A stretch of DNA of 64,000 bases from a virus (Duplodnaviria; Heunggongvirae; Uroviricota; Caudoviricetes): IMG/VR virus record IMGVR_UViG_3300017691_000005, positions 30,052 through 94,051 of that record; one strand, 5' to 3'. The notes beneath the pieces are model-generated. The model saw nothing but the letters and a program-made list of their open reading frames with translations, was not told the origin of the DNA and ran no database searches. Within the stretch, counting starts at the first letter, position 1, and each line of letters opens with the position of its first letter. Both the position numbers and the translations under genes were made by a program. Positions 1 through 64,000 of the stretch are shown one piece after another.

Positions 1-1001
1 ACGTAGATGTTACTTTCGAAATAGCCCCCAACCATGACCACATCATCGTGGTATTTATCAATGGTGTCGCTGTTGCCTCTACTAAACTAACCGGGGGAAA
101 CAGAATTATTACCGGTGGAGGTCAGCACGGTATACAAGTCGGTAATTTCTCAAGTGTTGATTTTGAATATTACTATTCTGCTCAAGGTGATGCATCGTAT
201 GCTCCTGACACTTCAACTTTGCACGATGAAATTCGTGGCGGGTTCGCTAATGGTGTTATTCAATCCAATTGGTATAAGACAGCATTTTATGATGACCTTG
301 GCGGATTGTCTGGAACTAAAGATCTAGGTCGTAATGTTTTCTTTGATGATTATGGCGCAATTGTTCATGAGATCAGAGAATTTGACGTGACCTTTGAAAA
401 GCCCGTAGTCCATTCAAAGCCTTATGTAACAAATGAAAAAGTAGCAATACCGGCATACTTTGGTAACCCCTTTGGTGCTCATTTTGTCATGATTAATGCT
501 GGTAGAGAAGATGCTATTGTCAAAGGTGAAGATTCACAAACTTATGGTTCTGATAATACTGTTACTCAATCAGCGTTTATTTATGGTAGACAAATCTATC
601 AAGAAGACGCTGAAACAATTACCATTGTCAGCCAAGAGAATATAAATAAGCGTGGTGTTCAAAAAACACAGTTCGCTAGCCAGTATCTTCAAAATAAAGA
701 AGTTGGTGATGAGTTAGCAAGGTGGGTCGTCAAGCAATGGGGAAGTACCGTCAAAACTGCTAACGTTACCATCTTTGGTAATCCAATGCTAGAGGTTGGA
801 GATATTGTTACTGTCACTTATGTGCCTAAAGGAATATACGACAAAAAGTTTTACATCAACAAAATAGGTCATTCTTATAGCGCAGGTCTTGAAACCAACC
901 TCACTTTGAGGTCAGTGGCTAATGATGTTGTAGTGTCGATGAATTCCTTCAACACCGGGTCGGCTGGTCAGACATTACCGGGAACAGTTTACGTTACTTA
1001 A
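1..1001 (+). CDS. tail-associated structural protein (5' partial; reading frame open to window start)
   Basis: ORF 48..1001 has no stop upstream back to nt 3 in the same frame, so the gene is truncated by the window edge; it sits immediately upstream of Gly-rich and fiber-like tail genes. Confidence 0.45.
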   Translation, partial: VDVTFEIAPNHDHIIVVFINGVAVASTKLTGGNRIITGGGQHGIQVGNFSSVDFEYYYSAQGDASYAPDTSTLHDEIRGGFANGVIQSNWYKTAFYDDLGGLSGTKDLGRNVFFDDYGAIVHEIREFDVTFEKPVVHSKPYVTNEKVAIPAYFGNPFGAHFVMINAGREDAIVKGEDSQTYGSDNTVTQSAFIYGRQIYQEDAETITIVSQENINKRGVQKTQFASQYLQNKEVGDELARWVVKQWGSTVKTANVTIFGNPMLEVGDIVTVTYVPKGIYDKKFYINKIGHSYSAGLETNLTLRSVANDVVVSMNSFNTGSAGQTLPGTVYVT

Positions 1002-1014
1002 CCATTATAGATTA

Positions 1015-1374
1015 TTGAAGTATAATCAAATAATGGCTAATAATATTGTAATTGACCCTAGGTTTGCTAAACCTAAGAATGTTGTGGGGCTTGAAGACCC
1101 TGAAGAGGGTGTAAATTCCGGCGCTGACGGTACGGCAGCCGGTGCGGGCTCAGGTGACGGCGGCAACGCCGTAAACCCTGGCGGTGGAGGCTCCACAACA
1201 AATCCTAACAACCCAGGAACAAAGCCGGGCTCAGGGATACCAGCGCCTACCTTTGTTTTGTCTTCACAAGAACTAGTAATTGACTCTTTTAGAAACTACC
1301 GAGTAAATGCTATTCTCACTGTAACAAACGCTATTGATGGCGCAACTTACGAAATACGGATGAGTGAAAGTTAA
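1015..1374 (+). CDS. small Gly/Pro-rich structural (collagen-like) protein
   Basis: 119 aa, GAGSGDGGNAVNPGGGG low-complexity stretch; lies in the tail module. Confidence 0.4.
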   Translation: MKYNQIMANNIVIDPRFAKPKNVVGLEDPEEGVNSGADGTAAGAGSGDGGNAVNPGGGGSTTNPNNPGTKPGSGIPAPTFVLSSQELVIDSFRNYRVNAILTVTNAIDGATYEIRMSES

Positions 1375-2153
1375 TGATAACTAATGCTGGTAAAAACCAT
1401 ATCCTTAGAAGGAACGCGGGTATTGTCAATAGTATCGCTGACACTATTTTATTAGGTATTTCTAACACCGCTGAATCCGCAAATGACAATAGGCTTTCTC
1501 ATGAATTTATGCGTCTAGATGTTGTATCAATTTACCCTGACGTTGATAATGGCACTTTAGTATTTAAAACTGTTGTGCCCGCCGAGTTAAAAGGCTCTAT
1601 TTATGAAGTTGGTTTATTGTCGAGATCTTCTGTTGATGTTGATAATTATTACGATAAACTTTTAACCACTTTTGATCAAAACGAATTTTGGTCAAGCGGT
1701 AGCCTTATAACTAATGCAGGACGCGCTGGTGGCAACATGCTGAGGTTAACTGGTAATTCATTTGCTACAGTAAATTATGATCTTTCATATTACGTGGGAG
1801 AAGATATATTTGCGTTGGCAGTTAACTCTGCCACCAGCACAACCGTGACAATGAAGATAGGAAATAACTCATCAAATTATTTCTCTAAGTCAATATCTCT
1901 TAACAGCGGTTATCAGTTCATCAACTTTGCTAAGAGCAGTTTTAGTGTCAATGGTAATCCTACATGGAATGAAATAAAATATCTTGCTTTTGATGTGAGT
2001 AATGCAACTGTTGATTTAGATTCTTTAAGAGTGCAAAAGAAGAGCATCGTAGATACAACTTATGTATTAGTATCAAGAAAAGTATTTAGTTCCCCCTGGG
2101 AGAAGTTAGCGGGTTCCGAAAGAGAATTGGAGTATAGTCTAAAAATAGTATGA
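1374..2153 (+). CDS. hypothetical tail protein
   Basis: 259 aa ORF, ATGA overlap with upstream and downstream genes (translational coupling) inside the tail module. Confidence 0.4.
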   Translation: MITNAGKNHILRRNAGIVNSIADTILLGISNTAESANDNRLSHEFMRLDVVSIYPDVDNGTLVFKTVVPAELKGSIYEVGLLSRSSVDVDNYYDKLLTTFDQNEFWSSGSLITNAGRAGGNMLRLTGNSFATVNYDLSYYVGEDIFALAVNSATSTTVTMKIGNNSSNYFSKSISLNSGYQFINFAKSSFSVNGNPTWNEIKYLAFDVSNATVDLDSLRVQKKSIVDTTYVLVSRKVFSSPWEKLAGSERELEYSLKIV

Positions 2154-4699
2154 ACAAAGACATAAAGATGAATACCCTTATAGCGGGTAGAAATTATACA
2201 ATTCAAGTAAGAGCCAGGGTTGGCAACAACTACTCCGATTGGAGTGCAGCCTACACATTTAAAACTATAACTGACGGTGACCCACCAGCAATACCGTCAA
2301 AGCCCACTGTTGGCGACTATCTTGGAACCATCATTATTGGATGGGACGGAAAAGATAAAGATGGTAGGTCAATGGCCGCTGACTTCAAGCATGTTGAGGT
2401 TCATGTTGGAGACACTGATGGTTTTGTGCCTGACGCAAACTCTTTGAATACCACTTTGCCTGGCGCCATCTCCCAAGAGACTGCTATATCTGGTTTGACG
2501 ATGAACCAAACTTACTATGTTAAGTTTGTTGCCGTTGACACTTCAGATAATAAAAGCCAGCCATCTGAGAGCGGAAACGGCAAGCCTAAGAAAGTCACCG
2601 GGGATGCTTTAGATAATTTGGCGGTAGAAGTAGCCAACATCAACTTTAGTGCCAGAGACATTGGTGCGACCTTTGCTTTTTATGCTGACGAACCTCCAAC
2701 TAATAATGTCAAAGAAAAAGATATATGGTATGACACTAATGATGGTTATAAACAGTATGTTTATGCTAATGGGCAATGGAAAGACGTTAAGTCTGCTAGT
2801 GCTGAAGCGGTTGATCAGGTGGCTAGAGACAAAGCCGATCAAGCCCAGCAGTCCGCAAGCGGTAAGAACAAAATAACTTACTCTCTTAATGCGCCTAGCA
2901 ACACGTCCAATCCTGGTACAGCGGCAGGAGACGTGTGGTTCAGAAGAAATGACAACGGTGTCATTATTGCTCAGTATGAATGGACCGGAAGTCAATGGAT
3001 TGAGCGTAAGATCGAGAATGCTGTTATTGCCAATATTGACGCTGGAAAGATCACGGCAGGAACAATCTCAGCAGATCGTATTGGCGCTAGAACAATTACC
3101 GGTCAAATGCTTGTTATTGGAACTGTTGACAGCACTGTCATTGCTGACGGAGCAATCACTACATCAAAGATTACTGCAAACTCTTTGAATGCTGACCGTA
3201 TTACTTCTGGAACAATCACCACTGACAAAATTGGTGCGAATCAAATTACTGGCGCCAAGATCGCGGCGGGTGCCATCAGTGCCGGTAGTGCCATCATTGA
3301 CACTGCTGCAATTAACAGTGCTCAAATAGGAAGCCTAGAGGTAGGTAAGTTAACCTCTGGTGTCCTTAGCGCCGTCATTACGGTTTCTAATAGAATTCAA
3401 ACATCTACCGGATACCCTTCAGTTGACATTACATCTTCTGGTCTAACTTTCTACGGTAATGGTGGAAGTACCACAGTCAGCATGGACACTCAATCTGGAA
3501 ATGCTTCTTTCAATGGAGACATGGTTGCTAAGACCTGGTTCTCAAGAAACTATGTCAATGGCGGCGGATATATTCAGATTGGTAACTCAAGTCTAAACGA
3601 AGACAGCAACGATGAACTAAGGTTCTTTGTTAGCAACGGGGCGGTGGCTTTGAGATCACCGACTGCATGGCCGGGTAGGTTTAGAATTTCTCTAAGAGAC
3701 TCAGGTTATAACACAAGAGTTATTGACTTTGATGTTACCAAAGGAATTCTTGCTAACAGGTTCACTATGGGAGGTCAGTTCAATACCTATCCATATATGG
3801 AGTCTTATGACGCTGGACCTTCAGGTATCTGGATTAGAACAGTTCTTGAAGGAGGATATAACTTCTATATTGGAAGTGTTGAAAATTCTCACACTTGGAT
3901 TGCCAATGATCGAGTTGCTATTTCATTGTTGGGATCTAATCTAAATCAAATCAACTTTAGAAATTCTAGCAACACAGCCTATTGCAATATCCAAGCGAAC
4001 ACTGCATATTTTTCATCATTGTTTGTCAATGGAACACAGATTACTGGAAATGGCGGCGGTGGTAATGTTAATTATGCAAACACAGCCGGGTATGCAAACG
4101 AAGCAGGATTAGCCAGAAGAGTTGACTCGAACACCTCACAACTATTTCTTGGTGGTGGAGTCGCAAGTTTTGGTGGAGACTCAGTACTTATTCAAAATTA
4201 TGGATCTAGTACTTACACCCGTGTCCAGGGTGGCGCTGGTATGTATGTCGCGGGAGCATTCGCGGCTGCTGACAAGCGGTTCCTCATCCCACACCCTGTT
4301 GACAAAGACCGTTGGTTAACACACGGATCTACCGAGTCTCCGCAATCAGGAGTTGAATATTGGGGAGAGGTCGAACTAGATTCAAATGGTCAAGCAACAG
4401 TCACTTTGCCAACTTACTTTGAGGCGTTGGTTAAGACCGAAAATAGATCTACGTTCTTAACTCCTATTGATGAACCTTCAATGGGAGCGGCCTCTAAGAT
4501 AGTTGATGGAAAGTTTGTTGTAAAGGGTCCATCAAATGCTAAATTTTCTTGGCTTGTAAAGGCTGAAAGAAAGGGAGCGGACTTTGAAGTTGAGCCAAGA
4601 GTTGATAGTTCGGAAACTCCTGAGCCTGCACATTTGTTTGATTTCCCACCAGACGACCAAGAACAATGGAGGAAAGCACAAGAAGAAGCAAGCAATTGA
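2150..4699 (+). CDS. minor tail / tail fiber protein with FN3-like N-terminal domains and a tandem-repeat fiber region
   Basis: 849 aa; N-terminal fibronectin-III-like segments (YTIQVRARVGNNYSDWS, YYVKFVAVDTSDNKS); internal repeated I-T-x-x-K-I / D-R-I-T motifs spanning about nt 3000-3370. Confidence 0.6.
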   Translation: MNKDIKMNTLIAGRNYTIQVRARVGNNYSDWSAAYTFKTITDGDPPAIPSKPTVGDYLGTIIIGWDGKDKDGRSMAADFKHVEVHVGDTDGFVPDANSLNTTLPGAISQETAISGLTMNQTYYVKFVAVDTSDNKSQPSESGNGKPKKVTGDALDNLAVEVANINFSARDIGATFAFYADEPPTNNVKEKDIWYDTNDGYKQYVYANGQWKDVKSASAEAVDQVARDKADQAQQSASGKNKITYSLNAPSNTSNPGTAAGDVWFRRNDNGVIIAQYEWTGSQWIERKIENAVIANIDAGKITAGTISADRIGARTITGQMLVIGTVDSTVIADGAITTSKITANSLNADRITSGTITTDKIGANQITGAKIAAGAISAGSAIIDTAAINSAQIGSLEVGKLTSGVLSAVITVSNRIQTSTGYPSVDITSSGLTFYGNGGSTTVSMDTQSGNASFNGDMVAKTWFSRNYVNGGGYIQIGNSSLNEDSNDELRFFVSNGAVALRSPTAWPGRFRISLRDSGYNTRVIDFDVTKGILANRFTMGGQFNTYPYMESYDAGPSGIWIRTVLEGGYNFYIGSVENSHTWIANDRVAISLLGSNLNQINFRNSSNTAYCNIQANTAYFSSLFVNGTQITGNGGGGNVNYANTAGYANEAGLARRVDSNTSQLFLGGGVASFGGDSVLIQNYGSSTYTRVQGGAGMYVAGAFAAADKRFLIPHPVDKDRWLTHGSTESPQSGVEYWGEVELDSNGQATVTLPTYFEALVKTENRSTFLTPIDEPSMGAASKIVDGKFVVKGPSNAKFSWLVKAERKGADFEVEPRVDSSETPEPAHLFDFPPDDQEQWRKAQEEASN
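3000..3370 (+). repeat. internal tandem peptide/nucleotide repeats within the tail fiber gene
   Basis: repeated units ITADRIGARTITGQ / ITTSKITANSLNADRITSGTITTDKIGANQITGAKIAAGAISAG. Confidence 0.4.
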
Positions 4700-4713
4700 T
4701 AACTCAATGATGT

Positions 4714-4902
4714 TTGCGATACAATGAAGATAACAGAAAGGTCAAAATGACTGACAAAGAAATTGATGGTAAAAAGTTTTATGAAGCAAAGATTCAACTA
4801 CTTCAGCAAATTAATTCAAATTTGCAAGATAGTGTAGCAACTCTTCAAGTTCTTTTAGAAGAAGAAAGAAGTTCTAAGGATGCTGTTGACACGGAAGGCT
4901 GA
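4714..4902 (+). CDS. hypothetical small coiled-coil protein
   Basis: 62 aa ORF. Confidence 0.3.
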   Translation: MRYNEDNRKVKMTDKEIDGKKFYEAKIQLLQQINSNLQDSVATLQVLLEEERSSKDAVDTEG

Positions 4903-4965
4903 GTAGTCTAACGTATTCGTTACACTTGGAAGAAGATAAATAAAATAACTAACTAGAGAGAATAT

Positions 4966-5385
4966 ATGTTATTTAGGAAGAATAAAAAAGAAGAAGTAAA
5001 AGATAATAATATATATTACTCTAATGTTAAGTACTTTAATAATTCTTATATTAGAGATAAGACAGGTAGATACTATTTCATTTCTAATAATAAGAAATAT
5101 CTAATATCTTCTGAAAGAATTTTACAATCTTGGGCTCCTCCCGCTATAGCATTAAGTGATGATGAAACAATGAACACTTATAAACTTGGCGGGAGGCTAG
5201 GATTTAGGAATGGAACATTGATACTTGATCTCTCTTCTAATCTCTATTATCTAATCATAGAAAATAAGAAGAGAAAAGTGACAAGTCCAGATACCCTTGA
5301 CTCATTAGGTTATTCAATCTATGATGCTATAACCGTGTCAGAGGCAGAATCTAAATTACATGAAACAGGTGAGGATCTAGTATGA
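4966..5385 (+). CDS. hypothetical protein
   Basis: 139 aa ORF, AT-rich start, ATGA overlap with next gene. Confidence 0.4.
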   Translation: MLFRKNKKEEVKDNNIYYSNVKYFNNSYIRDKTGRYYFISNNKKYLISSERILQSWAPPAIALSDDETMNTYKLGGRLGFRNGTLILDLSSNLYYLIIENKKRKVTSPDTLDSLGYSIYDAITVSEAESKLHETGEDLV

Positions 5386-5819
5386 CTGAATCATATTCAC
5401 CTGTTACCATATCTAAAGGCCCATTATCTAGATCTTTGCTCGAAAGAATGGCTAACAACGATCAATGGCTTTTCGAGCACACGCCAAAGATGCGATACCA
5501 GTCCGCCGTGACAAAGGACAATGGTTTAAAGGTATTAGCCGGTAAAGCATACTATGGTCCCAACGATACAAATGATCGTCAGGATGTTACCGTTTACTTT
5601 GGTAGTTTCTTCAGTGTAGGATGTAATCCTATTGTTGTAGCCAACTCTGAACCTATTTCTGTAGGTTTTAGAAGATTGGTAACTGTTAGAGGAATTGGAA
5701 CATCTAATATAGATTACCGAGGATTCATCGGTCACGTTTCTAATCAAGAAAATGCATTGTCAGATCAGACTAAGATAGTTGTTGGTGGATATATGCATTA
5801 TATTGCTGTAGGATGGTAG
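5382..5819 (+). CDS. hypothetical protein
   Basis: 145 aa ORF. Confidence 0.4.
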   Translation: MTESYSPVTISKGPLSRSLLERMANNDQWLFEHTPKMRYQSAVTKDNGLKVLAGKAYYGPNDTNDRQDVTVYFGSFFSVGCNPIVVANSEPISVGFRRLVTVRGIGTSNIDYRGFIGHVSNQENALSDQTKIVVGGYMHYIAVGW

Positions 5820-5871
5820 AGGCTGGTGACTACAGGACACGTAAATAAAATTTGGTTAGGTAAAATTTTAA

Positions 5872-6285
5872 GTGTCTAACTGTGTGTTTTGCGGAGTAGA
5901 GTTTGAATCAATCTTTACTCAGACTATATGCGGTCCTACATGTTCAAAATTCAAAGATGAAAAATATAAATATGTGGAGCCAAATAATAAGTATTACACA
6001 GCACGACGACGTGCAAAGATGAAAAAGGGCGACAAGATTGTTGCTTTGATTGTGTTTGAGATGTATGACTGGACATGTTTCGTTTGCGGTGCTAGGATCG
6101 ACCCTCATCGTAGGACACCAGACCCTATGGCTGCTACTCTGGAACATGCCATTCCATTGAGTAAGAACGGCCAGCACACATGGTCTAATGTTTTCCCCGC
6201 CCATAATTTGTGCAACGCTGTAAAAGGCGATGACCTAAAAGAATTAGGTCTAATTGTCACTGATAGAGGTATACAGTTTATGTAA
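5872..6285 (+). CDS. HNH endonuclease
   Basis: EHAIPLSKNGQHTWSNVFPAHNLCNAVKGD HNH motif; N-terminal Cys cluster. Confidence 0.6.
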   Translation: MSNCVFCGVEFESIFTQTICGPTCSKFKDEKYKYVEPNNKYYTARRRAKMKKGDKIVALIVFEMYDWTCFVCGARIDPHRRTPDPMAATLEHAIPLSKNGQHTWSNVFPAHNLCNAVKGDDLKELGLIVTDRGIQFM

Positions 6286-6306
6286 CCTCCGAACATTGGA
6301 GAAGTA

Positions 6307-7068
6307 ATGAGTAATGATCTTAAATGGCTGATGTGTTCGGATGTGCATTTTCCACTTCACGATCCAAGGCTAGTAGAACTTTGGTTAAAGGTTGCTAAGG
6401 CGTTCAAGCCTGATGCCGTTGATCTTTTAGGTGATATTGATGACGCAGATACAACTGGTCGTTGGGCGACCGGAGCAGATATCACAAAACCAATTCAAGA
6501 CGCTGGTGTGAATCAGACAAAGAAGTTTCTTAAAGACATTCGTTATTATCTGCCAGATGCTGATTGCCATTTTCATGATGGTAACCACGGTTGGACTCGG
6601 CACGAAGCCTATCTAAAAAAGAATGCTCCCACCTTTGCATCGTTTATTGAACCCGACATGCTTTATGATTACCAGCAAGCGGGTTTCAATTGGCACCGTT
6701 ATGATGAGCCTCCGGTGAAAAGGTTTGGAGATATGTACGCCCATCATGGAGATTCGATCTCGAAACACGCGGGTGAGTCTGTTAGGAATGATTGCCTTAA
6801 TTGGGGCGTTTCAGTAGTTAGAGGACATTCACACAGAATGGGTAACTACAACATCACTTATCCAATTACAGGCAACAAGATTCGCGGGTTTGAGATTGGT
6901 CATCTTTGCAACTCTAGTGCAATGGATTACGATCGTTCTCCCAACTGGCAAGAAGGATTTGCTATTGCTCACGTAGTCAACGAAGATGGAGAACAAAAGG
7001 CTCACATGCAGTTGATTGAAATCCATGATTACACTTGCTTTGTTGATGGCGTGAAGTTTACTGCATAA
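6307..7068 (+). CDS. calcineurin-like metallophosphoesterase
   Basis: CSDVHFP ... LGDIDDAD ... GNHG metallophosphatase motifs. Confidence 0.6.
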   Translation: MSNDLKWLMCSDVHFPLHDPRLVELWLKVAKAFKPDAVDLLGDIDDADTTGRWATGADITKPIQDAGVNQTKKFLKDIRYYLPDADCHFHDGNHGWTRHEAYLKKNAPTFASFIEPDMLYDYQQAGFNWHRYDEPPVKRFGDMYAHHGDSISKHAGESVRNDCLNWGVSVVRGHSHRMGNYNITYPITGNKIRGFEIGHLCNSSAMDYDRSPNWQEGFAIAHVVNEDGEQKAHMQLIEIHDYTCFVDGVKFTA

Positions 7069-7271
7069 ATGATATAATTCGGCCGTGGATACAAAAATAA
7101 AACTACCGCTGCCAGGACCACTTAAACCATACGGTAAGTTAGTGGTTTTTGTTCTCGGACAGATAATATCAATTCTTGCGTATCAGTACTTAGATGATGT
7201 TACGGCATATTATGTCATTCAGTTCCTGACGGGTGCGGGTGTTTTCCAACAACCTAATATAACAAAGGAAG

Positions 7272-7907
7272 ATGTTAAACGTGCCGCACCCAAACACCGG
7301 GCTCACTGATATAACATATAGACCGGACAATTTGAAGTCTGCAAAAGACGATTTACCCGATGGTCTTTTATTTAATCTCAGAAGACAGAGAAACAAGTAC
7401 AAATATTTCTTTCTCAATGGCAGACTGCATAAAAAATTATCTGCCAATAGAGGTCTAGATATATTGAGTGCTTGGTCTTATGATACAAATACAGTAGTGA
7501 ACTATCCCTATAGCGCTGTCAAGAGTCAAATGAAGCCGGGATACTATACGAAAGAGGCTTGCGCCCTTCTTAATCGTCATAGGGTCACCGTTGTTAGAGC
7601 AATCTACGATGGAAAGATAGAAAGACCTCAAAGAGCATGGGTATCTTCTATTCCAATAGAAAAAAGAGATGAGACAGCAACTACAACGGGTTTGTACATA
7701 TGGTCAGAAGATGACATATTGAAAGCACATACTTATTTTGCTAATCAGTATATAGGATCATTGCCTAGCGACGATAGGGTAATAACTGCTCCTAAAACTT
7801 TAAGAAATAGAAGAGAAGTTAAGGCCATGTTAAACAACCAAGAAGTTTTTTACGCTAAGACTAAAGATGGTCAGTTTGTACCAATCTGGAAGGCACCGGA
7901 ATGGTAA
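7272..7907 (+). CDS. hypothetical protein
   Basis: 211 aa ORF. Confidence 0.4.
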   Translation: MLNVPHPNTGLTDITYRPDNLKSAKDDLPDGLLFNLRRQRNKYKYFFLNGRLHKKLSANRGLDILSAWSYDTNTVVNYPYSAVKSQMKPGYYTKEACALLNRHRVTVVRAIYDGKIERPQRAWVSSIPIEKRDETATTTGLYIWSEDDILKAHTYFANQYIGSLPSDDRVITAPKTLRNRREVKAMLNNQEVFYAKTKDGQFVPIWKAPEW

Positions 7908-8209
7908 AAGATTACAAAAAGTTAGAAGGTGATCTAACTCCTCTCAATGTAGCAACTCAAGCGGCCTATACACTAAACCTGATTGGTTCGCTTGCATCTG
8001 AGGTCAAGGATACTGATACACTACTGGCGGTAGCGAAACTGTGGATCGATATGGTTGAAGTCGCTGGACACGCAGTGGTTACTCCCGCCGACACACCAGA
8101 ACTAGCCAATGTTGTTGGCTTTCAACGAAATGAGGAAGAGAAATATGGCAGAACTGAGCCCGGTGAATCCACCGACGAAAATCACAGTAAATCAATCATT
8201 CAAGATTAA
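7901..8209 (+). CDS. hypothetical protein
   Basis: 102 aa ORF. Confidence 0.35.
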   Translation: MVKDYKKLEGDLTPLNVATQAAYTLNLIGSLASEVKDTDTLLAVAKLWIDMVEVAGHAVVTPADTPELANVVGFQRNEEEKYGRTEPGESTDENHSKSIIQD

Positions 8210-8363
8210 TCTTGGTAATTATCAGACAATGGATATTTACATTGGAATCGAAGACTCACCTCGCAATGGAGAGAACACGAATCAAGCATTTGAACGTGTT
8301 TACTCTTTTGTGCAACAAAAACTAGCGGAAAAAGTAGCAGAGGCGGAAACGGTACTTAAGTGA
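8145..8363 (+). CDS. hypothetical protein (internal start MAELSP with GAGGAAGAG RBS)
   Basis: ORF 8109..8363 overlaps the upstream gene; the internal ATG at 8145 has a good RBS. Confidence 0.3.
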   Translation: MAELSPVNPPTKITVNQSFKINLGNYQTMDIYIGIEDSPRNGENTNQAFERVYSFVQQKLAEKVAEAETVLK

Positions 8364-8686
8364 ACGAAGAAGAGATCAACGATCTAGTCACTCTGTATAA
8401 GGAAACTTATAACAAAGAACACGGTTGTTATCCTAATCTTAACAAGTTTAGAGACTCTTTTGGCTTTGCTTCAATGCTTCACGATTTCAATATTGTTGAG
8501 TGTAGAGAGATTATTGAGTACTTCTTCAAGACTGGCGGCGAGCACACCACTCGCCGTCTTTTTGAAAATTACGATGGTTTGAGGCAAGCCAAGGAAAAAT
8601 CAGACAGAGACCGTGACAAGATTGACAGTTTGCTAAAGGCAACTCAAGCGCGGGTCAAGCAATGGGAAGATAAACATCCTTCCTGA
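8360..8686 (+). CDS. hypothetical protein
   Basis: 108 aa ORF. Confidence 0.4.
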   Translation: MNEEEINDLVTLYKETYNKEHGCYPNLNKFRDSFGFASMLHDFNIVECREIIEYFFKTGGEHTTRRLFENYDGLRQAKEKSDRDRDKIDSLLKATQARVKQWEDKHPS

Positions 8687-8707
8687 AATTAGTAGAGGAC
8701 GTGAACA

Positions 8708-9922
8708 TTGACTCTCACAGAGGCAAAAGTAATTAATGCTGTAGTTATTAACAAAGATATTCATACATTGCTGACAGCACCCGATGAACTATTTACTGCT
8801 TATCACGATGTTTATGCAACACTCAAGAAGCATTATCAGAAATACCGTGCTGTACCATCTCTTGAATCACTTCAAAGACAACACCCTGATCTAGAGAAGT
8901 TTAATGCAGATGAACCGACTGCTTTTTACGTTGACGAGTTAAAGTCAGAGTACCTTAACAAACGCATGGAAGACCTTATTGTTAAGGCTGCCAATGCTCT
9001 AGATTCAGATATGACCCCTCAGGAAACTCTTGAGAAACTAACTAATTCGATTTCCAAACTTAGCGCTTTTACCTCTCAGGCTTCTGATCTGAATCTAAAA
9101 GATGTTGAGGCTGCGGAACGACACTTCCAAAATCAGGCAGAGCGAGCCAAGCAAAATGGTGGTGTGCCTGGAATCCCCACAGGATTCAAATCTCTAGATA
9201 GTGTTTACGCAACTGGTATGGCTCCCGGTCATTCTATTATTCTTTTCGGTAGAACCGGTAGGGGTAAAAGTCTGATTGCCGCACTGATGGCAGCCAAGGC
9301 ATATGCACAAGGGTATAAACCCATGATTGTTTCTCTTGAAATGTCTAAAGAGGAACAGATGGAACGTATCTATACCATTCTTGCTAGTGGTATCTTCACT
9401 ATGAGTGGTATGGCGCGCGGTGAGGTTGATCTAGAAGAGTTTAAGAGTTGGTCTGAAGACGCTCTTAAACAAGACTTCATCATTGTCTCTAATGAGGGTA
9501 ACCAAGACGTTACACCTAACTTTATTCAGGGAAAGATTAATCAGCATCGACCAGATGTTGTTATTCTAGATTATATGCAGTTGATGATGGACAATGGTAA
9601 GAACTCAGGTATGACCCCGCGTATGCTTGCTCTTTCCCGAGAGATCAAACTTCTTGCCGTATCTAGCAATATCCCTATCATTTCTATCTCAGGTATCACA
9701 GATAAGGATAATGATGACCAGAGTGAACCGCCTACTCTAGATCAGGTATCATGGTCGGCTGGTATCAAGTACGACGCTAACCTTGCTATTGCCGTACAGA
9801 AGGCACAAAATAGTAATATTATCGCTATGGTCATTCGTAAAAACAGAAATGGCGACCTGGCCGCTTGCTACCTTGATTGCGATATTGATAGGGGAATCTT
9901 TGAGGAAAGATTTACGCTATGA
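8708..9922 (+). CDS. DnaB-like replicative helicase
   Basis: Walker A GRTGRGKS, RecA-fold C-terminal domain, DnaB-like architecture. Confidence 0.65.
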   Translation: MTLTEAKVINAVVINKDIHTLLTAPDELFTAYHDVYATLKKHYQKYRAVPSLESLQRQHPDLEKFNADEPTAFYVDELKSEYLNKRMEDLIVKAANALDSDMTPQETLEKLTNSISKLSAFTSQASDLNLKDVEAAERHFQNQAERAKQNGGVPGIPTGFKSLDSVYATGMAPGHSIILFGRTGRGKSLIAALMAAKAYAQGYKPMIVSLEMSKEEQMERIYTILASGIFTMSGMARGEVDLEEFKSWSEDALKQDFIIVSNEGNQDVTPNFIQGKINQHRPDVVILDYMQLMMDNGKNSGMTPRMLALSREIKLLAVSSNIPIISISGITDKDNDDQSEPPTLDQVSWSAGIKYDANLAIAVQKAQNSNIIAMVIRKNRNGDLAACYLDCDIDRGIFEERFTL

Positions 9923-10194
9923 GTGACCAGATTATTAGAAGATTTCAACTTCATGGCTCAACGTCTTCTCCTTGGAAGCGCCGTGAACTTGAACTTCAAT
10001 TGCTTGCTCAGATGTATGATGAAGGATATGCTCAACTATTAGATATAGATACAACCTTTAAGACTGACTATGATGTAGAAAAAGATGTTTATAATTTTTC
10101 TTTGACCATTCAGGGAGTACATGTAGGTGATGAGCCGTGGAATACCGTCGTAACAGCGGGACGTACTATTCGGAAGACGCCATCCGTGCAGTAA
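9919..10194 (+). CDS. hypothetical protein
   Basis: 91 aa ORF, ATGA coupling. Confidence 0.35.
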   Translation: MSDQIIRRFQLHGSTSSPWKRRELELQLLAQMYDEGYAQLLDIDTTFKTDYDVEKDVYNFSLTIQGVHVGDEPWNTVVTAGRTIRKTPSVQ

Positions 10195-11186
10195 TTGACT
10201 TGTGTGAAGTTGAGGTAGTCACTGAAACAACTACCCACTTCATGCTCTACTGCCCGTTTCATGGTAATACTGATTCACCGTCTTTTGTGATTCAAAAAGA
10301 CGAACAAGGTTTGTTCAACTGCTTTAATCCATCGTGCGAAGAACGCGGTAATCTAAATCAATTCGTCAAGAAGGTTAAAGGCTGTAATGAGTTAGAAGCC
10401 GCTCGTATCATTTTGAAGGCCAGTAAAGAACACGCCCGACCAATCTCTGAAATTATTGCTAAGAGATTCAACGCCCCGCCCACCTTTGTGAAGTTTGAAG
10501 TAGATTTTGATGATCTTCATGAAAAGATGTGGGGTAGTCCTGCTCATGAATATATGAAGGGGCGGGGGTTTGAGGACTCAACTCTAGCCTATTTCAAAAT
10601 AGGATACAGTCAACTAAGAGACATGGTGATTGTTCCCATGTACTCTCCGGATGATCTGCCCATCGGTCTAATTGGAAGAGCCATACAAGAAAAGCGTTTT
10701 AAGAATTCAACTGGTCTCCCTAAGAAAGAGACACTGTGGAATTTCAATAACGCTAAGAAGAGTGATAGAGTTATTCTTGTTGAAAGTTCATTCGATGCTA
10801 TGAGAATCCATCAGGCGGGTTTCTCAGGAGCAGTGGCAACATTGGGTCCAATCGGACCTAGACATTTTGAGCAAATCAACCGAACATTTAATTCGGTTAT
10901 TATCATGACCGATGACGATAAAAAAGAGTACAGAAATGATTGTGCAAAGTGTCGTCGTGATGGATCGTATATGTGTTATGGTCATCAGCCGGGACTTGAA
11001 TTAGGAAAAAAGATTGCTGAAGGAACTAGTAATAAAAAGGTCTATTGGGCTAATTATGGAGATACTAGATTTCCTAAAGGTTGCAAGGATGCTTCAGATA
11101 TGACAGACGATCAGATACGTCAATGTATCAATGGAAGTGCTACTTCTTTTGAGTTGAAGATGAAGTACGGAACAGATGTAACTTGA
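10137..11186 (+). CDS. DnaG-like DNA primase (zinc-binding plus TOPRIM)
   Basis: CPFHGNTDSPSF zinc finger, TOPRIM segment VILVESSFDAMRIHQAG ... DDD. Confidence 0.65.
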   Translation: MEYRRNSGTYYSEDAIRAVIDLCEVEVVTETTTHFMLYCPFHGNTDSPSFVIQKDEQGLFNCFNPSCEERGNLNQFVKKVKGCNELEAARIILKASKEHARPISEIIAKRFNAPPTFVKFEVDFDDLHEKMWGSPAHEYMKGRGFEDSTLAYFKIGYSQLRDMVIVPMYSPDDLPIGLIGRAIQEKRFKNSTGLPKKETLWNFNNAKKSDRVILVESSFDAMRIHQAGFSGAVATLGPIGPRHFEQINRTFNSVIIMTDDDKKEYRNDCAKCRRDGSYMCYGHQPGLELGKKIAEGTSNKKVYWANYGDTRFPKGCKDASDMTDDQIRQCINGSATSFELKMKYGTDVT

Positions 11187-11253
11187 TCGAATCTGTGGTA
11201 AACTTGCTGGTAGAAGGCTCAGAGAAGCCTCGTATCTAAGGAGAATATTAAAA

Positions 11254-11970
11254 ATGACTAACGTAAAGAAAGGGCTAGCCGCCCTAAAACAGTTCAAACA
11301 AGACCAAGAAGAGCGCATTGCAGCAGCCTCTCGTCCTAAGGCAAATTGGTTTAGTTTTCCGGATAAACGAACAAATGTAGCAACTGTTAGATTCCTACAG
11401 GAACTAGATGAAGACGCTGAAAATTACAACCCGGACCGTGGTCTAGGCGCCCTTATTATTGAGCACCTGTCTCCAAACCCTGATTTCCGTAAGCAAAAGC
11501 GAGCCTCATGTACAGCAGACACAGAGGGTCATTGCTACGCATGTGAGCGTCACGCTGAGGATCGTAAGGCCGGGTGGGGTCAAAAGAGTTCACTTTACAT
11601 CAACGTGCTGTATTCATTCGATGAAGATGAAGCACCTAAGGTTGGTGTTCTAAAAAGAAACTTCAACTCTTCTTTTGTCACTCAGTTGATTGATGAGGCA
11701 GCAGAAGAGAACACAATTACTGATGCTAATTTCCGTATCACTCGTAGCGGTGATGGACCTACAACTCAGTTAACTCTAAAGAAACTATCTCCCGCTAAGG
11801 TTGCACCATTTGATGATTCAAAGGTTGAGGTGTTCAACCTAGAGCAAACCGTTCTTTATAACATTGCATATTCAGACCAGCCAAAGTATTATGGCTCTGG
11901 TGAAGAATTTGCTGCGAAAGAAGAGAAGGCAGAGCCTAAAAAGCCTGCTTTTGAAGATAACGAATGGTGA
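11254..11970 (+). CDS. hypothetical Zn-binding protein
   Basis: strong RBS AAGGAGAATATTAAAAATG; CxxC...C motifs (CTADTEGHCYACERH). Confidence 0.45.
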   Translation: MTNVKKGLAALKQFKQDQEERIAAASRPKANWFSFPDKRTNVATVRFLQELDEDAENYNPDRGLGALIIEHLSPNPDFRKQKRASCTADTEGHCYACERHAEDRKAGWGQKSSLYINVLYSFDEDEAPKVGVLKRNFNSSFVTQLIDEAAEENTITDANFRITRSGDGPTTQLTLKKLSPAKVAPFDDSKVEVFNLEQTVLYNIAYSDQPKYYGSGEEFAAKEEKAEPKKPAFEDNEW

Positions 11971-11980
11971 ATTAATGACA

Positions 11981-12012
11981 GGGGGCGGACTATTTTGGTC
12001 CGCCCCTATGTC
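11981..12012 (+). terminator. hairpin terminator-like element
   Basis: GGGGGCGGAC-TATTTTG-GTCCGCCCC inverted repeat after the stop at 11970. Confidence 0.4.
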
Positions 12013-12030
12013 ATTATATAAAGGAGATAA

Positions 12031-12264
12031 ATGGATGCAACAGACAAAGAGAATCTAACAGTTACATTAGACGCTCTTATTGATCGAGTAGTAAAGTTAA
12101 AAGGTTTTGAAGGTTATGAAGATAACGATATTGTTGATTTCATGTATGTTTTAGATGAGGCAAAGTTTATTGTTGCCGGTATTGTCTATAGCAATGGAAT
12201 TTCTATATGTGATCATGAAAAAGACCCTATGACTGGTGAATGTTTAAATGACGAGGACGACTAA
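12031..12264 (+). CDS. hypothetical protein
   Basis: 77 aa, RBS AAGGAGATAAATG. Confidence 0.4.
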   Translation: MDATDKENLTVTLDALIDRVVKLKGFEGYEDNDIVDFMYVLDEAKFIVAGIVYSNGISICDHEKDPMTGECLNDEDD

Positions 12265-12568
12265 TTGGTGGTCCTCATATAATGCGTATTTAAAATCGGC
12301 AGAGTGGACAGAGTTTAAAAAGTACTACTTCACCAGATATGCTAAACTCTGCCGGGTGTGTGGCAGTAGCCGACGTGTGGCTCTTCACCACCTACAATAT
12401 ATAAATTATCGCTCTAAAGACACTAGCCAATATGTGCCGTTATGTGAGGTGCATCATAATATGCTTACTAAAGAGTACAGACTCAAAGGTAAGAGATTAG
12501 GTATGTCTTTAGAGCAGTTTACTAAATTTTACATCATAAGAGAACGGGGCAAGCGAAAAGCCTATTAA
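12248..12568 (+). CDS. small HNH-like endonuclease
   Basis: CRVCGSSRRVALHHLQYINYR...CEVHHNMLT HNH-like Cys/His arrangement. Confidence 0.45.
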   Translation: MTRTTNWWSSYNAYLKSAEWTEFKKYYFTRYAKLCRVCGSSRRVALHHLQYINYRSKDTSQYVPLCEVHHNMLTKEYRLKGKRLGMSLEQFTKFYIIRERGKRKAY

Positions 12569-12597
12569 CGCTTGCCCTTCAACAAGAAGGGCTTATT

Positions 12598-15500
12598 ATG
12601 AGCGGATTTGCAAGTCTACATTGTCATACTGAACGTTCACCTATTGACTCAGTTGCTCGTATTGAAGAATATCTAGAGCGTGCTGTTGAAGTCGGTGTGC
12701 AGTCAGTAGCCACCACAGAGCATGGTCGCCTCAGCGGTTTCCGTGATAACCAGGCGGCTCAAGAAAAGTATGGAATGAAAGTCATCCAAGGGATTGAGAC
12801 ATACTTTTCATCTACTGATCGATTTGATCGTAGGAGCAGTAAGCAGAGGGATGACGGTTCGTCTGTCTACAACCACCTAATTTTGCTCGCAATGAATAAT
12901 AAAGGTCTGCGGAATCTCAACAAGATGAATGAGATTGCATGGACAGAAGGTTTTTATAACCAGGCACGTATTGACAAAGAACTATTAGAAAAATATGGAG
13001 ATGACATTATTGTCCTCTCTGGCTGTATGTCAGGTGTTATGGCCGAAGGTATTCTCAATGATGATATGCAAAAGGCTTACGATTGGGCCGGGTGGTTCAA
13101 GGATAAGTTTGAAGACAGGTTCTTTGTAGAACTACAGTCTGAGAATGATATTGCATTGAATACAGCCCTACTCAAAGTCGCTGACGATCTATCCATTAAG
13201 TCTGTCCTTACAGAAGATAGTCACATGGTCCGTCCATCAGATCGGTGGATTGAAGAGGCATTCCTAGTCCTATCGACTAAGCCTAACGCTGATAAGTCAG
13301 TCAAGTGGGAAAGTCTTCCCAAAGACATGCCAATGCTTGAGAAGTTTAACGCTCTTTATCCCGGTCGAAAGATGACCTTTGAGCATCTTGACCTATTCAT
13401 GGCTGGCCGGGAGCACAGGGAGAACAAACTCAAAGCACAAGGTATTGACCGTCCCGAACTATTTGATAATACGGTAAACATTGCCAATCGTGTAGAAGGA
13501 TATGATAATCCTACAAATCTTGATCTACTGCCCCGACCTAAGGCAGAAGATCCTGTAATTAAGTTCAGGCAGATGTGCCGACGTGGTATGAAGCAAAAAG
13601 GGCTTGCTGGTGATCCAGTGGCTGAGGCTCGTCTAAAGCATGAACTAAATGTCATCGAGTCTAAGAACCTCTCGTCATACCACCTCATCGTGGCAGACAT
13701 GATGAACTGGATTACCGCTCAGGGTATGCAGAAGGGGTTTGGTCGCGGTAGTGCTGGTGGCTCTCTAGCCAACTATGTTAGTAACATTACAGAGATCAAT
13801 CCACTACCCCATGACCTACTGTTTGAACGGTATCTAGACCCTTCTCGTGATGACCCCGCTGACATTGATTCTGATACATCAGACCAGGCGGCGGTGCTTG
13901 GTTATCTAACTCGTATGTATGAGCATGTCGCCAAGATTACTACTGTCAATTACTTTAAAGAGAAAAGCAGCCTGAAGGATGCTTGCAGTATTATCAAGGT
14001 TCCTTTTGCGGAGGCTAATAAAGCACTAAAGAACATTGAGTCGTTTGATGAGTACCTAGAAGATCCTGCTCTATCTGACTTTAGGTCAAGGTATCCTGAC
14101 GTGTTCAAGATTGCGAATGAGTTCAATGGACGTATTCGCGGTTATGGAATGCACGCATCGGGTGTTGTGGTGTCAAATAAAGACTTCACTGATTTTATGC
14201 CAATTGAGTCACGCCCGGCAGGCAAAGATGAGCGAGTGCCTGTTGTTGCTTACGATGGTAATGAAGTAGCAGAAATTGGCGCCTACAAGATTGACGTTCT
14301 TGGGGTTAAGACCCTCGCGGTTATTAACGACTGTATCAATCTTGTTGCTAAACGTCATGGTGTCAATGTCATCATGCGTGAAATTCCACTAGATGACGAT
14401 GCAGTATTTCAGAGTATCTCTGAGGGCTATACTCGTGGACTGTTTCAGGCTGAACAGTCGGCATCTACGAAACTCATCGTAGAGATGGGGGTTGATAACT
14501 TCAATGATCTTGTTGTGTCGAATGCTCTAGTGAGAACTGGTGCTTATAAGGCATTTGGTAAGGAGTACATTGCTCGTAAGCGTGGTAAGCGTAAGGTTAA
14601 GAGTATCCACCCAATCTATGATGCAATTACTAAAGACACTCTAGGTCTGCCTCTATATCAGGAAACCTGGATGAAGATTATGAACGAGTTCGCCGGTATG
14701 AACATGGGTGATGTTAATAAAGTTCGTAAACTAACCGCTAAGAAGAAGTCAGCAGAGGAACTAGCACCTTACCGTGAGAAGTTCATTTCTGGTGTGGTCG
14801 CTAATGCAGATATGGAAACAGCAGAATTCCTTTGGGAATGGCTACTCAAGACCTCTGAGTATCTGTTTAACAAGTCGCACGCTGTGGCTTATTCGATGCT
14901 GACAAATGCAACCGCATGGCTGAAGTATCACTACCCCCTTGAGTACATGCTTTCACTTCTACGCAATGAAGAAGACAAGGACGCTATTACTGACTACTTC
15001 ATTGAGGCAAAGCGTCTAGGTATTAAAATTCTTCTTCCTCACGTCAACAAGTCAAAGGTTCACCACGAGATTGAGGGTGATTCAATTCGAATTGGTCTTT
15101 CAAGCATCAAGTACATCTCCGATCTAACTGCGCCAAAAGTTTTGCGCTATGCTCCATACAAGAACTATCAGGATCTCTACAACAAGGTTATGGAGAAGGG
15201 TAACGGTCTTAATGTCCGCTTGCTTCAAGGCTTGAATGCTATTGGAGCGGCATCATTTGATGATAACCCTCCCAAGGGTAATGAAAGAGATAATCTTTAT
15301 GAGTATCTTCAAATCCCTGCGTTCAACTCTTCAGAATTGCTACCCAAGATTCGTTATCAGATGGATGCCATTGAAGATATTAGTGAAGATGGTATTTACA
15401 AGATTCTTGCTATGGTTCGTGGAGTTAAGAACGGTGACGGGTGGACCCGTGTGGATCTTGTAGATGAGAGCGGTTCCATTGGTCTGTTTACCAACGCTCC

Positions 15501-15879
15501 TCTAATCCAAGGCCAGATGTATGTGGTGTTTGCATCGGGTAGTAATATTGTGTCAGCAATTCCTATTGAGGATGTGTTGAACAAGGTGCGAGTACCTATG
15601 GTAGAGTATCTGTATAGAGATGAGTTCCCAAATATGAGTAATGACGACTACAAGGTCATCTCTTGGGAATCACGTAAAACTAAAGCCGGTAAAAATATGG
15701 CTACCGTTGTCATGAGCAACAACCAAAAAGAACTAACATCTGCGCTGGTATTTGATAGAGTTTTCCTACAGATGTATTCTATGTGTAAGCCAGGCAATGT
15801 GATTAGGCCAGAGATAGGCCGCATGAAAGATAATACGTTAACACTAAATGACTGTAGAGTACTCAGAGAAGTTTCCTGA
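12598..15879 (+). CDS. dnaE: DNA polymerase III alpha subunit (DnaE-type, PHP domain N-terminus)
   Basis: 1093 aa; PHP domain start LHCHTERSPIDSVA...ATTEHG; polymerase core motifs; good RBS. Confidence 0.8.
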   Translation: MSGFASLHCHTERSPIDSVARIEEYLERAVEVGVQSVATTEHGRLSGFRDNQAAQEKYGMKVIQGIETYFSSTDRFDRRSSKQRDDGSSVYNHLILLAMNNKGLRNLNKMNEIAWTEGFYNQARIDKELLEKYGDDIIVLSGCMSGVMAEGILNDDMQKAYDWAGWFKDKFEDRFFVELQSENDIALNTALLKVADDLSIKSVLTEDSHMVRPSDRWIEEAFLVLSTKPNADKSVKWESLPKDMPMLEKFNALYPGRKMTFEHLDLFMAGREHRENKLKAQGIDRPELFDNTVNIANRVEGYDNPTNLDLLPRPKAEDPVIKFRQMCRRGMKQKGLAGDPVAEARLKHELNVIESKNLSSYHLIVADMMNWITAQGMQKGFGRGSAGGSLANYVSNITEINPLPHDLLFERYLDPSRDDPADIDSDTSDQAAVLGYLTRMYEHVAKITTVNYFKEKSSLKDACSIIKVPFAEANKALKNIESFDEYLEDPALSDFRSRYPDVFKIANEFNGRIRGYGMHASGVVVSNKDFTDFMPIESRPAGKDERVPVVAYDGNEVAEIGAYKIDVLGVKTLAVINDCINLVAKRHGVNVIMREIPLDDDAVFQSISEGYTRGLFQAEQSASTKLIVEMGVDNFNDLVVSNALVRTGAYKAFGKEYIARKRGKRKVKSIHPIYDAITKDTLGLPLYQETWMKIMNEFAGMNMGDVNKVRKLTAKKKSAEELAPYREKFISGVVANADMETAEFLWEWLLKTSEYLFNKSHAVAYSMLTNATAWLKYHYPLEYMLSLLRNEEDKDAITDYFIEAKRLGIKILLPHVNKSKVHHEIEGDSIRIGLSSIKYISDLTAPKVLRYAPYKNYQDLYNKVMEKGNGLNVRLLQGLNAIGAASFDDNPPKGNERDNLYEYLQIPAFNSSELLPKIRYQMDAIEDISEDGIYKILAMVRGVKNGDGWTRVDLVDESGSIGLFTNAPLIQGQMYVVFASGSNIVSAIPIEDVLNKVRVPMVEYLYRDEFPNMSNDDYKVISWESRKTKAGKNMATVVMSNNQKELTSALVFDRVFLQMYSMCKPGNVIRPEIGRMKDNTLTLNDCRVLREVS

Positions 15880-16201
15880 CAGACCGCTTTGCCAGGTTTG
15901 TAAAAAGAACCTGGCAAAGCGTAGAGGAGACAAGTTTAGAAGTAAATGCAGTACTTGTGAGTCTGGGATGTCCAGGCATGATCGCGGGTATACAAAGCAT
16001 AAAAAAGATTATTGCGAGAATAAAAAATGTACAGCCCTTATTACCAGTAAGAAACAGTTGATTGTTCATCACATAGACTCTAATCATAGTAATAATGATC
16101 CTAGCAATTTATTAACCATCTGTAGAAATTGTGATGCATTGATAACAGACGAAAATAGAGACTATTTGAATATTAAATACAGGAGCAATATTGGAATTTG
16201 A
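15848..16201 (+). CDS. HNH endonuclease
   Basis: VHHIDSNHSNNDPSNLLTICRNCDALI HNH motif; overlaps the 3' end of the polymerase gene. Confidence 0.55.
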   Translation: MTVEYSEKFPDRPLCQVCKKNLAKRRGDKFRSKCSTCESGMSRHDRGYTKHKKDYCENKKCTALITSKKQLIVHHIDSNHSNNDPSNLLTICRNCDALITDENRDYLNIKYRSNIGI

Positions 16202-16351
16202 TAAAGAAGTACTTATGGCAGCCCTCATTGTAGGCGCCGGAGGGCAAATTAAGATCAGCAAAGATGATCTAGAGTTTGTGATTGGTAAGTCAATCGTTCT
16301 AGATCTCAATGAAGAAGAAGGAACCTACGAGTTCACAGTGCAGGAGCAGGC

Positions 16352-16693
16352 ATGAATTTTGACACGTATCAACAGCGCGCCCTTGAGACCGCTATTTACC
16401 CAGAGGCCACTACAGGGTCTTTCGCGGCCCTTAGTTACACAGTCCTAGGGCTGACTAACGAGGCCGGTGAAGTTGCGGGCAAGGTTAAGAAGGTTTGGCG
16501 TGATAATGATGGAGAATTAACTGAAGAGAAGAAAGATCAGATTGCTGATGAACTTTCTGATGTTCTTTGGTATGTTGCTACAGCAGCCAGAGAGATTAAT
16601 TATTCTTTAGAAGATATTGCTTGGAAGAACGTTGACAAACTAAAAAGTCGAAAAGACAGGGGAGTTCTAGGCGGTAGCGGAGATACCCGCTGA
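16352..16693 (+). CDS. MazG-like nucleoside triphosphate pyrophosphohydrolase
   Basis: LTNEAGEVAGKVKK ... DELSDVLWY MazG signature. Confidence 0.65.
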   Translation: MNFDTYQQRALETAIYPEATTGSFAALSYTVLGLTNEAGEVAGKVKKVWRDNDGELTEEKKDQIADELSDVLWYVATAAREINYSLEDIAWKNVDKLKSRKDRGVLGGSGDTR

Positions 16694-16785
16694 CCTGTTA
16701 TAATTGATATACGAAGTGCCCGGTAGGCGAAAGCCGCCGGGCCTTCCGTATATAAGCCGAACGGAGTGGCTTTAAGACTCCGTGA
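16694..16785 (+). promoter_or_regulatory. structured intergenic region (two hairpins) between MazG and the RecA-like gene
   Basis: GCCCGGTAGGCGAAAGCCGCCGGGC and ACGGAGTGGCTTTAAGACTCCGT inverted repeats. Confidence 0.3.
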
Positions 16786-16799
16786 TAAAAAGGAGAAAA

Positions 16800-17825
16800 A
16801 TGAACGTAGATGAGTTATTGGCGAATGCCAACATAAGTAATAAGATTAAGACACAGTTTACAAAAGCATCTGAGATTGAAAATACTTTTTATCCACTGGC
16901 TAGCGTAGGGCTCACCGACGCACTCGGCGGAGGTATTGGCGCCGGTAGGATGACAACGATTTATGGCAACACTTCTAGTGGCAAGTCAACACTACTTCTT
17001 TCCTCTGTTGCAAAGTGGCAAAAGATGGGACTAACGTGTTGCTATGTAGATAGCGAGATGACTTTTAGTAAGGAGTACGCAGAGTCTTTGGGCGTTGACA
17101 CAGATAACTTGATCCTTCTTCAAACTAAATCATTCGGTAAGGTGAATGATCAGGTCACTCCACTTGTCAAAGCGGGATTAGACATTCTCATTATTGATTC
17201 TATCTCTGATCTTCTTCCAGAGCAGTTCCTTGATGATAAAGGTGAGATCAAAGAGTTTGAGAAACAAAAGCAAATAGGCGCCCATGCTCGCTCCACAAGC
17301 ATTCTCATCAATAGTCTTCATTACGTTAATGATAAGACAGCATTGATTATGCTTTCGCAAACCACTACCGATCTTTCTGGCATGTATCCAGTTCAGATTC
17401 CTATGGGCGGAAAGAAACTTCTTTTTGGTTCTAGCCAAGTAGTTAAACTCACTTCAAGCAACAGCGATAAGAATATGATTGTTGGAGAAGTTTACAGTAA
17501 CGGTAAAGTCTTTCAAGAGAATATCGGACGTAAGGTAGAATTTAAGGTCGAAAAGAATAAGATGGCCGCACAGGGGCGTACTGGAACTTATGATTTGTAT
17601 TATGATGGCGATGTGTTAGGTATCGATTTCATTGGAGAGGCCGTAGACCTAGCCATTAAGTACGATATCGTTCAGGCTGCCGGTGCATGGAACAAATATG
17701 ATGGTCAGTCATTCCAGGGTCGTAAGGGAGTTATTGCATACTTCAAGGATAATCCTGAAGCGTTTGAGCAACTAACTCAGGAAATTTATGCACTGAAGAA
17801 CGGCGGGGAACTTGTCGGAGCGTGA
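16800..17825 (+). CDS. RecA-like ATPase / recombinase (RadA/UvsX/Sak4-like)
   Basis: Walker A GNTSSGKST, RecA fold; start moved to MNVDELL with AAAAGGAGAAAAATG RBS. Confidence 0.55.
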   Translation: MNVDELLANANISNKIKTQFTKASEIENTFYPLASVGLTDALGGGIGAGRMTTIYGNTSSGKSTLLLSSVAKWQKMGLTCCYVDSEMTFSKEYAESLGVDTDNLILLQTKSFGKVNDQVTPLVKAGLDILIIDSISDLLPEQFLDDKGEIKEFEKQKQIGAHARSTSILINSLHYVNDKTALIMLSQTTTDLSGMYPVQIPMGGKKLLFGSSQVVKLTSSNSDKNMIVGEVYSNGKVFQENIGRKVEFKVEKNKMAAQGRTGTYDLYYDGDVLGIDFIGEAVDLAIKYDIVQAAGAWNKYDGQSFQGRKGVIAYFKDNPEAFEQLTQEIYALKNGGELVGA

Positions 17826-18126
17826 GGAAGCAAAAAGAGACGGCGCCACGTTGGTTCCTAATTCCGGTAGGTCTAAAGGAACAGCGAAAGGTGATGCAAC
17901 ACTAGACCATTGGCTTATCGACTATAAGGAATATTCGAAGTCATATGGTGTTAGTGTAAGTAACTGGTCTAAGTTGTCTTCAGACGCTTGGAAGAATGGT
18001 CATCGAAACCCAACACTAAAACTAGTGTTGGGGGATGACGGTAAATATGTCAGACTGTTCGTTATCGATGAGAAGATGTTCCACGAAATGCATGAGGCAT
18101 GGAAGGAGAAGTATGACCAAGTTTGA
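17812..18126 (+). CDS. hypothetical protein
   Basis: 104 aa ORF. Confidence 0.35.
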   Translation: MSEREEAKRDGATLVPNSGRSKGTAKGDATLDHWLIDYKEYSKSYGVSVSNWSKLSSDAWKNGHRNPTLKLVLGDDGKYVRLFVIDEKMFHEMHEAWKEKYDQV

Positions 18127-18307
18127 GGAAATATTTGGAAAGAAAAGTTCTGAACCAGATAATTTGTTTTACACAGAAATAGAAGGAACTTTTGCTTGTA
18201 TGACGTGTAATGTCTATGTAGAAACGGGTAAGTGGTATCAAATGGACAGAGTTCTAGTCTGGGAGTGTCCTCAGGGTCACAAGAGTATGATTGAGAATTT
18301 TGGATGA
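18113..18307 (+). CDS. hypothetical Zn-ribbon protein
   Basis: internal start with GGAAGGAGAAGTATG RBS; CMTCNVY...CPQGH. Confidence 0.3.
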   Translation: MTKFEEIFGKKSSEPDNLFYTEIEGTFACMTCNVYVETGKWYQMDRVLVWECPQGHKSMIENFG

Positions 18308-18627
18308 TTGCTGAAACATTAGAAGGTGTAAGTGACCTAAATGAACTCAATGAAATAAGTGAGTTCTTACAAGATGAAATACTGGATGAGTGTTTGACAA
18401 ATGTAGTAAAATTGATTGCAAAGCCTGACATTCAACCTGCCACCGCAGCACGTCTCATCGTTCAGTTATCCGCAATGTCTTTGAAGTTTCGTATGATTGG
18501 TAAATATTATATGATTTATGATAAAGACGCTGATCAAGGAAGTAAGAAAAAAAACACTTATTTATCTTTGAGTGAAGGATTAGATAAGTTGGTAGATTCG
18601 TTGAAGTATATAGCAAGAGTATCTTGA
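18304..18627 (+). CDS. hypothetical protein
   Basis: 107 aa ORF. Confidence 0.4.
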   Translation: MIAETLEGVSDLNELNEISEFLQDEILDECLTNVVKLIAKPDIQPATAARLIVQLSAMSLKFRMIGKYYMIYDKDADQGSKKKNTYLSLSEGLDKLVDSLKYIARVS

Positions 18628-18674
18628 TATAACTTTGTGTTACAATAAACATAACTTAAGGAAAGCGGTTATCT

Positions 18675-19445
18675 ATGATGAAAGACCTTATTGCGGCTCG
18701 ACGACTGAGCCGCAAGAATAATGACCTATTAAAAATAGGTGACATTTTGATTGATCAGTATGAGCAGCAGAACAAGGCTGCCGCATTTCTGACCAAGAAG
18801 ACATTTTCACCTTCTGGTGTAGGTCAGTATCAGGGCTCTTGTCCTAGATATTGGTACGTGGCATTTAACGGCGCTGATTTTGAGTATAAGAACACACCTC
18901 TTAGTGTTGCAATTATGGCAAATGGAACCGCCGCCCATGATAGATTACAAACCGCTTTTGAAAAGGCCGGGGTGTTGTTGGAGAAGGAACTACCTATAGA
19001 ATTATCCGACCCCCCGGTCTTTGGTTATGCAGATGCTATTTTTGATATTGATGGTGAAAAGGTTGTTGGTGAGTTTAAGACAACTAACCAGGAAGCATTT
19101 GATTTTAGGAAGTTAAGTCAGCAGCCCGCCGAGGCCCACCGGTTGCAAATACTCTTGTATTTGAAAGCAACGGGTAATAAGCGCGGTGCAGTTATTTATG
19201 AGAATCGTAATACATTGCAGTTGTTAGTTATACCAGTTGAGATGGATGAGAAAAATGAAGAATGGTTAGAAAAGGCATTAGAGTGGATGCGAACAGTTCG
19301 ATCCGCCTTTGATAATAAACAAAAACCAAAACAACCCTTTCAACAAAGAAATAAGATTTGCCAAGAATGCCCCGTGTACGAAGCGTGCTGGTCGGACAAA
19401 GAATTCGATGTAGAAATCCCAAAGTTGGACCTCAAGGCACTATGA
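18675..19445 (+). CDS. Cas4-like PD-(D/E)XK exonuclease with Fe-S Cys cluster
   Basis: N-terminal GSCPRYWY and C-terminal CQECPVYEACW cysteines flanking a PD-(D/E)XK core. Confidence 0.55.
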   Translation: MMKDLIAARRLSRKNNDLLKIGDILIDQYEQQNKAAAFLTKKTFSPSGVGQYQGSCPRYWYVAFNGADFEYKNTPLSVAIMANGTAAHDRLQTAFEKAGVLLEKELPIELSDPPVFGYADAIFDIDGEKVVGEFKTTNQEAFDFRKLSQQPAEAHRLQILLYLKATGNKRGAVIYENRNTLQLLVIPVEMDEKNEEWLEKALEWMRTVRSAFDNKQKPKQPFQQRNKICQECPVYEACWSDKEFDVEIPKLDLKAL

Positions 19446-19720
19446 CCCATTGCGCTAATCCAGATTGCCCTAACAAGTTTGATCAAGTTAAGCATAATCA
19501 GAAATATTGCACCCCCGAGTGCTGTAAGATTGTCACCAATGCAGCACTCATGCGGGATTATTACAATAAAAAGGCCAGACTCGCGGGTAAGCCCAGAGTG
19601 TGCACCGAATGCAATACGACAAAATTATCAAGATACAATGAAACAGAAATTTGTTCGGAGTGTGTTGCAAAGCATAAAGCGAACAAGAGAGATAGACTAG
19701 TGCTTAGTTTGGGAATGTGA
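19442..19720 (+). CDS. Cys-rich zinc-ribbon protein
   Basis: multiple CxxC pairs (CANPDCPNKF, CTPECC, CTECN, CSEC); ATGA overlap with upstream gene. Confidence 0.4.
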   Translation: MTHCANPDCPNKFDQVKHNQKYCTPECCKIVTNAALMRDYYNKKARLAGKPRVCTECNTTKLSRYNETEICSECVAKHKANKRDRLVLSLGM

Positions 19721-20235
19721 AAGTAATCGGATTAGACTGCAATAGCAAAAGTATTGCATATTCAGAGTTGGACAATGGTGTCCTCAAAGATTATGGCTTG
19801 TTGAGTTTTTCCACAGATGATAGAAATAAAAGAGTCAAAGATGCATATCGTCAGGCGGCCAAGTTATTTGAAAACAAAAGTCCAGACGCTGTTGCCATAG
19901 AAGACGCTGTATTTGTTCAAAACCAACAATCTCTTATCACTCTGTCTTATTATTTTGGAGCAATTATTGCCGCCAGTCCAGTTAAGGTTTACAGCGTTAG
20001 ACCTTTAGAGTGGCAGAGCAATATTGGGAACAAGGTACTTAACGCCGGTCAGAAGAATTTAATTAAGATTGCTTCACCTGGCAAGAGCGAAACATGGTAT
20101 AAAAATAAGTACCGTGAATCAAGAAAAGATTTTACTCGTCAATGGGTAAAGACAAATTTTGGTGTAGAAATAGAAAGCGATGATATTTGTGATAGTGTCG
20201 GCATAGGATGGTGGTTACATACAAATGGCTCCTAA
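19717..20235 (+). CDS. RuvC-like Holliday junction resolvase
   Basis: N-terminal KVIGLDCNSKSIAYS, RuvC-like acidic residues; GTG start overlapping the upstream stop. Confidence 0.55.
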   Translation: MKVIGLDCNSKSIAYSELDNGVLKDYGLLSFSTDDRNKRVKDAYRQAAKLFENKSPDAVAIEDAVFVQNQQSLITLSYYFGAIIAASPVKVYSVRPLEWQSNIGNKVLNAGQKNLIKIASPGKSETWYKNKYRESRKDFTRQWVKTNFGVEIESDDICDSVGIGWWLHTNGS

Positions 20236-20395
20236 GATGTATACCAATCAAAATTGGTTAAAAACTCAATATCAAACATTAGGTAAGACTGCTGCTCAGA
20301 TAGCAAAAGAGCAAGGAACTACAGAGGTTACTATTTATAATTGGCTGAAGAAGTTTCAATTGATTCGTAATAGTCGAAAACTTAGTACTAGATGA
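20225..20395 (+). CDS. small HTH DNA-binding protein
   Basis: 56 aa; LGKTAAQIAKEQGTTEVTIYNWLKK helix-turn-helix. Confidence 0.35.
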   Translation: MAPKMYTNQNWLKTQYQTLGKTAAQIAKEQGTTEVTIYNWLKKFQLIRNSRKLSTR

Positions 20396-21078
20396 GATAC
20401 GTAATACTCTCTATAGATGATAGTAGAAAGAAATATACCGACTCAATCAGAAGACAACTTTGTGATTGGGAAGAAGTCAAGGTCGATTGCGTTAACGGTA
20501 ATGATAAAGATCAGTTAGACAGTGCTATTGAAGAGTTTGGAGTGACCATCGGGCCTGAAAGAAAGGTGGGCCAGATTGGATGCACGTTATCAACTCTAAG
20601 AGCGCTTAGTGCAGATAACGAGCCGGTACTCATCCTCAATGACGATGCCCTTCTATCAGAAAATTTTTCTGAAGAGTTTAGTCGCAGACTTTCTACGCTA
20701 CCTGAATACGATGTTTTTTCAGCGTTTATTCCTAGAGACCATGACTGGTATTTTTATTCAGGTGTTACTCTAAAAGATAGAATAACTAATCTAGAAAATC
20801 AGCATTATTCGAATGGTCATCCCATGTTTCAGTCAAATGGAACCACTTGTCGTGCCTATATGAGATATGGCGGGGTGGCACTTTATTTCACTCCCAATGG
20901 CAAGGATAAATACTTGTCTATGAGACACCTTGAAAAACAAATGGATGACGCATTATATTTGGCAAACTATCATCACACGATGAAAGTTTATACTAGTGTT
21001 CCACACTTACCAGACTTAGCCTATATTACGGGCACCGAGGACAGCATATGTCAGAATACGAGGTTATATTATGAGTGA
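20392..21078 (+). CDS. hypothetical protein
   Basis: 228 aa ORF. Confidence 0.4.
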   Translation: MRYVILSIDDSRKKYTDSIRRQLCDWEEVKVDCVNGNDKDQLDSAIEEFGVTIGPERKVGQIGCTLSTLRALSADNEPVLILNDDALLSENFSEEFSRRLSTLPEYDVFSAFIPRDHDWYFYSGVTLKDRITNLENQHYSNGHPMFQSNGTTCRAYMRYGGVALYFTPNGKDKYLSMRHLEKQMDDALYLANYHHTMKVYTSVPHLPDLAYITGTEDSICQNTRLYYE

Positions 21079-21475
21079 CAATGTAAATCATCCTACCCAC
21101 TACACCGCGCACGAAAGCGGTATTGAAGTCATTGAACTTTCAGAAAAGATGAATTTCTGCACGGGTAATGCTTTCAAATACGTGGCTCGCGCGGGTAAGA
21201 AGTGGGATGAGACAGAAGATCTAGAGAAGGCTCTTTGGTATCTTAATAGAGAGAAGTCTCGTAATGTTATTCTTCCTGACCGACCCGAAGTGTTTGAACT
21301 ATCTATAAAATATCTAGCAGCAGAGACAAACGATTACGTTTTTGATATTATTGCTCCTATCTTTGCTTATGCTTTTAAGAAGAGTGAGTACCCTCATGAT
21401 GTTCTCAAAGACGCTATCGAACAATTAGAGGAGTATATAAAATTTGTAAGAGGTGAAAAGGATGGCGGGAACTGA
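21071..21475 (+). CDS. DUF3310-family phage protein
   Basis: N-terminal NHPTHYT...IEVIE...GNAFKYVARAG motif typical of DUF3310. Confidence 0.55.
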   Translation: MSDNVNHPTHYTAHESGIEVIELSEKMNFCTGNAFKYVARAGKKWDETEDLEKALWYLNREKSRNVILPDRPEVFELSIKYLAAETNDYVFDIIAPIFAYAFKKSEYPHDVLKDAIEQLEEYIKFVRGEKDGGN

Positions 21476-21992
21476 ACTAGACTTAGCAGAACGTTACCAG
21501 CGACAAAACAAGGTCATTGAGTTACATCTTGAAGGACATTCGCCGAATGTTATTGCTAAGAAACTAAGTTATAAATATAAAGAAGTTGTTGAGCATATTG
21601 CTGAGTTCAACGAAATTTCTAAGAATGATGAGATGCTACGTGAACGTGGCCGTCAGTCTGTTCATAACTATGACGAATCTATCAATAGAGTTCAGCGCGA
21701 AATGTGGCGACTCGCTCAAGATGCTGAAGACGCCGGTGATTTAAAGACTAGAGGGACCATTCTCAAGTCCATTGCTGATACTCAAGCAAAACGTGTGGAA
21801 GTTCTTCAAAAATCTGGGATTCTTGCAGACAACAAGATTGTCGAAGAGATGGCAGCAACCGAAGAGAAGATGCGCGTACTTACAGAAATTTTAAGAGAGG
21901 TGTCACGACACTGCGATAACTGTAGAGTAGAAGTTGCTAGACAGTTGTCAATGCTCGCCGGTAGAACCGAAGAAATTGTCGTGGTTCAATAA
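21453..21992 (+). CDS. terminase small subunit candidate
   Basis: 179 aa, N-terminal HTH-like segment, immediately upstream and coupled to the terminase large subunit. Confidence 0.4.
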   Translation: MKRMAGTELDLAERYQRQNKVIELHLEGHSPNVIAKKLSYKYKEVVEHIAEFNEISKNDEMLRERGRQSVHNYDESINRVQREMWRLAQDAEDAGDLKTRGTILKSIADTQAKRVEVLQKSGILADNKIVEEMAATEEKMRVLTEILREVSRHCDNCRVEVARQLSMLAGRTEEIVVVQ

Positions 21993-23794
21993 TGAGTGTA
22001 GATTTTTCAGACATACTAGATCTTCTTAATGAAGATATCTTTGAAGAGACACCAGCAACAATAGAAGAGTTTGTTACCCAAAAAGATTATCTTGGGTTGC
22101 CGCCTTTATCTGATGAGCAGTATGATCTTATTAAAGCAAGCACCCAGATATATAAACAAGAAACTCTTGAAAATTTACTATCTGAGGATGAGGCTGCAAA
22201 ACGTTGGAGTCAAACATTCAATGAGGTAGTTGCTATTTGGGGAAAGGGTAGCGGTAAGGACTATTGTTCTGAAATATCTTGTTGCTACATCGTTCACCTT
22301 CTTTTATGTCTGAAAAATCCTCAAGAATACTTTGGTAAACCGCCGGGTGACTATATTGACATCATGAACATTGCGCTTAATGCTCAACAGGCTAATAACG
22401 TTTTCTTCAAAGGTTTGAGAGCCAGAGTAAGGAATAGCCCTTGGTTCGAAGGTCGTTTTGATGCTAGAGGTAGTGAAATAGAATTTGATAAGTCCATTCG
22501 CATCATTTCTGGTCATTCAGAGTCAGAATCTCTAGAAGGATATAACGTACTTGTTGTTGTACTCGATGAGATCGCTGGTTTCGATCAGGCTCCCACCACG
22601 GGACTAAGTAAGAGGATCACTGCTGATTCTACTTACAAGATGCACAGAGCGTCAGTAAGTTCTCGTTTTGGTAAGCAAGGTAAGTTAATTCTTCTTTCGT
22701 TCCCTCGTCACAAGTCAGATTTTATTATGACTAAATACAATGAAGTCGTGGCTGAGAAGGAAATTGTCAAGAAGACTCACGAATTCAAACTAGATCCAGA
22801 ACTTCCTGACGATATTGAATCCAACAAGTTCAAAATTGAATGGGAAGAAGATACTATTACTGCTTATCGTTTCCCAGGCGTGTATGCAATTAGGAGACCA
22901 ACATGGGCGGTCAACCCTACAAAACAGATTGACGATTTTGCCCTGTCCTTCTATCGTGACTCTGCCGACTCAATGGGACGCTTCGCTGCACAACCCCCTG
23001 AGACTGTGGATGCGTTCTTTCATGACGATGAGGTAATTAATAGATCGCTGAGTCAGCCAAACGGTGTTGACGAAGAGGGAAGGTTTAGAAACAGTTTTGA
23101 GCCTGATGTTGACAAACAGTATTTCCTTCATGTTGACTTGGCTCAGGTCCACGACCGCGCAGCGGTAGCGGTGGCCCATGTTGAGACATGGAAGCAAACA
23201 GAACTGTTTGGTCAAAAGTTTTCTATACAACCTTATATAGTTGTTGACTGTATAAGATACTGGACTCCTACCAAACAAGATCCTATTGATTTCAAAAACA
23301 TTCAAGATTTCATCATTGGATTGAAAAATCGTAAGTTCAATATTAAGTTAGTCTCATTCGACCAGTGGAACAGTTTTGCCATGATGGAGGAACTGTCTGG
23401 GTACGGTATGAAGACTAAACGTTTTAGTGTTGCAAATGATGAATATATCGATGTTAAGCAGATTATGCATGAAGGCCGGTTGCAGGGACCTGACATTCCT
23501 ATTCTTAAAGAAGAGATGAGAAGACTTAGATTATTCCCTAATGGAAAAATCGACCACCCCTATAACGGATCAAAGGACTTGTTGGACGCTATGGCAGGTG
23601 CTATAGTTAGTGCAGCATCGAACAGCGATCGTAACAGTTCTTTTGAGATTGAGGTTATGACTGCTGCCGACATTAGAGATAGTGCTCGTAAAGAAAGAGA
23701 ATTAGAGCGACCAGGAAAGGTGATCAAGGAAGCACCTAAGAATGAGATGCCAAATGAGTTGAGGGATTTCATTACTAAAATGAAAATGTTCTAG
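21992..23794 (+). CDS. terminase large subunit
   Basis: Walker A GKGSGKD, Walker B VVVLDEIAGF, C-terminal RNaseH-like nuclease (DLAQVHDRAAVAV ... DHPYNGSKDLLDAMAGA). Confidence 0.75.
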   Translation: MSVDFSDILDLLNEDIFEETPATIEEFVTQKDYLGLPPLSDEQYDLIKASTQIYKQETLENLLSEDEAAKRWSQTFNEVVAIWGKGSGKDYCSEISCCYIVHLLLCLKNPQEYFGKPPGDYIDIMNIALNAQQANNVFFKGLRARVRNSPWFEGRFDARGSEIEFDKSIRIISGHSESESLEGYNVLVVVLDEIAGFDQAPTTGLSKRITADSTYKMHRASVSSRFGKQGKLILLSFPRHKSDFIMTKYNEVVAEKEIVKKTHEFKLDPELPDDIESNKFKIEWEEDTITAYRFPGVYAIRRPTWAVNPTKQIDDFALSFYRDSADSMGRFAAQPPETVDAFFHDDEVINRSLSQPNGVDEEGRFRNSFEPDVDKQYFLHVDLAQVHDRAAVAVAHVETWKQTELFGQKFSIQPYIVVDCIRYWTPTKQDPIDFKNIQDFIIGLKNRKFNIKLVSFDQWNSFAMMEELSGYGMKTKRFSVANDEYIDVKQIMHEGRLQGPDIPILKEEMRRLRLFPNGKIDHPYNGSKDLLDAMAGAIVSAASNSDRNSSFEIEVMTAADIRDSARKERELERPGKVIKEAPKNEMPNELRDFITKMKMF

Positions 23795-23802
23795 GAGGAA
23801 AA

Positions 23803-24318
23803 ATGGGATTTGGACTTGTCACACGTCAGGAGATTGTTGAGGTTCTGACTGAAAGAGATGGGTATTCGTGCTATCTTTTTGGCTGCACTCTTCCATTTAC
23901 CGAGGACAATCCACCTACTATTGACCACTTCATGCCTCAGGAATGGTGCCGCAGGCAGGGTTGGACTTTTGAGCAGATCAACGATATTTCAAATTTGAAG
24001 TTGGCTCACAAAAAGTGTAACTCTCTGAAGAGCAACATTGTTCCGAATGAGGATGGAACAATTGACATTCCTGTGCGAGAGCCTAGAAGTATCAAATCAC
24101 CTCGCTCACCTATTTGTGATACCTGTTATTCAGGTCGTCTACTTTTGGCGGGTGAAGAGTGTGAAATGTGTGGCTCAGGTCCTCAACCTGCATCTGCTCC
24201 TAAGTATCTACAGGTTCCTATCAAGGAGTGTGACCACGATCAAACTTATTGCGCCTACTGTTACATCGGTATCATTCCTCGAAAGAGCGCACTAGAGCAT
24301 CTTTTAGTTGGGCCATGA
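23803..24318 (+). CDS. HNH endonuclease (terminase-associated)
   Basis: TIDHFMPQEWCRRQGW...NLKLAHKKCNSLKSN HNH motif; C-terminal Cys clusters. Confidence 0.6.
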   Translation: MGFGLVTRQEIVEVLTERDGYSCYLFGCTLPFTEDNPPTIDHFMPQEWCRRQGWTFEQINDISNLKLAHKKCNSLKSNIVPNEDGTIDIPVREPRSIKSPRSPICDTCYSGRLLLAGEECEMCGSGPQPASAPKYLQVPIKECDHDQTYCAYCYIGIIPRKSALEHLLVGP

Positions 24319-24536
24319 CTCTATTTATTACATCTTATGTGTTATGCGGGGTGGGGTTATCACTCATGGTAACCTTTGCCCTGTATAAAAATCCTGTATT
24401 TCGTAAATATTTCTTTGGCGTATTTAAGAATGATATAGGTGTATCAAAAGATTGGGCTATTGTTATTATGTTTGTTATGTACATACTGCTATGGCCTTAT
24501 TTTATGATAATGTCAATTTTGAAGACTAGGGCTTGA
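24315..24536 (+). CDS. small membrane protein (2 TM)
   Basis: internal start MTLFITSYV, ATGA overlap, two hydrophobic helices. Confidence 0.4.
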   Translation: MTLFITSYVLCGVGLSLMVTFALYKNPVFRKYFFGVFKNDIGVSKDWAIVIMFVMYILLWPYFMIMSILKTRA

Positions 24537-24571
24537 CACCATCGTTTGAGCAATGTAGTCTTATAGCATAT

Positions 24572-24642
24572 TGCCCCGTGGTGTAACGGCAGCACAAAAG
24601 TTTCTGGTACTTTTGGTCTTAGTTCGAATCTAGGCGGGGTAG
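24572..24642 (+). tRNA. tRNA-Gln (CTG)
   Basis: 7-bp acceptor TGCCCCG/CGGGGTA, anticodon loop TTCTGGT, T-arm CTTAG-TTCGAAT-CTAGG, 3-bp D-stem. Confidence 0.6.
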
Positions 24643-24710
24643 CGCTAAATAATCACAGTTTTGTTATACTGAGTTAACACTTGCGTGTAACGCTAAGGAG
24701 GTGCTACAGT

Positions 24711-24800
24711 ATGGCTAAAGGATTGAACGTAACAACAGCGAAGCCAAAGAAGAATGGAAAGATTGCTTCTAAGCCCGTTGGACAGAAGTTAACTAAGTGA
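24711..24800 (+). CDS. small lysine-rich basic protein (29 aa)
   Basis: strong RBS CTAAGGAGGTGCTACAGTATG; MAKGLNVTTAKPKKNGKIASKPVGQKLTK. Confidence 0.35.
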   Translation: MAKGLNVTTAKPKKNGKIASKPVGQKLTK

Positions 24801-24878
24801 TTTAAGTTGTGCGAGTCGAATGTTATCGATTATCTTATGTCGAAAATCTCGATAGCAGTTAACATATTCGCACACATT

Positions 24879-24949
24879 GTCGGTGTAGTTTAATGGTAGA
24901 ACAAGACGCTTCCAACGTTTTAGCGGGAGTTCGATTCTCCCTACCGGCT
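24879..24949 (+). tRNA. tRNA-Gly (TCC)
   Basis: acceptor GTCGGTG/TACCGGC, D-arm GTTT-AATGGTA-GAAC, anticodon loop CTTCCAA, T-arm GGGAG-TTCGATT-CTCCC. Confidence 0.65.
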
Positions 24950-25048
24950 CGTTCACAACCTAGAGAGTCTGTAACCAGTTTACAGCGAACCCGCACTACC
25001 AGGAGGCGGGGAGTTTGGGAGGGTATTGTCTAGGAAGAACCTCTATTT

Positions 25049-25120
25049 GGCCTCATCGTCTATCGGTTAGGATACAGGACTTTCATTCCTGTGGACGGAG
25101 TTCGACTCTCCGTGAGGCTG
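25049..25120 (+). tRNA. tRNA-Glu (TTC)
   Basis: acceptor GGCCTCA/TGAGGCT, anticodon arm CAGGA-CTTTCAT-TCCTG, T-arm CGGAG-TTCGACT-CTCCG. Confidence 0.6.
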
Positions 25121-25210
25121 CGTAATGGTACGGAGGAATTCGGTTATCTTCAATATGGTGAATCGCGGCTCGGCCGCATAACCCGAATCCATAACATGAC
25201 CATTCATTTA
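25121..25210 (+). ncRNA. inter-tRNA structured element (a), Y-RNA-like family member
   Basis: motif GGAGGAATTCGGTTATC paired with downstream CCCGAATCC, internal GCGGCTCGGCCGC hairpin, 3' motif CCATAACATGACC; flanking AATGGT/ACCATT helix. Confidence 0.4.
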
Positions 25211-25284
25211 TCCGGTGCCACTGTGGGTAAGTCGGGGAGCCTCCAAAACTCCTGTCAGTTAGAGTTCGATTCTCTACACCGGGG
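25211..25284 (+). tRNA. tRNA-Trp (CCA), D-arm atypical
   Basis: acceptor TCCGGTG/CACCGGG (U1-G72), anticodon loop CTCCAAA, T-arm TAGAG-TTCGATT-CTCTA. Confidence 0.45.
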
Positions 25285-25285
25285 C

Positions 25286-25618
25286 GTGGAAAATTTCTGG
25301 AAGGGATCTTTCGCTCCCATAAGAAAACATATTGTTGGATATGACTTCGGTAATTTGGCAGTCAACCCTGGCGATGGAGAAGTTTATATAGAAGTAACTT
25401 TACATTTTGGCGGCGTCACTCAAGGTAAGAAATGGGGCGACAACGGAGGTGAAGGTTATACATACTATTTACTGTATGATAGTGTTCCAGAACAAGATCT
25501 AAGAGAAATCCTAGATGATCCACAATACGTTGAGTTTGATTCAACATTAAGAATCATAGGGAATTATGCAGATGGATACGTAGTTCTATATCCAGCAAAA
25601 TTAATTCCAAGTATATAA
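25286..25618 (+). CDS. hypothetical protein (N-terminus of ORF 25091..25618 trimmed because it overlaps tRNAs)
   Basis: GTG at 25286 is the first start after tRNA-Trp; weak RBS. Confidence 0.3.
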   Translation: MENFWKGSFAPIRKHIVGYDFGNLAVNPGDGEVYIEVTLHFGGVTQGKKWGDNGGEGYTYYLLYDSVPEQDLREILDDPQYVEFDSTLRIIGNYADGYVVLYPAKLIPSI

Positions 25619-25693
25619 CGGGATATAGCGCAGTTTGGTCAGCGCGCTCGGTTTGGGTCCGAGAGGCCGTGGGTTCGAATCCCTCTATCCCGA
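25619..25693 (+). tRNA. tRNA-Pro (TGG)
   Basis: acceptor CGGGATA/TATCCCG, D-arm GCGC-AGTTTGGTCA-GCGC, anticodon arm CTCGG-TTTGGGT-CCGAG, T-loop TTCGAAT. Confidence 0.65.
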
Positions 25694-25706
25694 CGTAGTA
25701 CGATAT

Positions 25707-25779
25707 GGGTGTATAGTTCAGCGGTTAGAGCACTATCCTGATAAGATAGAAGTCGTGAGTTCAAATCTCACTGCACCTA
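25707..25779 (+). tRNA. tRNA-Ile (GAT)
   Basis: anticodon arm CTATC-CTGATAA-GATAG, T-arm GTGAG-TTCAAAT-CTCAC, acceptor GGGTGTA/TGCACCT. Confidence 0.65.
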
Positions 25780-25975
25780 CTTGAATGAGTCGAAGAGTTT
25801 CGGTTATCAACCTTTGTCTAATAAACAAATTAACACCGATTCTCACAACATATTCATTCTCAAGTTTCAAGGTACGAATGTCTTTCTTTATCAAAAGTTC
25901 AACTCTTTTATTTTCCACCACAAGGAAAATAGCCCGTTGGGGGCGCTGGAAGCCAATAACATGACCTTGATTTAT
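25780..25975 (+). ncRNA. inter-tRNA structured element (b), Y-RNA-like family member (long variant)
   Basis: 5' motif CGAAGAGTTTCGGTTATC (25801-25818), 3' motif CAATAACATGACCTTGAT (25954-25971) identical to element (d); no credible ORF. Confidence 0.35.
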
Positions 25976-26048
25976 GCATGTCGGTGGCGCTGGTGTGTCA
26001 GAGACTTTTACACAGTCTTGTAGAAGAGTTCAATCCTCTTGGCATGTA
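25976..26048 (+). tRNA. tRNA-Val (TAC)
   Basis: acceptor GCATGTC/GGCATGT, D-stem TGGC/GTCA, anticodon arm AGACT-TTTACAC-AGTCT, T-arm AAGAG-TTCAATC-CTCTT. Confidence 0.6.
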
Positions 26049-26066
26049 CACACAGAAAGGTTCCTC

Positions 26067-26588
26067 ATGATAGAGGTAACGTTCCTTACTCATACGTTAG
26101 AGTATATTATTACTTACAAAGATGTACCGGCAAACCTTTATTACACAATGGTAATACCTCAGGAGGTAATGTTGGTTAGTGATATACCTTATAATGTTAT
26201 TGCATCAATAGATACTAAAGAGAAATATTTGCAGATGGCTAATGCTCTTCAAGATGTTATTATCGAAATGAAATCATTAATCAAGTCTGTAAACTTAACT
26301 GCTGGCATTATTGATCATAAAATGGTTGAATTGACAGACAGTAATAATTTTAACAGCCTGTCAGCACAACTACCGGCAATGAAAGAGATGGTACTATGTC
26401 CTCGTAAGGGCGAGGTTACTAAAGACAGCATTTACGGTTCTGAGTGCGAGGCGGTCCCTAATGCCCTTTGGAATGTCATTCAACACCTGAATGATGATCA
26501 TAGACTTACCCGTGAAGAAATTGCTGATTGGGTGAGAACTTTACCGTTTGATACTACATTCAAAAATCCCAATATGGATAAAGCCTAA
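26067..26588 (+). CDS. hypothetical protein (start moved to MIEVTF downstream of tRNA-Val)
   Basis: ORF 25974..26588 overlaps a tRNA at its 5' end; the internal ATG at 26067 follows AAAGG. Confidence 0.4.
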   Translation: MIEVTFLTHTLEYIITYKDVPANLYYTMVIPQEVMLVSDIPYNVIASIDTKEKYLQMANALQDVIIEMKSLIKSVNLTAGIIDHKMVELTDSNNFNSLSAQLPAMKEMVLCPRKGEVTKDSIYGSECEAVPNALWNVIQHLNDDHRLTREEIADWVRTLPFDTTFKNPNMDKA

Positions 26589-26598
26589 GGAGAATATT

Positions 26599-26811
26599 AT
26601 GAACACAATGATTGAAGCCAAGGTTGCAGAAATTCGTAGTAATATCACTGACTCTGAACTAGAGGGTATGACTCGTCCGTTTGACCTAGCAGACGCAATT
26701 ATGGAGGGTTCCAGTGTGTCGAGTCAGTCATACACTTGGGGTAACGGTGAAAATGCTTGTGCTTTGTCAGCGGCTGTCATGTCCGCTAAAGCACGCGGCT
26801 ATCTAGATTGA
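26599..26811 (+). CDS. hypothetical protein
   Basis: RBS GGAGAATATTATG. Confidence 0.4.
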   Translation: MNTMIEAKVAEIRSNITDSELEGMTRPFDLADAIMEGSSVSSQSYTWGNGENACALSAAVMSAKARGYLD

Positions 26812-27344
26812 ATTTTCTGAGAAGGCCGGTCAAGAATATGATTCCACCGTTTGTTCTTCAATGTCAGACATTTTATAGATCTAGAGTATCTGAGACCGGT
26901 AGCGATGATCCATTTAAAACATATCCAGAACAACGCAAAAAAGTTACATTCGATGAGGCCAACCTTATCAGCAGTCGTGTAGACGACGGGTATGGAGGAC
27001 AAAGTAATTATCATCGACCAGTTCTAGATATAGATATTCCTATAGCGGTAGTCCCTAGTTCTACATTAGGTCATAATCACCTCTTCATCAATAAGGAGAT
27101 GACCAGTGATCAATATCAAAGACTGCTAGAAGTTCTTCGTGATCTAGGTATTATTGAACATGGATACATGAAGCAGTTTAATATTCTTGGAGAGACATGT
27201 GTACGAACACCTCATGCTCCTAAGGGTAGTGCTTTAGAGAAACAAATTAACGAAGAGTTTAAACAGTCTTCTGAGAAAGAAGATATTAAGAAACAGATTG
27301 AGATCTTGCAGTCGCGTCTTGACGCGCTTGAAGATGGTTGGTAG
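26808..27344 (+). CDS. hypothetical protein
   Basis: 178 aa ORF, ATGA coupling. Confidence 0.45.
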   Translation: MNFLRRPVKNMIPPFVLQCQTFYRSRVSETGSDDPFKTYPEQRKKVTFDEANLISSRVDDGYGGQSNYHRPVLDIDIPIAVVPSSTLGHNHLFINKEMTSDQYQRLLEVLRDLGIIEHGYMKQFNILGETCVRTPHAPKGSALEKQINEEFKQSSEKEDIKKQIEILQSRLDALEDGW

Positions 27345-27351
27345 AGTTATA

Positions 27352-27462
27352 CATGTTGAGCCGGAAGAGTTCGGTTATCTATCTGTCAAATAGGCGACAC
27401 GGTTCGATTCCGTGATTGGATGGTTCCTAGTTAAAACCCGAAGTCTATAACACGTTCAACAC
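27352..27462 (+). ncRNA. inter-tRNA structured element (c), Y-RNA-like family member with T-arm-like hairpin
   Basis: GGAAGAGTTCGGTTATC ... CACGG-TTCGATT-CCGTG ... GGATGGTTCC ... CCCGAAGTCTATAACACG; closing helix GTTGA/TCAAC. Confidence 0.4.
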
Positions 27463-27591
27463 TTAGATTTGCTTGTCTTGACTAGACAAGAGCCAGCGGA
27501 TATACCCAGAGGGACTAGTCATTCTTCGCCATACCCGCCTGTCACAACAGGTATATTTGTAAAGGGTATGGATCATCGCGGCTGGCACCCT

Positions 27592-27667
27592 GCCCATTGG
27601 TGCTGCGTTGGTTGCGGCAGCGATTCTTATAAAATCGTGGCCCTGAGTTCAATTCTCAGAATGGGTA
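27592..27667 (+). tRNA. tRNA-Ile (TAT)
   Basis: acceptor GCCCATT/AATGGGT, D-stem TGCT/GGCA, anticodon arm CGATT-CTTATAA-AATCG, T-arm CTGAG-TTCAATT-CTCAG. Confidence 0.5.
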
Positions 27668-27816
27668 CTTCAAGGTACGGATGCTATTCGGTTATCGAAT
27701 TTGGATCGAGTTGAGGGAGTTCGAATCTCTCTGCCCGCACTTCATGCGGGTATGGTGTAATGGCAGCACGCTAAAAACCCGAATGCAATAACATGACCTT
27801 GATACCTGGAAGTACA
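27666..27816 (+). ncRNA. candidate YrlA-like Y RNA with circularly permuted tRNA-like domain (element d)
   Basis: outer helix GTACTTCAAGGTA (27666-78) / TACCTGGAAGTAC (27804-16); order T-arm GGGAG-TTCGAAT-CTCTC, acceptor-3' TGCCCGC, loop ACTTCAT, acceptor-5' GCGGGTA, TG, D-arm GTG-TAATGGCAG-CAC; motifs TATTCGG/CCCGAAT and CAATAACATGACC; about 320 nt upstream of the Ro60 gene. Confidence 0.5.
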
Positions 27817-27895
27817 ATCCGAAAGTTGGCGACGGAGACGGTCTTGAAAACCGTTGAGCGTAAAAGCCTTGTGGGTTCGACCCCCACTGCTTCCG
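27808..27895 (+). tRNA. tRNA-Ser (TGA), class II
   Basis: acceptor GGAAGTA/TGCTTCC, D-stem TCCG/CGGA, anticodon arm ACGGT-CTTGAAA-ACCGT, long variable arm, T-arm GTGGG-TTCGACC-CCCAC. Confidence 0.55.
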
Positions 27896-27921
27896 CATCA
27901 TCCCTACTACATTAGGAAAAT

Positions 27922-28137
27922 ATGTCTGAAGTATTATGGACAGATAAACAGCAATTAGAAGATCTTGTAGGTCTTATTACAAAAGCCGTGATGGACGGTG
28001 CGTTTATTGGATACTCTGAAGTCACAGAGCCTAAACTCCTAAAAGTAATTTCAGATACTTCTATGGCTGTGACAAAACTTTACACAGATTTTCTCAACCG
28101 AGAAGCAAACACTATTTCCCAGAAAGGGGACGAATAA
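27922..28137 (+). CDS. hypothetical protein
   Basis: 71 aa, RBS AGGAAAATATG; stop overlaps the start of the Ro60 gene. Confidence 0.45.
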   Translation: MSEVLWTDKQQLEDLVGLITKAVMDGAFIGYSEVTEPKLLKVISDTSMAVTKLYTDFLNREANTISQKGDE

Positions 28138-29789
28138 TGAGTAACTCACTTATTAAGAACACCGCTGCTACTAAGGCACGCAAGAACACAACTCCTCAGA
28201 CCGTTAAGGCTGATGAGGCTCAGGTCAAGAACAACGCGGGTGGATTTACATTCGTTGTTAGTGATCGTGACCGTCTAGAGCGATTCCTGATTCTAGGTAC
28301 CGATGGAGGTACTTATTACGTATCAGAGAAGAAGATTACTGACCAGAATATTGCATTCCTTCGTAATCTTCTATCCCAAGACGAGCGTCTAGTCGTTGAT
28401 GCTGCCGTTGATGTTTCTGTTAATGGACGTGCATACAAGAACAGCCCTGCAATTTTTGCTATCGCTCTTGCTCTAACCGAGGGCAAGGATAAGGAATATG
28501 CACGAGAGGCATTTAACAAGGTAGTTCGTACTGGAACTCATCTATTTGAGGCTGTTGAATATATTAATAACCTTGGTGGTTGGGGGCGCGCAAAGCGTAA
28601 GGCTGTTGCGGGTTGGTACGAGTCTAAGGATGCTGACTCTCAGGCATACCAGACTGTCAAGTACCGTCAGCGAAATGGGTGGACTCACAAGGATGTCCTA
28701 CGTCTGAGCCACGCAAAGCCTGATCCTTACGTTGCTAATTTCGCCCTAGGTAAGAAGGTTGTCTCTGATGACAAGCCTCAGGTAATTTCTGGTTTTGAGG
28801 CTGCACAGTCGGCCGGGTCCGAGAAGGAAGTAATTTCTGTTCTTGAGACTTATAAGAATCTTCCTTGGGAGGCTATTCCTACCGAGTTCCTTAAGTCAGA
28901 TAAGGTTTGGAAGACTCTTTTCTACAACAACCAACTAAACGGTCAAGCGCTTGTTCGTAATATTGTCCGTCTTTCTCGACTAAATGCCTTCAATGATATG
29001 CAGTTTGCTGCTGACTATGCCAAGCGACTAACTGACGAAGAGATGATTAAGAAGACACGTCTTCACCCAATCAACTATCTAAATGCAGTTGTCGTTTATG
29101 AACAGGGTCAGATTGAGCGTCAGGGCAATTACGGTTACTACGGAGGATCTCGTAAGAAGGATTGGCAGACCAGTTCAGTCATCATTGATGCTCTCAATGA
29201 AGGTTTCCATTCTTCATTCAAGTCTGTTGAGCCTGCCGGTAAGCGCACTCTAGAAGCAATTGATGTTTCAGGTTCCATGAGTTCGCCTGCAATTGGTCTT
29301 GACCTTTCATGTGCTCAGGTATCTGCTGCAATTGCTATGACTATTGCTCGTACCGAGCCTGCTCACATTATCCGTGGTTTTACTACCGGAAGTGGAAGCC
29401 GTTATAACTGGCGAGGCACAGCAGAACTTACTGATCTTGGTATTTCTGCTAAGACTTCTCTTTCTTCCGCAATGAGTAAGGTTCGGAAGAATAACTTCGG
29501 TGGTACTGATTGTGCTATGCCGATGATTTGGGCTCTTGAGAACAAGGTTGAGGTAGATACGTTTGTTGTCGTCACAGACAACGAGACATGGGCCGGGAGT
29601 ATTCACCCTCACCAGGCTCTAAAGAAGTACCGCGATCAAATGGGTATTGATGCACGTCTTGCGGTTCTAGGTGTCGCATCCACTGAGTTCACTATCGCTG
29701 ATCCTAAGGATAAGGGAATGATGGATTTTGTTGGGTTTGACTCCAATGCACCTCGCGTTCTAGCAGATTTCTCTGCTGGCCGTCTGTAA
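28137..29789 (+). CDS. rsr: Ro60/Rsr ortholog (TROVE domain plus vWA domain with MIDAS)
   Basis: 550 aa; hallmark FLILGTDGGTYYVSEKK (cf. GSEGGTYY of Ro/Rsr), SPAIFAIALAL; C-terminal vWA with MIDAS DVSGSMS at about residue 378, as in Ro60. Confidence 0.8.
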   Translation: MSNSLIKNTAATKARKNTTPQTVKADEAQVKNNAGGFTFVVSDRDRLERFLILGTDGGTYYVSEKKITDQNIAFLRNLLSQDERLVVDAAVDVSVNGRAYKNSPAIFAIALALTEGKDKEYAREAFNKVVRTGTHLFEAVEYINNLGGWGRAKRKAVAGWYESKDADSQAYQTVKYRQRNGWTHKDVLRLSHAKPDPYVANFALGKKVVSDDKPQVISGFEAAQSAGSEKEVISVLETYKNLPWEAIPTEFLKSDKVWKTLFYNNQLNGQALVRNIVRLSRLNAFNDMQFAADYAKRLTDEEMIKKTRLHPINYLNAVVVYEQGQIERQGNYGYYGGSRKKDWQTSSVIIDALNEGFHSSFKSVEPAGKRTLEAIDVSGSMSSPAIGLDLSCAQVSAAIAMTIARTEPAHIIRGFTTGSGSRYNWRGTAELTDLGISAKTSLSSAMSKVRKNNFGGTDCAMPMIWALENKVEVDTFVVVTDNETWAGSIHPHQALKKYRDQMGIDARLAVLGVASTEFTIADPKDKGMMDFVGFDSNAPRVLADFSAGRL

Positions 29790-29790
29790 C

Positions 29791-29822
29791 AAAGAGGCGG
29801 GGCCAACTGGCCCCGCCTCCCT
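29791..29822 (+). terminator. stem-loop terminator after rsr
   Basis: GAGGCGGGGCC-AACT-GGCCCCGCCTC perfect inverted repeat. Confidence 0.5.
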
Positions 29823-29830
29823 TACGTTGA

Positions 29831-30370
29831 TTGGATGACATGACTAATACTGGTTATATTCGCACGCCTAAAATTGGTCACAGCGTAAAAGTAAACGACA
29901 CTTATACTGGCGATTTTGCAATTATTGGTGAAGTGCTTACTGTTGCGGCTGTAGGATCTCAAGGTGAAGTATCCGTTAAAGAATTGTTTGTTAGTAAGAC
30001 AAATCAAAACAAGCAGTACCCTCAGTATTATAGACAGAATCCTATTCTACTTTCTTATGAGTATAATCTTATTGAGTATCCAACCATCAAAGATAAGTTT
30101 GATGCGGACGTTAACGTTGGGGATTATGTTGTAGTAGCCCCGGCGGTACATGGTGGTCACATTGAGCGTGGTGTCATTAAGACAACTTCTATTAACAACC
30201 AATATGGCAGAGATAATCAGGCATTTACTTTGGAAGTTGACACTGAGACACGGTATTGGGAGGCGGAAGATCGTAAATTTTCGGTTCCTAAAAAAACAAT
30301 TAGGCATTATGGTTCCTCGGCGGGTCTATTGCTTCTGACCAAAGCAGTTGACAGGTTTGACGCTCCCTGA
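29831..30370 (+). CDS. hypothetical protein
   Basis: 179 aa ORF. Confidence 0.45.
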   Translation: MDDMTNTGYIRTPKIGHSVKVNDTYTGDFAIIGEVLTVAAVGSQGEVSVKELFVSKTNQNKQYPQYYRQNPILLSYEYNLIEYPTIKDKFDADVNVGDYVVVAPAVHGGHIERGVIKTTSINNQYGRDNQAFTLEVDTETRYWEAEDRKFSVPKKTIRHYGSSAGLLLLTKAVDRFDAP

Positions 30371-30430
30371 CATAATTTAGTCATCAGGGAAGCGGAGGAT
30401 GACGGTTACCTCTTGAAATAATCCGTCTTT

Positions 30431-30502
30431 GCCCTCATAGTATAGTGGTTAGTACATTGGTTTCTCAGGCCAAAAGTCGGAGTTCGATTCTCCGTGGGGG
30501 TA
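30431..30502 (+). tRNA. tRNA-Glu (CTC)
   Basis: acceptor GCCCTCA/TGGGGGT, D-arm GTAT-AGTGGTTA-GTAC, anticodon loop TTCTCAG, T-arm CGGAG-TTCGATT-CTCCG. Confidence 0.55.
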
Positions 30503-30584
30503 CGCGGGTCTTTATGATATAAGCATTAGATAGATTCTAGATACTCGATCTAATCGAATGGCTGCTAGCATTAGCCCCCCGCTC

Positions 30585-30716
30585 CATACGCGCCCAGGGT
30601 TTGTGGGGGAACGTGGTCGGTGTCATAGGCTGTTGTAAAACCACGGAAGGTACAACCGTGAGAGTGCGACTAAGCCGGTCTTTAACGTTTGGAGGTTCGA
30701 TTCCTCCTTCGCGTAC
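30585..30716 (+). other. tRNA-like structured element (acceptor-like helix TACGCG/CGCGTA plus T-arm GGAGG-TTCGATT-CCTCC enclosing about 100 nt); unresolved
   Basis: canonical T-arm at 30689-30705 followed by CGCGTA complementary to 30595-30600; no standard cloverleaf found; internal hairpin CACGG-AAGGTACAA-CCGTG. Confidence 0.3.
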
Positions 30717-30855
30717 GTTAGTGAGTGCTATACAATCCGAAACTGATGGACAGCATAAATCAGTATAGGACAAAGCACAGAGTCAAAATTCATAAGCCGT
30801 GCTGTGGCTAGAAAAGTAGACAAGTAGGGGTTAGGAACCTGATGCACTAACACCC

Positions 30856-30927
30856 GTCCTAGTGGTATAACGGTTATTATTTTTGCTTGCCAAGCAAACG
30901 ACGCCAGTTCGACTCTGGTCTAGGACT
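30856..30927 (+). tRNA. tRNA-Gly (GCC)
   Basis: acceptor GTCCTAG/CTAGGAC, anticodon arm TTTGC-TTGCCAA-GCAAA, T-arm GCCAG-TTCGACT-CTGGT. Confidence 0.6.
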
Positions 30928-30944
30928 CAACCGAAAGGATTACA

Positions 30945-31190
30945 ATGATTACAGATTATTTTGGTCAGGAACTTCATAAGGGAGATCTCGTAACAGCGGC
31001 GGTTGCCAGTGGTAGATCCTCAGGAGGTCAAAGAGTTGGCATTTTAGTTAAAGAGCCTGAAGAGAAAAAGATGTTAACTATTGAACTTGTTCCTCCGCCT
31101 ACAAACGGTTATGATCGATCAACTGTTTCAGTAAATTACTCAAGATCCAAAGTAATAAAACTTCCCAAGGAGTATACCTTTCTGGTATAG
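30945..31190 (+). CDS. hypothetical protein
   Basis: 81 aa ORF with RBS AAAGGATTACAATG. Confidence 0.4.
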   Translation: MITDYFGQELHKGDLVTAAVASGRSSGGQRVGILVKEPEEKKMLTIELVPPPTNGYDRSTVSVNYSRSKVIKLPKEYTFLV

Positions 31191-31208
31191 TTCTCTATGG
31201 TGTCTGTG

Positions 31209-31279
31209 TTGTAATGGAAGCATGAGAGATTGTGTCCCTCTCGGAGACGGATCGTTACCGTCCAGACACACAGCGGCCA
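31209..31279 (+). tRNA. tRNA-His (GTG) (alternative reading Thr-TGT); non-canonical T-loop ATCGTTA
   Basis: perfect acceptor GTGTCTG/CAGACAC with an extra G at -1 (His-like), anticodon arm AGAGA-TTGTGTC-CCTCT (A31.C39), T-arm GACGG-ATCGTTA-CCGTC. Confidence 0.4.
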
Positions 31280-31339
31280 AGTGATGTATTAGGTACCGTG
31301 ATATCCGGTGGCTTGGTAATTGAAACCCTAATACTTTTA

Positions 31340-31445
31340 TATCGGGTCGATTGAATTCGTTTATCTTCGCCAATGATTGAAGGCTAGTGGTTCGACTCCA
31401 CGGCACAGGGATGGTTCCCATCGAATTCTTACACATATCTGATTT
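31340..31445 (+). ncRNA. inter-tRNA structured element (e), Y-RNA-like family member with T-arm-like hairpin
   Basis: GAATTCGTTTATC ... GTGG-TTCGACT-CCAC ... GGATGGTTCC ... CGAATTCTTACACATATC; GAATTCG/CGAATTC helix. Confidence 0.35.
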
Positions 31446-31447
31446 AT

Positions 31448-31519
31448 GGACTGTTAGCATAGATGGCAATGCGTTCGGTTGAAGCCCGAAAGAATAGGGA
31501 TCGTTACCCTGGCAGTCTA
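31448..31519 (+). tRNA. tRNA-Phe (GAA); non-canonical T-loop ATCGTTA
   Basis: acceptor GGACTGT/GCAGTCT, D-arm GCAT-AGATGGCA-ATGC, anticodon arm TTCGG-TTGAAGC-CCGAA, T-arm TAGGG-ATCGTTA-CCCTG. Confidence 0.55.
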
Positions 31520-31520
31520 C

Positions 31521-31560
31521 GTAACCCGGTTGAATGGCAGCCGGGTTTTTCTATGAGAGG
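31521..31560 (+). terminator. rho-independent terminator-like hairpin
   Basis: ACCCGG-TTGAATGGCAG-CCGGGT followed by TTTTT. Confidence 0.45.
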
Positions 31561-31568
31561 AGAGCCTA

Positions 31569-32447
31569 ATGTTCTGGCTCATTGTTTTTAGCGCTCTTGT
31601 AATTATTTTTCTTCTGGCTGTAGCAGCCGCTGTCATTACTAAATCCCCTGGCCCAAGGCTAGTAGCAGCACTAGTTCTAGTGATTGCACTAGTATTCACA
31701 GCATTTAATTCATTTACCACGGTTGGTGCTCGTAGCGTGGGTATTCAAACTGGATTTGGTAAGTACATGCAGACCCTTGATAATGGTTTCCACATCAAGG
31801 CGCCTTATTCCAGTGTTGAAGAGTTCAGCACTCAAGTTCAGTACCTTGACCTAAATGGTGAGGGTGATGCTGTTGCCGTGACATTCAAGGGCGGCGGCGG
31901 TGGTAATGTAAATGCTACGGTCCGCTGGCGTATCGATGCCAAGCAGGCTGAGAATCTTTGGAGTAAGTACCGTACATTTGAAGCGGTAAGGGATCAACTA
32001 GTGACTTCTTCTGCTAAGGATTCATTCCGAGTTGTTGTTGCCAACTACACTCCTAATGATGCTCGTAGTGGTGAGAACATTCGACCCATTACTGAGGCGG
32101 TAGTTGCTGACCTTTCCAAGAATCTCGCTAATGACGGTATTGTGATTGACTCTGTATCCATTTCTTCTCTTGGTCTAGATGCAAATAGTCAAGCAAGTCT
32201 TGACCGTATTGTTCAAGCCAATAATGATATTGAACGTGCTACCGCTGAACAGCAGAGGGCTCAGATTGATGCTGAGACTGCTCGTATCCGTCAGGAAACC
32301 GGCGCGCTCGCTCCTGAGGCTAATATTCGTTACTGCCTTGAACTGGTGAACAGTTGGGACGTTGCCAAGAATGGTAATCTTCCCGCGACATTTAACTGTG
32401 CGCTGACTGATCCTGCAAATATCACTCCCGTTCTCCCGGTACAGTGA
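31569..32447 (+). CDS. SPFH/band-7 (prohibitin/stomatin-like) membrane protein
   Basis: N-terminal TM helix, SPFH-type core, C-terminal coiled coil (AEQQRAQIDAETARIRQE). Confidence 0.65.
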   Translation: MFWLIVFSALVIIFLLAVAAAVITKSPGPRLVAALVLVIALVFTAFNSFTTVGARSVGIQTGFGKYMQTLDNGFHIKAPYSSVEEFSTQVQYLDLNGEGDAVAVTFKGGGGGNVNATVRWRIDAKQAENLWSKYRTFEAVRDQLVTSSAKDSFRVVVANYTPNDARSGENIRPITEAVVADLSKNLANDGIVIDSVSISSLGLDANSQASLDRIVQANNDIERATAEQQRAQIDAETARIRQETGALAPEANIRYCLELVNSWDVAKNGNLPATFNCALTDPANITPVLPVQ

Positions 32448-32548
32448 TGAAAGTATCAGCCACGATTTTTGGCGGCATAGTAATCGCAGTAGCAAGTTCA
32501 ATAGGCACTATCATGTATATAGGTAATAAAATGTTTGGACATTCCTGA
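32447..32548 (+). CDS. small hydrophobic membrane peptide (33 aa)
   Basis: MKVSATIFGGIVIAVASSIGTIMYIGNKMFGHS; TGATG overlap with the SPFH gene. Confidence 0.3.
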   Translation: MKVSATIFGGIVIAVASSIGTIMYIGNKMFGHS

Positions 32549-32709
32549 TGGCTATTGTCGAGTTTCAAGTACTCAAAACTTATACAGTTAATGGTCGAGT
32601 ATTTGAACATGGTCTCTATTCAGCCGATGATGAATGTGATCACAACGTTATCGGAGCAAATGGCGGCGGTAGGAAATGTACTAAATGCACCGGATGGTTC
32701 TGCTACTGA
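32548..32709 (+). CDS. small Zn-ribbon protein (53 aa)
   Basis: CDH...CTKCTGWFC; TGATG coupling. Confidence 0.3.
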   Translation: MAIVEFQVLKTYTVNGRVFEHGLYSADDECDHNVIGANGGGRKCTKCTGWFCY

Positions 32710-32734
32710 TTGACAAGTCCTGAGTAAGACTATA

Positions 32735-32803
32735 AACTGCTTACGCCCCTACTAGCGGATCTAGGTTGATGGCTACGAACCATTTCTCGGGAGTTCAACT
32801 CTC
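32735..32803 (+). tRNA. tRNA-Arg (ACG)
   Basis: perfect acceptor GCCCCTA/TAGGGGC, anticodon arm GATGG-CTACGAA-CCATT, T-arm GGGAG-TTCAACT-CTCCC. Confidence 0.55.
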
Positions 32804-32851
32804 CCTAGGGGCTCTTTTATAGTTTTAAAAGTACCGGCGTATAATCATTCC

Positions 32852-33007
32852 ATGAGGTACTTAGCACAAGTCATACTGGCGGTAGAGGTAGAAGCCTATC
32901 AAGTCAGTGATGCAAAAGAAGCAATAGAGGATTGTCTTAATATGGAGAATTGCGGAAGTCTTTCAGTGGTTGATCTAGAGATACAAGATATAGATGAACT
33001 TAAATGA
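32852..33007 (+). CDS. small acidic protein (51 aa)
   Basis: ORF MRYLAQVILAVEVEAYQVSD... Confidence 0.3.
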   Translation: MRYLAQVILAVEVEAYQVSDAKEAIEDCLNMENCGSLSVVDLEIQDIDELK

Positions 33008-33158
33008 ACTAAGCAATGTCCAGGTAGTTCAATGGTGTAATTCATGTAATGCTGACGAAGCGGTACATGTGATTGAAGTTGAACTAGATTGGGGTAAAGA
33101 GTCTTTGCAGATTTGTCACGGGTGCCTTAAAGAACTCAAGAAAAGAGGTTTGTTATGA
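32994..33158 (+). CDS. small Zn-ribbon protein (54 aa)
   Basis: CNSC...CHGC. Confidence 0.3.
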   Translation: MNLNELSNVQVVQWCNSCNADEAVHVIEVELDWGKESLQICHGCLKELKKRGLL

Positions 33159-33275
33159 ACGTGGGTACAATAGGTGCTATTTGCGGAATCGTAGCGCTGG
33201 TACTTGTGCTGGTCTTGGTTCTCTGATACAGTAGACATCACGTCCTGAGGATGACGTATTGAAAACTCCTCATAT

Positions 33276-33347
33276 GCCTTCGTGGTCCAATGGATACGAC
33301 AGAAGATTTCTACTCTTTTGATGGGAGTTCGATTCTCTCCGGGGGCG
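33276..33347 (+). tRNA. tRNA-Arg (TCT)
   Basis: acceptor GCCTTCG/CGGGGGC (two G-U), anticodon arm GAAGA-TTTCTAC-TCTTT, T-arm GGGAG-TTCGATT-CTCTC. Confidence 0.5.
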
Positions 33348-33392
33348 CGGGTTAGCAGTTGAAAAATACCGGCATCGCCAAAAACTGCGTAT

Positions 33393-33464
33393 GGACTCAT
33401 AGTGAAAAGGTTATCACAATCGCCTGTCGAGCGATTAGTGCGGGTTCGAGCCCCGCTGGGTTCG
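33393..33464 (+). tRNA. tRNA-Asp (GTC)
   Basis: acceptor GGACTCA/TGGGTTC, D-arm GTGA-AAAGGTTA-TCAC, anticodon arm ATCGC-CTGTCGA-GCGAT, T-arm GCGGG-TTCGAGC-CCCGC. Confidence 0.65.
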
Positions 33465-33579
33465 CGGTAACGCTGGCTGTGCAGCGGATACAATACTAGG
33501 ATATTCGCGTGAGAGAATCCTAGTGAAGAGAAGAGGGATGATTAATCACGCTCTACCCCTCGTAAATCACACAGCATAT

Positions 33580-33651
33580 GGGTCGTTCGTATAACGGTTA
33601 TTACTTGAGGCTCTTAACCTTAAAATCAGAGTTCGATTCTCTGGCGACCTA
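33580..33651 (+). tRNA. tRNA-Lys (CTT)
   Basis: acceptor GGGTCGT/GCGACCT, anticodon arm TGAGG-CTCTTAA-CCTTA, T-arm CAGAG-TTCGATT-CTCTG. Confidence 0.6.
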
Positions 33652-33797
33652 CGTAATAGCACAGCAGGGCAAGCGCTGAAAGACAAGTTCCGAGGGTACA
33701 GTTAAGATGGTCTCGCCCATTTGCCGGGGTGTAAAGAGACAACCTGAGAGGAATAATTGCTATTAACACTGCTATGATTTGCAAGTCGTAGCAGCAT

Positions 33798-33868
33798 GGG
33801 CTACAAGCATTAAGGTGATGCAACAGACTTTTAATCTGTGGAACAGGGATCGTTACCCTGGTGGCCTA
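33798..33868 (+). tRNA. tRNA-Lys (TTT); non-canonical T-loop ATCGTTA
   Basis: acceptor GGGCTAC/GTGGCCT, D-arm GCAT-TAAGGTG-ATGC, anticodon arm ACAGA-CTTTTAA-TCTGT, T-arm CAGGG-ATCGTTA-CCCTG. Confidence 0.55.
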
Positions 33869-33895
33869 CAATACACCTTCTAACAAGGGATTAAA

Positions 33896-34105
33896 ATGTT
33901 TATTTCTAGAAGATACAAATACCCTGAGTCACTAAAATTGTGGCGCAGTACGGGTTTTTATATGCATCTGCCTAAGAAGTACTATTATGGTTATGCTCGC
34001 ATTGTCACCAAGAAGAAACTTTACACTCTTTGGTATCACGGTAATCCTTATCGACCGGGTAAAATCTTTGAAGTATCTGACCGAACCAAACTCTTTGGAG
34101 GATGA
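33896..34105 (+). CDS. hypothetical protein
   Basis: 69 aa ORF. Confidence 0.35.
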   Translation: MFISRRYKYPESLKLWRSTGFYMHLPKKYYYGYARIVTKKKLYTLWYHGNPYRPGKIFEVSDRTKLFGG

Positions 34106-34497
34106 CAATGCCTACTAATTGGGTTTACAAGCCTTATAGTTATAACTGGCGGTATGGATGGAAGAAAAACCTCAAGAACCTGGTTGATTATCCCGGAAAG
34201 ATTAAAACTCACATAGTAGGCCGGGTTGTTAAAGGCTACTCTTGGTATGACTGGATTAACTTTGATGATTATCTTTCTAGTGTCATCATATCTGGCCTCA
34301 AGGATTTCAAGAATAATAGTCATGGATATCCTGGCGAATTGACCTTAGAAGAGTGGAATCGTCGCCTTGATATTATGATCGAAGGATTCACCATTATTAA
34401 TAATGGATGGTCTTATAAAAGAACTGAAGACCAGAAGCGTACTGTTCGTCTCGCTAAGTTTTATTTGATGTATCACTTTGAAAGTCTTTGGGATTGA
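34102..34497 (+). CDS. hypothetical protein
   Basis: 131 aa ORF. Confidence 0.45.
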   Translation: MTMPTNWVYKPYSYNWRYGWKKNLKNLVDYPGKIKTHIVGRVVKGYSWYDWINFDDYLSSVIISGLKDFKNNSHGYPGELTLEEWNRRLDIMIEGFTIINNGWSYKRTEDQKRTVRLAKFYLMYHFESLWD

Positions 34498-34512
34498 GAG
34501 TATGATTTTCAT

Positions 34513-34764
34513 ATGAAAACACAATTATATCCAGAGCCAGAATGTACCTGTATGAGAGTATGGCTTGCCGTCATTCCACCCCCACCATGCCCGGTTCACG
34601 GTCAAGCCTATATGTTAAAAGTAAGCAATATGGTTTCATCTAGTTTAGATTGTAAAACCATCAAAACTAATATGTTAACTATTAAAGATATTGCCGGTTA
34701 TTCAATTACGACAAATAGTATTGTTAATGGATCAATTAGGACTCGCTACCTTGACGGTCTGTAG
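34513..34764 (+). CDS. hypothetical protein
   Basis: 83 aa ORF. Confidence 0.35.
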   Translation: MKTQLYPEPECTCMRVWLAVIPPPPCPVHGQAYMLKVSNMVSSSLDCKTIKTNMLTIKDIAGYSITTNSIVNGSIRTRYLDGL

Positions 34765-34813
34765 TAGATCATGTATGCTCAGTAACAACACCGGCCCGGT
34801 GTAAAGGGCACAT

Positions 34814-34884
34814 GGCGTAGACAGCGGGATGCTGGGGCGTGACTGTAAATCACTACCATGAAGGTTCGAGTCCTTCCTGCGCTA
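34814..34884 (+). tRNA. tRNA-Tyr (GTA), short/atypical D and variable regions
   Basis: acceptor GGCGTAG/CTGCGCT, anticodon loop CTGTAAA on stem GTGA/TCAC, T-arm GAAGG-TTCGAGT-CCTTC. Confidence 0.45.
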
Positions 34885-34963
34885 CTTGATCAGATTTCGA
34901 ATATGATCTAGACATTCTCATGGTTTAGTGCGCCTGAGATGAGTCGATAAAAATAGCACGCCA

Positions 34964-35034
34964 GCCGGGTTAGTTTAATGGTAGAACATAAGACTCATAT
35001 CCTTAGAACAGTGGTTCGATTCCACTACTCGGTA
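34964..35034 (+). tRNA. tRNA-Met (CAT)
   Basis: acceptor GCCGGGT/ACTCGGT, D-arm GTTT-AATGGTA-GAAC, anticodon loop CTCATAT, T-arm AGTGG-TTCGATT-CCACT. Confidence 0.55.
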
Positions 35035-35042
35035 CTTGCGGG

Positions 35043-35112
35043 GATGGAGAAATAGTGTCTCGCTAGGCTCATAACCTAGAGATCACCTGTTGCGAGTACA
35101 GGCCACGCTACC
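35043..35112 (+). pseudogene. tRNA-Met-like (CAT) element with encoded CCA but an unpairable acceptor stem (pseudo-tRNA or atypical)
   Basis: D-arm GAGA-AATAGTG-TCTC, anticodon arm CTAGG-CTCATAA-CCTAG, T-arm-like CCTGT-TGCGAGT-ACAGG, 3' end CCACGCT-A-CCA; the 5' segment GCGGGGA does not pair with the 3' acceptor strand. Confidence 0.3.
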
Positions 35113-35129
35113 AATTTGTAACTACAACG

Positions 35130-35474
35130 ATGGAGTTTGTAATGTTTGACATTCCTGATGATCACTCTGGTCCCTACGTCATTGTGGAACTAGTAAGCCA
35201 TCATAATATCAAGCCAGTTCGTTATGTAGCGGATTTCAATATTGCCACGTATCTAATTAAGGTTGTTTATAACACAGGCCATCACAGACTTATGCAAGAA
35301 TCAGACTTTGCTATTTATAAGGCTGAGGCTGACAAGCGTTATAGAACCTTCCTTCAAAGCATTAAGCATCTATCGGATGAAGAGATTAAAAATGGTGGCT
35401 GCCAGGTCCAGGGCAACCACCGCACCAATCCAGAAACTTTTCCCTATATTTACGCGGCAGTATCGATTCCGTGA
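35130..35474 (+). CDS. hypothetical protein
   Basis: 114 aa ORF. Confidence 0.35.
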   Translation: MEFVMFDIPDDHSGPYVIVELVSHHNIKPVRYVADFNIATYLIKVVYNTGHHRLMQESDFAIYKAEADKRYRTFLQSIKHLSDEEIKNGGCQVQGNHRTNPETFPYIYAAVSIP

Positions 35475-35700
35475 CGCTTCATTAGTGCGATAGTGTTACG
35501 GGCGCTAGCACCATTGGCGGCAGGAGTAGAGCCAACGTAAATCTGCTGGCCCTGCGGACCTCGCCACACGAGGTGCTTGTTGCCAGTGATGTTAATCGTC
35601 CATCCTTCCTTTAGAGCCTGCTTGGCGATCTTGCGCCACTGGCGGGGGATGCTGGTCATCTCTGCTGGCTTGTTCGTCATAAGGGATACAGTACTGCCCA
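35450..35700 (-). CDS. HicA-like toxin (YcfA/HicA family mRNA interferase) homolog, lone minus-strand gene
   Basis: AKQALKEGWTINITGNKHLVWRGPQGQQIYVGSTP...TIALMKRHGI matches the HicA pattern (GW...GSHH...P...); local GC about 55%, higher than the surroundings. Confidence 0.45.
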
Positions 35701-35785
35701 TGAGATGACTTGACAAGGGACCAAAGAACCTATCACTCGTTCGCGCTAGGACGTCACAGATAGTGACTGATTCATAAGGAGAATC

Positions 35786-35995
35786 ATGACTATATATGAT
35801 AGTAATTCAATCAATGGCACAATGTTGCCGATCAATGAGTATGTTCTTGCCAATTGCTTTAATCTATTGCAGGACGAGAGCGGCCAAAATGTATATTGGC
35901 TAGAGACTAAAGAACATGATGGGTTTGTTTTGATTTGGCCTGATGGTGAGTCATTCCATACGTATCATCACCCTGAAGATTGGTTTAATGTATAA
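35786..35995 (+). CDS. hypothetical protein
   Basis: 69 aa ORF, RBS AAGGAGAATCATG. Confidence 0.35.
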   Translation: MTIYDSNSINGTMLPINEYVLANCFNLLQDESGQNVYWLETKEHDGFVLIWPDGESFHTYHHPEDWFNV

Positions 35996-36002
35996 TAGCC
36001 TT

Positions 36003-36509
36003 ATGAGAAAGGCTAAGATAGGAGACATAGGTCTCTACACCATCTCCGGTCCTTTGGGCTGGATCATTTCTGTTGGGCAGGCTGCTTTAGGAGATGGTTC
36101 TAAATATACTCATGCATTTATTGTGACCAATGATGATGAGGTTCTGGCGGCTCAACCTAGAGGCGCTAGATATGATCCTCTCCACATATACTATGGACAC
36201 TCAGTCATACTTGATGTACCTTTGACAGACCTTCAGAGGGCTCTTATTGTTGAGAACACTAAGAGGCTTGAAGGTGTTAAGTACGGTTTTTCGGGGTATC
36301 TATATATCATACTTTCATCCTTTAATATAAGACCTAAATGGTTGGTGAACTATGTCACTAACAATGGTAGAATGATATGTTCTCAGTTGGTTGACTTTGT
36401 GTATGCTCAATCTGGTGTTCATCTTTTCAATGATGGACGACAGCCTTTTGACGTTACACCAGGCGACTTGGCTGATCTTATATGGAAGGATTATAAATTA
36501 AATGGCTAA
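36003..36509 (+). CDS. hypothetical protein (possible papain-fold peptidase-like)
   Basis: 168 aa from internal start MRKAKIGDIGLY. Confidence 0.3.
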   Translation: MRKAKIGDIGLYTISGPLGWIISVGQAALGDGSKYTHAFIVTNDDEVLAAQPRGARYDPLHIYYGHSVILDVPLTDLQRALIVENTKRLEGVKYGFSGYLYIILSSFNIRPKWLVNYVTNNGRMICSQLVDFVYAQSGVHLFNDGRQPFDVTPGDLADLIWKDYKLNG

Positions 36510-36642
36510 GTTAAGTTCTAAGAAAAAGGCTCAAGCAAAAGCCAATGCTAAACGCAGAGGTAAAAAAGCCGGTGCATACGACAATCTTCGTGCTGCCGGT
36601 AAAAAGATGAAAGCCACATCTGGGAAGAAGAAAAAGAAGTAA
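36502..36642 (+). CDS. small highly basic lysine-rich protein (46 aa)
   Basis: MAKLSSKKKAQAKANAKRRGKKAGAYDNLRAAGKKMKATSGKKKKK. Confidence 0.35.
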   Translation: MAKLSSKKKAQAKANAKRRGKKAGAYDNLRAAGKKMKATSGKKKKK

Positions 36643-36969
36643 TTGTATGAATATTATGCCTCTTATGTAAGAACTGTTGATGGAGACACAGCAGTTTGTA
36701 ATATAGATGTAGGTTTTCACATGACTATTAATGATGTCACTTTAAGGTTTCTTAGGATCAATACTCCTGAAATAAGCAAAAAAGATCCGGGAGCATTAGA
36801 GGCTAAGAACTTTACTTTGAAGTGGTTTGAGCGTAACAAAAAGTTTATTGTCAAAACATTTGAGAAAGATGCTTTTGGTAGATGGCTCAGTGAAGTCTAT
36901 TCCATAAGTGGTACCAATCTCAATGATTTACTATTAGAAAAGGGTTTGGCTGTTCCTTTTACTAAATAG
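36643..36969 (+). CDS. staphylococcal-nuclease-like thermonuclease (SNase fold)
   Basis: VDGDTAV...LRFLRINTPE...FGRWLSEV SNase motifs. Confidence 0.55.
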   Translation: MYEYYASYVRTVDGDTAVCNIDVGFHMTINDVTLRFLRINTPEISKKDPGALEAKNFTLKWFERNKKFIVKTFEKDAFGRWLSEVYSISGTNLNDLLLEKGLAVPFTK

Positions 36970-36973
36970 TTGT

Positions 36974-37047
36974 GGCGGTGGTGTTGCTGGCTGTGGCCGT
37001 TCGCCTGCAAAGCGAAATGTTTTAGGGTTCGATTCCCTTCACCGCTT
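36974..37047 (+). tRNA. tRNA-Cys (GCA)
   Basis: acceptor GGCGGTG/CACCGCT, anticodon arm TTCGC-CTGCAAA-GCGAA, T-loop TTCGATT. Confidence 0.5.
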
Positions 37048-37171
37048 CTTAGGAAGTTGATAGTTCCTAAAGGTGTTACGGTGTTCTACTATAATCAAAC
37101 CGCGCTCGGATGATGCGACAGTTCATCAAAGGAAAGAAGTTGCATTGCTATCGTGCAAAAACTTTCCGCCC

Positions 37172-37246
37172 GCCCACGTATCGGGCCAGTTTCCTAAACT
37201 GTGCTACCGTAGTAGGATCAGGCGAGTTCGAATCTCGCCGTGGGCT
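37172..37246 (+). other. tRNA-like gene with canonical acceptor and T-arm but unresolved core
   Basis: perfect acceptor GCCCACG/CGTGGGC, T-arm GCGAG-TTCGAAT-CTCGC; the D/anticodon region cannot be folded canonically by eye. Confidence 0.3.
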
Positions 37247-37271
37247 CTTAATCGGTGACAAAGGAGATTAA

Positions 37272-37673
37272 ATGAAAGTTGTCATCAAAGAGGTTAGTGA
37301 CCTTACTGATGAGGAGTTTGCAAAGTGTTATCGACTAAACTTTGGTGCTAGAGGGCAGATGCGTGATGATCTTTTAGATCATCGTCATAATCCACCTGCA
37401 ATCAAAAAGACTGCTAAAGTTATCATGATTGTTAACGAGGATAAACTAATTGGTTGGTCACTCGTTTTTCCTATTCGTAAGACAAAAGGCTACGCAGCAC
37501 ACTTTTACATTCGCTATAGCCACCGTCGTAGAGGCTATGGTACGCTGTTACTACAGAAGGTCGCGGAGATTGATCCGCGACCATTAGTTTTCCCCCACGA
37601 TAATAGAAGCGGCGGCCTGCTCAAAAAGGAGCCGGTGCGCTGTCATGTCTCTGAGAGGATTTGGTTGAGATGA
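37272..37673 (+). CDS. GNAT family N-acetyltransferase
   Basis: IMIVNEDKLIGWSLVFP...RRRGYGTLLLQKV acetyl-CoA binding motif. Confidence 0.55.
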   Translation: MKVVIKEVSDLTDEEFAKCYRLNFGARGQMRDDLLDHRHNPPAIKKTAKVIMIVNEDKLIGWSLVFPIRKTKGYAAHFYIRYSHRRRGYGTLLLQKVAEIDPRPLVFPHDNRSGGLLKKEPVRCHVSERIWLR

Positions 37674-37861
37674 AATCTGTAAATTATACTGTATATGGAG
37701 ACGAGACTAGGCTTCGTAATCTCGCGGAAGAGTACGAGTACATTGGCCGAAACGTCAAACTTGAACTAGAAAAAGGTCGTCTTACGGTCCTAGCACTACC
37801 TCCACGCAAACCTAAAGAAGATAAGAAGACTGTTCGTAAGCCCCGTTCTGACAAGGAGTAA
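37661..37861 (+). CDS. hypothetical protein
   Basis: 66 aa ORF. Confidence 0.35.
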   Translation: MVEMKSVNYTVYGDETRLRNLAEEYEYIGRNVKLELEKGRLTVLALPPRKPKEDKKTVRKPRSDKE

Positions 37862-37863
37862 GT

Positions 37864-38223
37864 ATGCTGACTACCGGTAATGATGAGTATGCAATTTATA
37901 AGGCTGCTGACGTTCTCTACCGGCATCTAGCAGATCGGGGGGTATACAAGAGTGTTACATCCCTTGCTTACGATCTAATTCGTAATATTAATGAACTAAA
38001 GGACAAGCCTGCCGGTTGGTTTATTGGTGGAGCGGGTTGGCATATGGTTCGTCTTCTAGAGAATAATCTTGAAGATGAATACAATGAAGCACATGTATAT
38101 ATCGGTGTTAACGTTCTAGAGTTTTATCCTTATTCTAAGCACTACCATCTGGTGCATAATGGTAATAAAGATTGGGAGTATTTTGAAACGCCCGAAATTT
38201 CCGATGAGGAGCAAAGTGCATGA
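37864..38223 (+). CDS. hypothetical protein
   Basis: 119 aa ORF. Confidence 0.4.
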   Translation: MLTTGNDEYAIYKAADVLYRHLADRGVYKSVTSLAYDLIRNINELKDKPAGWFIGGAGWHMVRLLENNLEDEYNEAHVYIGVNVLEFYPYSKHYHLVHNGNKDWEYFETPEISDEEQSA

Positions 38224-38435
38224 AACTTGAAGATTACATAAAGAAAGATGCGGACAGTCCTCTAAAAAGGTCTGAAGTCGTTGATACGCTAATCGCCGGT
38301 AAGATTGCTATCAATGCAATGGCTGATGGATTTGATATAAATAACCTTCCAGAAACTGCTAATGGTATGCGTGGTGTGGCAGCGGCGTATGAAGTAGCAG
38401 CCTTCCTTATTACACACATTGAGGTGCTAGATTGA
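38220..38435 (+). CDS. hypothetical protein
   Basis: 71 aa ORF. Confidence 0.35.
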   Translation: MKLEDYIKKDADSPLKRSEVVDTLIAGKIAINAMADGFDINNLPETANGMRGVAAAYEVAAFLITHIEVLD

Positions 38436-38650
38436 GCGGTTTTAATCCTGATTACAAACCCCAGACGGCTCATGTCATTCTTAATCAAGAACAAACACAG
38501 GCTATTCGTGCCCTCCTTCAACTGGTACATTATGACGATCTAGCACAGAGTTGGAGTAATCTTCTTCCAAAGGTTCTTCAGGTGCAGTACCGTCCTAGCC
38601 AGTATGACAAAGATTTTGATCTTGCTGAGAATGAGCCGGGTGGTAGTTGA
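38432..38650 (+). CDS. hypothetical protein
   Basis: 72 aa ORF. Confidence 0.35.
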   Translation: MSGFNPDYKPQTAHVILNQEQTQAIRALLQLVHYDDLAQSWSNLLPKVLQVQYRPSQYDKDFDLAENEPGGS

Positions 38651-38823
38651 TGCCACAGTTTAGGGCTTATATCCGAACATCTTCTCACATTGATCTTGAT
38701 GCTAATGATATGTATCATGCAGACGTAATTATCAGGAATATGAATCGAGAACAACTTGAAAATCAAATGGTTCTTGATTATATCGATGTAGATTCGGATG
38801 AGTTTCCAGAGGAGATTGGCTGA
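38650..38823 (+). CDS. hypothetical small protein
   Basis: 57 aa, TGATG coupling. Confidence 0.3.
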   Translation: MPQFRAYIRTSSHIDLDANDMYHADVIIRNMNREQLENQMVLDYIDVDSDEFPEEIG

Positions 38824-39101
38824 TGGTTGAATTAGATGATAAACAAGTTATGGCCTTAGTCACTATATTGTCTTACGTTGACTATGATAAGTATCCTCAT
38901 TTACATAAATACTATGACATGCTACCGCCAGATATCTCAGAGTTTGGTGAGTCATACATTTGACGTGACCGAACGGGGGATGCTACGATAGACATATCGC
39001 ACACGGACAAGGCTTTGGCCCGTGAGATAGTTCAAGCGGTGGTACGTCCACTCAATGATTATCAAGCCGGGATGGGAAGCGAGTGGTGATGCGATATTTA
39101 T

Positions 39102-39173
39102 TCTCCTATAGCACAATGGTTAGTGCAAGCGGCTGTTAACCGCTGGATCTTAGTTCGACTCTAGGTGGGAGAG
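39102..39173 (+). tRNA. tRNA-Asn (GTT)
   Basis: acceptor TCTCCTA/TGGGAGA (U1-A72), D-arm GCAC-AATGGTTA-GTGC, anticodon arm AGCGG-CTGTTAA-CCGCT, T-arm CTTAG-TTCGACT-CTAGG. Confidence 0.6.
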
Positions 39174-39301
39174 CGCAATGACGAGTATAAATAATAACTA
39201 AATAGTAATATTGATTACGGTACGAATGTTGTGGGTTACCTTGCAGCAGTCGAAAGACAACACTCGTCACTCCCATAGCAGCAAACAATACCGTGATTAA
39301 T

Positions 39302-39372
39302 GCCAGTTTCGTACAATGGTAGTACAATTGTCTTGTAAACAATTAATACGGGTTCGATTCCTGTAACTGGCT
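39302..39372 (+). tRNA. tRNA-Thr (TGT)
   Basis: perfect acceptor GCCAGTT/AACTGGC, D-arm GTAC-AATGGTA-GTAC, anticodon arm ATTGT-CTTGTAA-ACAAT, T-loop TTCGATT. Confidence 0.65.
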
Positions 39373-39484
39373 CGCCGTCAAGACCTGAAAAGGCTTGTCA
39401 GAGCAACGCGGTGAATTTATACTAGTTAAACGGTTTACTGCACAGCCCAAATACTTGTGGTCATGCAATGGTATTTGGGCGCAT

Positions 39485-39558
39485 GGGGAATTCGTTCAAT
39501 GGTAGGACAGTTGCTTTGCAAGCAATCGACAGGGGTTCGACTCCCCTATTCTCCACCA
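39485..39558 (+). tRNA. tRNA-Ala (TGC), CCA encoded
   Basis: acceptor GGGGAAT/ATTCTCC, anticodon arm GTTGC-TTTGCAA-GCAAT, T-arm AGGGG-TTCGACT-CCCCT, 3' ACCA. Confidence 0.6.
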
Positions 39559-39626
39559 TGCTAGATGATTATGTTATATACACTATATCGGCCGAATAGT
39601 GTTGAATTTTTCACTAGCATGTTTAT

Positions 39627-39702
39627 TCCGCGATGGTCTGCTGGCAGGGCCGACATGACTTTGGATCATGGTACGACGTAGGTTCGATTCCTACTCGCGG
39701 AG
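39627..39702 (+). tRNA. tRNA-Gln (TTG)
   Basis: perfect acceptor TCCGCGA/TCGCGGA, anticodon arm CATGA-CTTTGGA-TCATG, T-arm GTAGG-TTCGATT-CCTAC; D-arm atypical. Confidence 0.45.
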
Positions 39703-39712
39703 CACAAAATAA

Positions 39713-39740
39713 TAACCCCGGCAAAAGTCGGGGTTTCGTC
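39713..39740 (+). terminator. rho-independent terminator closing the first tRNA array
   Basis: CCCCGG-CAAAAGT-CGGGG followed by TTT. Confidence 0.55.
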
Positions 39741-39755
39741 GTATAAGGAGATAAA

Positions 39756-40064
39756 ATGCTCTATGCGGTTATGAGAAATTCAGACCTTAATGAAGGTCGT
39801 GGACATAATATTCTTGTCGGTATTTATGAAAACCTTGACGATGCTGTAGAAGAGGTTAAAAAATGGGGTGTCATGGGTGTAGGCACTGGTGATATCTATG
39901 AGGTCAGAATGAATTCTGCTGATAGTTACGGTCCTAGAATTTGGGGGTATCGTAAAGACTTGGCTGATAAATGGGGTTATGGCTTTGTTGATAATAGAGA
40001 CGCCCCGACTAATGATCCAGAATTCAATGAATATCTAAGGCTTAAGAGGAAGTTCGGAGGCTGA
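39756..40064 (+). CDS. hypothetical protein
   Basis: 102 aa, RBS AAGGAGATAAAATG. Confidence 0.4.
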   Translation: MLYAVMRNSDLNEGRGHNILVGIYENLDDAVEEVKKWGVMGVGTGDIYEVRMNSADSYGPRIWGYRKDLADKWGYGFVDNRDAPTNDPEFNEYLRLKRKFGG

Positions 40065-40065
40065 T

Positions 40066-40476
40066 ATGTTCTGGCTTATTCTTGGTATTGTCGTCTTTAT
40101 CTTTATGTTTTATGCTGCCGTAGCGGAAGACGAACCTGAATTTGTTGTAGGCGGAATTATAGGGTTCGTTTTTATTTTCGTAGGAATGAACGCTCTTTTT
40201 GCCGGGACTATGGATCAGTCTCGTACATATGAGGTAAAGCCGCTTGTTGCTATCGATGGTGCAGGCTCTCTCATTCAGATTGATGACTCGGAATGTTACT
40301 ACAATAACGGTACTGGTATTGAGTCTGTAGGGCGCAATAAATGTGAAATTGTTGAGTCGGAGCGGTCCGAGATGAAAACCACTCATTATTCTTCTAATAA
40401 TGTATGGACCTTTTTCGACTGGACTGATTACAATCGTTTCTATGTAACTAGGGAGCAGATTTCTTATGGGAATTGA
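40066..40476 (+). CDS. membrane protein (2 TM N-terminus)
   Basis: 136 aa ORF. Confidence 0.4.
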   Translation: MFWLILGIVVFIFMFYAAVAEDEPEFVVGGIIGFVFIFVGMNALFAGTMDQSRTYEVKPLVAIDGAGSLIQIDDSECYYNNGTGIESVGRNKCEIVESERSEMKTTHYSSNNVWTFFDWTDYNRFYVTREQISYGN

Positions 40477-40648
40477 CTGGACTCGATGGTTCAAAGACCC
40501 TCCAATTGTTATTGACGGTTATAAATACACTCAAGAAGGTGTACCTCTTTGTGCTTGTAAACACGCTCGAAATGAACATATTGGTGTTTGCTGGAAAATG
40601 TTTTGCGCTTGCACAAACTTCACTCAGGCTAGAGTTATGAATGGATGA
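40466..40648 (+). CDS. small Cys/His-rich protein
   Basis: 60 aa ORF. Confidence 0.3.
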   Translation: MGIDWTRWFKDPPIVIDGYKYTQEGVPLCACKHARNEHIGVCWKMFCACTNFTQARVMNG

Positions 40649-40889
40649 TCCAGATTGGGATTGTTTAGATTGTCAGTGTGACACTCATTTAGAATATTAT
40701 ATGGTTAAGGACAAATTGTGGAAGAAATACGGTGCGGGTGAAGCCATGTTGTGCATCGGTTGTTTAGAAGTTAGGATGAGTCGTCAACTAGAACCTAATG
40801 ATTTCACTAACTACCCAATCAACAATCCTTCTTTTTGGAAAAAATCTAATCGCTTGATCAGCCGACTGACAGGAGTATTCGATGATTGA
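40641..40889 (+). CDS. Zn-finger protein
   Basis: CLDCQCDTH...CIGC. Confidence 0.35.
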   Translation: MDDPDWDCLDCQCDTHLEYYMVKDKLWKKYGAGEAMLCIGCLEVRMSRQLEPNDFTNYPINNPSFWKKSNRLISRLTGVFDD

Positions 40890-41403
40890 CACTCGTAATG
40901 TTATTGATTATTACAAGGGTTGGGAGAACGAGTTTATTGTTGATCATCTGGATACTTCTCGACTCCCTATGTCCGTTGTAACTGAAAACGTTTCAGGAGA
41001 TTTTCATAAGGCCAATATTCTTAGAACTGCTGAGGGGTTCAATCTAAAGGAGTTTTGGATTGTTGGTTCTAAGAAGTGGGACCGCCGTGCAGCCGTTGGA
41101 GCCCACCACAGGATGCCGGTACGTTATTCTGCTAGCCTCGCAGACATGGTGTTCAGCCTTGATGCGGAGCCATACATCGTCACACTAGATAACGTTCCAG
41201 GCGCTGTGTCCCTTTACGATTACGAGTGGAAGCCGAACACAATGATGATTGTTGGTGAGGAGCAGCGCGGGGTAAGTAATGACGCTATTGATATTGCCAA
41301 CGATGTAGTGTATATTCCTATGAGGGGCGCAGTGAGATCATTCAGTGTTTCTACTGCTGCCGGTATTGCCATGTCATCTTATGTGCAGCAAATGATTAAA
41401 TAA
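40882..41403 (+). CDS. SpoU/TrmH-family RNA 2'-O-methyltransferase
   Basis: SPOUT motifs IVGEEQRGVS ... SFSVSTAAGIAMSSY. Confidence 0.6.
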   Translation: MIDTRNVIDYYKGWENEFIVDHLDTSRLPMSVVTENVSGDFHKANILRTAEGFNLKEFWIVGSKKWDRRAAVGAHHRMPVRYSASLADMVFSLDAEPYIVTLDNVPGAVSLYDYEWKPNTMMIVGEEQRGVSNDAIDIANDVVYIPMRGAVRSFSVSTAAGIAMSSYVQQMIK

Positions 41404-41410
41404 CTGAATA

Positions 41411-41497
41411 TGGAGCGGTGGCTGAGTCTGGTCTAAGGCGTGCGACTGCTAATCGCATGGGTTTAATCGCCCCGCAGGTTCGAATCCTGTTCGCTCC
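41411..41497 (+). tRNA. tRNA-Ser (GCT), class II
   Basis: acceptor GGAGCGG/TCGCTCC, anticodon arm TGCGA-CTGCTAA-TCGCA, long variable arm, T-arm GCAGG-TTCGAAT-CCTGT. Confidence 0.6.
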
Positions 41498-41528
41498 GCA
41501 TTAAAATAGATTCAGATATAATTAATTC

Positions 41529-41951
41529 ATGATAAGAGATACCGTACTGTATAAACCTATTACCGTGTTGCTATGTTTGGCATCATTTAGAACGTTTTTT
41601 TACGGCTTAGGTTTTGCAGTAGGTTCCATTGAAGTAAAAGGTCTGTTGGTGTGGTCTTATATTGCAGCGACTGGTCTCAATCCTTTTTTGTTTGGGTGGA
41701 TTGTTCTACTTGTTGCTTCGGCATCAATTATATCTTTATTCTTCTGTTCATATAGACTTACAAATTATTTTGTGACAGGTCAAGCGCTGGTATGGATGTA
41801 TGTGACTTTGTGTTACCTGCTAAATTTAGACATCATATTAGCATTAGTATCAGGACTATCAACGTGTTTAATCATAGGTTATTTGAACTTTATTTTTGTT
41901 CAGTTTTCAAACGTTATGCCAAAAAGATCTAGGAAGTCAACTCCAATCTAG
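41529..41951 (+). CDS. multi-pass membrane protein
   Basis: 140 aa, four hydrophobic helices. Confidence 0.4.
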   Translation: MIRDTVLYKPITVLLCLASFRTFFYGLGFAVGSIEVKGLLVWSYIAATGLNPFLFGWIVLLVASASIISLFFCSYRLTNYFVTGQALVWMYVTLCYLLNLDIILALVSGLSTCLIIGYLNFIFVQFSNVMPKRSRKSTPI

Positions 41952-41976
41952 GCTTGACCCGAACGGGTGAACGTGC

Positions 41977-42432
41977 TTGAATACTCGTATTCCAACAAGG
42001 GAGGCACAATGTTTACTCGTCCTTCATACCACGACTACATCTTCTCCAAGGGTCATATTTCAAATAAAGGAGAAGTCGTTTCTTAATATTGCCATTCGTG
42101 CTGCTGAAGATTCTGAATGCTCTCAGCGCCACGGGGCAGTGGTTGTCAAGTCTGGTAGCGTCCATTCCATTGCTACCAATCGGTACAGAAACTCGCCCAC
42201 CTTTGTTCCCAGCGATAATCCTGAGGGCAAGGGAACAATTTTCTCCTTCCATGCTGAGGGTAGAGCAATCGACCGGGCCGTTGGAGATACAATCTTTGTT
42301 GCTAGAGTAAGCCCCGCCGGAGAGCCAAGACTCTCTATGCCATGTGTCATGTGCTTTAACCAAATTGAGCAGGCGGGGTTTAAGAAGATTGTTTTCACAA
42401 CCAACAATGGCGCAGCCAAGATCTATCTCTAG
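41977..42432 (+). CDS. dCMP/cytidine deaminase family protein (start uncertain)
   Basis: HAEGRAI...PCVMCFNQI zinc-binding deaminase motifs; TTG start at 41977 lacks a good RBS. Confidence 0.55.
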   Translation: MNTRIPTREAQCLLVLHTTTTSSPRVIFQIKEKSFLNIAIRAAEDSECSQRHGAVVVKSGSVHSIATNRYRNSPTFVPSDNPEGKGTIFSFHAEGRAIDRAVGDTIFVARVSPAGEPRLSMPCVMCFNQIEQAGFKKIVFTTNNGAAKIYL

Positions 42433-42440
42433 GGAGTACG

Positions 42441-42983
42441 ATGCAAACGTTTCTAACTAGCAAAGATTTTAGAACCTCTGCTGAACAATTGGACAACAAG
42501 AGACTCAACAACCAACTGAATGAATCTCGGGTAATTCTTGCAGCACTTGCCAAGAAGGCTAACGGTGAGACAAAGGTTCCTTGGAGTAATCATCCTGCCC
42601 CCAAAATGTGGGAGGGGTATGAAGATGCATTTATGCAATACAACCTTGCTCACGCTTATGAAGCACAAGACCGAGGTATTAAGATCGATGTAAATTGGGA
42701 TGCCATCGTAAGTATTTATGAGGATACTTTTGCATCTATGTTTCGGGGTTTGTTCTTCCCTCCGTGGTATGTAGATTCAGTTCAACTTGACAAAGTTCTT
42801 ACCACCCACCAAGCCAATCTTTATCGTAAAGATCCTGATTTCTATGCTGAGTGGAAGTGGATTAGCGATTGGCTCTATGAGAATGAGTCATGGAGTGTTT
42901 GTTGCCCTGTAAGGAATAAGAAGAACGGCGCTTGGGTGAAGCGTTGTGATTATTACTGGCCTACACATAAGGAGACATCATGA
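42441..42983 (+). CDS. hypothetical protein; weak resemblance to pyrimidine-dimer DNA glycosylase (DenV-like) N-terminal pattern
   Basis: LDNKRLNNQLNESRVILAAL ... WSNHPAPKMWEGYE pattern reminiscent of endonuclease V family; unverified. Confidence 0.3.
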   Translation: MQTFLTSKDFRTSAEQLDNKRLNNQLNESRVILAALAKKANGETKVPWSNHPAPKMWEGYEDAFMQYNLAHAYEAQDRGIKIDVNWDAIVSIYEDTFASMFRGLFFPPWYVDSVQLDKVLTTHQANLYRKDPDFYAEWKWISDWLYENESWSVCCPVRNKKNGAWVKRCDYYWPTHKETS

Positions 42984-43354
42984 CAAAGATTGATTATGAC
43001 ACAGCAGTAAAGGATGTTCAGGAAATTATCAAGGGTCGAGAAGACTATGTTTACGTCAACCCTTTTGGAAAGAAGGCGGGTGGCGAGGATGGGCTGAATT
43101 GCTACTACTTCGATCCTAATAACGGTCAACCTTCATGTATTGTAGGACACGTTTTTGCCAAGCATGGTGTAACTTTTGAAGATGTTGGTGTAATGAATGA
43201 CAATTGTATTATGGATGCAATTTATGTAGCCGGTATTGATCTAGATTATCAAACAAGGTATTTTCTTGAGGCTATTCAAGAGCGTCAAGATAGTGGTGTA
43301 CCCTGGGGCGAATCTGTTAGTCGAACTATGAAAGAGGACTTTAGTGGCGATTAA
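42980..43354 (+). CDS. hypothetical protein
   Basis: 124 aa ORF. Confidence 0.4.
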   Translation: MTKIDYDTAVKDVQEIIKGREDYVYVNPFGKKAGGEDGLNCYYFDPNNGQPSCIVGHVFAKHGVTFEDVGVMNDNCIMDAIYVAGIDLDYQTRYFLEAIQERQDSGVPWGESVSRTMKEDFSGD

Positions 43355-43547
43355 ACCCAACACATGTGTCCATTTCAAGTGGATAGACGACGAGCATTGT
43401 GAAATTTACATTGATGAGAATTATGTAGGGGCGCTCGACCATGAAATTCATGGATGGGCGGGTGTTGAAGATATAGTGCAAATGCTTAATCGTATGATCC
43501 TCATCAAAGGATGGGACGTAAAAGTAGAAGGAGACCGGGGTGTCTAA
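43344..43547 (+). CDS. hypothetical protein
   Basis: 67 aa ORF. Confidence 0.35.
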   Translation: MAIKPNTCVHFKWIDDEHCEIYIDENYVGALDHEIHGWAGVEDIVQMLNRMILIKGWDVKVEGDRGV

Positions 43548-43758
43548 TCGAGAAACTGAAAATTATCAAGAAAACCTAGAACTAATTCTTGCTGTAACAA
43601 AAACACTCAATAGTGATATCTTTCCAGAGAGCAAGGATTATTATGTTCGAGTAGAACTAATTGAAGCCGGGACTCACCGACGAGCCGGTAGTTGGAATGA
43701 CGAGATTGCTAATGACTGTTGGTCTTTTGCATGGGATTGGGAGGATCAAAACAAATGA
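43540..43758 (+). CDS. hypothetical protein
   Basis: 72 aa ORF. Confidence 0.35.
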   Translation: MSNRETENYQENLELILAVTKTLNSDIFPESKDYYVRVELIEAGTHRRAGSWNDEIANDCWSFAWDWEDQNK

Positions 43759-44051
43759 CAACTATCGAAGAAATTAAAGCCTACGTAAAACAAAAAGGAG
43801 GATATTGCACTTGGGATGATATCCTACATCAATTTAATGGCCTCTCTATTGAAGAGAACATAATTGGTGATCGACGTTGGTATACTGATTATGAATATGT
43901 TGCTAAATTCGGAGACAAGTTTTTTAGAATGTTTTACGGAGTAGGTTCTACTGAGTATCAAGAGAATGAAGAAATGGAATATGCTATCGAAACACTCGCA
44001 GAAGTTGAGCCGGTAGAAGTTAAAGTTATTAAGTATAAGGTTAAGAAGTGA
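43755..44051 (+). CDS. hypothetical protein
   Basis: 98 aa from MTTIEEIK, ATGA overlap. Confidence 0.4.
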   Translation: MTTIEEIKAYVKQKGGYCTWDDILHQFNGLSIEENIIGDRRWYTDYEYVAKFGDKFFRMFYGVGSTEYQENEEMEYAIETLAEVEPVEVKVIKYKVKK

Positions 44052-44227
44052 TGTATCAACGTGATCCATCGATAGTGTGTGAAGATGCTGAAAATGAAAT
44101 GTTCAGATACCTTGAGGACGAAATTCAAAGCGGGTATATATCTCGCGACCTTCTAAATGCATATATTCGAAAATATTATGAATGGTATGATCAATGGATT
44201 GAGTGGTGTGAACAGGGGGATATGTGA
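44051..44227 (+). CDS. hypothetical small protein
   Basis: 58 aa, GTGATG coupling. Confidence 0.3.
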   Translation: MYQRDPSIVCEDAENEMFRYLEDEIQSGYISRDLLNAYIRKYYEWYDQWIEWCEQGDM

Positions 44228-44348
44228 CAGACAGCGTAGATATGTTCGGGCCTGGTATTGCTGAAAAATGTTATCTACCAGGTTGTGAGAAATGGATTAC
44301 TGGTGCTTCAGACTATTGCAGTCCAGAACATGAGGAGATTAGTAGAAA

Positions 44349-44531
44349 ATGACATTTTCGAAGCGTATTGATGCTGTTATTGAAACCCTACGGGATATTC
44401 ATGATGATGCTGAAGATTGCGGTGCCAGAGCGGTGTACCATAAGATTCAAGAGGCTCTAGGCCCGCTTGAAAGTGCGTCCTACGCAGGAGATCAGTACCT
44501 TGATGGGACACTGGAATATGCTGATAATTGA
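44349..44531 (+). CDS. hypothetical protein
   Basis: 60 aa ORF. Confidence 0.35.
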   Translation: MTFSKRIDAVIETLRDIHDDAEDCGARAVYHKIQEALGPLESASYAGDQYLDGTLEYADN

Positions 44532-44532
44532 C

Positions 44533-44745
44533 CAAAACGAGGAGTAGTGGCAGACGTGGAGCGAAAGCGCGGCGAGCGCGTCGACTACTGGTGGCCCGAC
44601 TACCGCGACCGCACTGAGAGGCGAACGGCCCTGGTCATCGGCGGCGATCGGAGGAAGGCGCGCCTCCGCACGGCAGAGAACGAGGTCATCACGAAGCCCT
44701 GGGGCGAAGTGCTGACGCACGACGAGCCCTGACCCGAGCGACCGG
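44533..44745 (+). other. high-GC mini-cassette 1 (conserved 5' and 3' boundaries, one small ORF)
   Basis: about 68% GC interior vs about 40-45% flanks; 5' boundary ACGAGGAGTAGTGGCAGACGTGGAGCG, 3' boundary CCTGACCCGAGCGACCGG. Confidence 0.5.
44547..44732 (+). CDS. small Arg/Asp-rich protein encoded by high-GC cassette 1
   Basis: GTG start 6 nt after GAGGAG; MADVERKRGERVDYWWPDYRDRTERRTALVIGGDRRKARLRTAENEVITKPWGEVLTHDEP. Confidence 0.35.
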   Translation: MADVERKRGERVDYWWPDYRDRTERRTALVIGGDRRKARLRTAENEVITKPWGEVLTHDEP

Positions 44746-44835
44746 TATAGGTTGACACAGCCCTAAGCATCAACTAAGATATGAAGTACCAGAAACCGCC
44801 GGGTTTGCTCACGAAATCTTACGGCTTCTGGTCTT

Positions 44836-44918
44836 GCTGGTGTGGTGGAATATGGTATACACGTATGATTTAGGCTCATATGCCGCAAGGCTTGCAGGTT
44901 CGATTCCTGTCACCAGTA
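44836..44918 (+). tRNA. tRNA-Leu (TAG), class II
   Basis: acceptor GCTGGTG/CACCAGT, anticodon arm TATGA-TTTAGGC-TCATA, variable stem GCC-GCAA-GGC, T-arm GCAGG-TTCGATT-CCTGT. Confidence 0.55.
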
Positions 44919-44941
44919 CATAATTTAATATGGACCGATAG

Positions 44942-45013
44942 TGAAATGGCTATCACGCTTCCTTGACTCGGAAGTAATTCGGGTTCGAATCCCGGTCGGT
45001 CTACTGCGCGGTA
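44942..45013 (+). tRNA. tRNA-Val (GAC)
   Basis: acceptor GGACCGA/TCGGTCT, D-arm GTGA-AATGGCTA-TCAC, anticodon arm CTTCC-TTGACTC-GGAAG, T-loop TTCGAAT. Confidence 0.55.
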
Positions 45014-45074
45014 GTGTAAGTAGGATAAGCGCTGTAAGTGAAGGATGATGCGGTAACATCTACCGGAGCGAATC

Positions 45075-45160
45075 AGTGAAAAATCCTAGGCGAGTTTACC
45101 GACTCGTTAGCACCCCGGCCTCATAAGCCGGAAGTGAGGTGTCAAATCCTCCCAAGCAAC
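45075..45160 (+). other. tRNA-like element with CTCATAA (CAT) anticodon-arm hairpin and terminal ACCA; no pairable acceptor
   Basis: CGAGT-TTACCG-ACTCG hairpin, CCGGC-CTCATAA-GCCGG hairpin, GAGG-TGTCAAAT-CCTC T-arm-like hairpin, 3' CAAGCAACCA; resembles element 35043-35112. Confidence 0.25.
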
Positions 45161-45163
45161 CAT

Positions 45164-45246
45164 GCCCTTATGGTGAAATTAGGCAGACACGATTGATTCA
45201 AAATCAATTGCCGCAAGGCGTACCGGTTCGAGTCCGGTTAGGGGTA
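45164..45246 (+). tRNA. tRNA-Leu (CAA), class II
   Basis: acceptor GCCCTTA/TAGGGGT, anticodon arm ATTGA-TTCAAAA-TCAAT, variable stem GCC-GCAA-GGC, T-arm ACCGG-TTCGAGT-CCGGT. Confidence 0.55.
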
Positions 45247-45250
45247 CTCT

Positions 45251-45329
45251 GGGGTAGACGGGTTATTCGACGTTGGTAAAGCCGTATACGGAACCACGAC
45301 GGACTAGGGTTCGACTCCCTACTACTCCA
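45251..45329 (+). other. tRNA-like gene (acceptor plus canonical T-arm) with non-canonical core containing the palindrome CCGTATACGG
   Basis: acceptor GGGGTAG/CTACTCC, T-arm TAGGG-TTCGACT-CCCTA; internal region forms a long hairpin instead of D/anticodon arms. Confidence 0.3.
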
Positions 45330-45348
45330 CTTTATAATTAAATACTAA

Positions 45349-45429
45349 GCCTTAGTGGTGGAACGGCATACACGGCGCACTTAAAATGCGCTGCCGAAAG
45401 GATTGCGGGTTCGAATCCCGCCTAAGGTA
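45349..45429 (+). tRNA. tRNA-Leu (TAA), class II
   Basis: acceptor GCCTTAG/CTAAGGT, anticodon arm GCGCA-CTTAAAA-TGCGC, T-arm GCGGG-TTCGAAT-CCCGC. Confidence 0.6.
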
Positions 45430-45432
45430 CAT

Positions 45433-45613
45433 GGCTAGATACGGTCCTGTGACAACACAGGAAGAGTTAGATATTGCTCTTGAAGAATGGGATGAGTTGT
45501 ATCCTGATCCTGATGAGGAGCCAACTATAGATATATTTGATTATCTAGGTTGGTCATCTTCTGATTTTTATGAGTGGCAACGAACTGGTGTCATTCCAAA
45601 GGAGGAATTGTGA
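45433..45613 (+). CDS. hypothetical acidic protein (start after tRNA-Leu)
   Basis: MARYGPVTTQEELD... ; ORF 45386..45613 trimmed at its tRNA-overlapping 5' end. Confidence 0.35.
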
Positions 45614-45789
45614 AAATAGGAAGCGCAGCATTATTGAGAGATAAGCATGGCAATGAGTATTCCGAGGAAGCAATGTTGCTTGCTTTGCTTTTAAAGGCAA
45701 AAGGTAATGAAAGAGGATCAGAAGAAGAAGACGGTATTCGTAGGCTTCTTGATGATCCAAATATTAAAGGTGAACGCCCCCGTCGATGA
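45610..45789 (+). CDS. hypothetical small protein
   Basis: GTG start after AAGGAGGAATT RBS. Confidence 0.3.
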   Translation: MKIGSAALLRDKHGNEYSEEAMLLALLLKAKGNERGSEEEDGIRRLLDDPNIKGERPRR

Positions 45790-45802
45790 TGGGGGCGTTT
45801 TT
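45768..45802 (+). terminator. rho-independent terminator
   Basis: AACGCCCCCGTCGATGATGGGGGCGTTTTTC. Confidence 0.6.
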
Positions 45803-45833
45803 CTATTTACTGTAACTAAAGTACAATCTAATT

Positions 45834-46253
45834 ATGGCTACCTATGATTTTTCTGCTAAGTCTAAAGCAAACGTGTCTCTACCAGTCGGTATGAATATTA
45901 CTAATCACCGCGTTTTCTTTAAGTACAGTGATTCAACAACAATGAGAAACGCTGTTGAGTTTGAAATTATACCTGTTGTCATGGATGGCAAAAACATAAA
46001 GTTTCAGTTGCCCCTTTTTAATTCAACTATATATTATGAGTTGTACAGCAATCGCTTAGGCAGAATATATCAGCAGCAGCAAGGACAAATAATTAATGTA
46101 CCAGGCGGTCCGTCTCAAGAGTATGTTAGAACTGTAAACTTTAATGAGCCTGATAGAAATGGTAATGTTAATGTTGCTGGTGGAGGATCAGGTAGCGGTC
46201 CTATAGTTTATGTTGATCCAGATAATGAAGGCGTTCTTATTTTAGAATATTAA
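45834..46253 (+). CDS. hypothetical (virion-associated?) protein
   Basis: 139 aa ORF preceding the fiber genes. Confidence 0.4.
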   Translation: MATYDFSAKSKANVSLPVGMNITNHRVFFKYSDSTTMRNAVEFEIIPVVMDGKNIKFQLPLFNSTIYYELYSNRLGRIYQQQQGQIINVPGGPSQEYVRTVNFNEPDRNGNVNVAGGGSGSGPIVYVDPDNEGVLILEY

Positions 46254-46311
46254 GTATCTCCATTTGTATATTTTGATGTTAGAATGACATCAAACAATTG
46301 GAGGGCGATTA

Positions 46312-47520
46312 ATGACTGTAACTGTAGTAAACGGTAATCCCATACAACCTGCCGTTATCAAGGTCAATGTTCCGGGAATTCCTGGGGCTCCTGGTAAAAA
46401 TGTAGAACTAACTAAAAGTGCCACACATATTCAATGGCGAGTAGTAGGCGATACTAACTGGATTAATTTAGTTGCTTTAAGTGAGATTACAGGTTCAGGC
46501 GGTGGAGGCGCACAAGACTTATCTGCCTATGCTAAAACAGCAGATGTTCAAACTGCTCTAAATGCAAAGGTAAATACGACAACAACAATTTCCGCTGGAA
46601 CTGGATTAACAGGTGGTGGTGATTTAAGCGCTAACAGAACATTAGCGGTTACTTATGGAACTGCTGCTGGCACCGCTGCTCAAGGAAATGATTCTAGATT
46701 AACAAACACTAGAACTCCTACTGATAACACTGTATCAACAGCAAAAATAGTTGATGGTGCTGTTACTTCTGCAAAAATAGCAGACGGCACAATCATGAAT
46801 TCTGATGTTTCAGCAACCGCAGCAATTGCTGTATCTAAAATATCTGGTCTTTCCGCTGTAGCAACTACTGGATCTTATAATGATTTAGTAGACAAGCCCG
46901 CCGGAGGCTCTGGCGGAACTGTTTCTGATGCGACAACAACTTCAAAGGGTGTCGTGCAATTGGCGGGTGATTTGGCTGGCACTGCCACTGCTCCCACCGT
47001 TCCGGCGCTGGCTAATAAGGTGAACAGTAACGACTCAAGATTGACAGATGCTCGTACTCCTACCGATGGTTCTGTAACTACTGCCAAATTGGCTGATAAC
47101 TCGGTAACATCTAGTAAGATAGTAGACGGAACAATAGTCAATGCTGATATCTCGACTTCCGCCGCTATTGCTGCTTCTAAAGTAGCAGGGCTTTCTACTG
47201 TTGCTACCACTGGCTCTTATAATGACCTATTAAATAAACCGGCTTCTGGCTCGGGTGGAGTCTCAGTATCTGATGATCCAGATAACTCAGACGCTGTAAT
47301 ACTTGAAACTGGTGTTACAGCCACAGATAGTATTGTTAGTGGTTTTGTTTCTTCTAATGGAAGTCAAACTAACAATGCTGTGAAAACAGTCGCCGCTTCA
47401 CAAATTCCTAGTAATATTGTTCTAGGTGATGGTATAAATAGGATTGTAAAAATGACACAATCTGCATATGACGCATTGGCGACAAAAGATCCAAATACTT
47501 TGTATGTGGTTTCTGAATGA
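46312..47520 (+). CDS. tail fiber protein with duplicated about 75-aa repeat module
   Basis: two copies of ...SRLT(N/D)(T/A)RTPTD..V(S/T)TAK(I/L)(V/A)D..VTS.KI.DGTI.N.D.S..AAIA.SK..GLS.VATTGSYNDL..KP..GSGG. Confidence 0.55.
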   Translation: MTVTVVNGNPIQPAVIKVNVPGIPGAPGKNVELTKSATHIQWRVVGDTNWINLVALSEITGSGGGGAQDLSAYAKTADVQTALNAKVNTTTTISAGTGLTGGGDLSANRTLAVTYGTAAGTAAQGNDSRLTNTRTPTDNTVSTAKIVDGAVTSAKIADGTIMNSDVSATAAIAVSKISGLSAVATTGSYNDLVDKPAGGSGGTVSDATTTSKGVVQLAGDLAGTATAPTVPALANKVNSNDSRLTDARTPTDGSVTTAKLADNSVTSSKIVDGTIVNADISTSAAIAASKVAGLSTVATTGSYNDLLNKPASGSGGVSVSDDPDNSDAVILETGVTATDSIVSGFVSSNGSQTNNAVKTVAASQIPSNIVLGDGINRIVKMTQSAYDALATKDPNTLYVVSE

Positions 47521-49088
47521 CACCTTTATATATAGGATCAAAATCCGTAAAACTTGGTAATTCTAAATTATTTTTGGGAACAAAGTTATTAAACGCTGTT
47601 TCAAGCCAAGTTAACCCAAATAATCTTTGGAAGCCTATACAGCAAGTAGATTACCAACTATCCACTCATCCTGAACTAAAGCCTATTGCTGATCAGCCAC
47701 AGGCAAAATGGATTAATGGTGATACCCCTCAATCAACTATTTCTAGTTGGGCAGCAGAAGCCAACGGTAAAACTATGCTTCTTGTTGTTTACGCTATTCC
47801 CGGTAGAGATAACGGTCAGTATTCAGCCGGTGGGTTCGCTAATCAAACTCAGTATCTAAACTTTTGTAATCTTGTAAAGAATGGTATTGGTTCTGCTCCA
47901 TCTATTATTGTTCTTGAACCAGATGCTTTAGGTTTGTCAGAAGGAATCAGCGATAGCACTCTAAGGGCTGAAAGAATAGATACTCTAAAAAAGGCCGCTG
48001 CTATTTTTGGAAGTATTCCAACTTCAGAAACTTATATTGAAACATCCAAATGGTTGACTCCGGCGAGGAATGCTGAATTACTCCAATCTGTCAATGTTCA
48101 AAATATCTCTGGTATTTGCTTGAATGTTTCCGGATACGAATCTCAGAGTTATTGTTACACTTATGGTAATAATGTTATTTCTATTTTGAACTCAAACGGC
48201 TTAACTGGTAAGAAATTCATTGTTGATTCAAGTAGAAATGGTAATGGAGATCTAACTAGTGACTACGGCGCAGTAGGTCAGCCTTGGATTAATGCTGGTT
48301 TGACATGGTGTAATCCTCCGGGTAGGGCTCTTGGTCCTTTGCCCGGTACAGTTTCAGGTCAGCCGAATTGTAGAGGAACTTTTTGGATTAAAAATCCTGG
48401 TGAGTCTGATGGAACCTTCCCTACAGTTGCTCAGTCTAATTATTTTGGTGAAAATGCTCCCTCTGCTGGTCTTTTCTGGGTACCGGCTGCTAGGTCGTTA
48501 CTTGGCTTAAATCCTCAGTCAACTGCAACCGCTAGAAAACTTTCCAGCCTAAAGGAAAACTTTTCGTCTGGCTTGGGAGAGTTTGCTACGGCATCCAGCG
48601 GAGGTGTTTCTGTAGTTAGTGGCCGCGCCAGAATTGTTGCTGATTCTACTTATGCAACTTTGGGCACAACTAACATATTCTCGTTGAAAGACTCTGAAGT
48701 TTACGCGGCTGTCTATCCGCCATCATCTTTTGATGCCACAGAAACTTGGGCTCAATTCGTTGTTGAATCAAACACCGCCCCAGCGGGAACTAGACTTAGA
48801 ATTCAAGTAGACAATTCTAAAATTGTACTATCAAATGACGCAGGATATTACGACTCGGCGGCGGTAGTGTTGGATTACAGTTTGAACTATCGCTACTTAA
48901 GAATAAGAGAGTCTTCTGGTACTGTTTATTTTGAGACATCAGCGGTTGGAACAGACTGGACGGTACTCAAACAAGTGCCGACCCCTAGTTACATAACAAA
49001 TGCCGCTGATTGTAGATTTGCAGTAATTGCTTATAAAAATACATCAACTGGCTATGTTGAGGTTGATAATGTTAATGTCACCAGTTGA
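47517..49088 (+). CDS. glycoside hydrolase family 6-like (cellulase-type) domain protein, probably tail-associated depolymerase
   Basis: VVYAIPGRDNGQYSAGG and IIVLEPDALG match the two GH6 signature patterns (Cys replaced by Asn in the first). Confidence 0.5.
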   Translation: MTPLYIGSKSVKLGNSKLFLGTKLLNAVSSQVNPNNLWKPIQQVDYQLSTHPELKPIADQPQAKWINGDTPQSTISSWAAEANGKTMLLVVYAIPGRDNGQYSAGGFANQTQYLNFCNLVKNGIGSAPSIIVLEPDALGLSEGISDSTLRAERIDTLKKAAAIFGSIPTSETYIETSKWLTPARNAELLQSVNVQNISGICLNVSGYESQSYCYTYGNNVISILNSNGLTGKKFIVDSSRNGNGDLTSDYGAVGQPWINAGLTWCNPPGRALGPLPGTVSGQPNCRGTFWIKNPGESDGTFPTVAQSNYFGENAPSAGLFWVPAARSLLGLNPQSTATARKLSSLKENFSSGLGEFATASSGGVSVVSGRARIVADSTYATLGTTNIFSLKDSEVYAAVYPPSSFDATETWAQFVVESNTAPAGTRLRIQVDNSKIVLSNDAGYYDSAAVVLDYSLNYRYLRIRESSGTVYFETSAVGTDWTVLKQVPTPSYITNAADCRFAVIAYKNTSTGYVEVDNVNVTS

Positions 49089-49124
49089 TAAAATATATTA
49101 CTTAGATAAAACAAGGAGGACTCA

Positions 49125-50681
49125 TTGTCAATAAGAACACCAAAATTAGTAAACGGTAAGATAGGTTTGTCAACAATTCCCGATGGGATCTCTGCGGACA
49201 AAACCGTAGATGGAAGCAATAATAAAGTATTTACTTCAGCAGAAAAGACAAAACTAGCAGGATTATCAAGTGGTTCAGGTTCTGGCGGAGGGGCTAGTCA
49301 GACAGATATTGCTAATGCTATAGCCACTGAGGGAACTCAAGTTCGTAATACTCTTTTGACATTATTTGGTAACGTCAACTGGAAGATGGATACGGATAAT
49401 GTTCCATACTTTACGGCTATAACCGCAGGAACAAATGCAGGTTCTTCAGGCTCTACAGGTGGAGGTTCTGCTCCCGGCATTGTTTACGCTATTGCCCCTC
49501 CATCGGGGTTGACTGCAATTGCAGCAGACGGTACAACCGATGACCGCGCTAACCTACAGGCGGCCTTAGATTACGTTAAGACAACTTTTGGTGGGGGGAC
49601 AGTCATGTTGCCTGCTAAGACCATTAAGTGTAATACCGGACTATCCATTCCTTCCGGAGTGACCTTGAGGGGCGTATCTGGTAAATCAACACTAGATTTC
49701 TCTAGTATTAGTACTAGTGGAGGTGTGGCAATTAGCAGTAGTGGATCTGGTACATATCCACTGTTAGGTGTTAACGTAAAGGGGCCAAATGGCGGTGACA
49801 AAAATACTTATCCAAGCAACAACTGCACTGGCGTTCAAACTTCTGGTATTGGTGTGACAGTGAGGGATGTAAGTATTACAGGATTCTCTGTTGGCTTAGA
49901 CCTTACTCTTTCTGATTCCTTTTTCTTCTTAGGGGATAATCTATCAATCGGTAATTGTGGAGTTTGTGTTGATATGAATCAGAGGGCTGAACACAATGGA
50001 GGGTCTGTACCATCTGAAAATGGCGAAAGAATGGTATTCCAAAACTGCGCTTTTTATAATTCTCAAGTTGGCTTTGATGTTGCCGGTTCCGGTATAGACG
50101 CATTTTTCTTTGGCACCTCTTTTGACTACTTGGGCTTGCATGGAAAAATTGATGACGGCTTTGTTCACATTGTTGGTTGTCACGTAGAAACAGGTTACGC
50201 GGCCAATAATAACAATTGGGGCTCTATGAACAGGTATATGTTCGACATGGTAAATGAAGGTCGTTTCGAAATATCTAATACAAGATTTGAAGTAAGAGAT
50301 TCTGGGGTTTATGCACTGATTACTCCGGACAGAGGCCCAAATAATTACAATTCAGGTTTTGTAAGACTTGACGGTACAAATACTTGGTATGGTCAACTTC
50401 CTGCTGAGACTCGTCAATTCAATGACAGAGATATGCTTTACTTCCCTGGTAATTCTGCCACTAGAATTGCTTACAGCCCTTTTGCAAGTAAATGGTCTCC
50501 GGTAAGAGCGAGTTACGTTGCTAACGATGGCACTCCTGAGCCAGTGGGACATAGAGCAAGGATTTCTGCTATGAGCGTTTCAACTAACGCAGGTAATCCC
50601 CCTAATTATTCTGTTACAATATCTAGAGATTTAAATTCAGGCGCTACAGCCGCCGACGGATGGGTGGAGGTTTGCTACTAA
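49125..50681 (+). CDS. tailspike/depolymerase with pectate-lyase-like right-handed beta-helix
   Basis: DGTTDDRANLQAALDYV...GGTVMLPAKTIKCNTGLSIPSGVTLRG pectate_lyase_3-type N-terminus; Gly/Ser-rich linker. Confidence 0.55.
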   Translation: MSIRTPKLVNGKIGLSTIPDGISADKTVDGSNNKVFTSAEKTKLAGLSSGSGSGGGASQTDIANAIATEGTQVRNTLLTLFGNVNWKMDTDNVPYFTAITAGTNAGSSGSTGGGSAPGIVYAIAPPSGLTAIAADGTTDDRANLQAALDYVKTTFGGGTVMLPAKTIKCNTGLSIPSGVTLRGVSGKSTLDFSSISTSGGVAISSSGSGTYPLLGVNVKGPNGGDKNTYPSNNCTGVQTSGIGVTVRDVSITGFSVGLDLTLSDSFFFLGDNLSIGNCGVCVDMNQRAEHNGGSVPSENGERMVFQNCAFYNSQVGFDVAGSGIDAFFFGTSFDYLGLHGKIDDGFVHIVGCHVETGYAANNNNWGSMNRYMFDMVNEGRFEISNTRFEVRDSGVYALITPDRGPNNYNSGFVRLDGTNTWYGQLPAETRQFNDRDMLYFPGNSATRIAYSPFASKWSPVRASYVANDGTPEPVGHRARISAMSVSTNAGNPPNYSVTISRDLNSGATAADGWVEVCY

Positions 50682-51190
50682 TGGTTCAAAATAAAAATGT
50701 TCGCACCGCGACAGAAAGTTATGTTGATAGTAAGACTGGCGCAGCAGGCGGTTTTCCAAATTCTTTTGCTGATGTTTATTTAGGAAGTGGAGATGGATCA
50801 ACGGGGAGACAAACCATAGGAGCGTCTTTCACCACTGTGAACTTAGATCAAAAAAATTTTGATCCGAGTAACTTATTTGATGTTTCTAGCCATGAATATA
50901 ATGTGCCCGCTGATGGTGTATATATGATTTCTGCTAGGATACGTATAGTAGATGGACAAAATACAGGTCAAAAAAACTTGGGTATAGGAGTACACACTTC
51001 TAATACAGATCACGTTTCATTTACTTGGATTATTCAGACAGTGACTGGAAGTGAATCTAACCGTAAGACTTACAGTTATCAGAGAATGGGTAAGTTCAAT
51101 GCTAATGAAAAGTTAAGACTCTATACATATTGTGAAGGTGGAGATCAAAGTATTAATAACGCATCTCTATCGATTGTGAGGGTTGCATAA
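50660..51190 (+). CDS. hypothetical tail-associated protein
   Basis: 176 aa ORF. Confidence 0.4.
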   Translation: MGGGLLLMVQNKNVRTATESYVDSKTGAAGGFPNSFADVYLGSGDGSTGRQTIGASFTTVNLDQKNFDPSNLFDVSSHEYNVPADGVYMISARIRIVDGQNTGQKNLGIGVHTSNTDHVSFTWIIQTVTGSESNRKTYSYQRMGKFNANEKLRLYTYCEGGDQSINNASLSIVRVA

Positions 51191-51570
51191 TGCCAGATGT
51201 TGTTCTTCCCGGTGCTCCACCGGCCGCCACTATTGGCAATGAAGATATGCCAGCAAATGTAGATTTAAAGATCTATCAAGGAGATTATAAAGTTTGGTTG
51301 TTTCAAATAGCGGATTCAAATAATACGCCTATTGATGTTTCCAATTTGACTCCAAAGGCTCAATTTAAACTAAATTATATGGATTCGAATCCAATTACTT
51401 TAAATACAACAATTGAAAGCAATCAGGTTAAGATGGAACTTACGTCTTCTCAATCAAATAGTTTAGTTTCTGATGCATATATTTATGATGTTCAATTGAC
51501 TGATTCTTTGGGTAGAGTGAAAACTTATATTACTGGTGATGTCACAGTAGTCCCACAAGTCACTACTTGA
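51190..51570 (+). CDS. hypothetical protein
   Basis: 126 aa ORF. Confidence 0.4.
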   Translation: MPDVVLPGAPPAATIGNEDMPANVDLKIYQGDYKVWLFQIADSNNTPIDVSNLTPKAQFKLNYMDSNPITLNTTIESNQVKMELTSSQSNSLVSDAYIYDVQLTDSLGRVKTYITGDVTVVPQVTT

Positions 51571-51691
51571 ACATTCTAAACTAATTAATTTACTATTGTT
51601 ATTGTTTTGTTATAGGGTCGGTTAGCCTGGTCCGTTTTGCCATGATAATATCTTCTTAGGAAGACCAAACTACGACAAGGATGAGATTAAA

Positions 51692-52633
51692 TTGGCAAAG
51701 CATAGGGCTCAACGACCGTATGAAAGAAAAATTGAACAGTTATCTAAAGTAAATAAACCTAAGATGGCGGCACTGATACTAGTGCCGCCACTTCTTTTGG
51801 GTACAACTCCTGCTTCTTCGATTGAACAAACATCAGAAGCAACTCCAATAGTTCAAGAAGTTGATTCAACTGAAGAGTCTAAAGACTTAAATACTCAGTT
51901 AGTTGCTCTAGACACAAGTACTCCTGACATGTACTATAAGAGCGAGCGCCGCCGCGCTATGGCTTTAGAGCAGATGAATGCTGCTGATGCCGGTTTGAGA
52001 ATACAAGCCCAAGAAGCACAAGCGGCCCAAGAGCGTATTGATGCTGAAAAAGCCGAGCAAGAAAGAATAATTGCAGAGCAAAAGGCAAAAGAGGATGCTG
52101 AACAACAGCGTTTAGCAGAAGAAAAGCGCAAGGCTGAACAAAAGGTTGTAGCCGTAAAGAAGGCTGAACCTAAGAAAGAAAAAATAGAACTTACTGAGGC
52201 TGAACAAGCACAAGCCAGTAAAGTTCCCGATCAAGAACTTTCAGCCACAGAATCATTTAAGATATCTGAAACAGTCAAAGAAACAAATAACTCAGATGTT
52301 TTTAGTATTGCTGAAAGGTACATCGGAGTTCCATACAAGTATGGTGGTACTGATCCAGACACAGGTATTGACTGTTCGGCTTACGTTAGACTAGTCTATA
52401 GTCAACTTGGTGTGGATCTACCCCGAACCTCTGGTGAGCAAGCAAAAAGAGGCGTGGCGGTTTCTGCTGATGAGGCGCGCCCGGGGGATTTAGTGTTTTT
52501 CGGTAGCACTGTTCACCACGTAGGTATTTATGCTGGCAACGGGAAGATGATAGATTCCCGTAAGACTGGCACCACAATAGATTATAGAGATATGTGGTAT
52601 ACCGAAAGAATCCAATACAGAAGAGTCCTTTAA
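51692..52633 (+). CDS. NlpC/P60 family peptidoglycan endopeptidase with N-terminal signal/TM segment and Ala/Glu/Lys-rich coiled coil (lysin candidate)
   Basis: C-terminal DCSAYVRLVYSQLGVDLPRTSGEQ...GDLVFFGS...HHVGIYAGNGKMIDS (Cys-His catalytic pair); hydrophobic MAALILVPPLLLGTTPASS. Confidence 0.6.
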   Translation: MAKHRAQRPYERKIEQLSKVNKPKMAALILVPPLLLGTTPASSIEQTSEATPIVQEVDSTEESKDLNTQLVALDTSTPDMYYKSERRRAMALEQMNAADAGLRIQAQEAQAAQERIDAEKAEQERIIAEQKAKEDAEQQRLAEEKRKAEQKVVAVKKAEPKKEKIELTEAEQAQASKVPDQELSATESFKISETVKETNNSDVFSIAERYIGVPYKYGGTDPDTGIDCSAYVRLVYSQLGVDLPRTSGEQAKRGVAVSADEARPGDLVFFGSTVHHVGIYAGNGKMIDSRKTGTTIDYRDMWYTERIQYRRVL

Positions 52634-52657
52634 TGGTTTAACATTTGGAGAGAAAGT

Positions 52658-54538
52658 ATGCGTCCTAATACACAACTTATCACTCAGCAAGGAGATCTTG
52701 GCGGCGAGAAAGTTGCAATGTCTTTTGATGAAAATAGCATTGCACACCTTATGGGTGTTCTTAGCGACCTTTACAGTGATCCAGAACTAGCAGTAATTCG
52801 AGAATATAGTACTAATGCCCTTGATTCTCATAAAGAGGCTGGAACTACGGCTCCCATTGAGATCTCAACTCCTAACCGTCTGTCTCCCTTCTTTAAGGTA
52901 AAGGACTACGGCGTGGGGATGAGCGCTGAAGATATTCGTAATGTATATTCTAAATACGGTGCTTCAACAAAACGGGGTACAAACACCCAAACGGGAATGC
53001 TTGGTCTAGGATGTAAGAGTGCTCTGACTTATACCAGTCAGTTCACTGTTATTGGAATTAAGAATGGGATCAAGACTCAAGTTTCCATTTCACGCTCTGC
53101 TGATGGCGGGGGAGTGATGGAGGTTATTGACGAAACACCCACCGACCTTCCTAATGGTGTAGAAATTAGTATTCCTGCACAGAGAAGTCACAACTTCGAT
53201 GAAAAGATTATAGACTTTTTTAGGTATTGGGATATTGACTCCGTACTCATTGATGGAGAAAAGCGTAAAGACAACAAGTTTATCAAAATTAGTGACGATC
53301 TTTATCTAGATCCTCGTCGTAACAGCGGCCCAGATAAAATCGTCATGGGTAATATTTCTTATCCCGTCGATACAAAAATCAATTATGATTTTAACTTTCC
53401 CGTAGTTTTTTACGCACCCATTGGCTCAGTAGACTTCACTCCAAGTCGTGAGCAGATGCATATGACCATTAGGACTAATGCTTACATACAGCAACTTAAA
53501 AAAGATGCTGAAAAAATAGTGGAAACATATACCAACGATGCTCTAGCCAATGCCACAACACGGGCAGAAGCGTTGATTGAATCTGCTAAACTGCACAACG
53601 TTCTTCGTATGCAAACAATTACGTGGAACAAAGAAGTTGTGCCTTCTTATTTTACTCGGGATGGGTGGAAGACGAAAGGTTATGGCTACAGCACTAACAA
53701 AGTCTACACTTTGATTCCATATGAAAAGATTGTCACAAACTTTCCTTGTGTCAGTGTTTCTCCAAACCAGAAGAAAAAAATTACTGAGTGGAAGAAACTG
53801 AATAATGTTGATGAAAATGTCCCACTGGTAATTTTTGATAAGTTGCCAGATAACCCTTGGCTAAAAGATTTTCCAGCAATTGACTGGAAAGATATTGACG
53901 CTATTCAACTACCGAAGGCTCCACGGGCTCCGGCTAAAAAGAGGGTTGTTCAGCCTCAAGAAGTACTTCAGTTTTCTGACGGAACTTACGTTACCCCAGC
54001 CCCGACCGGTAAGGATCTGGTATACTGGTTCAAGTCCAACCGGTACCAGGGTTGGCAGTATGAGCCGGTGAGGTCTCTTCTTAAGAATGCTGTAGTCGCT
54101 GAAATACAGCCACGGCAAGAAGATAAATTTAAAAGAAAGAACCCTAAGGCTCAAGAGTTCCGTGAGTACCTTAAATTAAAGATTAAAGAACAGGTGGATG
54201 CACTACCTCCCAACCCACCTGTTAAGGTGCTTCTAGCCCATGAGGATGAACGATGGGCTTACGGTAAAAACATCAATGACTACGACGATCCTGATCTCAA
54301 GAACATTATTGCAAGATTTAAAGAAAGTCGTAATGGTGTTGATCCCCAAGTTAAAAAGATCGATGAAATTATTGATCTTGCCGTTCGATGGGGCGTACCT
54401 CATAAATATGAAATCAAAAAAATCAACCAACCAAGCGTAATTGTTAACAGGTATCCGTTTGTTCACCAAAGTTATCACCACCACAATCTTATACAGCCAA
54501 TGAATGCTGTATACCATCAGTATTACAAAACTAACTAA
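52658..54538 (+). CDS. rIIA: rIIA-like protein (GHKL ATPase fold)
   Basis: LAVIREYSTNALDSH / IEISTPNRLSPFFKVKDYGVGMS / YGASTKRGTNTQTGMLGLGCKSALTY align with T4 rIIA IRAVVRELITNMIDAH / [23 protein letters not shown] / [26 protein letters not shown]. Confidence 0.7.
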   Translation: MRPNTQLITQQGDLGGEKVAMSFDENSIAHLMGVLSDLYSDPELAVIREYSTNALDSHKEAGTTAPIEISTPNRLSPFFKVKDYGVGMSAEDIRNVYSKYGASTKRGTNTQTGMLGLGCKSALTYTSQFTVIGIKNGIKTQVSISRSADGGGVMEVIDETPTDLPNGVEISIPAQRSHNFDEKIIDFFRYWDIDSVLIDGEKRKDNKFIKISDDLYLDPRRNSGPDKIVMGNISYPVDTKINYDFNFPVVFYAPIGSVDFTPSREQMHMTIRTNAYIQQLKKDAEKIVETYTNDALANATTRAEALIESAKLHNVLRMQTITWNKEVVPSYFTRDGWKTKGYGYSTNKVYTLIPYEKIVTNFPCVSVSPNQKKKITEWKKLNNVDENVPLVIFDKLPDNPWLKDFPAIDWKDIDAIQLPKAPRAPAKKRVVQPQEVLQFSDGTYVTPAPTGKDLVYWFKSNRYQGWQYEPVRSLLKNAVVAEIQPRQEDKFKRKNPKAQEFREYLKLKIKEQVDALPPNPPVKVLLAHEDERWAYGKNINDYDDPDLKNIIARFKESRNGVDPQVKKIDEIIDLAVRWGVPHKYEIKKINQPSVIVNRYPFVHQSYHHHNLIQPMNAVYHQYYKTN

Positions 54539-54546
54539 GGAGAAAT

Positions 54547-55650
54547 ATGAAATACTCTCTTGTCAACCACGACACCTTCTCTAACATTACCGTTGTTCAC
54601 GACGGGGAACTTTATACTGCTAGTAACGATCATCCTGCTTTTGAATCTATCGTAAAGGGAGCGATGAGTGGAGATGAATCCATTATTTCGCTATTTAACC
54701 CCGAGAAGGCGGTAGCAGAATCGTTTAACAAGGTATCTGAACGTGTATCACTACGATCAGGTAAGGTATATCTAGACAATGAACTTGTAGATGGCTCTCT
54801 TACTGACCAAATTGTTCGATTCCACAGCGAGGGACAAGACTTCACTCCTCTTGTGAAGTTCCTAGAGAACATTGCTAATAATCCTTCCTCTCACAGTCGT
54901 ACTCAACTTTATGATTGGCTGCGTAACCGAGACTTCACTATTGATTCTGACGGTCATATTATTGGTTACAAGGGCGTTCAGACAAGTACAAATAGTGAAG
55001 GTGTTACTGAGTACCATTCCATTAGCCGTGGTGACGCGATCGTTGATGGTGTCGAGCACAGTGGGGCGATTCCTAACTATGTGGGTGCAGTTGTTGAAAT
55101 GCCTCGTAGCGCTGTTACATGGAACCCCAATATTGCCTGCAACACTGGCCTGCACGCCGGTACATGGCGTTATGCAAGTGACTTTGCCCGTGGCGCTACT
55201 TTGACCGTTAGCATTAATCCTCGTGACGTTGTGTCCGTTCCTCACGACTCTGACTCTGAAAAGATTCGTGTATGCCGATACACTGTTCTTGAAGTAGTTG
55301 ATAGTCCTTATGGTTCTTCTTATCACGATACGACTCCTGTTGAAGAGTCTACTGATGATGCAATTGACTATGAAACTGAAAATGACGAAGACACTGTGGC
55401 GACTGATCCCGCCAGTGATGAGGCGCCCAAAAGCGGAGTTTTTGATGACTCGCAGGAATCTGTTTCAGACGTTGAAAGCGAAGATGAAGACGATTCTGAC
55501 CTAAACGCTGAATGGGATGCTTCTTACGCTTATGAATATAACGAAGATGAAGACGAAGATGATGGAGACGACGAAGATGATCTTGAAGAAGAGCAAACTG
55601 TCGATCCTCCCGTAAAGGGTCTTGATTTTGGCAAATGGGGTACAAACTAA
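54547..55650 (+). CDS. rIIB: rIIB-like protein with acidic C-terminal tail
   Basis: FTPLVKFLENIANNPSSHSRTQLYDWL...DSDGHIIGYKGV and GAVVEMPRSAVTWNPNIACNTGLHAGTWRYA...INPRDVVSVPHDSDSEKIRVCRYTVLEVV align with T4 rIIB. Confidence 0.65.
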   Translation: MKYSLVNHDTFSNITVVHDGELYTASNDHPAFESIVKGAMSGDESIISLFNPEKAVAESFNKVSERVSLRSGKVYLDNELVDGSLTDQIVRFHSEGQDFTPLVKFLENIANNPSSHSRTQLYDWLRNRDFTIDSDGHIIGYKGVQTSTNSEGVTEYHSISRGDAIVDGVEHSGAIPNYVGAVVEMPRSAVTWNPNIACNTGLHAGTWRYASDFARGATLTVSINPRDVVSVPHDSDSEKIRVCRYTVLEVVDSPYGSSYHDTTPVEESTDDAIDYETENDEDTVATDPASDEAPKSGVFDDSQESVSDVESEDEDDSDLNAEWDASYAYEYNEDEDEDDGDDEDDLEEEQTVDPPVKGLDFGKWGTN

Positions 55651-55723
55651 TTAAAACGGTGGGGCGGAATCTTAAGATTCCGCCCCACTTCCCATACAAT
55701 ACGGACAGTGTTAGGGTGTAGCC

Positions 55724-55939
55724 ATGAGTGAAGATGCATTCGAAAAGTTTGGTTCAACCCATAGCAAGCAGGCGTTGATGTATGGGCAGAAGCAGAAGAC
55801 AAAGACCTGCACCTGCGGCCGAGGAAAGATTTACACAGGAGAGAACTCTAAGTTTAATCCTGTTGTTGACGGCCGACAGGTATGCCAGGAGTGCAAGGTA
55901 GATTCTATTTACGCAAGCGTGGGTCTTAATCGTGGATGA
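55724..55939 (+). CDS. small Zn-ribbon protein
   Basis: CTCGRG...CQECK. Confidence 0.35.
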   Translation: MSEDAFEKFGSTHSKQALMYGQKQKTKTCTCGRGKIYTGENSKFNPVVDGRQVCQECKVDSIYASVGLNRG

Positions 55940-56046
55940 TAAATACTATTACGGTGCTGTCGCTAGAGCCTCAGCGCTTATTGCGGGGTATCATGATTGG
56001 ATGAATGTCACTAAATGGCCTATCGAAGATGACACATGGGAAGAGG

Positions 56047-56223
56047 ATGAGATCTTTGGCTAGTCTAGAGTGTTTTGATTGTGATACAGTAATCACTTCT
56101 AAGAGCGTCCACGATTTTCAGAATTGCAAGTGTGGAAATATCTTTGTCGATGGTGGAAATGATTACACTCGTATTGGCTGGAAAAACGGGAACTGGCGTG
56201 AAATTGACGCAAGCGAAGAGTAG
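56047..56223 (+). CDS. small Zn-binding protein (start MRSLASLECFDCDT after GGAAGAGG RBS)
   Basis: CFDCD...CKCG motifs. Confidence 0.3.
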   Translation: MRSLASLECFDCDTVITSKSVHDFQNCKCGNIFVDGGNDYTRIGWKNGNWREIDASEE

Positions 56224-56364
56224 GAGCAGACGAGATGGAGCGCACCGCAGACGACGTGATCGCCGACGTGAAGGACGCCGTGCGAGGTGAGAGCGACGAT
56301 GACAGCATCCGCGTGCCCGTGCGGGACCTGAGACTGCTGCTCGACCGCCTGACCTGAGCGACCG
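56218..56364 (+). other. high-GC mini-cassette 2 (conserved boundaries, one small ORF)
   Basis: about 66% GC; 5' GAGTAGGAGCAGACGAGATGGAGCG, 3' CCTGACCTGAGCGACCG (16 of 17 identical to cassette 1). Confidence 0.5.
56235..56357 (+). CDS. small acidic protein encoded by high-GC cassette 2 (40 aa)
   Basis: MERTADDVIADVKDAVRGESDDDSIRVPVRDLRLLLDRLT; RBS AGGAG. Confidence 0.3.
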   Translation: MERTADDVIADVKDAVRGESDDDSIRVPVRDLRLLLDRLT

Positions 56365-56385
56365 ATACCATCAGACGAAATCAAA

Positions 56386-56553
56386 ATGATTAATATCAAG
56401 CCTTGTAAAAATTGTCATTCACCTGAAAGGCTACAGCGTGTTGATGTATTTCAAACTGCTGATCCTGCACCGCACACTATGACATCGTATAAGATGACAT
56501 GTCTTAATTGCGGTTATATCAACGGCGAAGGAGAAGATAATGGGAGCACCTAG
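56386..56553 (+). CDS. small Zn-ribbon protein (55 aa)
   Basis: CKNCH...CLNCG. Confidence 0.3.
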   Translation: MINIKPCKNCHSPERLQRVDVFQTADPAPHTMTSYKMTCLNCGYINGEGEDNGST

Positions 56554-56890
56554 GTTTTGGTTTAGTGAATACGAATGGCCTAAGGGAAAGTTCTTTGACA
56601 AAGGAAATGACGAGTTTACTCGTTCAACTTTCGTAATTCGCCTGCCAAAAGAACACGCTATCGTAATCCCCTACAAGTATTGTACGTGTGAGGATTGTGA
56701 TGTTCAGCGGGGTGAGAATAACGGGTATAGGCTTATTCTTGAAGACATTGAAGATGATGACGAGTTTGTAGATTATCTCATCAACGTTCACAAGTATTCC
56801 AAGAATAGACTGCCTCTGAATGAGTTTCTTGGATGGTCTGAGGAAGAACTCAATCGGTATTTTAATTACGGGCTTGTTCCTGTATTTTGA
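56540..56890 (+). CDS. hypothetical protein
   Basis: 116 aa ORF. Confidence 0.4.
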   Translation: MGAPRFWFSEYEWPKGKFFDKGNDEFTRSTFVIRLPKEHAIVIPYKYCTCEDCDVQRGENNGYRLILEDIEDDDEFVDYLINVHKYSKNRLPLNEFLGWSEEELNRYFNYGLVPVF

Positions 56891-56959
56891 TTTGACAATG
56901 GAATATAAGACTCCTACCATTAAGTAGATTTTAGAATCTATTTATTAGGAGGTATTAAT

Positions 56960-57313
56960 ATGGCAATTCCAGGTAATTCAGTAAATCCAACACCTGAGAC
57001 ACCCGCTAGCCGTTGGGCTAGAGACACACAGTCTCGTCGTGGTGATGTTCAGATGGCTAAGGATGGAAGCGGTAATCCTATTTTGACCGAAAGAGGCTGG
57101 ACAACTTTGGCTTACCAGTCCGGTACACGTAATGATCGTGAATACGTTCAGCGTCGTGGTGACTGGTACATCAGTGAGACTAATGGAGTGCAGACTTTGG
57201 TTTACGATGTTGACGGACGTAACGACCGTGAGTATGTAAACTACACTACAGGTATTTCCGCTATCACTGGCGCTAAGGGTGATAGATTTGATGCTTTGAA
57301 GGCTGCAACCTGA
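56960..57313 (+). CDS. hypothetical protein with internal repeats (RNDREYV x3)
   Basis: 117 aa; RBS TTAGGAGGTATTAATATG; repeats GTRNDREYVQRRG / GRNDREYVNYT. Confidence 0.4.
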   Translation: MAIPGNSVNPTPETPASRWARDTQSRRGDVQMAKDGSGNPILTERGWTTLAYQSGTRNDREYVQRRGDWYISETNGVQTLVYDVDGRNDREYVNYTTGISAITGAKGDRFDALKAAT

Positions 57314-57337
57314 TCTATTAATCACCATCAAGTTGTA

Positions 57338-57378
57338 GTACACTAGAAGGCGGGAGCAAAACGCTCCCGCCTTCGCCA
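57338..57378 (+). terminator. rho-independent terminator
   Basis: AGGCGGGAGC-AAAACG-CTCCCGCCT followed by a T-rich tract. Confidence 0.55.
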
Positions 57379-57570
57379 TTTATTAGACTAATGTAAGGAA
57401 CATAATGATTCTAAATCTTGCTAATGCAGAAGTATTTGTACGTAAAACTCCCGGCTATTCTTGGGATGGCTGGACTATTGAGCAATTCGTACCTAATGAT
57501 CGTGCAGCAACAAGGGTGAACGGCGCATTCCGTAATGGTGTTTGGGGCTTTCTCAATCGCTATGAAGTAA

Positions 57571-57903
57571 ATGAAAAGGGTAAATACAATCTCCGACACA
57601 GTAATAAATCAGTTAGGTCTTGATCTTCAGTCTTTAGAGTGGCAGAAACTAAGTCTCTGTCCGGGGGTTCCTCCCAAACTCTTCTATGAAGACTATGAAA
57701 AAGATGCAGAAAATGCCAAACAAATAGATGCTTTATGTTTATCTTGTCCAGTGATGAAGCAGTGTGCTGAAGCGGGCATGGATGGGGAGCACGGTGTTTG
57801 GGGTGCTATTTTTTGGGACGGCACTGGCAAACCTGACAAATCAAAGAATAAACATAAAACTGAAAGTGTTTGGGAAGAGATAAGGAGCAGGCTTAGTGAT
57901 TGA
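57571..57903 (+). CDS. WhiB-like (Wbl) Fe-S transcription factor
   Basis: C-x26-C-x2-C-x5-C (LCPGV...LCLSCPVMKQC) followed by the GVWGA turn. Confidence 0.5.
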   Translation: MKRVNTISDTVINQLGLDLQSLEWQKLSLCPGVPPKLFYEDYEKDAENAKQIDALCLSCPVMKQCAEAGMDGEHGVWGAIFWDGTGKPDKSKNKHKTESVWEEIRSRLSD

Positions 57904-58144
57904 TACGATTAAAAATGTTATCAGTTTAAAAGCCGCTCCTTATCGCGGTCTTGAATATGACATTGTTGAATACCCAGGTTATTACACAATGAGACTCTAT
58001 AGAGATAATTTTGACTCATTTCCGGATAATAAACGATTAGCCTTTTCTGAATGGATATCTGAAATAATCAAGAATACCCGCGCGGTAGGTATTGATTTTT
58101 ATTTGGAGGTATACAATGATCGAGAATCCGGTATTCATTCTTAG
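57896..58144 (+). CDS. hypothetical protein
   Basis: 82 aa ORF. Confidence 0.35.
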   Translation: MIDTIKNVISLKAAPYRGLEYDIVEYPGYYTMRLYRDNFDSFPDNKRLAFSEWISEIIKNTRAVGIDFYLEVYNDRESGIHS

Positions 58145-58272
58145 CGAGTCAGTAGTGGGTAAAATGGTAAGACGACTGGCTTATGGGGCAGAAGTAGTAT
58201 TTACTGCTGATGGCATTGTCTACCAAACCTTTGTTGACGATGAAGATTTTATAGAGTTGGAGGGGTATATTA

Positions 58273-58518
58273 ATGAATAAACAAGGAATCACATGCTCTG
58301 TGTGTTCTGCTCAAAAACTGAACCTTGTTGTTAGAAAATCAAAACTCATGACAGATATGAAATTATATTTGTGTAATGAGTGTGATGAAGAGGGTAGAGA
58401 ACCAAGGTATCTAATTATTTTGGTAGGTAGGGCTAAAGGTGGAGAACATGTTTCTAAATACCTTAAGCAAAAAAAGTACGTTGGAAAAGAAATTCTTGCC
58501 ATTGAATTAGTAAAATAA
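58273..58518 (+). CDS. small Zn-ribbon protein
   Basis: CSVCS...CNEC. Confidence 0.35.
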   Translation: MNKQGITCSVCSAQKLNLVVRKSKLMTDMKLYLCNECDEEGREPRYLIILVGRAKGGEHVSKYLKQKKYVGKEILAIELVK

Positions 58519-58542
58519 GTAAGGCAAGATTACAATGAGTTT

Positions 58543-58947
58543 GTGAATAAAATCAGAGCAGAAGTGTGGCGCTTCATGGACCGTCCTGAGTACATGGTGT
58601 TGTTTCTGTTTGCTCTGTTTATTACTATTTACGGCTTCCTAACTTGCACCCCCATTGTGGGGTTTGGCATGGCTTCTGTAACGGCGTCCGCGTGGGGATT
58701 AGATGTTCAAATATGGGCTGGTGTTTACTTTGCTTTTTCAGGCTTAGTAACTCTTTTTGGGTTTGCCCTAAAAAATAAGTTCGTTATTATGCAGGGATCT
58801 TTATCGATGTTCTGCTGCTTTTTGTTTGCATCTATATTAAGAATTCTTACCTACGGTCTGGACCCTCTTGGATGGCTAATCTTTTTATTTATGGCTATAG
58901 TTGTTGGAGCCTGCCGACTATGCCTTGAGAGTAAAAATTCCCCTTGA
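58543..58947 (+). CDS. membrane protein (4 TM)
   Basis: 134 aa hydrophobic ORF. Confidence 0.4.
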   Translation: MNKIRAEVWRFMDRPEYMVLFLFALFITIYGFLTCTPIVGFGMASVTASAWGLDVQIWAGVYFAFSGLVTLFGFALKNKFVIMQGSLSMFCCFLFASILRILTYGLDPLGWLIFLFMAIVVGACRLCLESKNSP

Positions 58948-59243
58948 TGGAAGGTTCAGCCGCAATATTTGCGTTACTCGGGACTATATTTGGTGGCGCT
59001 GGGCTAAAGATCGTTGAGGCTTTACTTTTAAGGAAAAAAGATAGGGATACAACTGCTACTGATTTGAGGCAAGAACTCAGAGAAGAAGTAAGATATCTGA
59101 GAGAACAACTTAAAGATGCTGAAGAAGAGTTAGACGAACAAAGGCAAAAACATCTTGCTGTTATGCAAGATTACTTAGATGTTCAGTCTAAACTAAATGC
59201 TTTGGCAACTGAAATAAAGCCACAAGCACCTAAAGGAGAGTAA
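58944..59243 (+). CDS. membrane-anchored coiled-coil protein (holin/spanin-like?)
   Basis: N-terminal TM then charged coiled coil; directly downstream of the 4-TM protein. Confidence 0.35.
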   Translation: MMEGSAAIFALLGTIFGGAGLKIVEALLLRKKDRDTTATDLRQELREEVRYLREQLKDAEEELDEQRQKHLAVMQDYLDVQSKLNALATEIKPQAPKGE

Positions 59244-59260
59244 TTATTCACTTCCACGTC

Positions 59261-59503
59261 ATGATGAGCGCGGGTGGTGTATGTTTTAGAGAAAAGACCT
59301 TTGAAGATAAGTATGAAGCAATAGAACTGTTTCTAACTCTTCAAAGGTCTTTGTATAGCAATAGCACTACTAATCCTGCTACGGCTGAATTGGCACTCAT
59401 GAAAATGATCGATGCGGAAACCTTTTTAGGTGTTTACATTGGTGATGTTCTGTCAGTATCTCTTCATCCATGTGATAAATGTTTCTTGTATATCTACAAT
59501 TAA
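59261..59503 (+). CDS. hypothetical protein
   Basis: 80 aa ORF. Confidence 0.35.
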   Translation: MMSAGGVCFREKTFEDKYEAIELFLTLQRSLYSNSTTNPATAELALMKMIDAETFLGVYIGDVLSVSLHPCDKCFLYIYN

Positions 59504-59511
59504 GGAAGATA

Positions 59512-59691
59512 ATGAAAACACTTGTTGTTGAAATAGATTTTGATGATGACATTCAAGGCGCCGTTGCTTCTGTATCTGAAGTCTTGGCGAAATTTGAGAT
59601 AAGTAAAATCTCTTGGAAAGACAAACAACCCGCTGGAACGTGGAATCATCGCACCGCTTCAACCGCTAGGAGTGCTCTTGAGGGCATCTGA
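59512..59691 (+). CDS. hypothetical protein
   Basis: RBS TAAGGAAGATAATG. Confidence 0.35.
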   Translation: MKTLVVEIDFDDDIQGAVASVSEVLAKFEISKISWKDKQPAGTWNHRTASTARSALEGI

Positions 59692-59903
59692 GGCTGTCCA
59701 GAGAGTTTTATCTTCGGGCGGTCAGAGGTGGAAGATTGACGGGCAGATGGTTTTGCCTACTGAAAGCCAAATAGAAGATACGATTGATTCAATGGTAGAC
59801 ACATTAATTAGTAATCCTGAAGCCTCGCAGATTGAGGTTGGTGGTGTTATAGTTGCTCGTCTAGAAGGCCATTTCGACATATACGTTAGGGTGGGAGAGT
59901 ATA

Positions 59904-60323
59904 ATGATTGAAAAACTGTATTACACTCATAGTTTTGATGCTGATTCAAGCGCCATGCTAAAAGTTTATTATGCAGCGCCCGAACAAAAACTTGTTATCG
60001 AGTGGGATAACGAAAACTATAGCGTCTATTCTGACATTAGTAGGACTGCCTACGAAGAATTTAAAGCGGCTCCCTCTAAGGGGAGTTTTTATCACACACG
60101 TATCTATAAGAGTGCTAAATGGCAACCTGCAAGTAATAATATTGAATTGGTTGAAACACCTAAAACGATGGTCGCCAATCAAATTTTTACATCAGAAAAG
60201 GATTTTTCTGTTGACAATGGACAAAAGTACTATGAAATCACTACCCGTGTTCCCGCCGGTAGTCTAGAAGAGTTACTACCTAAACTATCTGGCCTCAATG
60301 TAGTAAACATCAAGGTTCTCTAA
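59904..60323 (+). CDS. hypothetical protein
   Basis: 139 aa ORF. Confidence 0.4.
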   Translation: MIEKLYYTHSFDADSSAMLKVYYAAPEQKLVIEWDNENYSVYSDISRTAYEEFKAAPSKGSFYHTRIYKSAKWQPASNNIELVETPKTMVANQIFTSEKDFSVDNGQKYYEITTRVPAGSLEELLPKLSGLNVVNIKVL

Positions 60324-60490
60324 TGGGAATTCTTATTGGCTCTATTATTTTTGGGATTCCACTAGCCATTCTATGTATCTTCTTGAACTATCTTATTGAT
60401 AGATACTTCTTTCTAAGGATTGACCATCAATCGATTGAAAAAGAGACAATTCGTTCGGCTGAAAACCGGGACGATAGTTTATATTACTGA
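60323..60490 (+). CDS. small membrane protein (55 aa)
   Basis: MGILIGSIIFGIPLAILCIFLNYLIDRYFF... Confidence 0.3.
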   Translation: MGILIGSIIFGIPLAILCIFLNYLIDRYFFLRIDHQSIEKETIRSAENRDDSLYY

Positions 60491-60840
60491 TATTGTTCAA
60501 TATGATGATGCCCTCATTGGTGAAATAGACGATGAGGGTACGCTCTTAGTATTTCATCGTTGGCAAGTTAAAGAGATTATTGCTTAAGTTTTAACTCTCA
60601 GTGGTTGCGCCGTCCCGCTCCGTCATGTTAGGTTGTGACAACAGCAGCGACCAAAGAGGGGGTTGTGCATGGACGATATGTTTATTATTCGTGACCAAGA
60701 AACAACTTTGTTGGCTGTAAGAATGCCGAATGATTTCTTTGCTGTTGGTACCGTTAGTAAAGACGGAATACCTAGTGTGTATATGAGCAAAGAACAAGTT
60801 AATGCATTCTGCAAATGGGTCAACCAGCAGGAGGACAATA

Positions 60841-60999
60841 ATGTCTGATACATTCACCCGGGAGCAGATTCTTAATCTTATCTGGATGAAAATAGGAAGT
60901 ATTCCCGGATTCGACCTTAATTCTCAAATTGCCAGGGATACCATTACAGACTATTTTGATAATGAACTAACCTTGATGAAGGAGAATCCTTATGCGTAA
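60841..60999 (+). CDS. hypothetical small protein
   Basis: RBS AGGAGGACAATAATG. Confidence 0.35.
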   Translation: MSDTFTREQILNLIWMKIGSIPGFDLNSQIARDTITDYFDNELTLMKENPYA

Positions 61000-61345
61000 C
61001 ACACCTAGGCGTCCCAAGCGGTATCTAAATGTTACAGGTTTTATTGTCGTGGGAGCATTTATTGCTCTAGTTGTTCTTGCTATCACATTCTTTACAAGTA
61101 AGCATGAAGAAGTTATTACTGTCAGTGACAAAGAGCGGGTGTGTTCTGCCAATACTCATGACTGTAAGTATCTTGTTTTTACCGAAAACGGTACTTATGA
61201 GAACACTGACACGCTTCTAGCGTTTAAGTTCAACTCTTCTGACATTCAAGGACAACTCAAGCCTGGTGAAACGTATACTGTTGACGTTTGGGGTTTTAGG
61301 CAGCCTATTCTTTCTTGGTATCCGAACATCTTGGAGGTTAAGTAA
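60992..61345 (+). CDS. membrane-anchored protein
   Basis: 117 aa, N-terminal TM. Confidence 0.4.
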   Translation: MRNTPRRPKRYLNVTGFIVVGAFIALVVLAITFFTSKHEEVITVSDKERVCSANTHDCKYLVFTENGTYENTDTLLAFKFNSSDIQGQLKPGETYTVDVWGFRQPILSWYPNILEVK

Positions 61346-61521
61346 TGTATCGTTTTTGCATTTATCAAGCCGGTTATGAAAGCATCTGGGAAACCGGCAA
61401 ACTAGCCAGCGCAATTGCTCGTCTAGACGAGTACAAAGATATGTATCTAGATGTTGCAAAGATGTGGATTGAAAAAGATGGAACCGTTATTTACGAATTC
61501 GACTACGAGGATGCGGCATGA
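61345..61521 (+). CDS. hypothetical small protein
   Basis: 58 aa, TAATG coupling. Confidence 0.35.
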   Translation: MYRFCIYQAGYESIWETGKLASAIARLDEYKDMYLDVAKMWIEKDGTVIYEFDYEDAA

Positions 61522-61829
61522 GCGAAAAAATTGTCTGTCGGATCGACGCTAACAAGCGTGAGGTTATTGTCTTCCGTAAGGATGCGGACGGAGAAACCAC
61601 ACAGGAGCGTTATAAGGCGGTACTACTCAAGGATGCTGAGTGGGGCGCGGGGATGGTGAGAGGCGAAGTGGTAGAAACTTATAAATTTCCTGTCACATCT
61701 AATATGCCTAGGCGTGCATATTACAACTCCAATCACGTTCCACGCTATGTGGATAAGTACACCAGGAAAATTCTTACTGAGTCGTCTGCGGTTATGCTCA
61801 CTGGAAGTTCCGCGCTCTATGCAGACTGA
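61518..61829 (+). CDS. hypothetical protein
   Basis: 103 aa ORF. Confidence 0.4.
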   Translation: MSEKIVCRIDANKREVIVFRKDADGETTQERYKAVLLKDAEWGAGMVRGEVVETYKFPVTSNMPRRAYYNSNHVPRYVDKYTRKILTESSAVMLTGSSALYAD

Positions 61830-62295
61830 ACAGGCTCTAGGCAATCTAGATTCAGCAAAGGCAATTTTCGAAGCAGATCGTAAAGGCTGTGTTCCTGATG
61901 GATGGAATCGTGTAGGTTCGGGAGCCTATCGTAATGCTTACCGATCTCCTGATGGTTTTGTGTATAAGGTTTGTAAGCACAGATTTAATTCGAGTGAAGA
62001 CAATGTAGAAGAAATTAACGCATATCAGAAGATTCTGGCTAAAAAACTCACTAAAAGTGGATGGCGTGTAGCGCCGGTAGTCAGTTATGATTTTGTTCAC
62101 GGTTCTTCTAATGTAACAGTCAATGTTATGGAGTTTGTAGAAGGACAACATGAAAAGATGACTTTGGATAACCAATATGAAAAATGGGAAGAAATCGAGA
62201 ATGCTTTCTTTGCATTTGGTTTGATTGACGGTCATTGCGGGAACTATATAGTGACAGGTAATGGTGAAAAGGTAATTATAGATTTGGCTTCGTAA
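61819..62295 (+). CDS. small protein-kinase-like protein (atypical kinase catalytic loop)
   Basis: LIDGHCGNYIV...KVIIDLAS resembles the kinase catalytic loop HxDxxxxN plus a metal-binding DxG-like motif; start moved to MQTEQ. Confidence 0.3.
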   Translation: MQTEQALGNLDSAKAIFEADRKGCVPDGWNRVGSGAYRNAYRSPDGFVYKVCKHRFNSSEDNVEEINAYQKILAKKLTKSGWRVAPVVSYDFVHGSSNVTVNVMEFVEGQHEKMTLDNQYEKWEEIENAFFAFGLIDGHCGNYIVTGNGEKVIIDLAS

Positions 62296-62306
62296 AGGAG
62301 ATCTAG

Positions 62307-62576
62307 ATGGCAGTGTCAGATTTAGATCTCCTTGCGTTGGAGATCGAAGAACATAATATTCCATGTGATTCTCTTTGGCATGAAGAGTTTGCATGGCCTA
62401 TGGAGAGAGCAACTTACATCCTTGATGCTTTCTGCAATAACTGTAGGACCAGTTTCAATAATCTTATGATGGACGATATTTGTATTGCCTACTTAGAAAA
62501 ACGTGGCAGTCATAATTTCCATTGTAGAAAGTGTCGCAAGGTTGGCTCAACGGTATGGTCTTACATCCCAATTTGA
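62307..62576 (+). CDS. Cys-rich protein
   Basis: 89 aa with CNNC...CRKC. Confidence 0.35.
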   Translation: MAVSDLDLLALEIEEHNIPCDSLWHEEFAWPMERATYILDAFCNNCRTSFNNLMMDDICIAYLEKRGSHNFHCRKCRKVGSTVWSYIPI

Positions 62577-62643
62577 TATCTATTTGATACCGAAAGGGAT
62601 ATACTGATCAAATCCCGCCCGCTTGGGTAATTTTAGGAGAATT

Positions 62644-62829
62644 ATGGAAGATACCGCTAGAGTTTTGGAGGAAACTCTAAAAAGAGTTAACATTGCGCTT
62701 GAGAGTGGATCACTGGTAGAGCGTAAGCAGCAACGTGTTCAAGAAAACTTTGACGTTGTACGCAGTAGAATTTCATCTATAGAAAATCGCATGAGTTCAT
62801 TCGATATTAAATATCCATACGGCAACTAG
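62644..62829 (+). CDS. hypothetical protein
   Basis: RBS TTTTAGGAGAATTATG. Confidence 0.35.
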   Translation: MEDTARVLEETLKRVNIALESGSLVERKQQRVQENFDVVRSRISSIENRMSSFDIKYPYGN

Positions 62830-62837
62830 GAGAAACA

Positions 62838-63026
62838 ATGAAAATCACCAAGCCGATCTTTGCTGAGGACATTGCAGTTGGCGACTACCTGTTTGAAGGA
62901 GAGGTAGTTTCAGTACAAGATAATTATGAGAGTACTGAATGTGTTGATGTTTATGTTGAGGGCGAAGATGACCCAATCGTTTATCGATGTGATGAAACAG
63001 TTGAAATTTACCTAGACCGAGCATAA
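62838..63026 (+). CDS. hypothetical acidic protein
   Basis: 62 aa ORF. Confidence 0.35.
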   Translation: MKITKPIFAEDIAVGDYLFEGEVVSVQDNYESTECVDVYVEGEDDPIVYRCDETVEIYLDRA

Positions 63027-63029
63027 CTA

Positions 63030-63068
63030 TTAAGGTGCGGGGCTCAAAAAAGGCTCCGCACTTTTTTA
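63030..63068 (+). terminator. rho-independent terminator
   Basis: GTGCGGGGCTC-AAAAAA-GGCTCCGCAC followed by TTTTTT. Confidence 0.55.
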
Positions 63069-63103
63069 GTCTCATCGTAATACTTTATAAAAATAGGAGA
63101 GAC

Positions 63104-63361
63104 ATGTCCGAGTGCGGGTGTGACCCTGGTGATAATGAGAATGGTTATCACGAAACAAGATCAGATGCCTGTAAAGCAATTGAACTAGAGCAATGGGCTG
63201 TTGCAGTTAAATTAGGTAGACAGATGGCTTATGAAGAGTTTAAAAAGACTCATTCCCGTTTTGACTGTTTAGTGGCTTACCCTGATGAGTATTTTGAAGA
63301 GGCTTGGGAGCGTGCTGAAGAGTCTGTAAATAGATCTATTGAGCGTTCCAAAAGATCTTGA
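63104..63361 (+). CDS. hypothetical protein
   Basis: RBS AGGAGAGACATG. Confidence 0.35.
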   Translation: MSECGCDPGDNENGYHETRSDACKAIELEQWAVAVKLGRQMAYEEFKKTHSRFDCLVAYPDEYFEEAWERAEESVNRSIERSKRS

Positions 63362-63427
63362 GAAACTTTGTTCAAGTTGTTGCATAGACCGACCGATGCA
63401 GGTAATGTTCATTCCAACGAACCGAAC

Positions 63428-63584
63428 TAACCGAGGAGTTGTGACAGATGCTCGCTGACCATTTCGAGGTGGCCCTGAATGAGTGCAACTGCGGTCTGAC
63501 CTTCTCCGACCAGCGACTGTTTGTAGTCCACTACGCCTACATGCAGATGTGCGAGCCCCGGCCGCGTCCAGCCTGAATCGACCG
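63428..63584 (+). other. high-GC mini-cassette 3 (conserved boundaries, one small ORF)
   Basis: about 60% GC; 5' AACCGAGGAGTTGTGACAGATG (18 of 22 identical to cassette 1), 3' CCTGAATCGACCG. Confidence 0.45.
63448..63576 (+). CDS. small Cys-containing protein encoded by high-GC cassette 3 (42 aa)
   Basis: MLADHFEVALNECNCGLTFSDQRLFVVHYAYMQMCEPRPRPA. Confidence 0.25.
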   Translation: MLADHFEVALNECNCGLTFSDQRLFVVHYAYMQMCEPRPRPA

Positions 63585-63610
63585 TTAACATCAATTATTA
63601 AGGAGTAAAG

Positions 63611-63937
63611 ATGAAGCGACGAACTCTTATGGGAGGTGTTGCTCTATGTCTTAGTTTGAGCGCATGTGCAGAACCATCCCCCGAGATTACTTTGGTAAAC
63701 GCTCTTAATGATTCTGGTTACAAGATTAATGAATCTAATATTGATGCTGTCATTTATGAGGCGGATAAGATTTGTGAAATGAATCAGTCTGAATTTGACC
63801 AGTGGTATCGCGCTAGTGTAACGGCTGAAGTTCTTATGTATGGTGAGCCTCGCTATGATGATGATCAGGCTTGGCGTAATTATTGTATTTCCACGATGCC
63901 TGAGGGCACTTATCCAGTTTGGAATTTTAATGGATAG
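63611..63937 (+). CDS. secreted lipoprotein
   Basis: signal peptide with lipobox MKRRTLMGGVALCLSLSAC; RBS TAAGGAGTAAAGATG. Confidence 0.5.
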   Translation: MKRRTLMGGVALCLSLSACAEPSPEITLVNALNDSGYKINESNIDAVIYEADKICEMNQSEFDQWYRASVTAEVLMYGEPRYDDDQAWRNYCISTMPEGTYPVWNFNG

Positions 63938-64000
63938 TTGGATTCGCAAGGACCGTGACGCATGGGGAGAGGAAAGCATTAAGTTGCTTCTTTCTATCTG

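What the first reader, a model, noticed from the sequence alone, without database searches (positions are those of the whole stretch)
30585..45329. Several tRNA-like genes with canonical acceptor/T-arm but aberrant cores, and two CAT-loop tRNA-like fragments ending in CCA
Three elements have perfect 7-bp acceptor stems and textbook T-arms, but their intervening sequence does not form D and anticodon arms. One is 30585-30716, an acceptor-like helix plus T-arm enclosing about 100 nt. Another is 37172-37246, with acceptor GCCCACG/CGTGGGC. The third is 45251-45329, whose core is the palindrome CCGTATACGG. Two further elements, 35043-35112 and 45075-45160, each have a Met-like CTCATAA anticodon hairpin and a second hairpin, then end in ACCA, yet lack a pairable 5' acceptor strand. 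These could be pseudo-tRNAs or tRNA-derived regulatory RNAs. They could also be mimics that engage Ro or other tRNA-binding factors, or possibly processed or split tRNAs.
Basis: seen in the sequence. Interest (0 to 1): 0.5.

Follow-up and report, generated by a model that had tools for sequence, protein, structure and literature searches.

The report
Odd tRNA-like genes in phage
The five flagged elements in this actinophage tRNA island are five different things: a tag-less mini-tmRNA, a member of an apparently undescribed and almost always unannotated family of phage tRNAs that lack the D-arm, an ordinary initiator-like tRNA-Met, a copy of that tRNA with a large insert, and one orphan insertion of unknown meaning.

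Summary
The window is the tRNA island of an uncultured Stanwilliamsviridae-like phage (relatives infect Streptomyces).

- **45251-45329:** a tmRNA reduced to its tRNA-like domain. It keeps G3:U70 and A73 and has no tag ORF. This kind is known from phage DS6A.
- **37172-37246:** a conserved tRNA-like RNA with acceptor, T-arm and a canonical anticodon loop (CCU), but no D hairpin. A covariance model built from it finds relatives in Streptomyces phages Belfort, Pepperwood and Mildred21, in several metagenomic phages, and in a crAss-like phage. Anticodons are CCU, CCG, UCU and ACG (Arg) and GAU (Ile). ARAGORN calls none. GenBank leaves almost all unannotated.
- **35037-35113:** the initiator-like second gene of a conserved tRNA-Met pair.
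- **45005-45162:** a paralogue of that tRNA with about 91 nt inserted inside the D-stem.
- **30588-30716:** part of a 213-nt indel absent from the closest relative. It has no homologues and remains unresolved.

Two RNAs with the build of Ro-associated tRNA mimics (YrlA-like) lie elsewhere, at about 27.35 and 27.7 kb, just upstream of the Ro60 gene.

The parts
45251..45329 (+). E3: CDS-less tmRNA (tRNA-like domain only). Acceptor GGGGTAG/CTACTCC with G3:U70, A73, no encoded CCA. About 21 nt (hairpin CCGTATACGG) stand where the mRNA-like domain and pseudoknots would be.
   Evidence: Rfam tmRNA RF00023 scores 42.9 bits (threshold 47), E 5.5e-16. Both termini align and 21 nt replace 314 model positions. 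ARAGORN finds no tmRNA. L035:1-78 is identical. L034:1220-1298 has a compensatory G4-C69 to A-U change and keeps G3:U70.
37172..37246 (+). E2: D-arm-less tRNA-like gene with anticodon loop TTCCTAA (CCU, Arg). It has a 7-bp acceptor, U8-A9-U10, an extended anticodon arm with a bulged U, a 12-nt GG-containing 3' connector, a canonical T-arm and discriminator U.
   Evidence: No ARAGORN or Rfam call. With homologues L032:449-524 and L033:245-322, 21 of 21 pairs are kept and 7 show double changes. Models R1 and R2 find family members at 41-85 bits, against 38.5 bits or less for ordinary tRNAs. On A10, 16 of 21 pairs covary and 0 of 500 shuffles reach the observed values.
37049..37171 (+). Conserved leader between tRNA-Cys and E2. 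It holds a hairpin after tRNA-Cys, a nearly invariant 60-nt block containing TATAAT, and a GGAAAG...CTTTCC stem that abuts E2.
   Evidence: Alignment and alifold of the window, L032 and L033. Unique in the window. A 1-nt indel in L033 shifts the reading frame, so it is not coding. No Rfam hit.
35037..35113 (+). E4: initiator-like tRNA-Met(CAT) with encoded CCA, second gene of a tandem Met pair. It has U1xU72 and G5xA68 mismatches, T-loop TGCGAGT and a D-loop without GG.
   Evidence: ARAGORN calls it at default settings. Rfam tRNA 28.5 bits. Orthologues sit in the same tandem position in L001, L019, L021 and Belfort, where both genes are annotated tRNA-Met.
45005..45162 (+). E5: initiator-like tRNA paralogue filling the whole Val-Leu spacer. 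Acceptor TGCGCGG/CCAAGCA pairs 5 of 7. D-stem GTGT/AGCAC encloses about 91 nt. Then come anticodon arm CCGGC-CTCATAA-GCCGG, T-like arm GAGG-TGTCAAAT-CCTC, and A73 plus CCA.
   Evidence: The first 12 nt equal the 5' end of Belfort's second tRNA-Met. The unconstrained MFE of the 158 nt is a cloverleaf with a giant D-domain. L034:974-1131 differs at 6 sites, including a compensatory D-stem pair, G-C to U-A. No ARAGORN, Rfam or BLAST hit.
45018..45108 (+). Structured insertion inside the D-stem of E5: a long irregular stem plus the hairpin GGCGAGTTTACCGACTCGTT.
   Evidence: Folds. No similarity elsewhere in the window or in any fetched locus except L034.
30504..30716 (+). 213-nt indel directly 3' of tRNA-Glu(CTC), flanked by GTAC on both sides. 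It contains E1.
   Evidence: The closest relative L013 (Ro60 92% identical) reads ...gtgggggtac|gttagtgagtgc..., with this stretch absent. No other copy in the window or loci. No match in INPHARED.
30588..30716 (+). E1: orphan tRNA-like element with a 6-bp terminal helix, a possible D-like hairpin CCCA/TGGG, an irregular arm of about 80 nt where the anticodon arm should be, and a canonical T-arm at 30691-30707.
   Evidence: Sequence. MFE z-score 0.00. ARAGORN calls it only at a lowered threshold, with a 40-nt 'intron'. No Rfam hit. Pattern scans found no homologue.

Best explanation
The finding lumps five unrelated tRNA-derived genes in the tRNA island of a Stanwilliamsviridae-like actinophage.

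**(1) E3 is a tmRNA stripped to its tRNA-like domain.**
- Shown: it keeps the alanine identity set (G3:U70, A73), the tmRNA-specific 5' GG..UUCGACG and 3' CGGAC motifs, and the T-arm. It has no resume codon, tag ORF or pseudoknots.
- Inferred: it is charged with alanine and binds SmpB and EF-Tu but cannot support tagging. It would then act as a competitor or decoy of host trans-translation, as reported for the DS6A form.

**(2) E2 is one member of a family of phage tRNAs without a D hairpin.**
- Shown: the anticodon arm is nested inside what would be the D-stem. This gives one long arm of about 9-10 stacked pairs. A conserved 3' connector (UAAY..GG) sits where the variable loop is. Acceptor, long arm and T-arm covary. 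All loops are Y-U-NNN-A-A, with Arg (CCU, CCG, UCU, ACG) or Ile (GAU) anticodons that are not duplicated by canonical tRNAs in the same locus.
- Inferred: they fold into an L-like shape, with the connector GG docking on the T-loop. They are aminoacylated and decode.

**(3) E4 is the ordinary orthologue of the initiator-like tRNA-Met of this phage group.**

**(4) E5 is a duplicate of that tRNA carrying a structured domain of about 91 nt inside its D-stem.** It has a weakened acceptor and T-loop. It is either a tRNA-scaffolded non-coding RNA or a young pseudogene.

**(5) E1 is a lineage-specific tRNA-cassette remnant, or an expanded tRNA-like RNA, of unknown function.**
For: **Phage identity and synteny.** DnaE, Ro60 and band-7 genes are present, and Streptomyces phage Belfort has the same gene order.

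**E3.**
- Rfam tmRNA alignment of both termini, 42.9 bits.
- G3:U70 and A73 read from the sequence.
- Same acceptor GGGGTAG/CTACTCC as Belfort's full tmRNA.
- Compensatory change in L034 and an identical copy in L035.
- Precedent and inhibitory activity of the DS6A form (PMC4131195, PMC11915505).

**E2 family.**
- 100% of cells paired, 7 double changes.
- 95% of cells paired, 16 of 21 pairs with double changes, 0 of 500 shuffles reach this, slid controls 35-46% paired.
- Further members.
- MAFFT plus RNAalifold, not fitted to the model, also gives an acceptor, one 7-nt-loop hairpin and a T-arm, with no D hairpin.
- Non-redundant anticodons.
- ARAGORN at default settings of 10.
- The UCU type is in 26 GenBank phage records: 23 carry no feature, 2 are labelled 'tRNA-OTHER', 1 lies under a hypothetical CDS. 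The GAU type is in 78 records.

**E4.**

**E5.**

**E1.**
Against: - No expression, end-mapping, aminoacylation or binding data exist for any element.
- E3 scores below Rfam's gathering threshold. Only 64 kb of a 133.8-kb contig was seen, so a full tmRNA elsewhere in the genome is not excluded. Its three copies are nearly identical, so conservation is weak evidence.
- For the E2 family, the alignment used for the strongest covariation counts was fitted to the model.
- The proximal 3-bp helix is the weakest part of the E2 structure (83% of cells paired).
- ArgRS in bacteria uses A20 of the D-loop (own knowledge), which has no obvious equivalent here.
- Discriminators vary (U, G, A).
- Non-redundancy of anticodons was checked only within the fetched stretches, not whole genomes.
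- E5 rests on two 96%-identical copies and a single compensatory pair.
- E1 has no comparative support at all.
Confidence: 0.7

Rival explanations
1. All five are decaying pseudo-tRNAs, the debris of rapid tRNA-cassette turnover, and have no function.
For: Cassette turnover is evident. E1 is a clean indel. Between the window and L034, tRNA-Val and tRNA-Leu(tag) differ strongly while E5, Leu(caa) and E3 are nearly identical. E1 has no thermodynamic signal. E5 has two acceptor mismatches and an aberrant T-loop. E4 has lost U55 and G18.
Against: The E2 family keeps every helix through many double substitutions, across at least 6 phage lineages and more than 100 GenBank genomes. Its anticodon loops stay canonical. 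E3 and E5 each show a compensatory change. E4 has orthologues in all relatives examined.
Confidence: 0.15
2. The D-arm-less RNAs (E2 family) are not decoders. They are decoys or anti-defence RNAs that present a tRNA-Arg or tRNA-Ile anticodon loop to a host tRNA-targeting nuclease or other tRNA-binding factor, without entering translation.
For: Arg anticodons dominate, in 8 of 10 members. The same phage group carries RNA ligase and polynucleotide kinase genes, which are typical of tRNA-repair conflicts (Belfort annotation). Discriminator U73 in the window lineage differs from the A73 of canonical Arg(CCT) tRNAs in relatives. The D-loop A20 identity element for ArgRS is missing (own knowledge).
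Against: The anticodons complement the canonical set of each locus rather than duplicate it. Acceptor and T-arm are under strict pairing constraint. A D-arm-lacking tRNA can be charged and used by E. coli translation (PMC11551756).
Confidence: 0.2
3. E1, and perhaps E5, is a Ro60-bound Y-like RNA: a tRNA-shaped module fused to a Ro-binding stem.
For: E1 lies 0.8 kb downstream of the Ro60 ORF on the same strand. UGGUCG (30614-19) can pair with CGACUA (30667-72), resembling the vertebrate GGUCCGA/UUGACUA Ro site (motif from PMC4201824). L006 and L007 also carry an uncalled tRNA-like element just downstream of Ro60.
Against: The closest Ro60-carrying relative lacks E1. The Rfam YrlA model does not hit it, and the bacterial GNCGAAN0-1G motif is absent. 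Two RNAs with YrlA-like architecture already precede Ro60. The motif match is post hoc, and the same loose pattern occurs twice more in the window. E5 has no such motif.
Confidence: 0.1
4. E3 is a degenerate tRNA-Ala or a dead remnant of a deleted tmRNA gene, not an active tRNA-like-domain RNA.
For: It scores below the Rfam threshold. A superficially similar element in L003 (14749-14820) turned out to be readable as an aberrant tRNA-Ala(UGC). Relatives carry full tmRNAs, so E3 could be a recent deletion product.
Against: E3 has no UGC anticodon loop, and the window has its own tRNA-Ala(TGC) at 39485. The tmRNA-specific UUCGACG and CGGAC motifs are intact. The acceptor change in L034 is compensatory and G3:U70 is kept.
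Confidence: 0.15

Closest known systems
CDS-less (TLD-only) tmRNA of mycobacteriophage DS6A; similar about 65-nt forms in some plastids and in jakobid mitochondria
   Same: Phage-encoded tmRNA reduced to acceptor, D-loop analogue, a short closing hairpin and T-arm, with no tag reading frame (PMC4131195, PMC11915505). E3 has the same build and keeps G3:U70 and A73.
   Different: No detectable sequence similarity to anything in the phage collection by BLAST. The host clade and phage family differ. E3 shares its acceptor with the full tmRNAs of its own relatives, so it probably arose independently by internal deletion. Inhibition of host tmRNA has been shown only for the DS6A form.
Mitochondrial D-arm-lacking tRNAs (mammalian and nematode mt-tRNA-Ser) and the engineered 'mini HisT'
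   Same: A tRNA with acceptor, anticodon arm and T-arm but no D hairpin, which can still be charged and used by ribosomes (PMC7609411, PMC11551756).
   Different: The E2 family is phage-encoded and would work with a bacterial cytosolic translation system. It keeps a full canonical T-arm. It has a short 3-nt 5' linker and a long conserved 3' connector carrying GG. Its anticodon arm is lengthened by a proximal helix. Anticodons are Arg and Ile, not Ser. Function is not shown.
Canonical bacterial and phage tRNA (Rfam RF00005)
   Same: 7-bp acceptor, 5-bp T-stem with TTCGAAT-type loop, 7-nt anticodon loop with U33 and A37, and location inside tRNA arrays.
   Different: E2 has no D hairpin, and neither the Rfam tRNA model nor ARAGORN calls it. 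E5 has about 91 nt inside the D-stem. E1 has about 80 nt in place of the anticodon arm.
YrlA-type bacterial and phage Y RNAs (Rfam RF02553; Chen et al. 2014)
   Same: tRNA mimics encoded next to Ro60, also in actinophages. The window has two RNAs of this architecture upstream of Ro60.
   Different: None of the five flagged elements has the permuted YrlA topology (T-arm, closed acceptor hairpin, D-arm, with the RNA ends in the anticodon-side stem). None has the GNCGAA motif.
Bacterial initiator tRNA-fMet
   Same: E4 and its orthologues have a CAU anticodon, a 5' xGCGGGG-type start, a mismatch at 1:72, A73 and often an encoded CCA.
   Different: The mismatch is UxU or UxC rather than CxA. Only two of the three G-C pairs close the anticodon stem in E4. 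The T-loop is UGCGAGU. E5 has a Watson-Crick pair at 1:72.

Membership tests
tmRNA (RF00023), CDS-less / TLD-only subclass - E3 | Acceptor stem with G3:U70 and discriminator A73 (alanine identity) | tested here: met
   GGGGTAG/CTACTCC followed by A. Kept in L034 despite a 4:69 double change.
tmRNA (RF00023), CDS-less / TLD-only subclass - E3 | tmRNA-specific TLD sequence: 5' GGGG..GA..GG.UUCGACG, and 3' CGGAC followed by T-arm and CUCCA | tested here: met
   cmscan alignment of both termini, 42.9 bits, E 5.5e-16. This is below the gathering score of 47 because the middle is missing.
tmRNA (RF00023), full-length form - E3 | mRNA-like domain with resume codon and tag ORF, plus pseudoknots | tested here: not met
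   Only 21 nt lie between the TLD halves. ARAGORN finds no tmRNA or tag. E3 is therefore filed as the CDS-less subclass, not as a working tmRNA.
tmRNA (RF00023), CDS-less / TLD-only subclass - E3 | Alanylation, SmpB binding, interference with trans-translation | not testable with these tools
   Known only for the DS6A form (PMC11915505).
Canonical tRNA (RF00005) - E2 | 7-bp acceptor stem and 5-bp T-stem with a 7-nt T-loop | tested here: met
   All pairs are kept with covariation.
Canonical tRNA (RF00005) - E2 | Anticodon stem with a 7-nt loop, U33 and purine 37 | tested here: met
   Loops UUCCUAA, CUCCGAA, CUUCUAA, CUACGAA and CUGAUAA in 10 members.
Canonical tRNA (RF00005) - E2 | D-arm hairpin between position 9 and the anticodon stem | tested here: not met
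   Only 3 nt (UAU) precede the long arm. RNAalifold on an unfitted alignment predicts no D hairpin. The Rfam tRNA model gives no hit at E up to 10. ARAGORN of 10. The forced cloverleaves from ARAGORN -mt are discordant: 3 of 10 members, with anticodons ACC, CGC and UGC.
D-arm-less tRNAs (mitochondrial type) - E2 | Functional decoding tRNA lacking the D hairpin | tested here: inconclusive
   The architecture is met. Decoding is inferred only from canonical loops and non-redundant anticodons. No aminoacylation or ribosome data exist. No common descent with the mitochondrial forms is implied.
Bacterial initiator tRNA - E4 | CAU anticodon and absence of a Watson-Crick pair at 1:72 | tested here: met
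   UxU in E4, UxC in Belfort and L021, CxU in L019.
Bacterial initiator tRNA - E4 | Three consecutive G-C pairs closing the anticodon stem | tested here: inconclusive
   E4 has two (GG/CC). L001's orthologue has three or more.
YrlA / Y RNA (RF02553) - E1 | Encoded within about 4 kb of Ro60 on the same strand | tested here: met
   Ro60 ORF at 28137-29789. E1 at 30588-30716.
YrlA / Y RNA (RF02553) - E1 | Match to the YrlA model, GNCGAAN0-1G motif, and permuted T-arm / acceptor hairpin / D-arm order | tested here: not met
   No YrlA hit at E up to 10. The motif is absent. The topology is not permuted.
YrlA / Y RNA (RF02553) - E1 | Conserved together with Ro60 in relatives | tested here: not met
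   Absent from L013, whose Ro60 is 92% identical. No homologue found anywhere.

The most novel reading that the evidence does not exclude
Streptomyces phages, and at least one crAss-like phage, encode and use a structurally new class of cytosolic tRNA. The D hairpin is absent, the anticodon arm is nested in the D-stem, and a GG-bearing connector replaces the D-loop. This class supplies Arg and Ile decoding. It has gone unnoticed because tRNA finders miss it. A further speculative reading links it to Ro60. PNPase limited a D-arm-less tRNA in E. coli (PMC11551756). The Ro60 and Y RNA module that these phages carry might protect such RNAs from that kind of quality control.
Probability: 0.45. Interest if true: 0.85.

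Novelty: new variant of a known kind. Interest (0 to 1): 0.7.

Why it matters
- **A challenge to the cloverleaf rule.** If the D-arm-less RNAs are working tRNAs, they contradict the current statement that all bacterial-system tRNAs are cloverleaves (PMC11551756). [quoted passage not shown] That question has so far been approached only with mitochondrial or engineered tRNAs.
- **An annotation gap.** More than 100 deposited Streptomyces phage genomes hold at least one such gene with no feature on it. Their tRNA repertoires and codon-supply analyses are therefore incomplete.
- **A possible anti-host function.** The tag-less tmRNA adds an independent phage example of a likely anti-trans-translation RNA.
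- **One locus, many scaffolds.** The window holds two YrlA-like RNAs, a TLD-only tmRNA, a D-arm-less tRNA and a D-domain-expanded initiator-like tRNA. It shows how freely phages reuse the tRNA scaffold.

Tried and rejected
- **Whole region against INPHARED.** Megablast of 30-46 kb found no match. Distant blastn of E5, E3 and the E1 insertion also found nothing.
- **E1 as a Y RNA.**
  - The Rfam YrlA model gave no hit, even on a 3-kb slice.
  - The motif scan TGGTCGGTG...GTGCGACTAAG in IMG/VR gave one chance match inside a coding-looking stretch.
  - The hairpin scan of IMG/VR found nothing, and the arm-plus-T-arm scan of GTDB found nothing.
  - Alignment to the L006 and L007 post-Ro60 elements was unconvincing.
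- **E1 as an intron-bearing tRNA-Asp.** ARAGORN gives this only at -ps80 with the intron option. I rejected it: 40-69 nt is too short for a group I intron (own knowledge), and a tRNA-Asp(GTC) already exists at 33393.
- **More relatives of the window.**
  - The metagenome scan with Ro60 found none close enough to inform on E1.
  - A viral scan with the protein next to E2 found nothing.
- **The L003 'TLD'.** I first took L003:14749-14823 (Rfam tmRNA 27.8 bits) for a second TLD-only RNA. It can be read as an aberrant tRNA-Ala(UGC), and ARAGORN calls its L011 homologue as one.
- **A canonical-length cloverleaf for E2** (Gly ACC). I rejected it because ARAGORN -mt gives discordant anticodons in 3 of 10 members and nothing in 7. 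It also ignores the covarying hairpin.
- **The E2 leader as an ORF.** An ORF runs through the leader and E2, but a 1-nt indel in L033 shifts the frame.
- **The conserved E2 leader elsewhere.** Scans of IMG/VR and GTDB found nothing.
- **A strict family pattern in IMG/VR.** It returned only a Comrade-sized contig, so the pattern was too strict to measure breadth.
- **Not run.** Protein structure tools were not needed.

Full report
**Context**

The window carries genes only on the + strand. They include a DnaE-type polymerase, a Ro60 (TROVE plus vWA) protein at 28137-29789, a band-7 protein and tail genes. ARAGORN tRNAs between 24.5 and 45.4 kb.

There is no near-identical phage in INPHARED. The polymerase and Ro60 are 45% and up to 64% identical to those of Streptomyces phages of the Stanwilliamsviridae. 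Belfort shows the same layout: polymerase, terminase, a tRNA island with Ro60, a tandem tRNA-Met pair, tmRNA, band-7, RNA ligase and kinase. The Ro60 protein occurs on a 133.8-kb metagenomic contig.

Closer relatives came from protein look-ups:
- L013, L032 and L034 are three contigs from one Logan sample, with Ro60 92% identical.
- L014, L015/16, L019-21, L033 and L035 are more distant.

**E3, 45251-45329**

Rfam's tmRNA model aligns to both ends. The 5' part reads GGGGUAGA-CGGGUuaUUCGACGUUG. The 3' part reads CGACGGACUAGGGUUCGACUCCCUACUACUCCAC. Only 21 nt stand in for 314 model positions. The score is 42.9 bits (threshold 47), E about 1e-15.

The acceptor has G3:U70 and the discriminator is A. 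There is no tag ORF, and ARAGORN reports no tmRNA. The window has a separate tRNA-Ala(TGC).

L035 carries an identical copy. L034 carries one in which G4-C69 has become A-U while G3:U70 stays. The acceptor GGGGTAG/CTACTCC is the same as in Belfort's 278-nt tmRNA. Relatives L003, L019, Belfort and Blueeyedbeauty have full tmRNAs with tags. E3 therefore looks like an internal-deletion derivative.

A TLD-only tmRNA is on record for mycobacteriophage DS6A and is reported to inhibit host tmRNA in E. coli (PMC4131195, PMC11915505). E3 is a new member of that kind. Its activity is inferred, not shown.

A look-alike in L003 (Rfam tmRNA 27.8 bits) proved readable as an aberrant tRNA-Ala(UGC), so I do not count it. 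L001:5953-6023 may be another TLD-only RNA but was not scored by Rfam.

**E2, 37172-37246**

Between them there is one hairpin, CCAGT-TTCCTAA-ACTG(T)G, which is an anticodon arm with loop UUCCUAA (CCU, Arg). There is no D hairpin.

Homologues next to the same acetyltransferase gene (L032, L033) keep all 21 pairs. Seven pairs carry changes on both sides. In L033 the loop becomes CUCCGAA (CCG, also Arg).

A covariance model built from these three sequences (R1) separated a group at 41-46 bits from ordinary tRNAs, which scored 28 bits or less. The group comprises:
- two genes in L024 (identical in L025),
- two genes in L021,
- one gene in Belfort, directly after its annotated tRNA-Arg(gcg) and itself unannotated.

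A second model (R2) added members in three more phages:
- Pepperwood, between two CDS and unannotated;
- Mildred21, annotated 'tRNA-OTHER';
- a crAss-like Kehishuvirus, unannotated, between tRNA-Trp and tRNA-Met.

Anticodon loops across the family are CCU, CCG, UCU (four times), ACG (twice) and GAU (twice). All have the form Y-U-NNN-A-A.

On the model-fitted alignment, 95% of cells pair and 16 of 21 pairs show double changes. None of 500 shuffles reaches this, and slid controls give 35-46% paired. An unfitted MAFFT plus RNAalifold run gives an acceptor, one hairpin with a 7-nt loop and a T-arm, again with no D hairpin. It also shows invariant G7-U8-A9-U10, UAA and GG.

The common plan is as follows:
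- a 7-bp acceptor;
- the linker UAU;
- a proximal helix of about 3 bp;
- a bulge;
- a 5-6 bp anticodon stem;
- the 7-nt loop;
- a 12-14 nt connector (C/G)AUAAY-GG-AUGAU;
- the T-arm.

In effect the anticodon arm sits inside the D-stem, and a D-loop-like string follows it.

ARAGORN at default settings calls none of the ten. Its mitochondrial mode forces three of them into cloverleaves with discordant anticodons. Rfam's tRNA model misses E2 and gives Mildred21's copy 29.5 bits, just over its threshold.

In each locus the D-arm-less anticodon is one that the canonical tRNAs there lack. BLAST finds the UCU type in 26 GenBank phage records: 23 carry no feature, 2 are labelled 'tRNA-OTHER', and 1 lies under a hypothetical CDS. 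It finds the GAU type in 78 records, with no feature in any listed row.

The literature I could search places D-arm-less tRNAs only in mitochondria (PMC7609411). It also states that all known bacterial tRNAs are cloverleaves. The same paper shows that E. coli can use an engineered D-arm-less tRNA once PNPase is mutated (PMC11551756). I found no description of this phage family.

**E4, 35037-35113**

ARAGORN calls tRNA-Met(CAT) at default settings, and Rfam gives 28.5 bits. The 5' strand TGCGGGG (35037-43) pairs with CCACGCT at 5 of 7 positions, with U1xU72 and G5xA68 mismatches.

A tandem pair of CAT tRNAs is conserved in L001, L019, L021, Belfort and Blueeyedbeauty. The second gene always has a 1:72 mismatch and A73, and often an encoded CCA. 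E4 shares its anticodon arm with L021's copy and its D-arm with L019's.

It is an ordinary gene with a drifted elbow (T-loop UGCGAGU, D-loop without GG).

**E5, 45005-45162**

The whole spacer between tRNA-Val(gac) and tRNA-Leu(caa) is one element. Its first 12 nt, TGCGCGGTAGTG, equal the 5' end of Belfort's second tRNA-Met.

The unconstrained minimum-energy fold of the 158 nt is a cloverleaf:
- an acceptor pairing 5 of 7;
- a D-stem GUGU/AGCAC enclosing about 91 nt, folded as a long irregular stem plus a hairpin;
- an anticodon arm CCGGC-CUCAUAA-GCCGG;
- a 4-bp T-like arm with an 8-nt loop;
- then A-CCA.

L034 has the only other copy. It differs at six sites, two of which form a compensatory D-stem pair. 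No tool, Rfam family or BLAST search recognises it. It may be a functional tRNA-scaffolded RNA or a young pseudogene. I cannot decide which.

**E1, 30588-30716**

Only the T-arm is textbook. The terminal helix is 6 bp. The fold is no more stable than shuffled sequence (z = 0.00).

In the closest relative, tRNA-Glu(CTC) runs straight into the sequence that follows E1 in the window. So 30504-30716 is a 213-nt indel bounded by GTAC. I found no homologue in the loci, IMG/VR, GTDB or INPHARED.

A UGGUCG/CGACUA pairing recalls the vertebrate Ro site, but it is post hoc. The bacterial motif and topology are absent. My best guess is a tRNA cassette with its spacer, gained or lost by recombination and now highly derived.

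**Ro-linked mimics**

Two RNAs with YrlA architecture lie just upstream of Ro60, at about 27355-27460 and 27684-27790. The architecture is a 5' strand, a T-arm, a closed acceptor-like hairpin, a D-arm-like GUAUGGUGUAAUGGCAGCAC, and a 3' strand.

They are conserved in L013-L016 and L001 and show covariation. A neighbouring L001 copy scores 39 bits on Rfam YrlA. This matches published phage YrlA RNAs (PMC4201824). The Ro idea therefore points to elements outside the finding.

**Verdict**

- One is ordinary (E4).
- One is a new member of a known rare kind (E3).
- One led to a widespread, unannotated and apparently undescribed structural class of phage tRNA-like genes (E2).
- Two remain open (E5, E1).

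Noticed in passing
window 27355-27460 and 27684-27790: Two YrlA-like (Y RNA) tRNA mimics lie directly upstream of the Ro60 ORF (28137-29789). Each has a T-arm, a closed acceptor-like hairpin and a terminal stem. The second also has a D-arm-like segment. They are conserved in L013, L014, L015/16 and L001. The Rfam YrlA model does not reach them.
   Followed up: partly
window 27808-27894: Likely tRNA-Ser(UGA) with a long variable arm. ARAGORN misses it, and Rfam's tRNA-Sec model scores it 36.4 bits. L014 has a called tRNA-Ser(tga) in the same position.
   Followed up: partly
window 32745-32812: tRNA-Arg(ACG)-like gene with a perfect acceptor GCCCCTA/TAGGGGC, loop CTACGAA and a tiny D-arm (CTAG-CGGAT-CTAG). 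ARAGORN and Rfam both miss it. A TTGACA-17-TAAACT promoter-like site ends at 32738.
   Followed up: partly
window 34814-34884: tRNA-Tyr(GTA) with a short variable arm, unusual for a bacterial-type Tyr tRNA. ARAGORN calls it only at a lowered threshold, and Rfam tRNA gives 28.1 bits.
   Followed up: no
window 37075-37170: Block of about 95 nt upstream of E2 that is nearly invariant in three phages whose flanking tRNAs diverge. It contains TATAAT, the hairpin GATGA-TGCGACAGT-TCATC and a covarying GGAAAG/CTTTCC stem. It could be a promoter with a leader or a separate RNA.
   Followed up: partly
L038:295-372 (Kehishuvirus sp. 'tikkala', OQ198717 95577-95654): A crAss-like Bacteroides phage carries an unannotated D-arm-less GAU-type element about 80% identical to the Streptomyces-phage version. 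It sits between annotated tRNA-Trp and tRNA-Met.
   Followed up: partly
L006:11846-11940 and L007:7649-7743: An uncalled tRNA-like element (acceptor GGGGGT/GCCCTC, canonical T-arm, non-cloverleaf core) lies about 260 nt downstream of Ro60 in two 138-kb viral contigs.
   Followed up: partly
L001:5953-6023: Possible second TLD-only tmRNA-like gene. It has GGGCTAA/TTAGTCC with G3:U70 and A73, plus GGATCGATGG and a closing hairpin. Rfam does not score it.
   Followed up: no
L003:19007-19076 and L003:17985-18055: Further aberrant tRNA-like genes in a relative that ARAGORN does not call. One has a UCG (Arg) loop and one a CAU (Met) loop.
   Followed up: no
L005:7856, L006:21307, L015:6056, L019:7491 and 7736, L020:6525: ARAGORN 'tRNA-Pyl(cta)' calls, that is amber-suppressor-type tRNAs, recur in relatives. 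The window has none.
   Followed up: no
window 44836-45004 versus L034:813-973: tRNA-Leu(tag) and tRNA-Val(gac) differ strongly between the window and its closest relative. The adjacent E5, Leu(caa) and E3 block is 96-98% identical. This points to cassette-wise replacement within the tRNA island.
   Followed up: no
window 29787-29901: Strong GC-rich hairpin (GGGAGGCGGGGCC...GGCCCCGCCTC) right after the Ro60 stop codon, picked up as a weak Rfam ar35 match. It is probably a bidirectional terminator.
   Followed up: no

Follow-up and report, generated by a model that had tools for sequence, protein, structure and literature searches.

Three tRNA genes in the window, the 64 kb stretch of phage DNA that was analysed, carry the T-loop ATCGTTA, in which the T54/A58 pair that is regarded as almost invariant in tRNA is exchanged to A54/U58. 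We propose, with a probability of roughly 70%, that the variant elbow is an alternative, internally compensated core that recurs stably in phage tRNA arrays: the reverse-Hoogsteen T54/A58 pair would become A54/U58, the pyrimidine at position 60 would become A and an A at position 48 would give an R15/A48 pair. T54 and A58 are substrates or recognition elements of TrmA, TrmI, TruB and T-loop tRNases. From the sequence and established enzymology, neither m5U54 nor m1A58 can be present in the variant tRNAs, which also lack the U54–U55 step that is cut by known T-loop tRNases; a possible change in T-loop modification had been suggested originally, and the loss of both sites can be read straight from the sequence. 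Although these modification sites and this nuclease target disappear, the fold is probably preserved. The recurrent swap represents a second workable T-loop solution in which selection keeps the pair and not the bases. We found no earlier description of an A54/U58 T-loop in the literature covered, which did not extend to subscription journals.

The three variant tRNA genes

The genes encode tRNA-His(GUG), tRNA-Phe(GAA) and tRNA-Lys(UUU) and lie in a tRNA array interspersed with small ORFs (Table 1). They are the only genes with His, Phe and Lys(UUU) anticodons called by ARAGORN in the 64 kb. The starts given originally for tRNA-Phe and tRNA-Lys stand, and tRNA-His is moved from 31209–31279 to 31200–31271.

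Table 1. Positions of the variant tRNA genes, their T-arms and the surrounding array in the window
Feature	Position	Strand	Evidence and details
tRNA-His(GUG), A54/U58 T-loop	31200..31271	+	ARAGORN, Rfam 34.3 bits, MFE cloverleaf, ortholog comparison; G at -1 (31199), A48 (31245), A54 (31251), U58 (31255), A60 (31257), A73 (31270)
T-arm of tRNA-His, GACGG-ATCGTTA-CCGTC	31246..31262	+	Loop 31251-31257
tRNA-Phe(GAA), A54/U58 T-loop	31448..31520	+	ARAGORN, Rfam 41.8 bits, MFE cloverleaf; D-stem GCAU/AUGC, variable loop AGAA
T-arm of tRNA-Phe, TAGGG-ATCGTTA-CCCTG	31495..31511	+	Loop 31500-31506; A48 at 31494
tRNA-Lys(UUU), alternative-core family	33798..33869	+	ARAGORN, Rfam 42.8 bits, MFE cloverleaf, family members; A8 (33805), A9, U14 (33811), G21 (33817), A48 (33843), A54/U58/A60, variable loop GGAA
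T-arm of tRNA-Lys, CAGGG-ATCGTTA-CCCTG	33844..33860	+	Loop 33849-33855
Array of 28 ARAGORN tRNA genes	24572..45430	all +	24 canonical TTCRANN loops
Ro60-like gene within the array	28137..29789
Band-7 gene within the array	31569..32447

ARAGORN calls a 5 bp T-stem and the 7 nt loop ATCGTTA in all three genes, the Rfam tRNA covariance model places the heptamer column for column on the consensus UUCgAaU with high posterior probability, and the minimum-free-energy (MFE) folds are cloverleaves with an unpaired 7 nt T-loop in three of three cases. The variant loop and the exchange at 54 and 58 are thereby borne out. A shifted T-arm register with canonical T54/A58, named beforehand as the outcome that would overturn the prediction, was returned by no tool and is ruled out by the agreement of the three methods. 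The heptamer itself is not over-represented in the window (six matches, with 8.4 expected); three of the six matches lie in the exact T-loop register of tRNA genes, and 24 of the 25 other tRNAs have TTCRANN loops.

Each T-loop reads A54 U55 C56 G57 U58 U59 A60. The enclosing stems are unlike one another yet complementary in the ARAGORN calls, as predicted, and all end in GG/CC, so that the G53–C61 closing pair is kept; the stem of tRNA-Phe contains a U49–G65 wobble. The D-loops (AAUGGAA in tRNA-His, AGAUGGCA in tRNA-Phe and UAAGGUG in tRNA-Lys) all contain G18G19. Since U55, C56, G57, G53–C61 and G18G19 are retained, the contact between T-loop and D-loop that gives the L-shape can still be made. 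All three variants have R15, A48 and A60 (A15/A48 in tRNA-His and tRNA-Lys and G15/A48 in tRNA-Phe). They share the other features of the RF00005 model (a 7 bp acceptor stem, D-, anticodon and T-arms, and U33), with full-length alignments, and depart from it at the canonical T54 and A58.

The RF00005 scores are low relative to the other tRNAs of the window, though above the gathering score of 29 bits: 19 of the canonical tRNAs of the window reach 50–67 bits and the variants lie 10–30 bits lower. Variant tRNAs outside the window score 46–61 bits, also above the gathering score. The deficit affects annotation, and the equivalent tRNA-Lys of phage X1 is absent from its GenBank record. Decaying pseudogenes, or tRNA-like decoys outside translation, would account for such scores and for the missing annotation in X1, and tRNA-like remnants are present in the window; in tRNA-His, the weakest of the three genes, base 37 is U, base 73 is A and the anticodon stem contains an A31/C39 mismatch. 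We nevertheless regard this explanation as highly improbable. The stems are otherwise intact (in tRNA-His the acceptor, D- and T-stems), with compensating differences between homologs, and the anticodon loops of tRNA-Phe and tRNA-Lys are normal. Throughout the class, identity elements are retained (G3:U70 with A73 in 7/7 variant tRNA-Ala; an encoded G-1 in 21/23 and C73 in 20/23 variant tRNA-His), the variant loop persists among highly divergent sequences, and these genes are the only source of their anticodons found in the window. On the sequence evidence, the three are probably real elongator tRNA genes; tRNA-Phe and tRNA-Lys are most likely functional, and the case for tRNA-His is weaker and less certain, with decay possible.

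Covariation and the alternative-core family

We surveyed 1929 tRNAs, mostly from viral contigs, that were called by ARAGORN in loci fetched via sequence patterns; the unbiased parts are the control set and the non-selected genes of the other sets, and related contigs are not independent. The states at 54/58 are U/A in 1737, A/U in 155, A/A in 19, G/G in eight and C/A in five tRNAs, with no G/C or C/G among the 1929. In the control sample, which was picked through an unrelated canonical T-arm and comprises 676–678 tRNAs depending on whether only 7 nt loops are counted, U58 accompanies A54 in 18 of 18 cases. The single-mutant states are thus rarer than the double mutant, which points to selection on the 54/58 pair, and the lack of G/C and C/G together with the presence of A/A and G/G fits a Hoogsteen-type pair kept by double change. 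A plain Watson–Crick 54–58 pair is disfavoured by the same counts, and an A54–U59 Watson–Crick pair closing a tetraloop is ruled out, as position 59 is U, A, G or C whereas 58 is always U. We infer the pairing of A54 with U58 and its geometry from these patterns; the swapped trans Watson–Crick/Hoogsteen pair is not strictly isosteric with the original.

Other positions change with the pair. A60 is found in 143 of 174 A54 tRNAs and U60 in none, and U60 is found in 1477 of 1741 U54 tRNAs. A48 occurs in 64/131 A54/U58 tRNAs versus 256/1722 canonical ones (odds ratio 5.5, p = 3e-18), and the trend is also seen inside the Asp, His, Gly, Ala, Ile, Glu, Phe and Lys isotypes. With A48 in about half and A60 in 80% of A54/U58 tRNAs, the co-change is a tendency and not a rule. 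G52G53/C61C62 is retained in 99/101 variant tRNAs, and ATCGTTA is the commonest variant loop (67 of the first 101). The changes at 48 and 60, the generality of the pattern and the U8/A14 swap of tRNA-Lys described below had not been part of the original prediction.

The window tRNA-Lys(UUU) belongs to a family that we define here by A8A9, a D-arm GCWU-UAAGGUG-AWGC (with U14 and G21), a variable loop NGAA (with A48) and A60; the corresponding elements of the window gene are AAGCATTAAGGTGATGC and GGAA, with the T-loop ATCGTTA. U8, A14 and A21 are swapped to A8, U14 and G21 in the family; the MFE fold of tRNA-Lys shows that its D-arm can also be drawn with U14–G21 and A15–U20 pairs, as an alternative to A8/U14. 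The window tRNA-His and tRNA-Phe lie outside the family, with U8 and A14. Further members occur in Curtobacterium phage Yappy and phage X1, on a Chryseolinea chromosome and on many IMG/VR contigs, and the phages concerned infect Actinomycetota, Pseudomonadota and Cyanobacteriota. In phages BUDD and BUCT-ZZ01, A8A9 and the UAAGGUG D-loop are combined with the T-loops ATCGATA and ATCGTTC, respectively. The loops of the orthologous Lys gene in Xanthomonas phage X1 (ATCGTTA) and in BUDD (ATCGATA) differ only at position 58, so that the A/A and A/U states interconvert.

Lineage history of the three genes

The history of the genes was reconstructed from orthology and synteny. In the related phages whose T-loops were compared, A54 is found in none of about 365 tRNAs (15 Stanwilliamsviridae-like phages: Sham, Gilson and 13 band-7 relatives), which rules out inheritance from the phage's family. 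The variant state would then have arisen in this lineage after its split from the Streptomyces-phage relatives. The metagenome scan for closer relatives gave a single 2.2 kb contig with 90% amino-acid identity in the band-7 protein, which is uninformative as it stops before any Lys gene and lacks the His–Phe side; an exact-protein look-up gave no match.

The window tRNA-His is orthologous to a tRNA-His of the related phages that has a canonical loop; the two have the unusual D-arm UG-UUGU-AAUGG..-GCAU and A73 in common, and the ortholog has A37. The T-arm of the window gene shares only GG-loop-CC with those of tRNA-Phe and tRNA-Lys, and the comparison indicates that tRNA-His was switched in place. 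tRNA-Phe keeps eight of the ten T-stem bases of its Gilson ortholog (TACGG/CCGTG in Gilson and TAGGG/CCCTG in the window). It was probably also switched in place; an in-place change and a short conversion tract from tRNA-Lys (positions 51–63) are both possible. The resident tRNA-Lys(UUU) was probably exchanged for a member of the alternative-core family or reshaped into one.

The original prediction had proposed that a variant T-arm was duplicated and spread. The 17-mer AGGGATCGTTACCCTGG on which this was based is indeed exact in two copies, at 31496 (Phe) and 33845 (Lys), and copying by duplication or gene conversion among the three genes would agree with the identity of the three loops, U59 included; a tract over 51–63 would explain five differences between tRNA-Phe and its Gilson ortholog in one event. 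Across phages, one D-arm and core are found in Lys(UUU), Lys(CUU) and His(GUG) genes, so that spread of the core between isotypes does occur. Recent spread of one T-arm through this genome is not supported, however: tRNA-His has a T-stem of its own, without relation to those of tRNA-Phe and tRNA-Lys, on a body whose ortholog is a canonical tRNA-His. Furthermore, tRNA-Phe retains the ancestral U49, A50, U64 and G65, no other loop of the class is as common as ATCGTTA, and the Lys family already has this T-arm in unrelated phages. Two variants of one genome share the same loop in 23/71 cases, compared with 23% between genomes; this slight excess over background is a weak signal for a general homogenization of loops within genomes, which we reject. 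Copying as the origin of all three T-arms is therefore unlikely.

Distribution, persistence and relation to known systems

A54/U58 tRNAs make up about 3–4% of unselected tRNAs in phage arrays and are mostly Asp, His, Phe, Ile, Ala and Lys; the class comprises 343 distinct tRNAs in 136–217 sequence clusters and 19 isotypes. The feature is not exclusive to phages, as it occurs in tRNA arrays of Chryseolinea, Chryseosolibacter and Ohtaekwangia and in some CPR bacteria, and in cellular genomes it appears to be very rare. The classical phage tRNA sets offer no precedent: all 23 ARAGORN-called tRNAs of T5 are canonical at 54/58.

As to why the state is kept, a host-conflict advantage or independence from host enzymes comes close to, but stays below, even odds in our judgement; evasion of T-loop nucleases specifically is rather unlikely, and the chance of a reason other than host conflict or near-neutrality is small. 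In the escape reading, the tRNAs would elude host factors that recognize the T-loop: A54 would remove the U54–U55 cut step, and U58 and A60 would restore the fold. This reading addresses the maintenance of the state and can hold alongside the structural explanation. Cleavage by CbCash, a type III CRISPR-activated Schlafen nuclease, takes place 5' of U55 in the UUC motif and is abolished by single U54 or U55 mutations, and its targeting of phage tRNAs was left open by the authors (PMC13462974); CdiA-CT E479 cuts the T-loop between T and pseudouridine (PMC9086364). Natural A54 tRNAs bear on the question of whether phage tRNAs escape such cleavage. Escape would suit the distribution of the Lys(UUU) version, found at ≥119 loci (i.e. 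at least that many) in the viral-contig scan versus 22 genes, mostly in tRNA arrays, in 185 579 bacterial and archaeal genomes. It would also suit the clustering of variants by genome (none in 23 of 32 control arrays, six in one array and 10 of 19 tRNAs at locus L030) and the favoured isotypes, which include Lys, His, Asp and Asn, all classic nuclease targets. In Chryseolinea serpens, variant tRNA-Asn and tRNA-Lys adjoin an RNA ligase gene, an arrangement confined to three closely related Chryseolinea loci; no RNA ligase/polynucleotide kinase repair module was found in the ten ORFs scanned at 26.8–43.4 kb of the window. However, only three of the 28 tRNAs in the window are variant, too few to rescue translation if a nuclease cleaves the majority of tRNAs; T-loop nucleases are not known from the host of this phage, and the isotype bias could be structural, as none of 219 class II tRNAs is variant. 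We consider escape unlikely.

A near-neutral alternative optimum without specific function is a serious contender, somewhat short of an even chance. Weakly constrained, fast-evolving phage tRNAs would pass from U54/A58 through A54/A58 to A54/U58 and would stay there because return needs two or three changes. The 19 A54/A58 tRNAs and the X1/BUDD pair supply the intermediate, the variants in an array are scattered and outnumbered by canonical tRNAs, and the close relatives of this phage have none. A few CPR bacteria carry a lone variant tRNA-Lys(UUU) beside housekeeping genes such as polA, so that the variant appears to be compatible with ordinary translation. Against near-neutrality stand the very strong enrichment in viral over cellular sequence, the overdispersed counts per genome, the same few isotypes favoured in three independent samples and the alternative-core Lys family in phages of three host phyla.

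A more speculative extension of the compensated core, offered tentatively, is that A8/U14/G21, U13–A22 with A46, R15/A48, A54/U58 and A60 would together form a co-adapted, modification-poor core in phage arrays. It might fold without the host modifications s4U8, m7G46, acp3U47, m5U54 and m1A58 and be invisible to host nucleases or enzymes that read the canonical T-loop and elbow. If this is true, such tRNAs could move from phages of one bacterial phylum to those of another and serve as counter-defence, and the window tRNA-His, tRNA-Phe and tRNA-Lys would all exemplify this core, two of the three having been converted recently in this lineage.

Compared with canonical RF00005 tRNAs, the variants share the cloverleaf, the 7 nt anticodon loop with U33, the 5 bp T-stem, G53–C61, U55–C56–R57 and G18G19, and differ in U54→A, A58→U, Y60→A and Y48→A, with U8→A, A14→U and A21→G in addition in tRNA-Lys. 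The tRNA-Lys of T5 reportedly resists the host anticodon nuclease of PARIS. Some phage tRNAs resist host anticodon nucleases through anticodon-loop changes, in a report that mentions neither the T-loop, T-arm and D-loop nor the elbow (PMC11555353). As in those systems, the phage copies here differ from those of the host at nuclease-read positions and tRNA-Lys(UUU) is prominent; the changes lie in the T-loop and core instead of the anticodon loop.

The closest parallel is found in eukaryotes, where tRNAAla(AGC) invariably combines R15/A48 with A54/A58 and a purine at 60 (PMC7566577). The window variants resemble tRNAAla(AGC) and initiator tRNAMet in having A54 and a purine (here A) at 60 with U55, C56, G53–C61 and G18G19 kept (PMC7566577, PMC7912444), and resemble tRNAAla in the R15/A48 purine–purine pair that changes with position 54. 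The eukaryotic tRNAs have A54/A58 with m1A58, which U58 makes impossible in the window variants, so that the latter are like that type but not members of it. The carriers also differ (phage His, Phe, Lys, Asp, Ile and others, versus eukaryotic initiator and Ala(AGC)), and the Pol III B-box argument made for the eukaryotic tRNAs is inapplicable to phage genes. The A54/A58 state itself is present in phage tRNAs, in the 19 cases noted above (e.g. ATCGAAA and ATCGATA), and the coupling of 15/48, 54/58 and 60 known for eukaryotic tRNAAla is thus extended to phages.

The variant tRNAs of the window

ARAGORN predicts 28 tRNA genes in the window, every one of them on the + strand (24.5–45.4 kb). Small ORFs, a Ro60-like gene and a band-7 gene are scattered through this phage tRNA array; the G+C content of the window is 42%. 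Three of the tRNA genes, tRNA-His(GUG), tRNA-Phe(GAA) and tRNA-Lys(UUU), carry the T-loop ATCGTTA and are, according to ARAGORN, the sole genes for their anticodons in the window, the T-loops of the other 25 being TTCRANN (24 genes) or TGCGAGT (one gene). The Rfam tRNA model aligns ATCGTTA gap-free onto UUCgAaU, with scores of 34.3, 41.8 and 42.8 bits for His, Phe and Lys, respectively (threshold 29), and minimum-free-energy folding produces an identical T-hairpin. As originally predicted, the loop is thus read by all tools as A54, U55, C56, G57, U58, U59 and A60, and the shifted T-arm with canonical T54/A58 that had been proposed as a refutation was returned by none of them; tRNA-His itself had been placed nine bases away from its actual position (31200–31271). 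Within the window the heptamer shows no enrichment (six copies versus 8.4 expected), and three of the six copies lie exactly in T-loop register. R15, A48 and A60 are present in all three variants.

Other tRNA-like features of the region are included in the table. The UGCGA loop of tRNA-Met(CAU) is also found in Met and Cys tRNAs of a relative (L284), and about 15 further phage tRNAs have UGC-type T-loops; it is a second recurrent T-loop variant. Annotated tmRNA genes are present in the arrays of the related phages Sham and Gilson.

Features of the tRNA array (window coordinates)
Feature	Position	Strand	Description
tRNA-like gene, class II	27808–27894		Anticodon loop CTTGAAA (UGA, Ser-like); T-arm GTGGG-TTCGACC-CCCAC; missed by ARAGORN; Rfam only as tRNA-Sec (36.4 bits, sub-threshold); directly upstream of the Ro60-like ORF
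Ro60-like ORF	28137–29789		TROVE and vWA_Ro60 domains
tRNA-His(GUG)	31200–31271	+	T-stem GACGG/CCGTC, 5 bp; loop ATCGTTA (ARAGORN)
tRNA-like remnant	31380–31410		Canonical T-arm GTGG-TTCGACT-CCAC; uncalled by ARAGORN and Rfam
tRNA-Phe(GAA)	31448–31520	+	T-stem TAGGG/CCCTG, 5 bp; loop ATCGTTA (ARAGORN)
tRNA-like remnant	32735–32810		Canonical T-arm in GCCCCTA...GGGAG-TTCAACT-CTCCC-TAGGGGC; ACG anticodon-like loop; uncalled by ARAGORN and Rfam
tRNA-Lys(UUU)	33798–33869	+	T-stem CAGGG/CCCTG, 5 bp; loop ATCGTTA (ARAGORN)
Weak tRNA match	34814–34884		Rfam 28.1 bits, just sub-threshold; uncalled by ARAGORN
tRNA-Met(CAU)	35037–35113	+	T-loop TGCGAGT (G55 for U55); encoded CCA; imperfect acceptor stem; Rfam 28.5 bits
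tmRNA match	45251–45332		Below Rfam threshold (42.9 versus 47 bits); between tRNA-Leu(CAA) and tRNA-Leu(UAA)

Covariation within the tRNA core

Scanning IMG/VR for GGGATCGTTACCCT gave 119 loci; in about half, the matching sequence is the T-arm of a tRNA within a tRNA array, representing 15 or more isotypes. As a control against selection bias, a second scan combined this stem with a canonical loop, GGGTTCGAATCCCT; A54 is present in 18 of the 678 non-selected tRNAs of this control (2.7%) and is accompanied by U58 in all 18. In a pooled set of 1929 tRNAs with 7-nt loops, the 54/58 combinations are U/A (1737), A/U (155), A/A (19), G/G (8) and C/A (5), with no G/C or C/G. Since the double mutant is far more frequent than any single mutant, the 54/58 pair itself is selected, and since position 59 varies, the partner of 54 is 58. 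The permitted combinations would fit a Hoogsteen-type pair and do not fit a Watson–Crick 54–58 pair. A54/U58 would represent an alternative tertiary pair within the core of tRNA. In all, we collected 343 distinct A54/U58 tRNAs of 19 isotypes from 250 loci, which form 136–217 clusters at 70–80% identity outside the loop. In one phage (IMGVR_UViG_3300005095_000172) the variant state is dominant, with A54/U58 loops in ten of 19 tRNAs (His, Trp, Gln, Gly, Ile, Glu, Asp, Thr and Arg).

Other positions change together with 54/58. A60 is found in 143 of 174 A54 tRNAs and U60 in none of them, versus U60 in 1477 of 1741 U54 tRNAs. A48 occurs in 64 of 131 variants versus 256 of 1722 canonical tRNAs (p = 3e-18), an excess that holds inside most isotypes; A46 and U13–A22 are likewise enriched, in a sample partly biased by the Lys family. 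The loop of one orthologous tRNA-Lys gene differs between Xanthomonas phage X1 (ATCGTTA) and the related phage BUDD (ATCGATA), which would make A/A a plausible intermediate between U/A and A/U.

The window tRNA-Lys(UUU) is a member of a distinct family and has A8 A9, the D-arm GCAU-UAAGGUG-AUGC (with U14 and G21) and the variable loop GGAA. An identical D-arm accompanies an A54 loop in two cultured carriers, Curtobacterium phage Yappy and X1, and ATCGTTA in chromosomal tRNA arrays of Chryseolinea, Chryseosolibacter and Ohtaekwangia, while A8A9 and the UAAGGUG D-loop are kept in BUDD (loop ATCGATA) and in Synechococcus phage BUCT-ZZ01 (loop ATCGTTC). A pattern combining anticodon and T-loop retrieved 95 variant Lys(UUU) genes, 79 of them with A8A9 and U14, so that U8/A14, the second reverse-Hoogsteen pair of tRNA, appears to be exchanged as well in this alternative-core Lys family; an alternative drawing exists in which U14–G21 and A15–U20 would pair instead of A8/U14. 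Selection by the D-arm alone yields Lys(UUU), Lys(CUU) and His(GUG) genes, all with A48 and nearly all with A60, in which 54/58 is U/A, A/U, A/A or G/G. The 17-nt D-arm common to the Lys and His(GUG) genes suggests that the core is reused across isotypes. The G54/G58 loops GTCAGTA and GTCGGTA recur in this family among the D-arm-selected IMG/VR loci (L396 onwards), and G54/G58 is a further alternative pair. In X1 (OQ427096), the alternative-core tRNA-Lys(UUU) at 12001–12074 of locus L242 is unannotated in GenBank, where more than 30 other tRNAs are annotated, and the same array contains a GOLLD RNA (13298–13727; 179 bits). In phage T5, A8 and U14 are found in a tRNA-Thr(UGU) whose T-loop is canonical (positions 2668–2742 of locus L395; D-loop TGTTGGTG), so the exchange of U8/A14 is not confined to tRNAs with a variant T-loop.

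Distribution and history

The pattern CTTTTAA-N12-13-GGATCGTTACC gave 34 matches across 185 579 bacterial and archaeal species, represented by a single genome apiece; 22 of the matches are real Lys(UUU) genes (14 in Chryseolinea-type arrays, five in CPR bacteria and three in other arrays). In 2.9 million viral contigs it gave at least 119 loci. In Chryseolinea serpens DSM 24574 (positions 4965–7079 of the fetched locus, L263), a variant tRNA-Asn (ATCGTGC) and tRNA-Lys (ATCGTTA) lie between HTH_3 and RNA ligase (PF09414) genes; two related Chryseolinea loci share this layout, possibly a module for the replacement or repair of tRNAs. The A54/U58 rate in unselected phage tRNAs is 4.2% (59 of 1415), reaching 23% for Asp, 13–14% for His, Phe and Ile(GAU) and 10% for Ala, with none among 219 class II, 67 Pro and 113 Arg tRNAs. 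The leading isotypes are unchanged in a Lys-selected sample, and His, Phe and Lys are thus a typical trio. Variants per array are overdispersed, with none in 23 of 32 control arrays and six in one.

The closest cultured relatives of the window phage are ∼130 kb Streptomyces phages of the Stanwilliamsviridae, whose match over the band-7 gene reaches only ∼66% nucleotide identity; no deposited phage matched more closely. A54 is absent from Sham (30 tRNAs), Gilson (31 tRNAs) and 13 further relatives retrieved through the band-7 gene (304 tRNAs), where the genes for His, Phe and Lys(UUU) are of the canonical type. The window tRNA-His and the canonical tRNA-His of a relative (L278) have in common A73 and an unusual D-arm, UG-UUGU-AAUGG..-GCAU. 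The window gene is therefore an ortholog, in which the loop changed from TTCGATT to ATCGTTA and the variable loop from CAGAG to CGGA. The window tRNA-Phe most resembles the Gilson-type Phe and has retained U49, A50, U64 and G65. Its present form could stem from point changes or from conversion by Lys over a tract of 13 nt. By synteny (band-7 ... Lys(CUU)-Lys(UUU) ... Met-Met), the tRNA-Lys(UUU) corresponds to a canonical gene that is quite unlike it, which suggests replacement. The nearest metagenomic relative is too short to inform the history of the loops.

Function and comparison with known tRNAs

Indirect evidence suggests that the A54/U58 class is functional. G3:U70 is kept in seven of seven variant tRNA-Ala, variant tRNA-His has G-1 in 21 of 23 and C73 in 20 of 23, variants outside the window score 46–61 bits with Rfam, and a lone tRNA-Lys(UUU) of this type lies beside polA in a few CPR bacteria. 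The window tRNA-His is a doubtful gene owing to U37 and an A31/C39 mismatch. At the sequence level, the 54/58 tertiary pair is exchanged with compensation, 60 and 48 change in step and the rest of the tRNA is intact; the fold is probably kept. m5U54 is made by TrmA or TrmFO and m1A58 by TrmI, so that A54/U58 tRNAs have neither modification; recognition by TruB is possibly altered.

Escape of phage tRNAs from T-loop nucleases would be one conceivable benefit: the Schlafen nuclease CbCash, which is activated by type III CRISPR, cleaves 5' of U55 and U54 mutants resist it (PMC13462974), and CdiA-CT E479 cuts between T and pseudouridine (PMC9086364). However, variants form a small fraction of each array, which speaks against protection from a nuclease acting on most tRNAs, and we consider this explanation unlikely. 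A54/U58 could also be a second, near-neutral optimum that rapidly evolving phage genes have reached, a tentative reading that we rate somewhat higher. An advantage of some kind is favoured by the excess in phages, the genome-wise clustering of variants and the finding of Lys family members across host phyla.

No description of A54/U58 or A8/U14 tRNAs was found in the literature searched, older subscription-journal papers being outside its scope; a paper on phage tRNAs evading host immunity nowhere mentions the T-loop (PMC11555353), and the classical T5 tRNAs are canonical at 54/58. In eukaryotic tRNAAla(AGC), Westhof and colleagues found that R15/A48, A54/A58 and a purine at 60 invariably co-occur, a coupling reported to be absent from bacteria and archaea (PMC7566577), and A54/A58 is also present in eukaryotic initiator tRNA (PMC7912444). 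The phage variants share with tRNAAla(AGC) the coupling of 15/48, 54/58 and 60, but position 58 is A in these eukaryotic tRNAs and U in the phage state.
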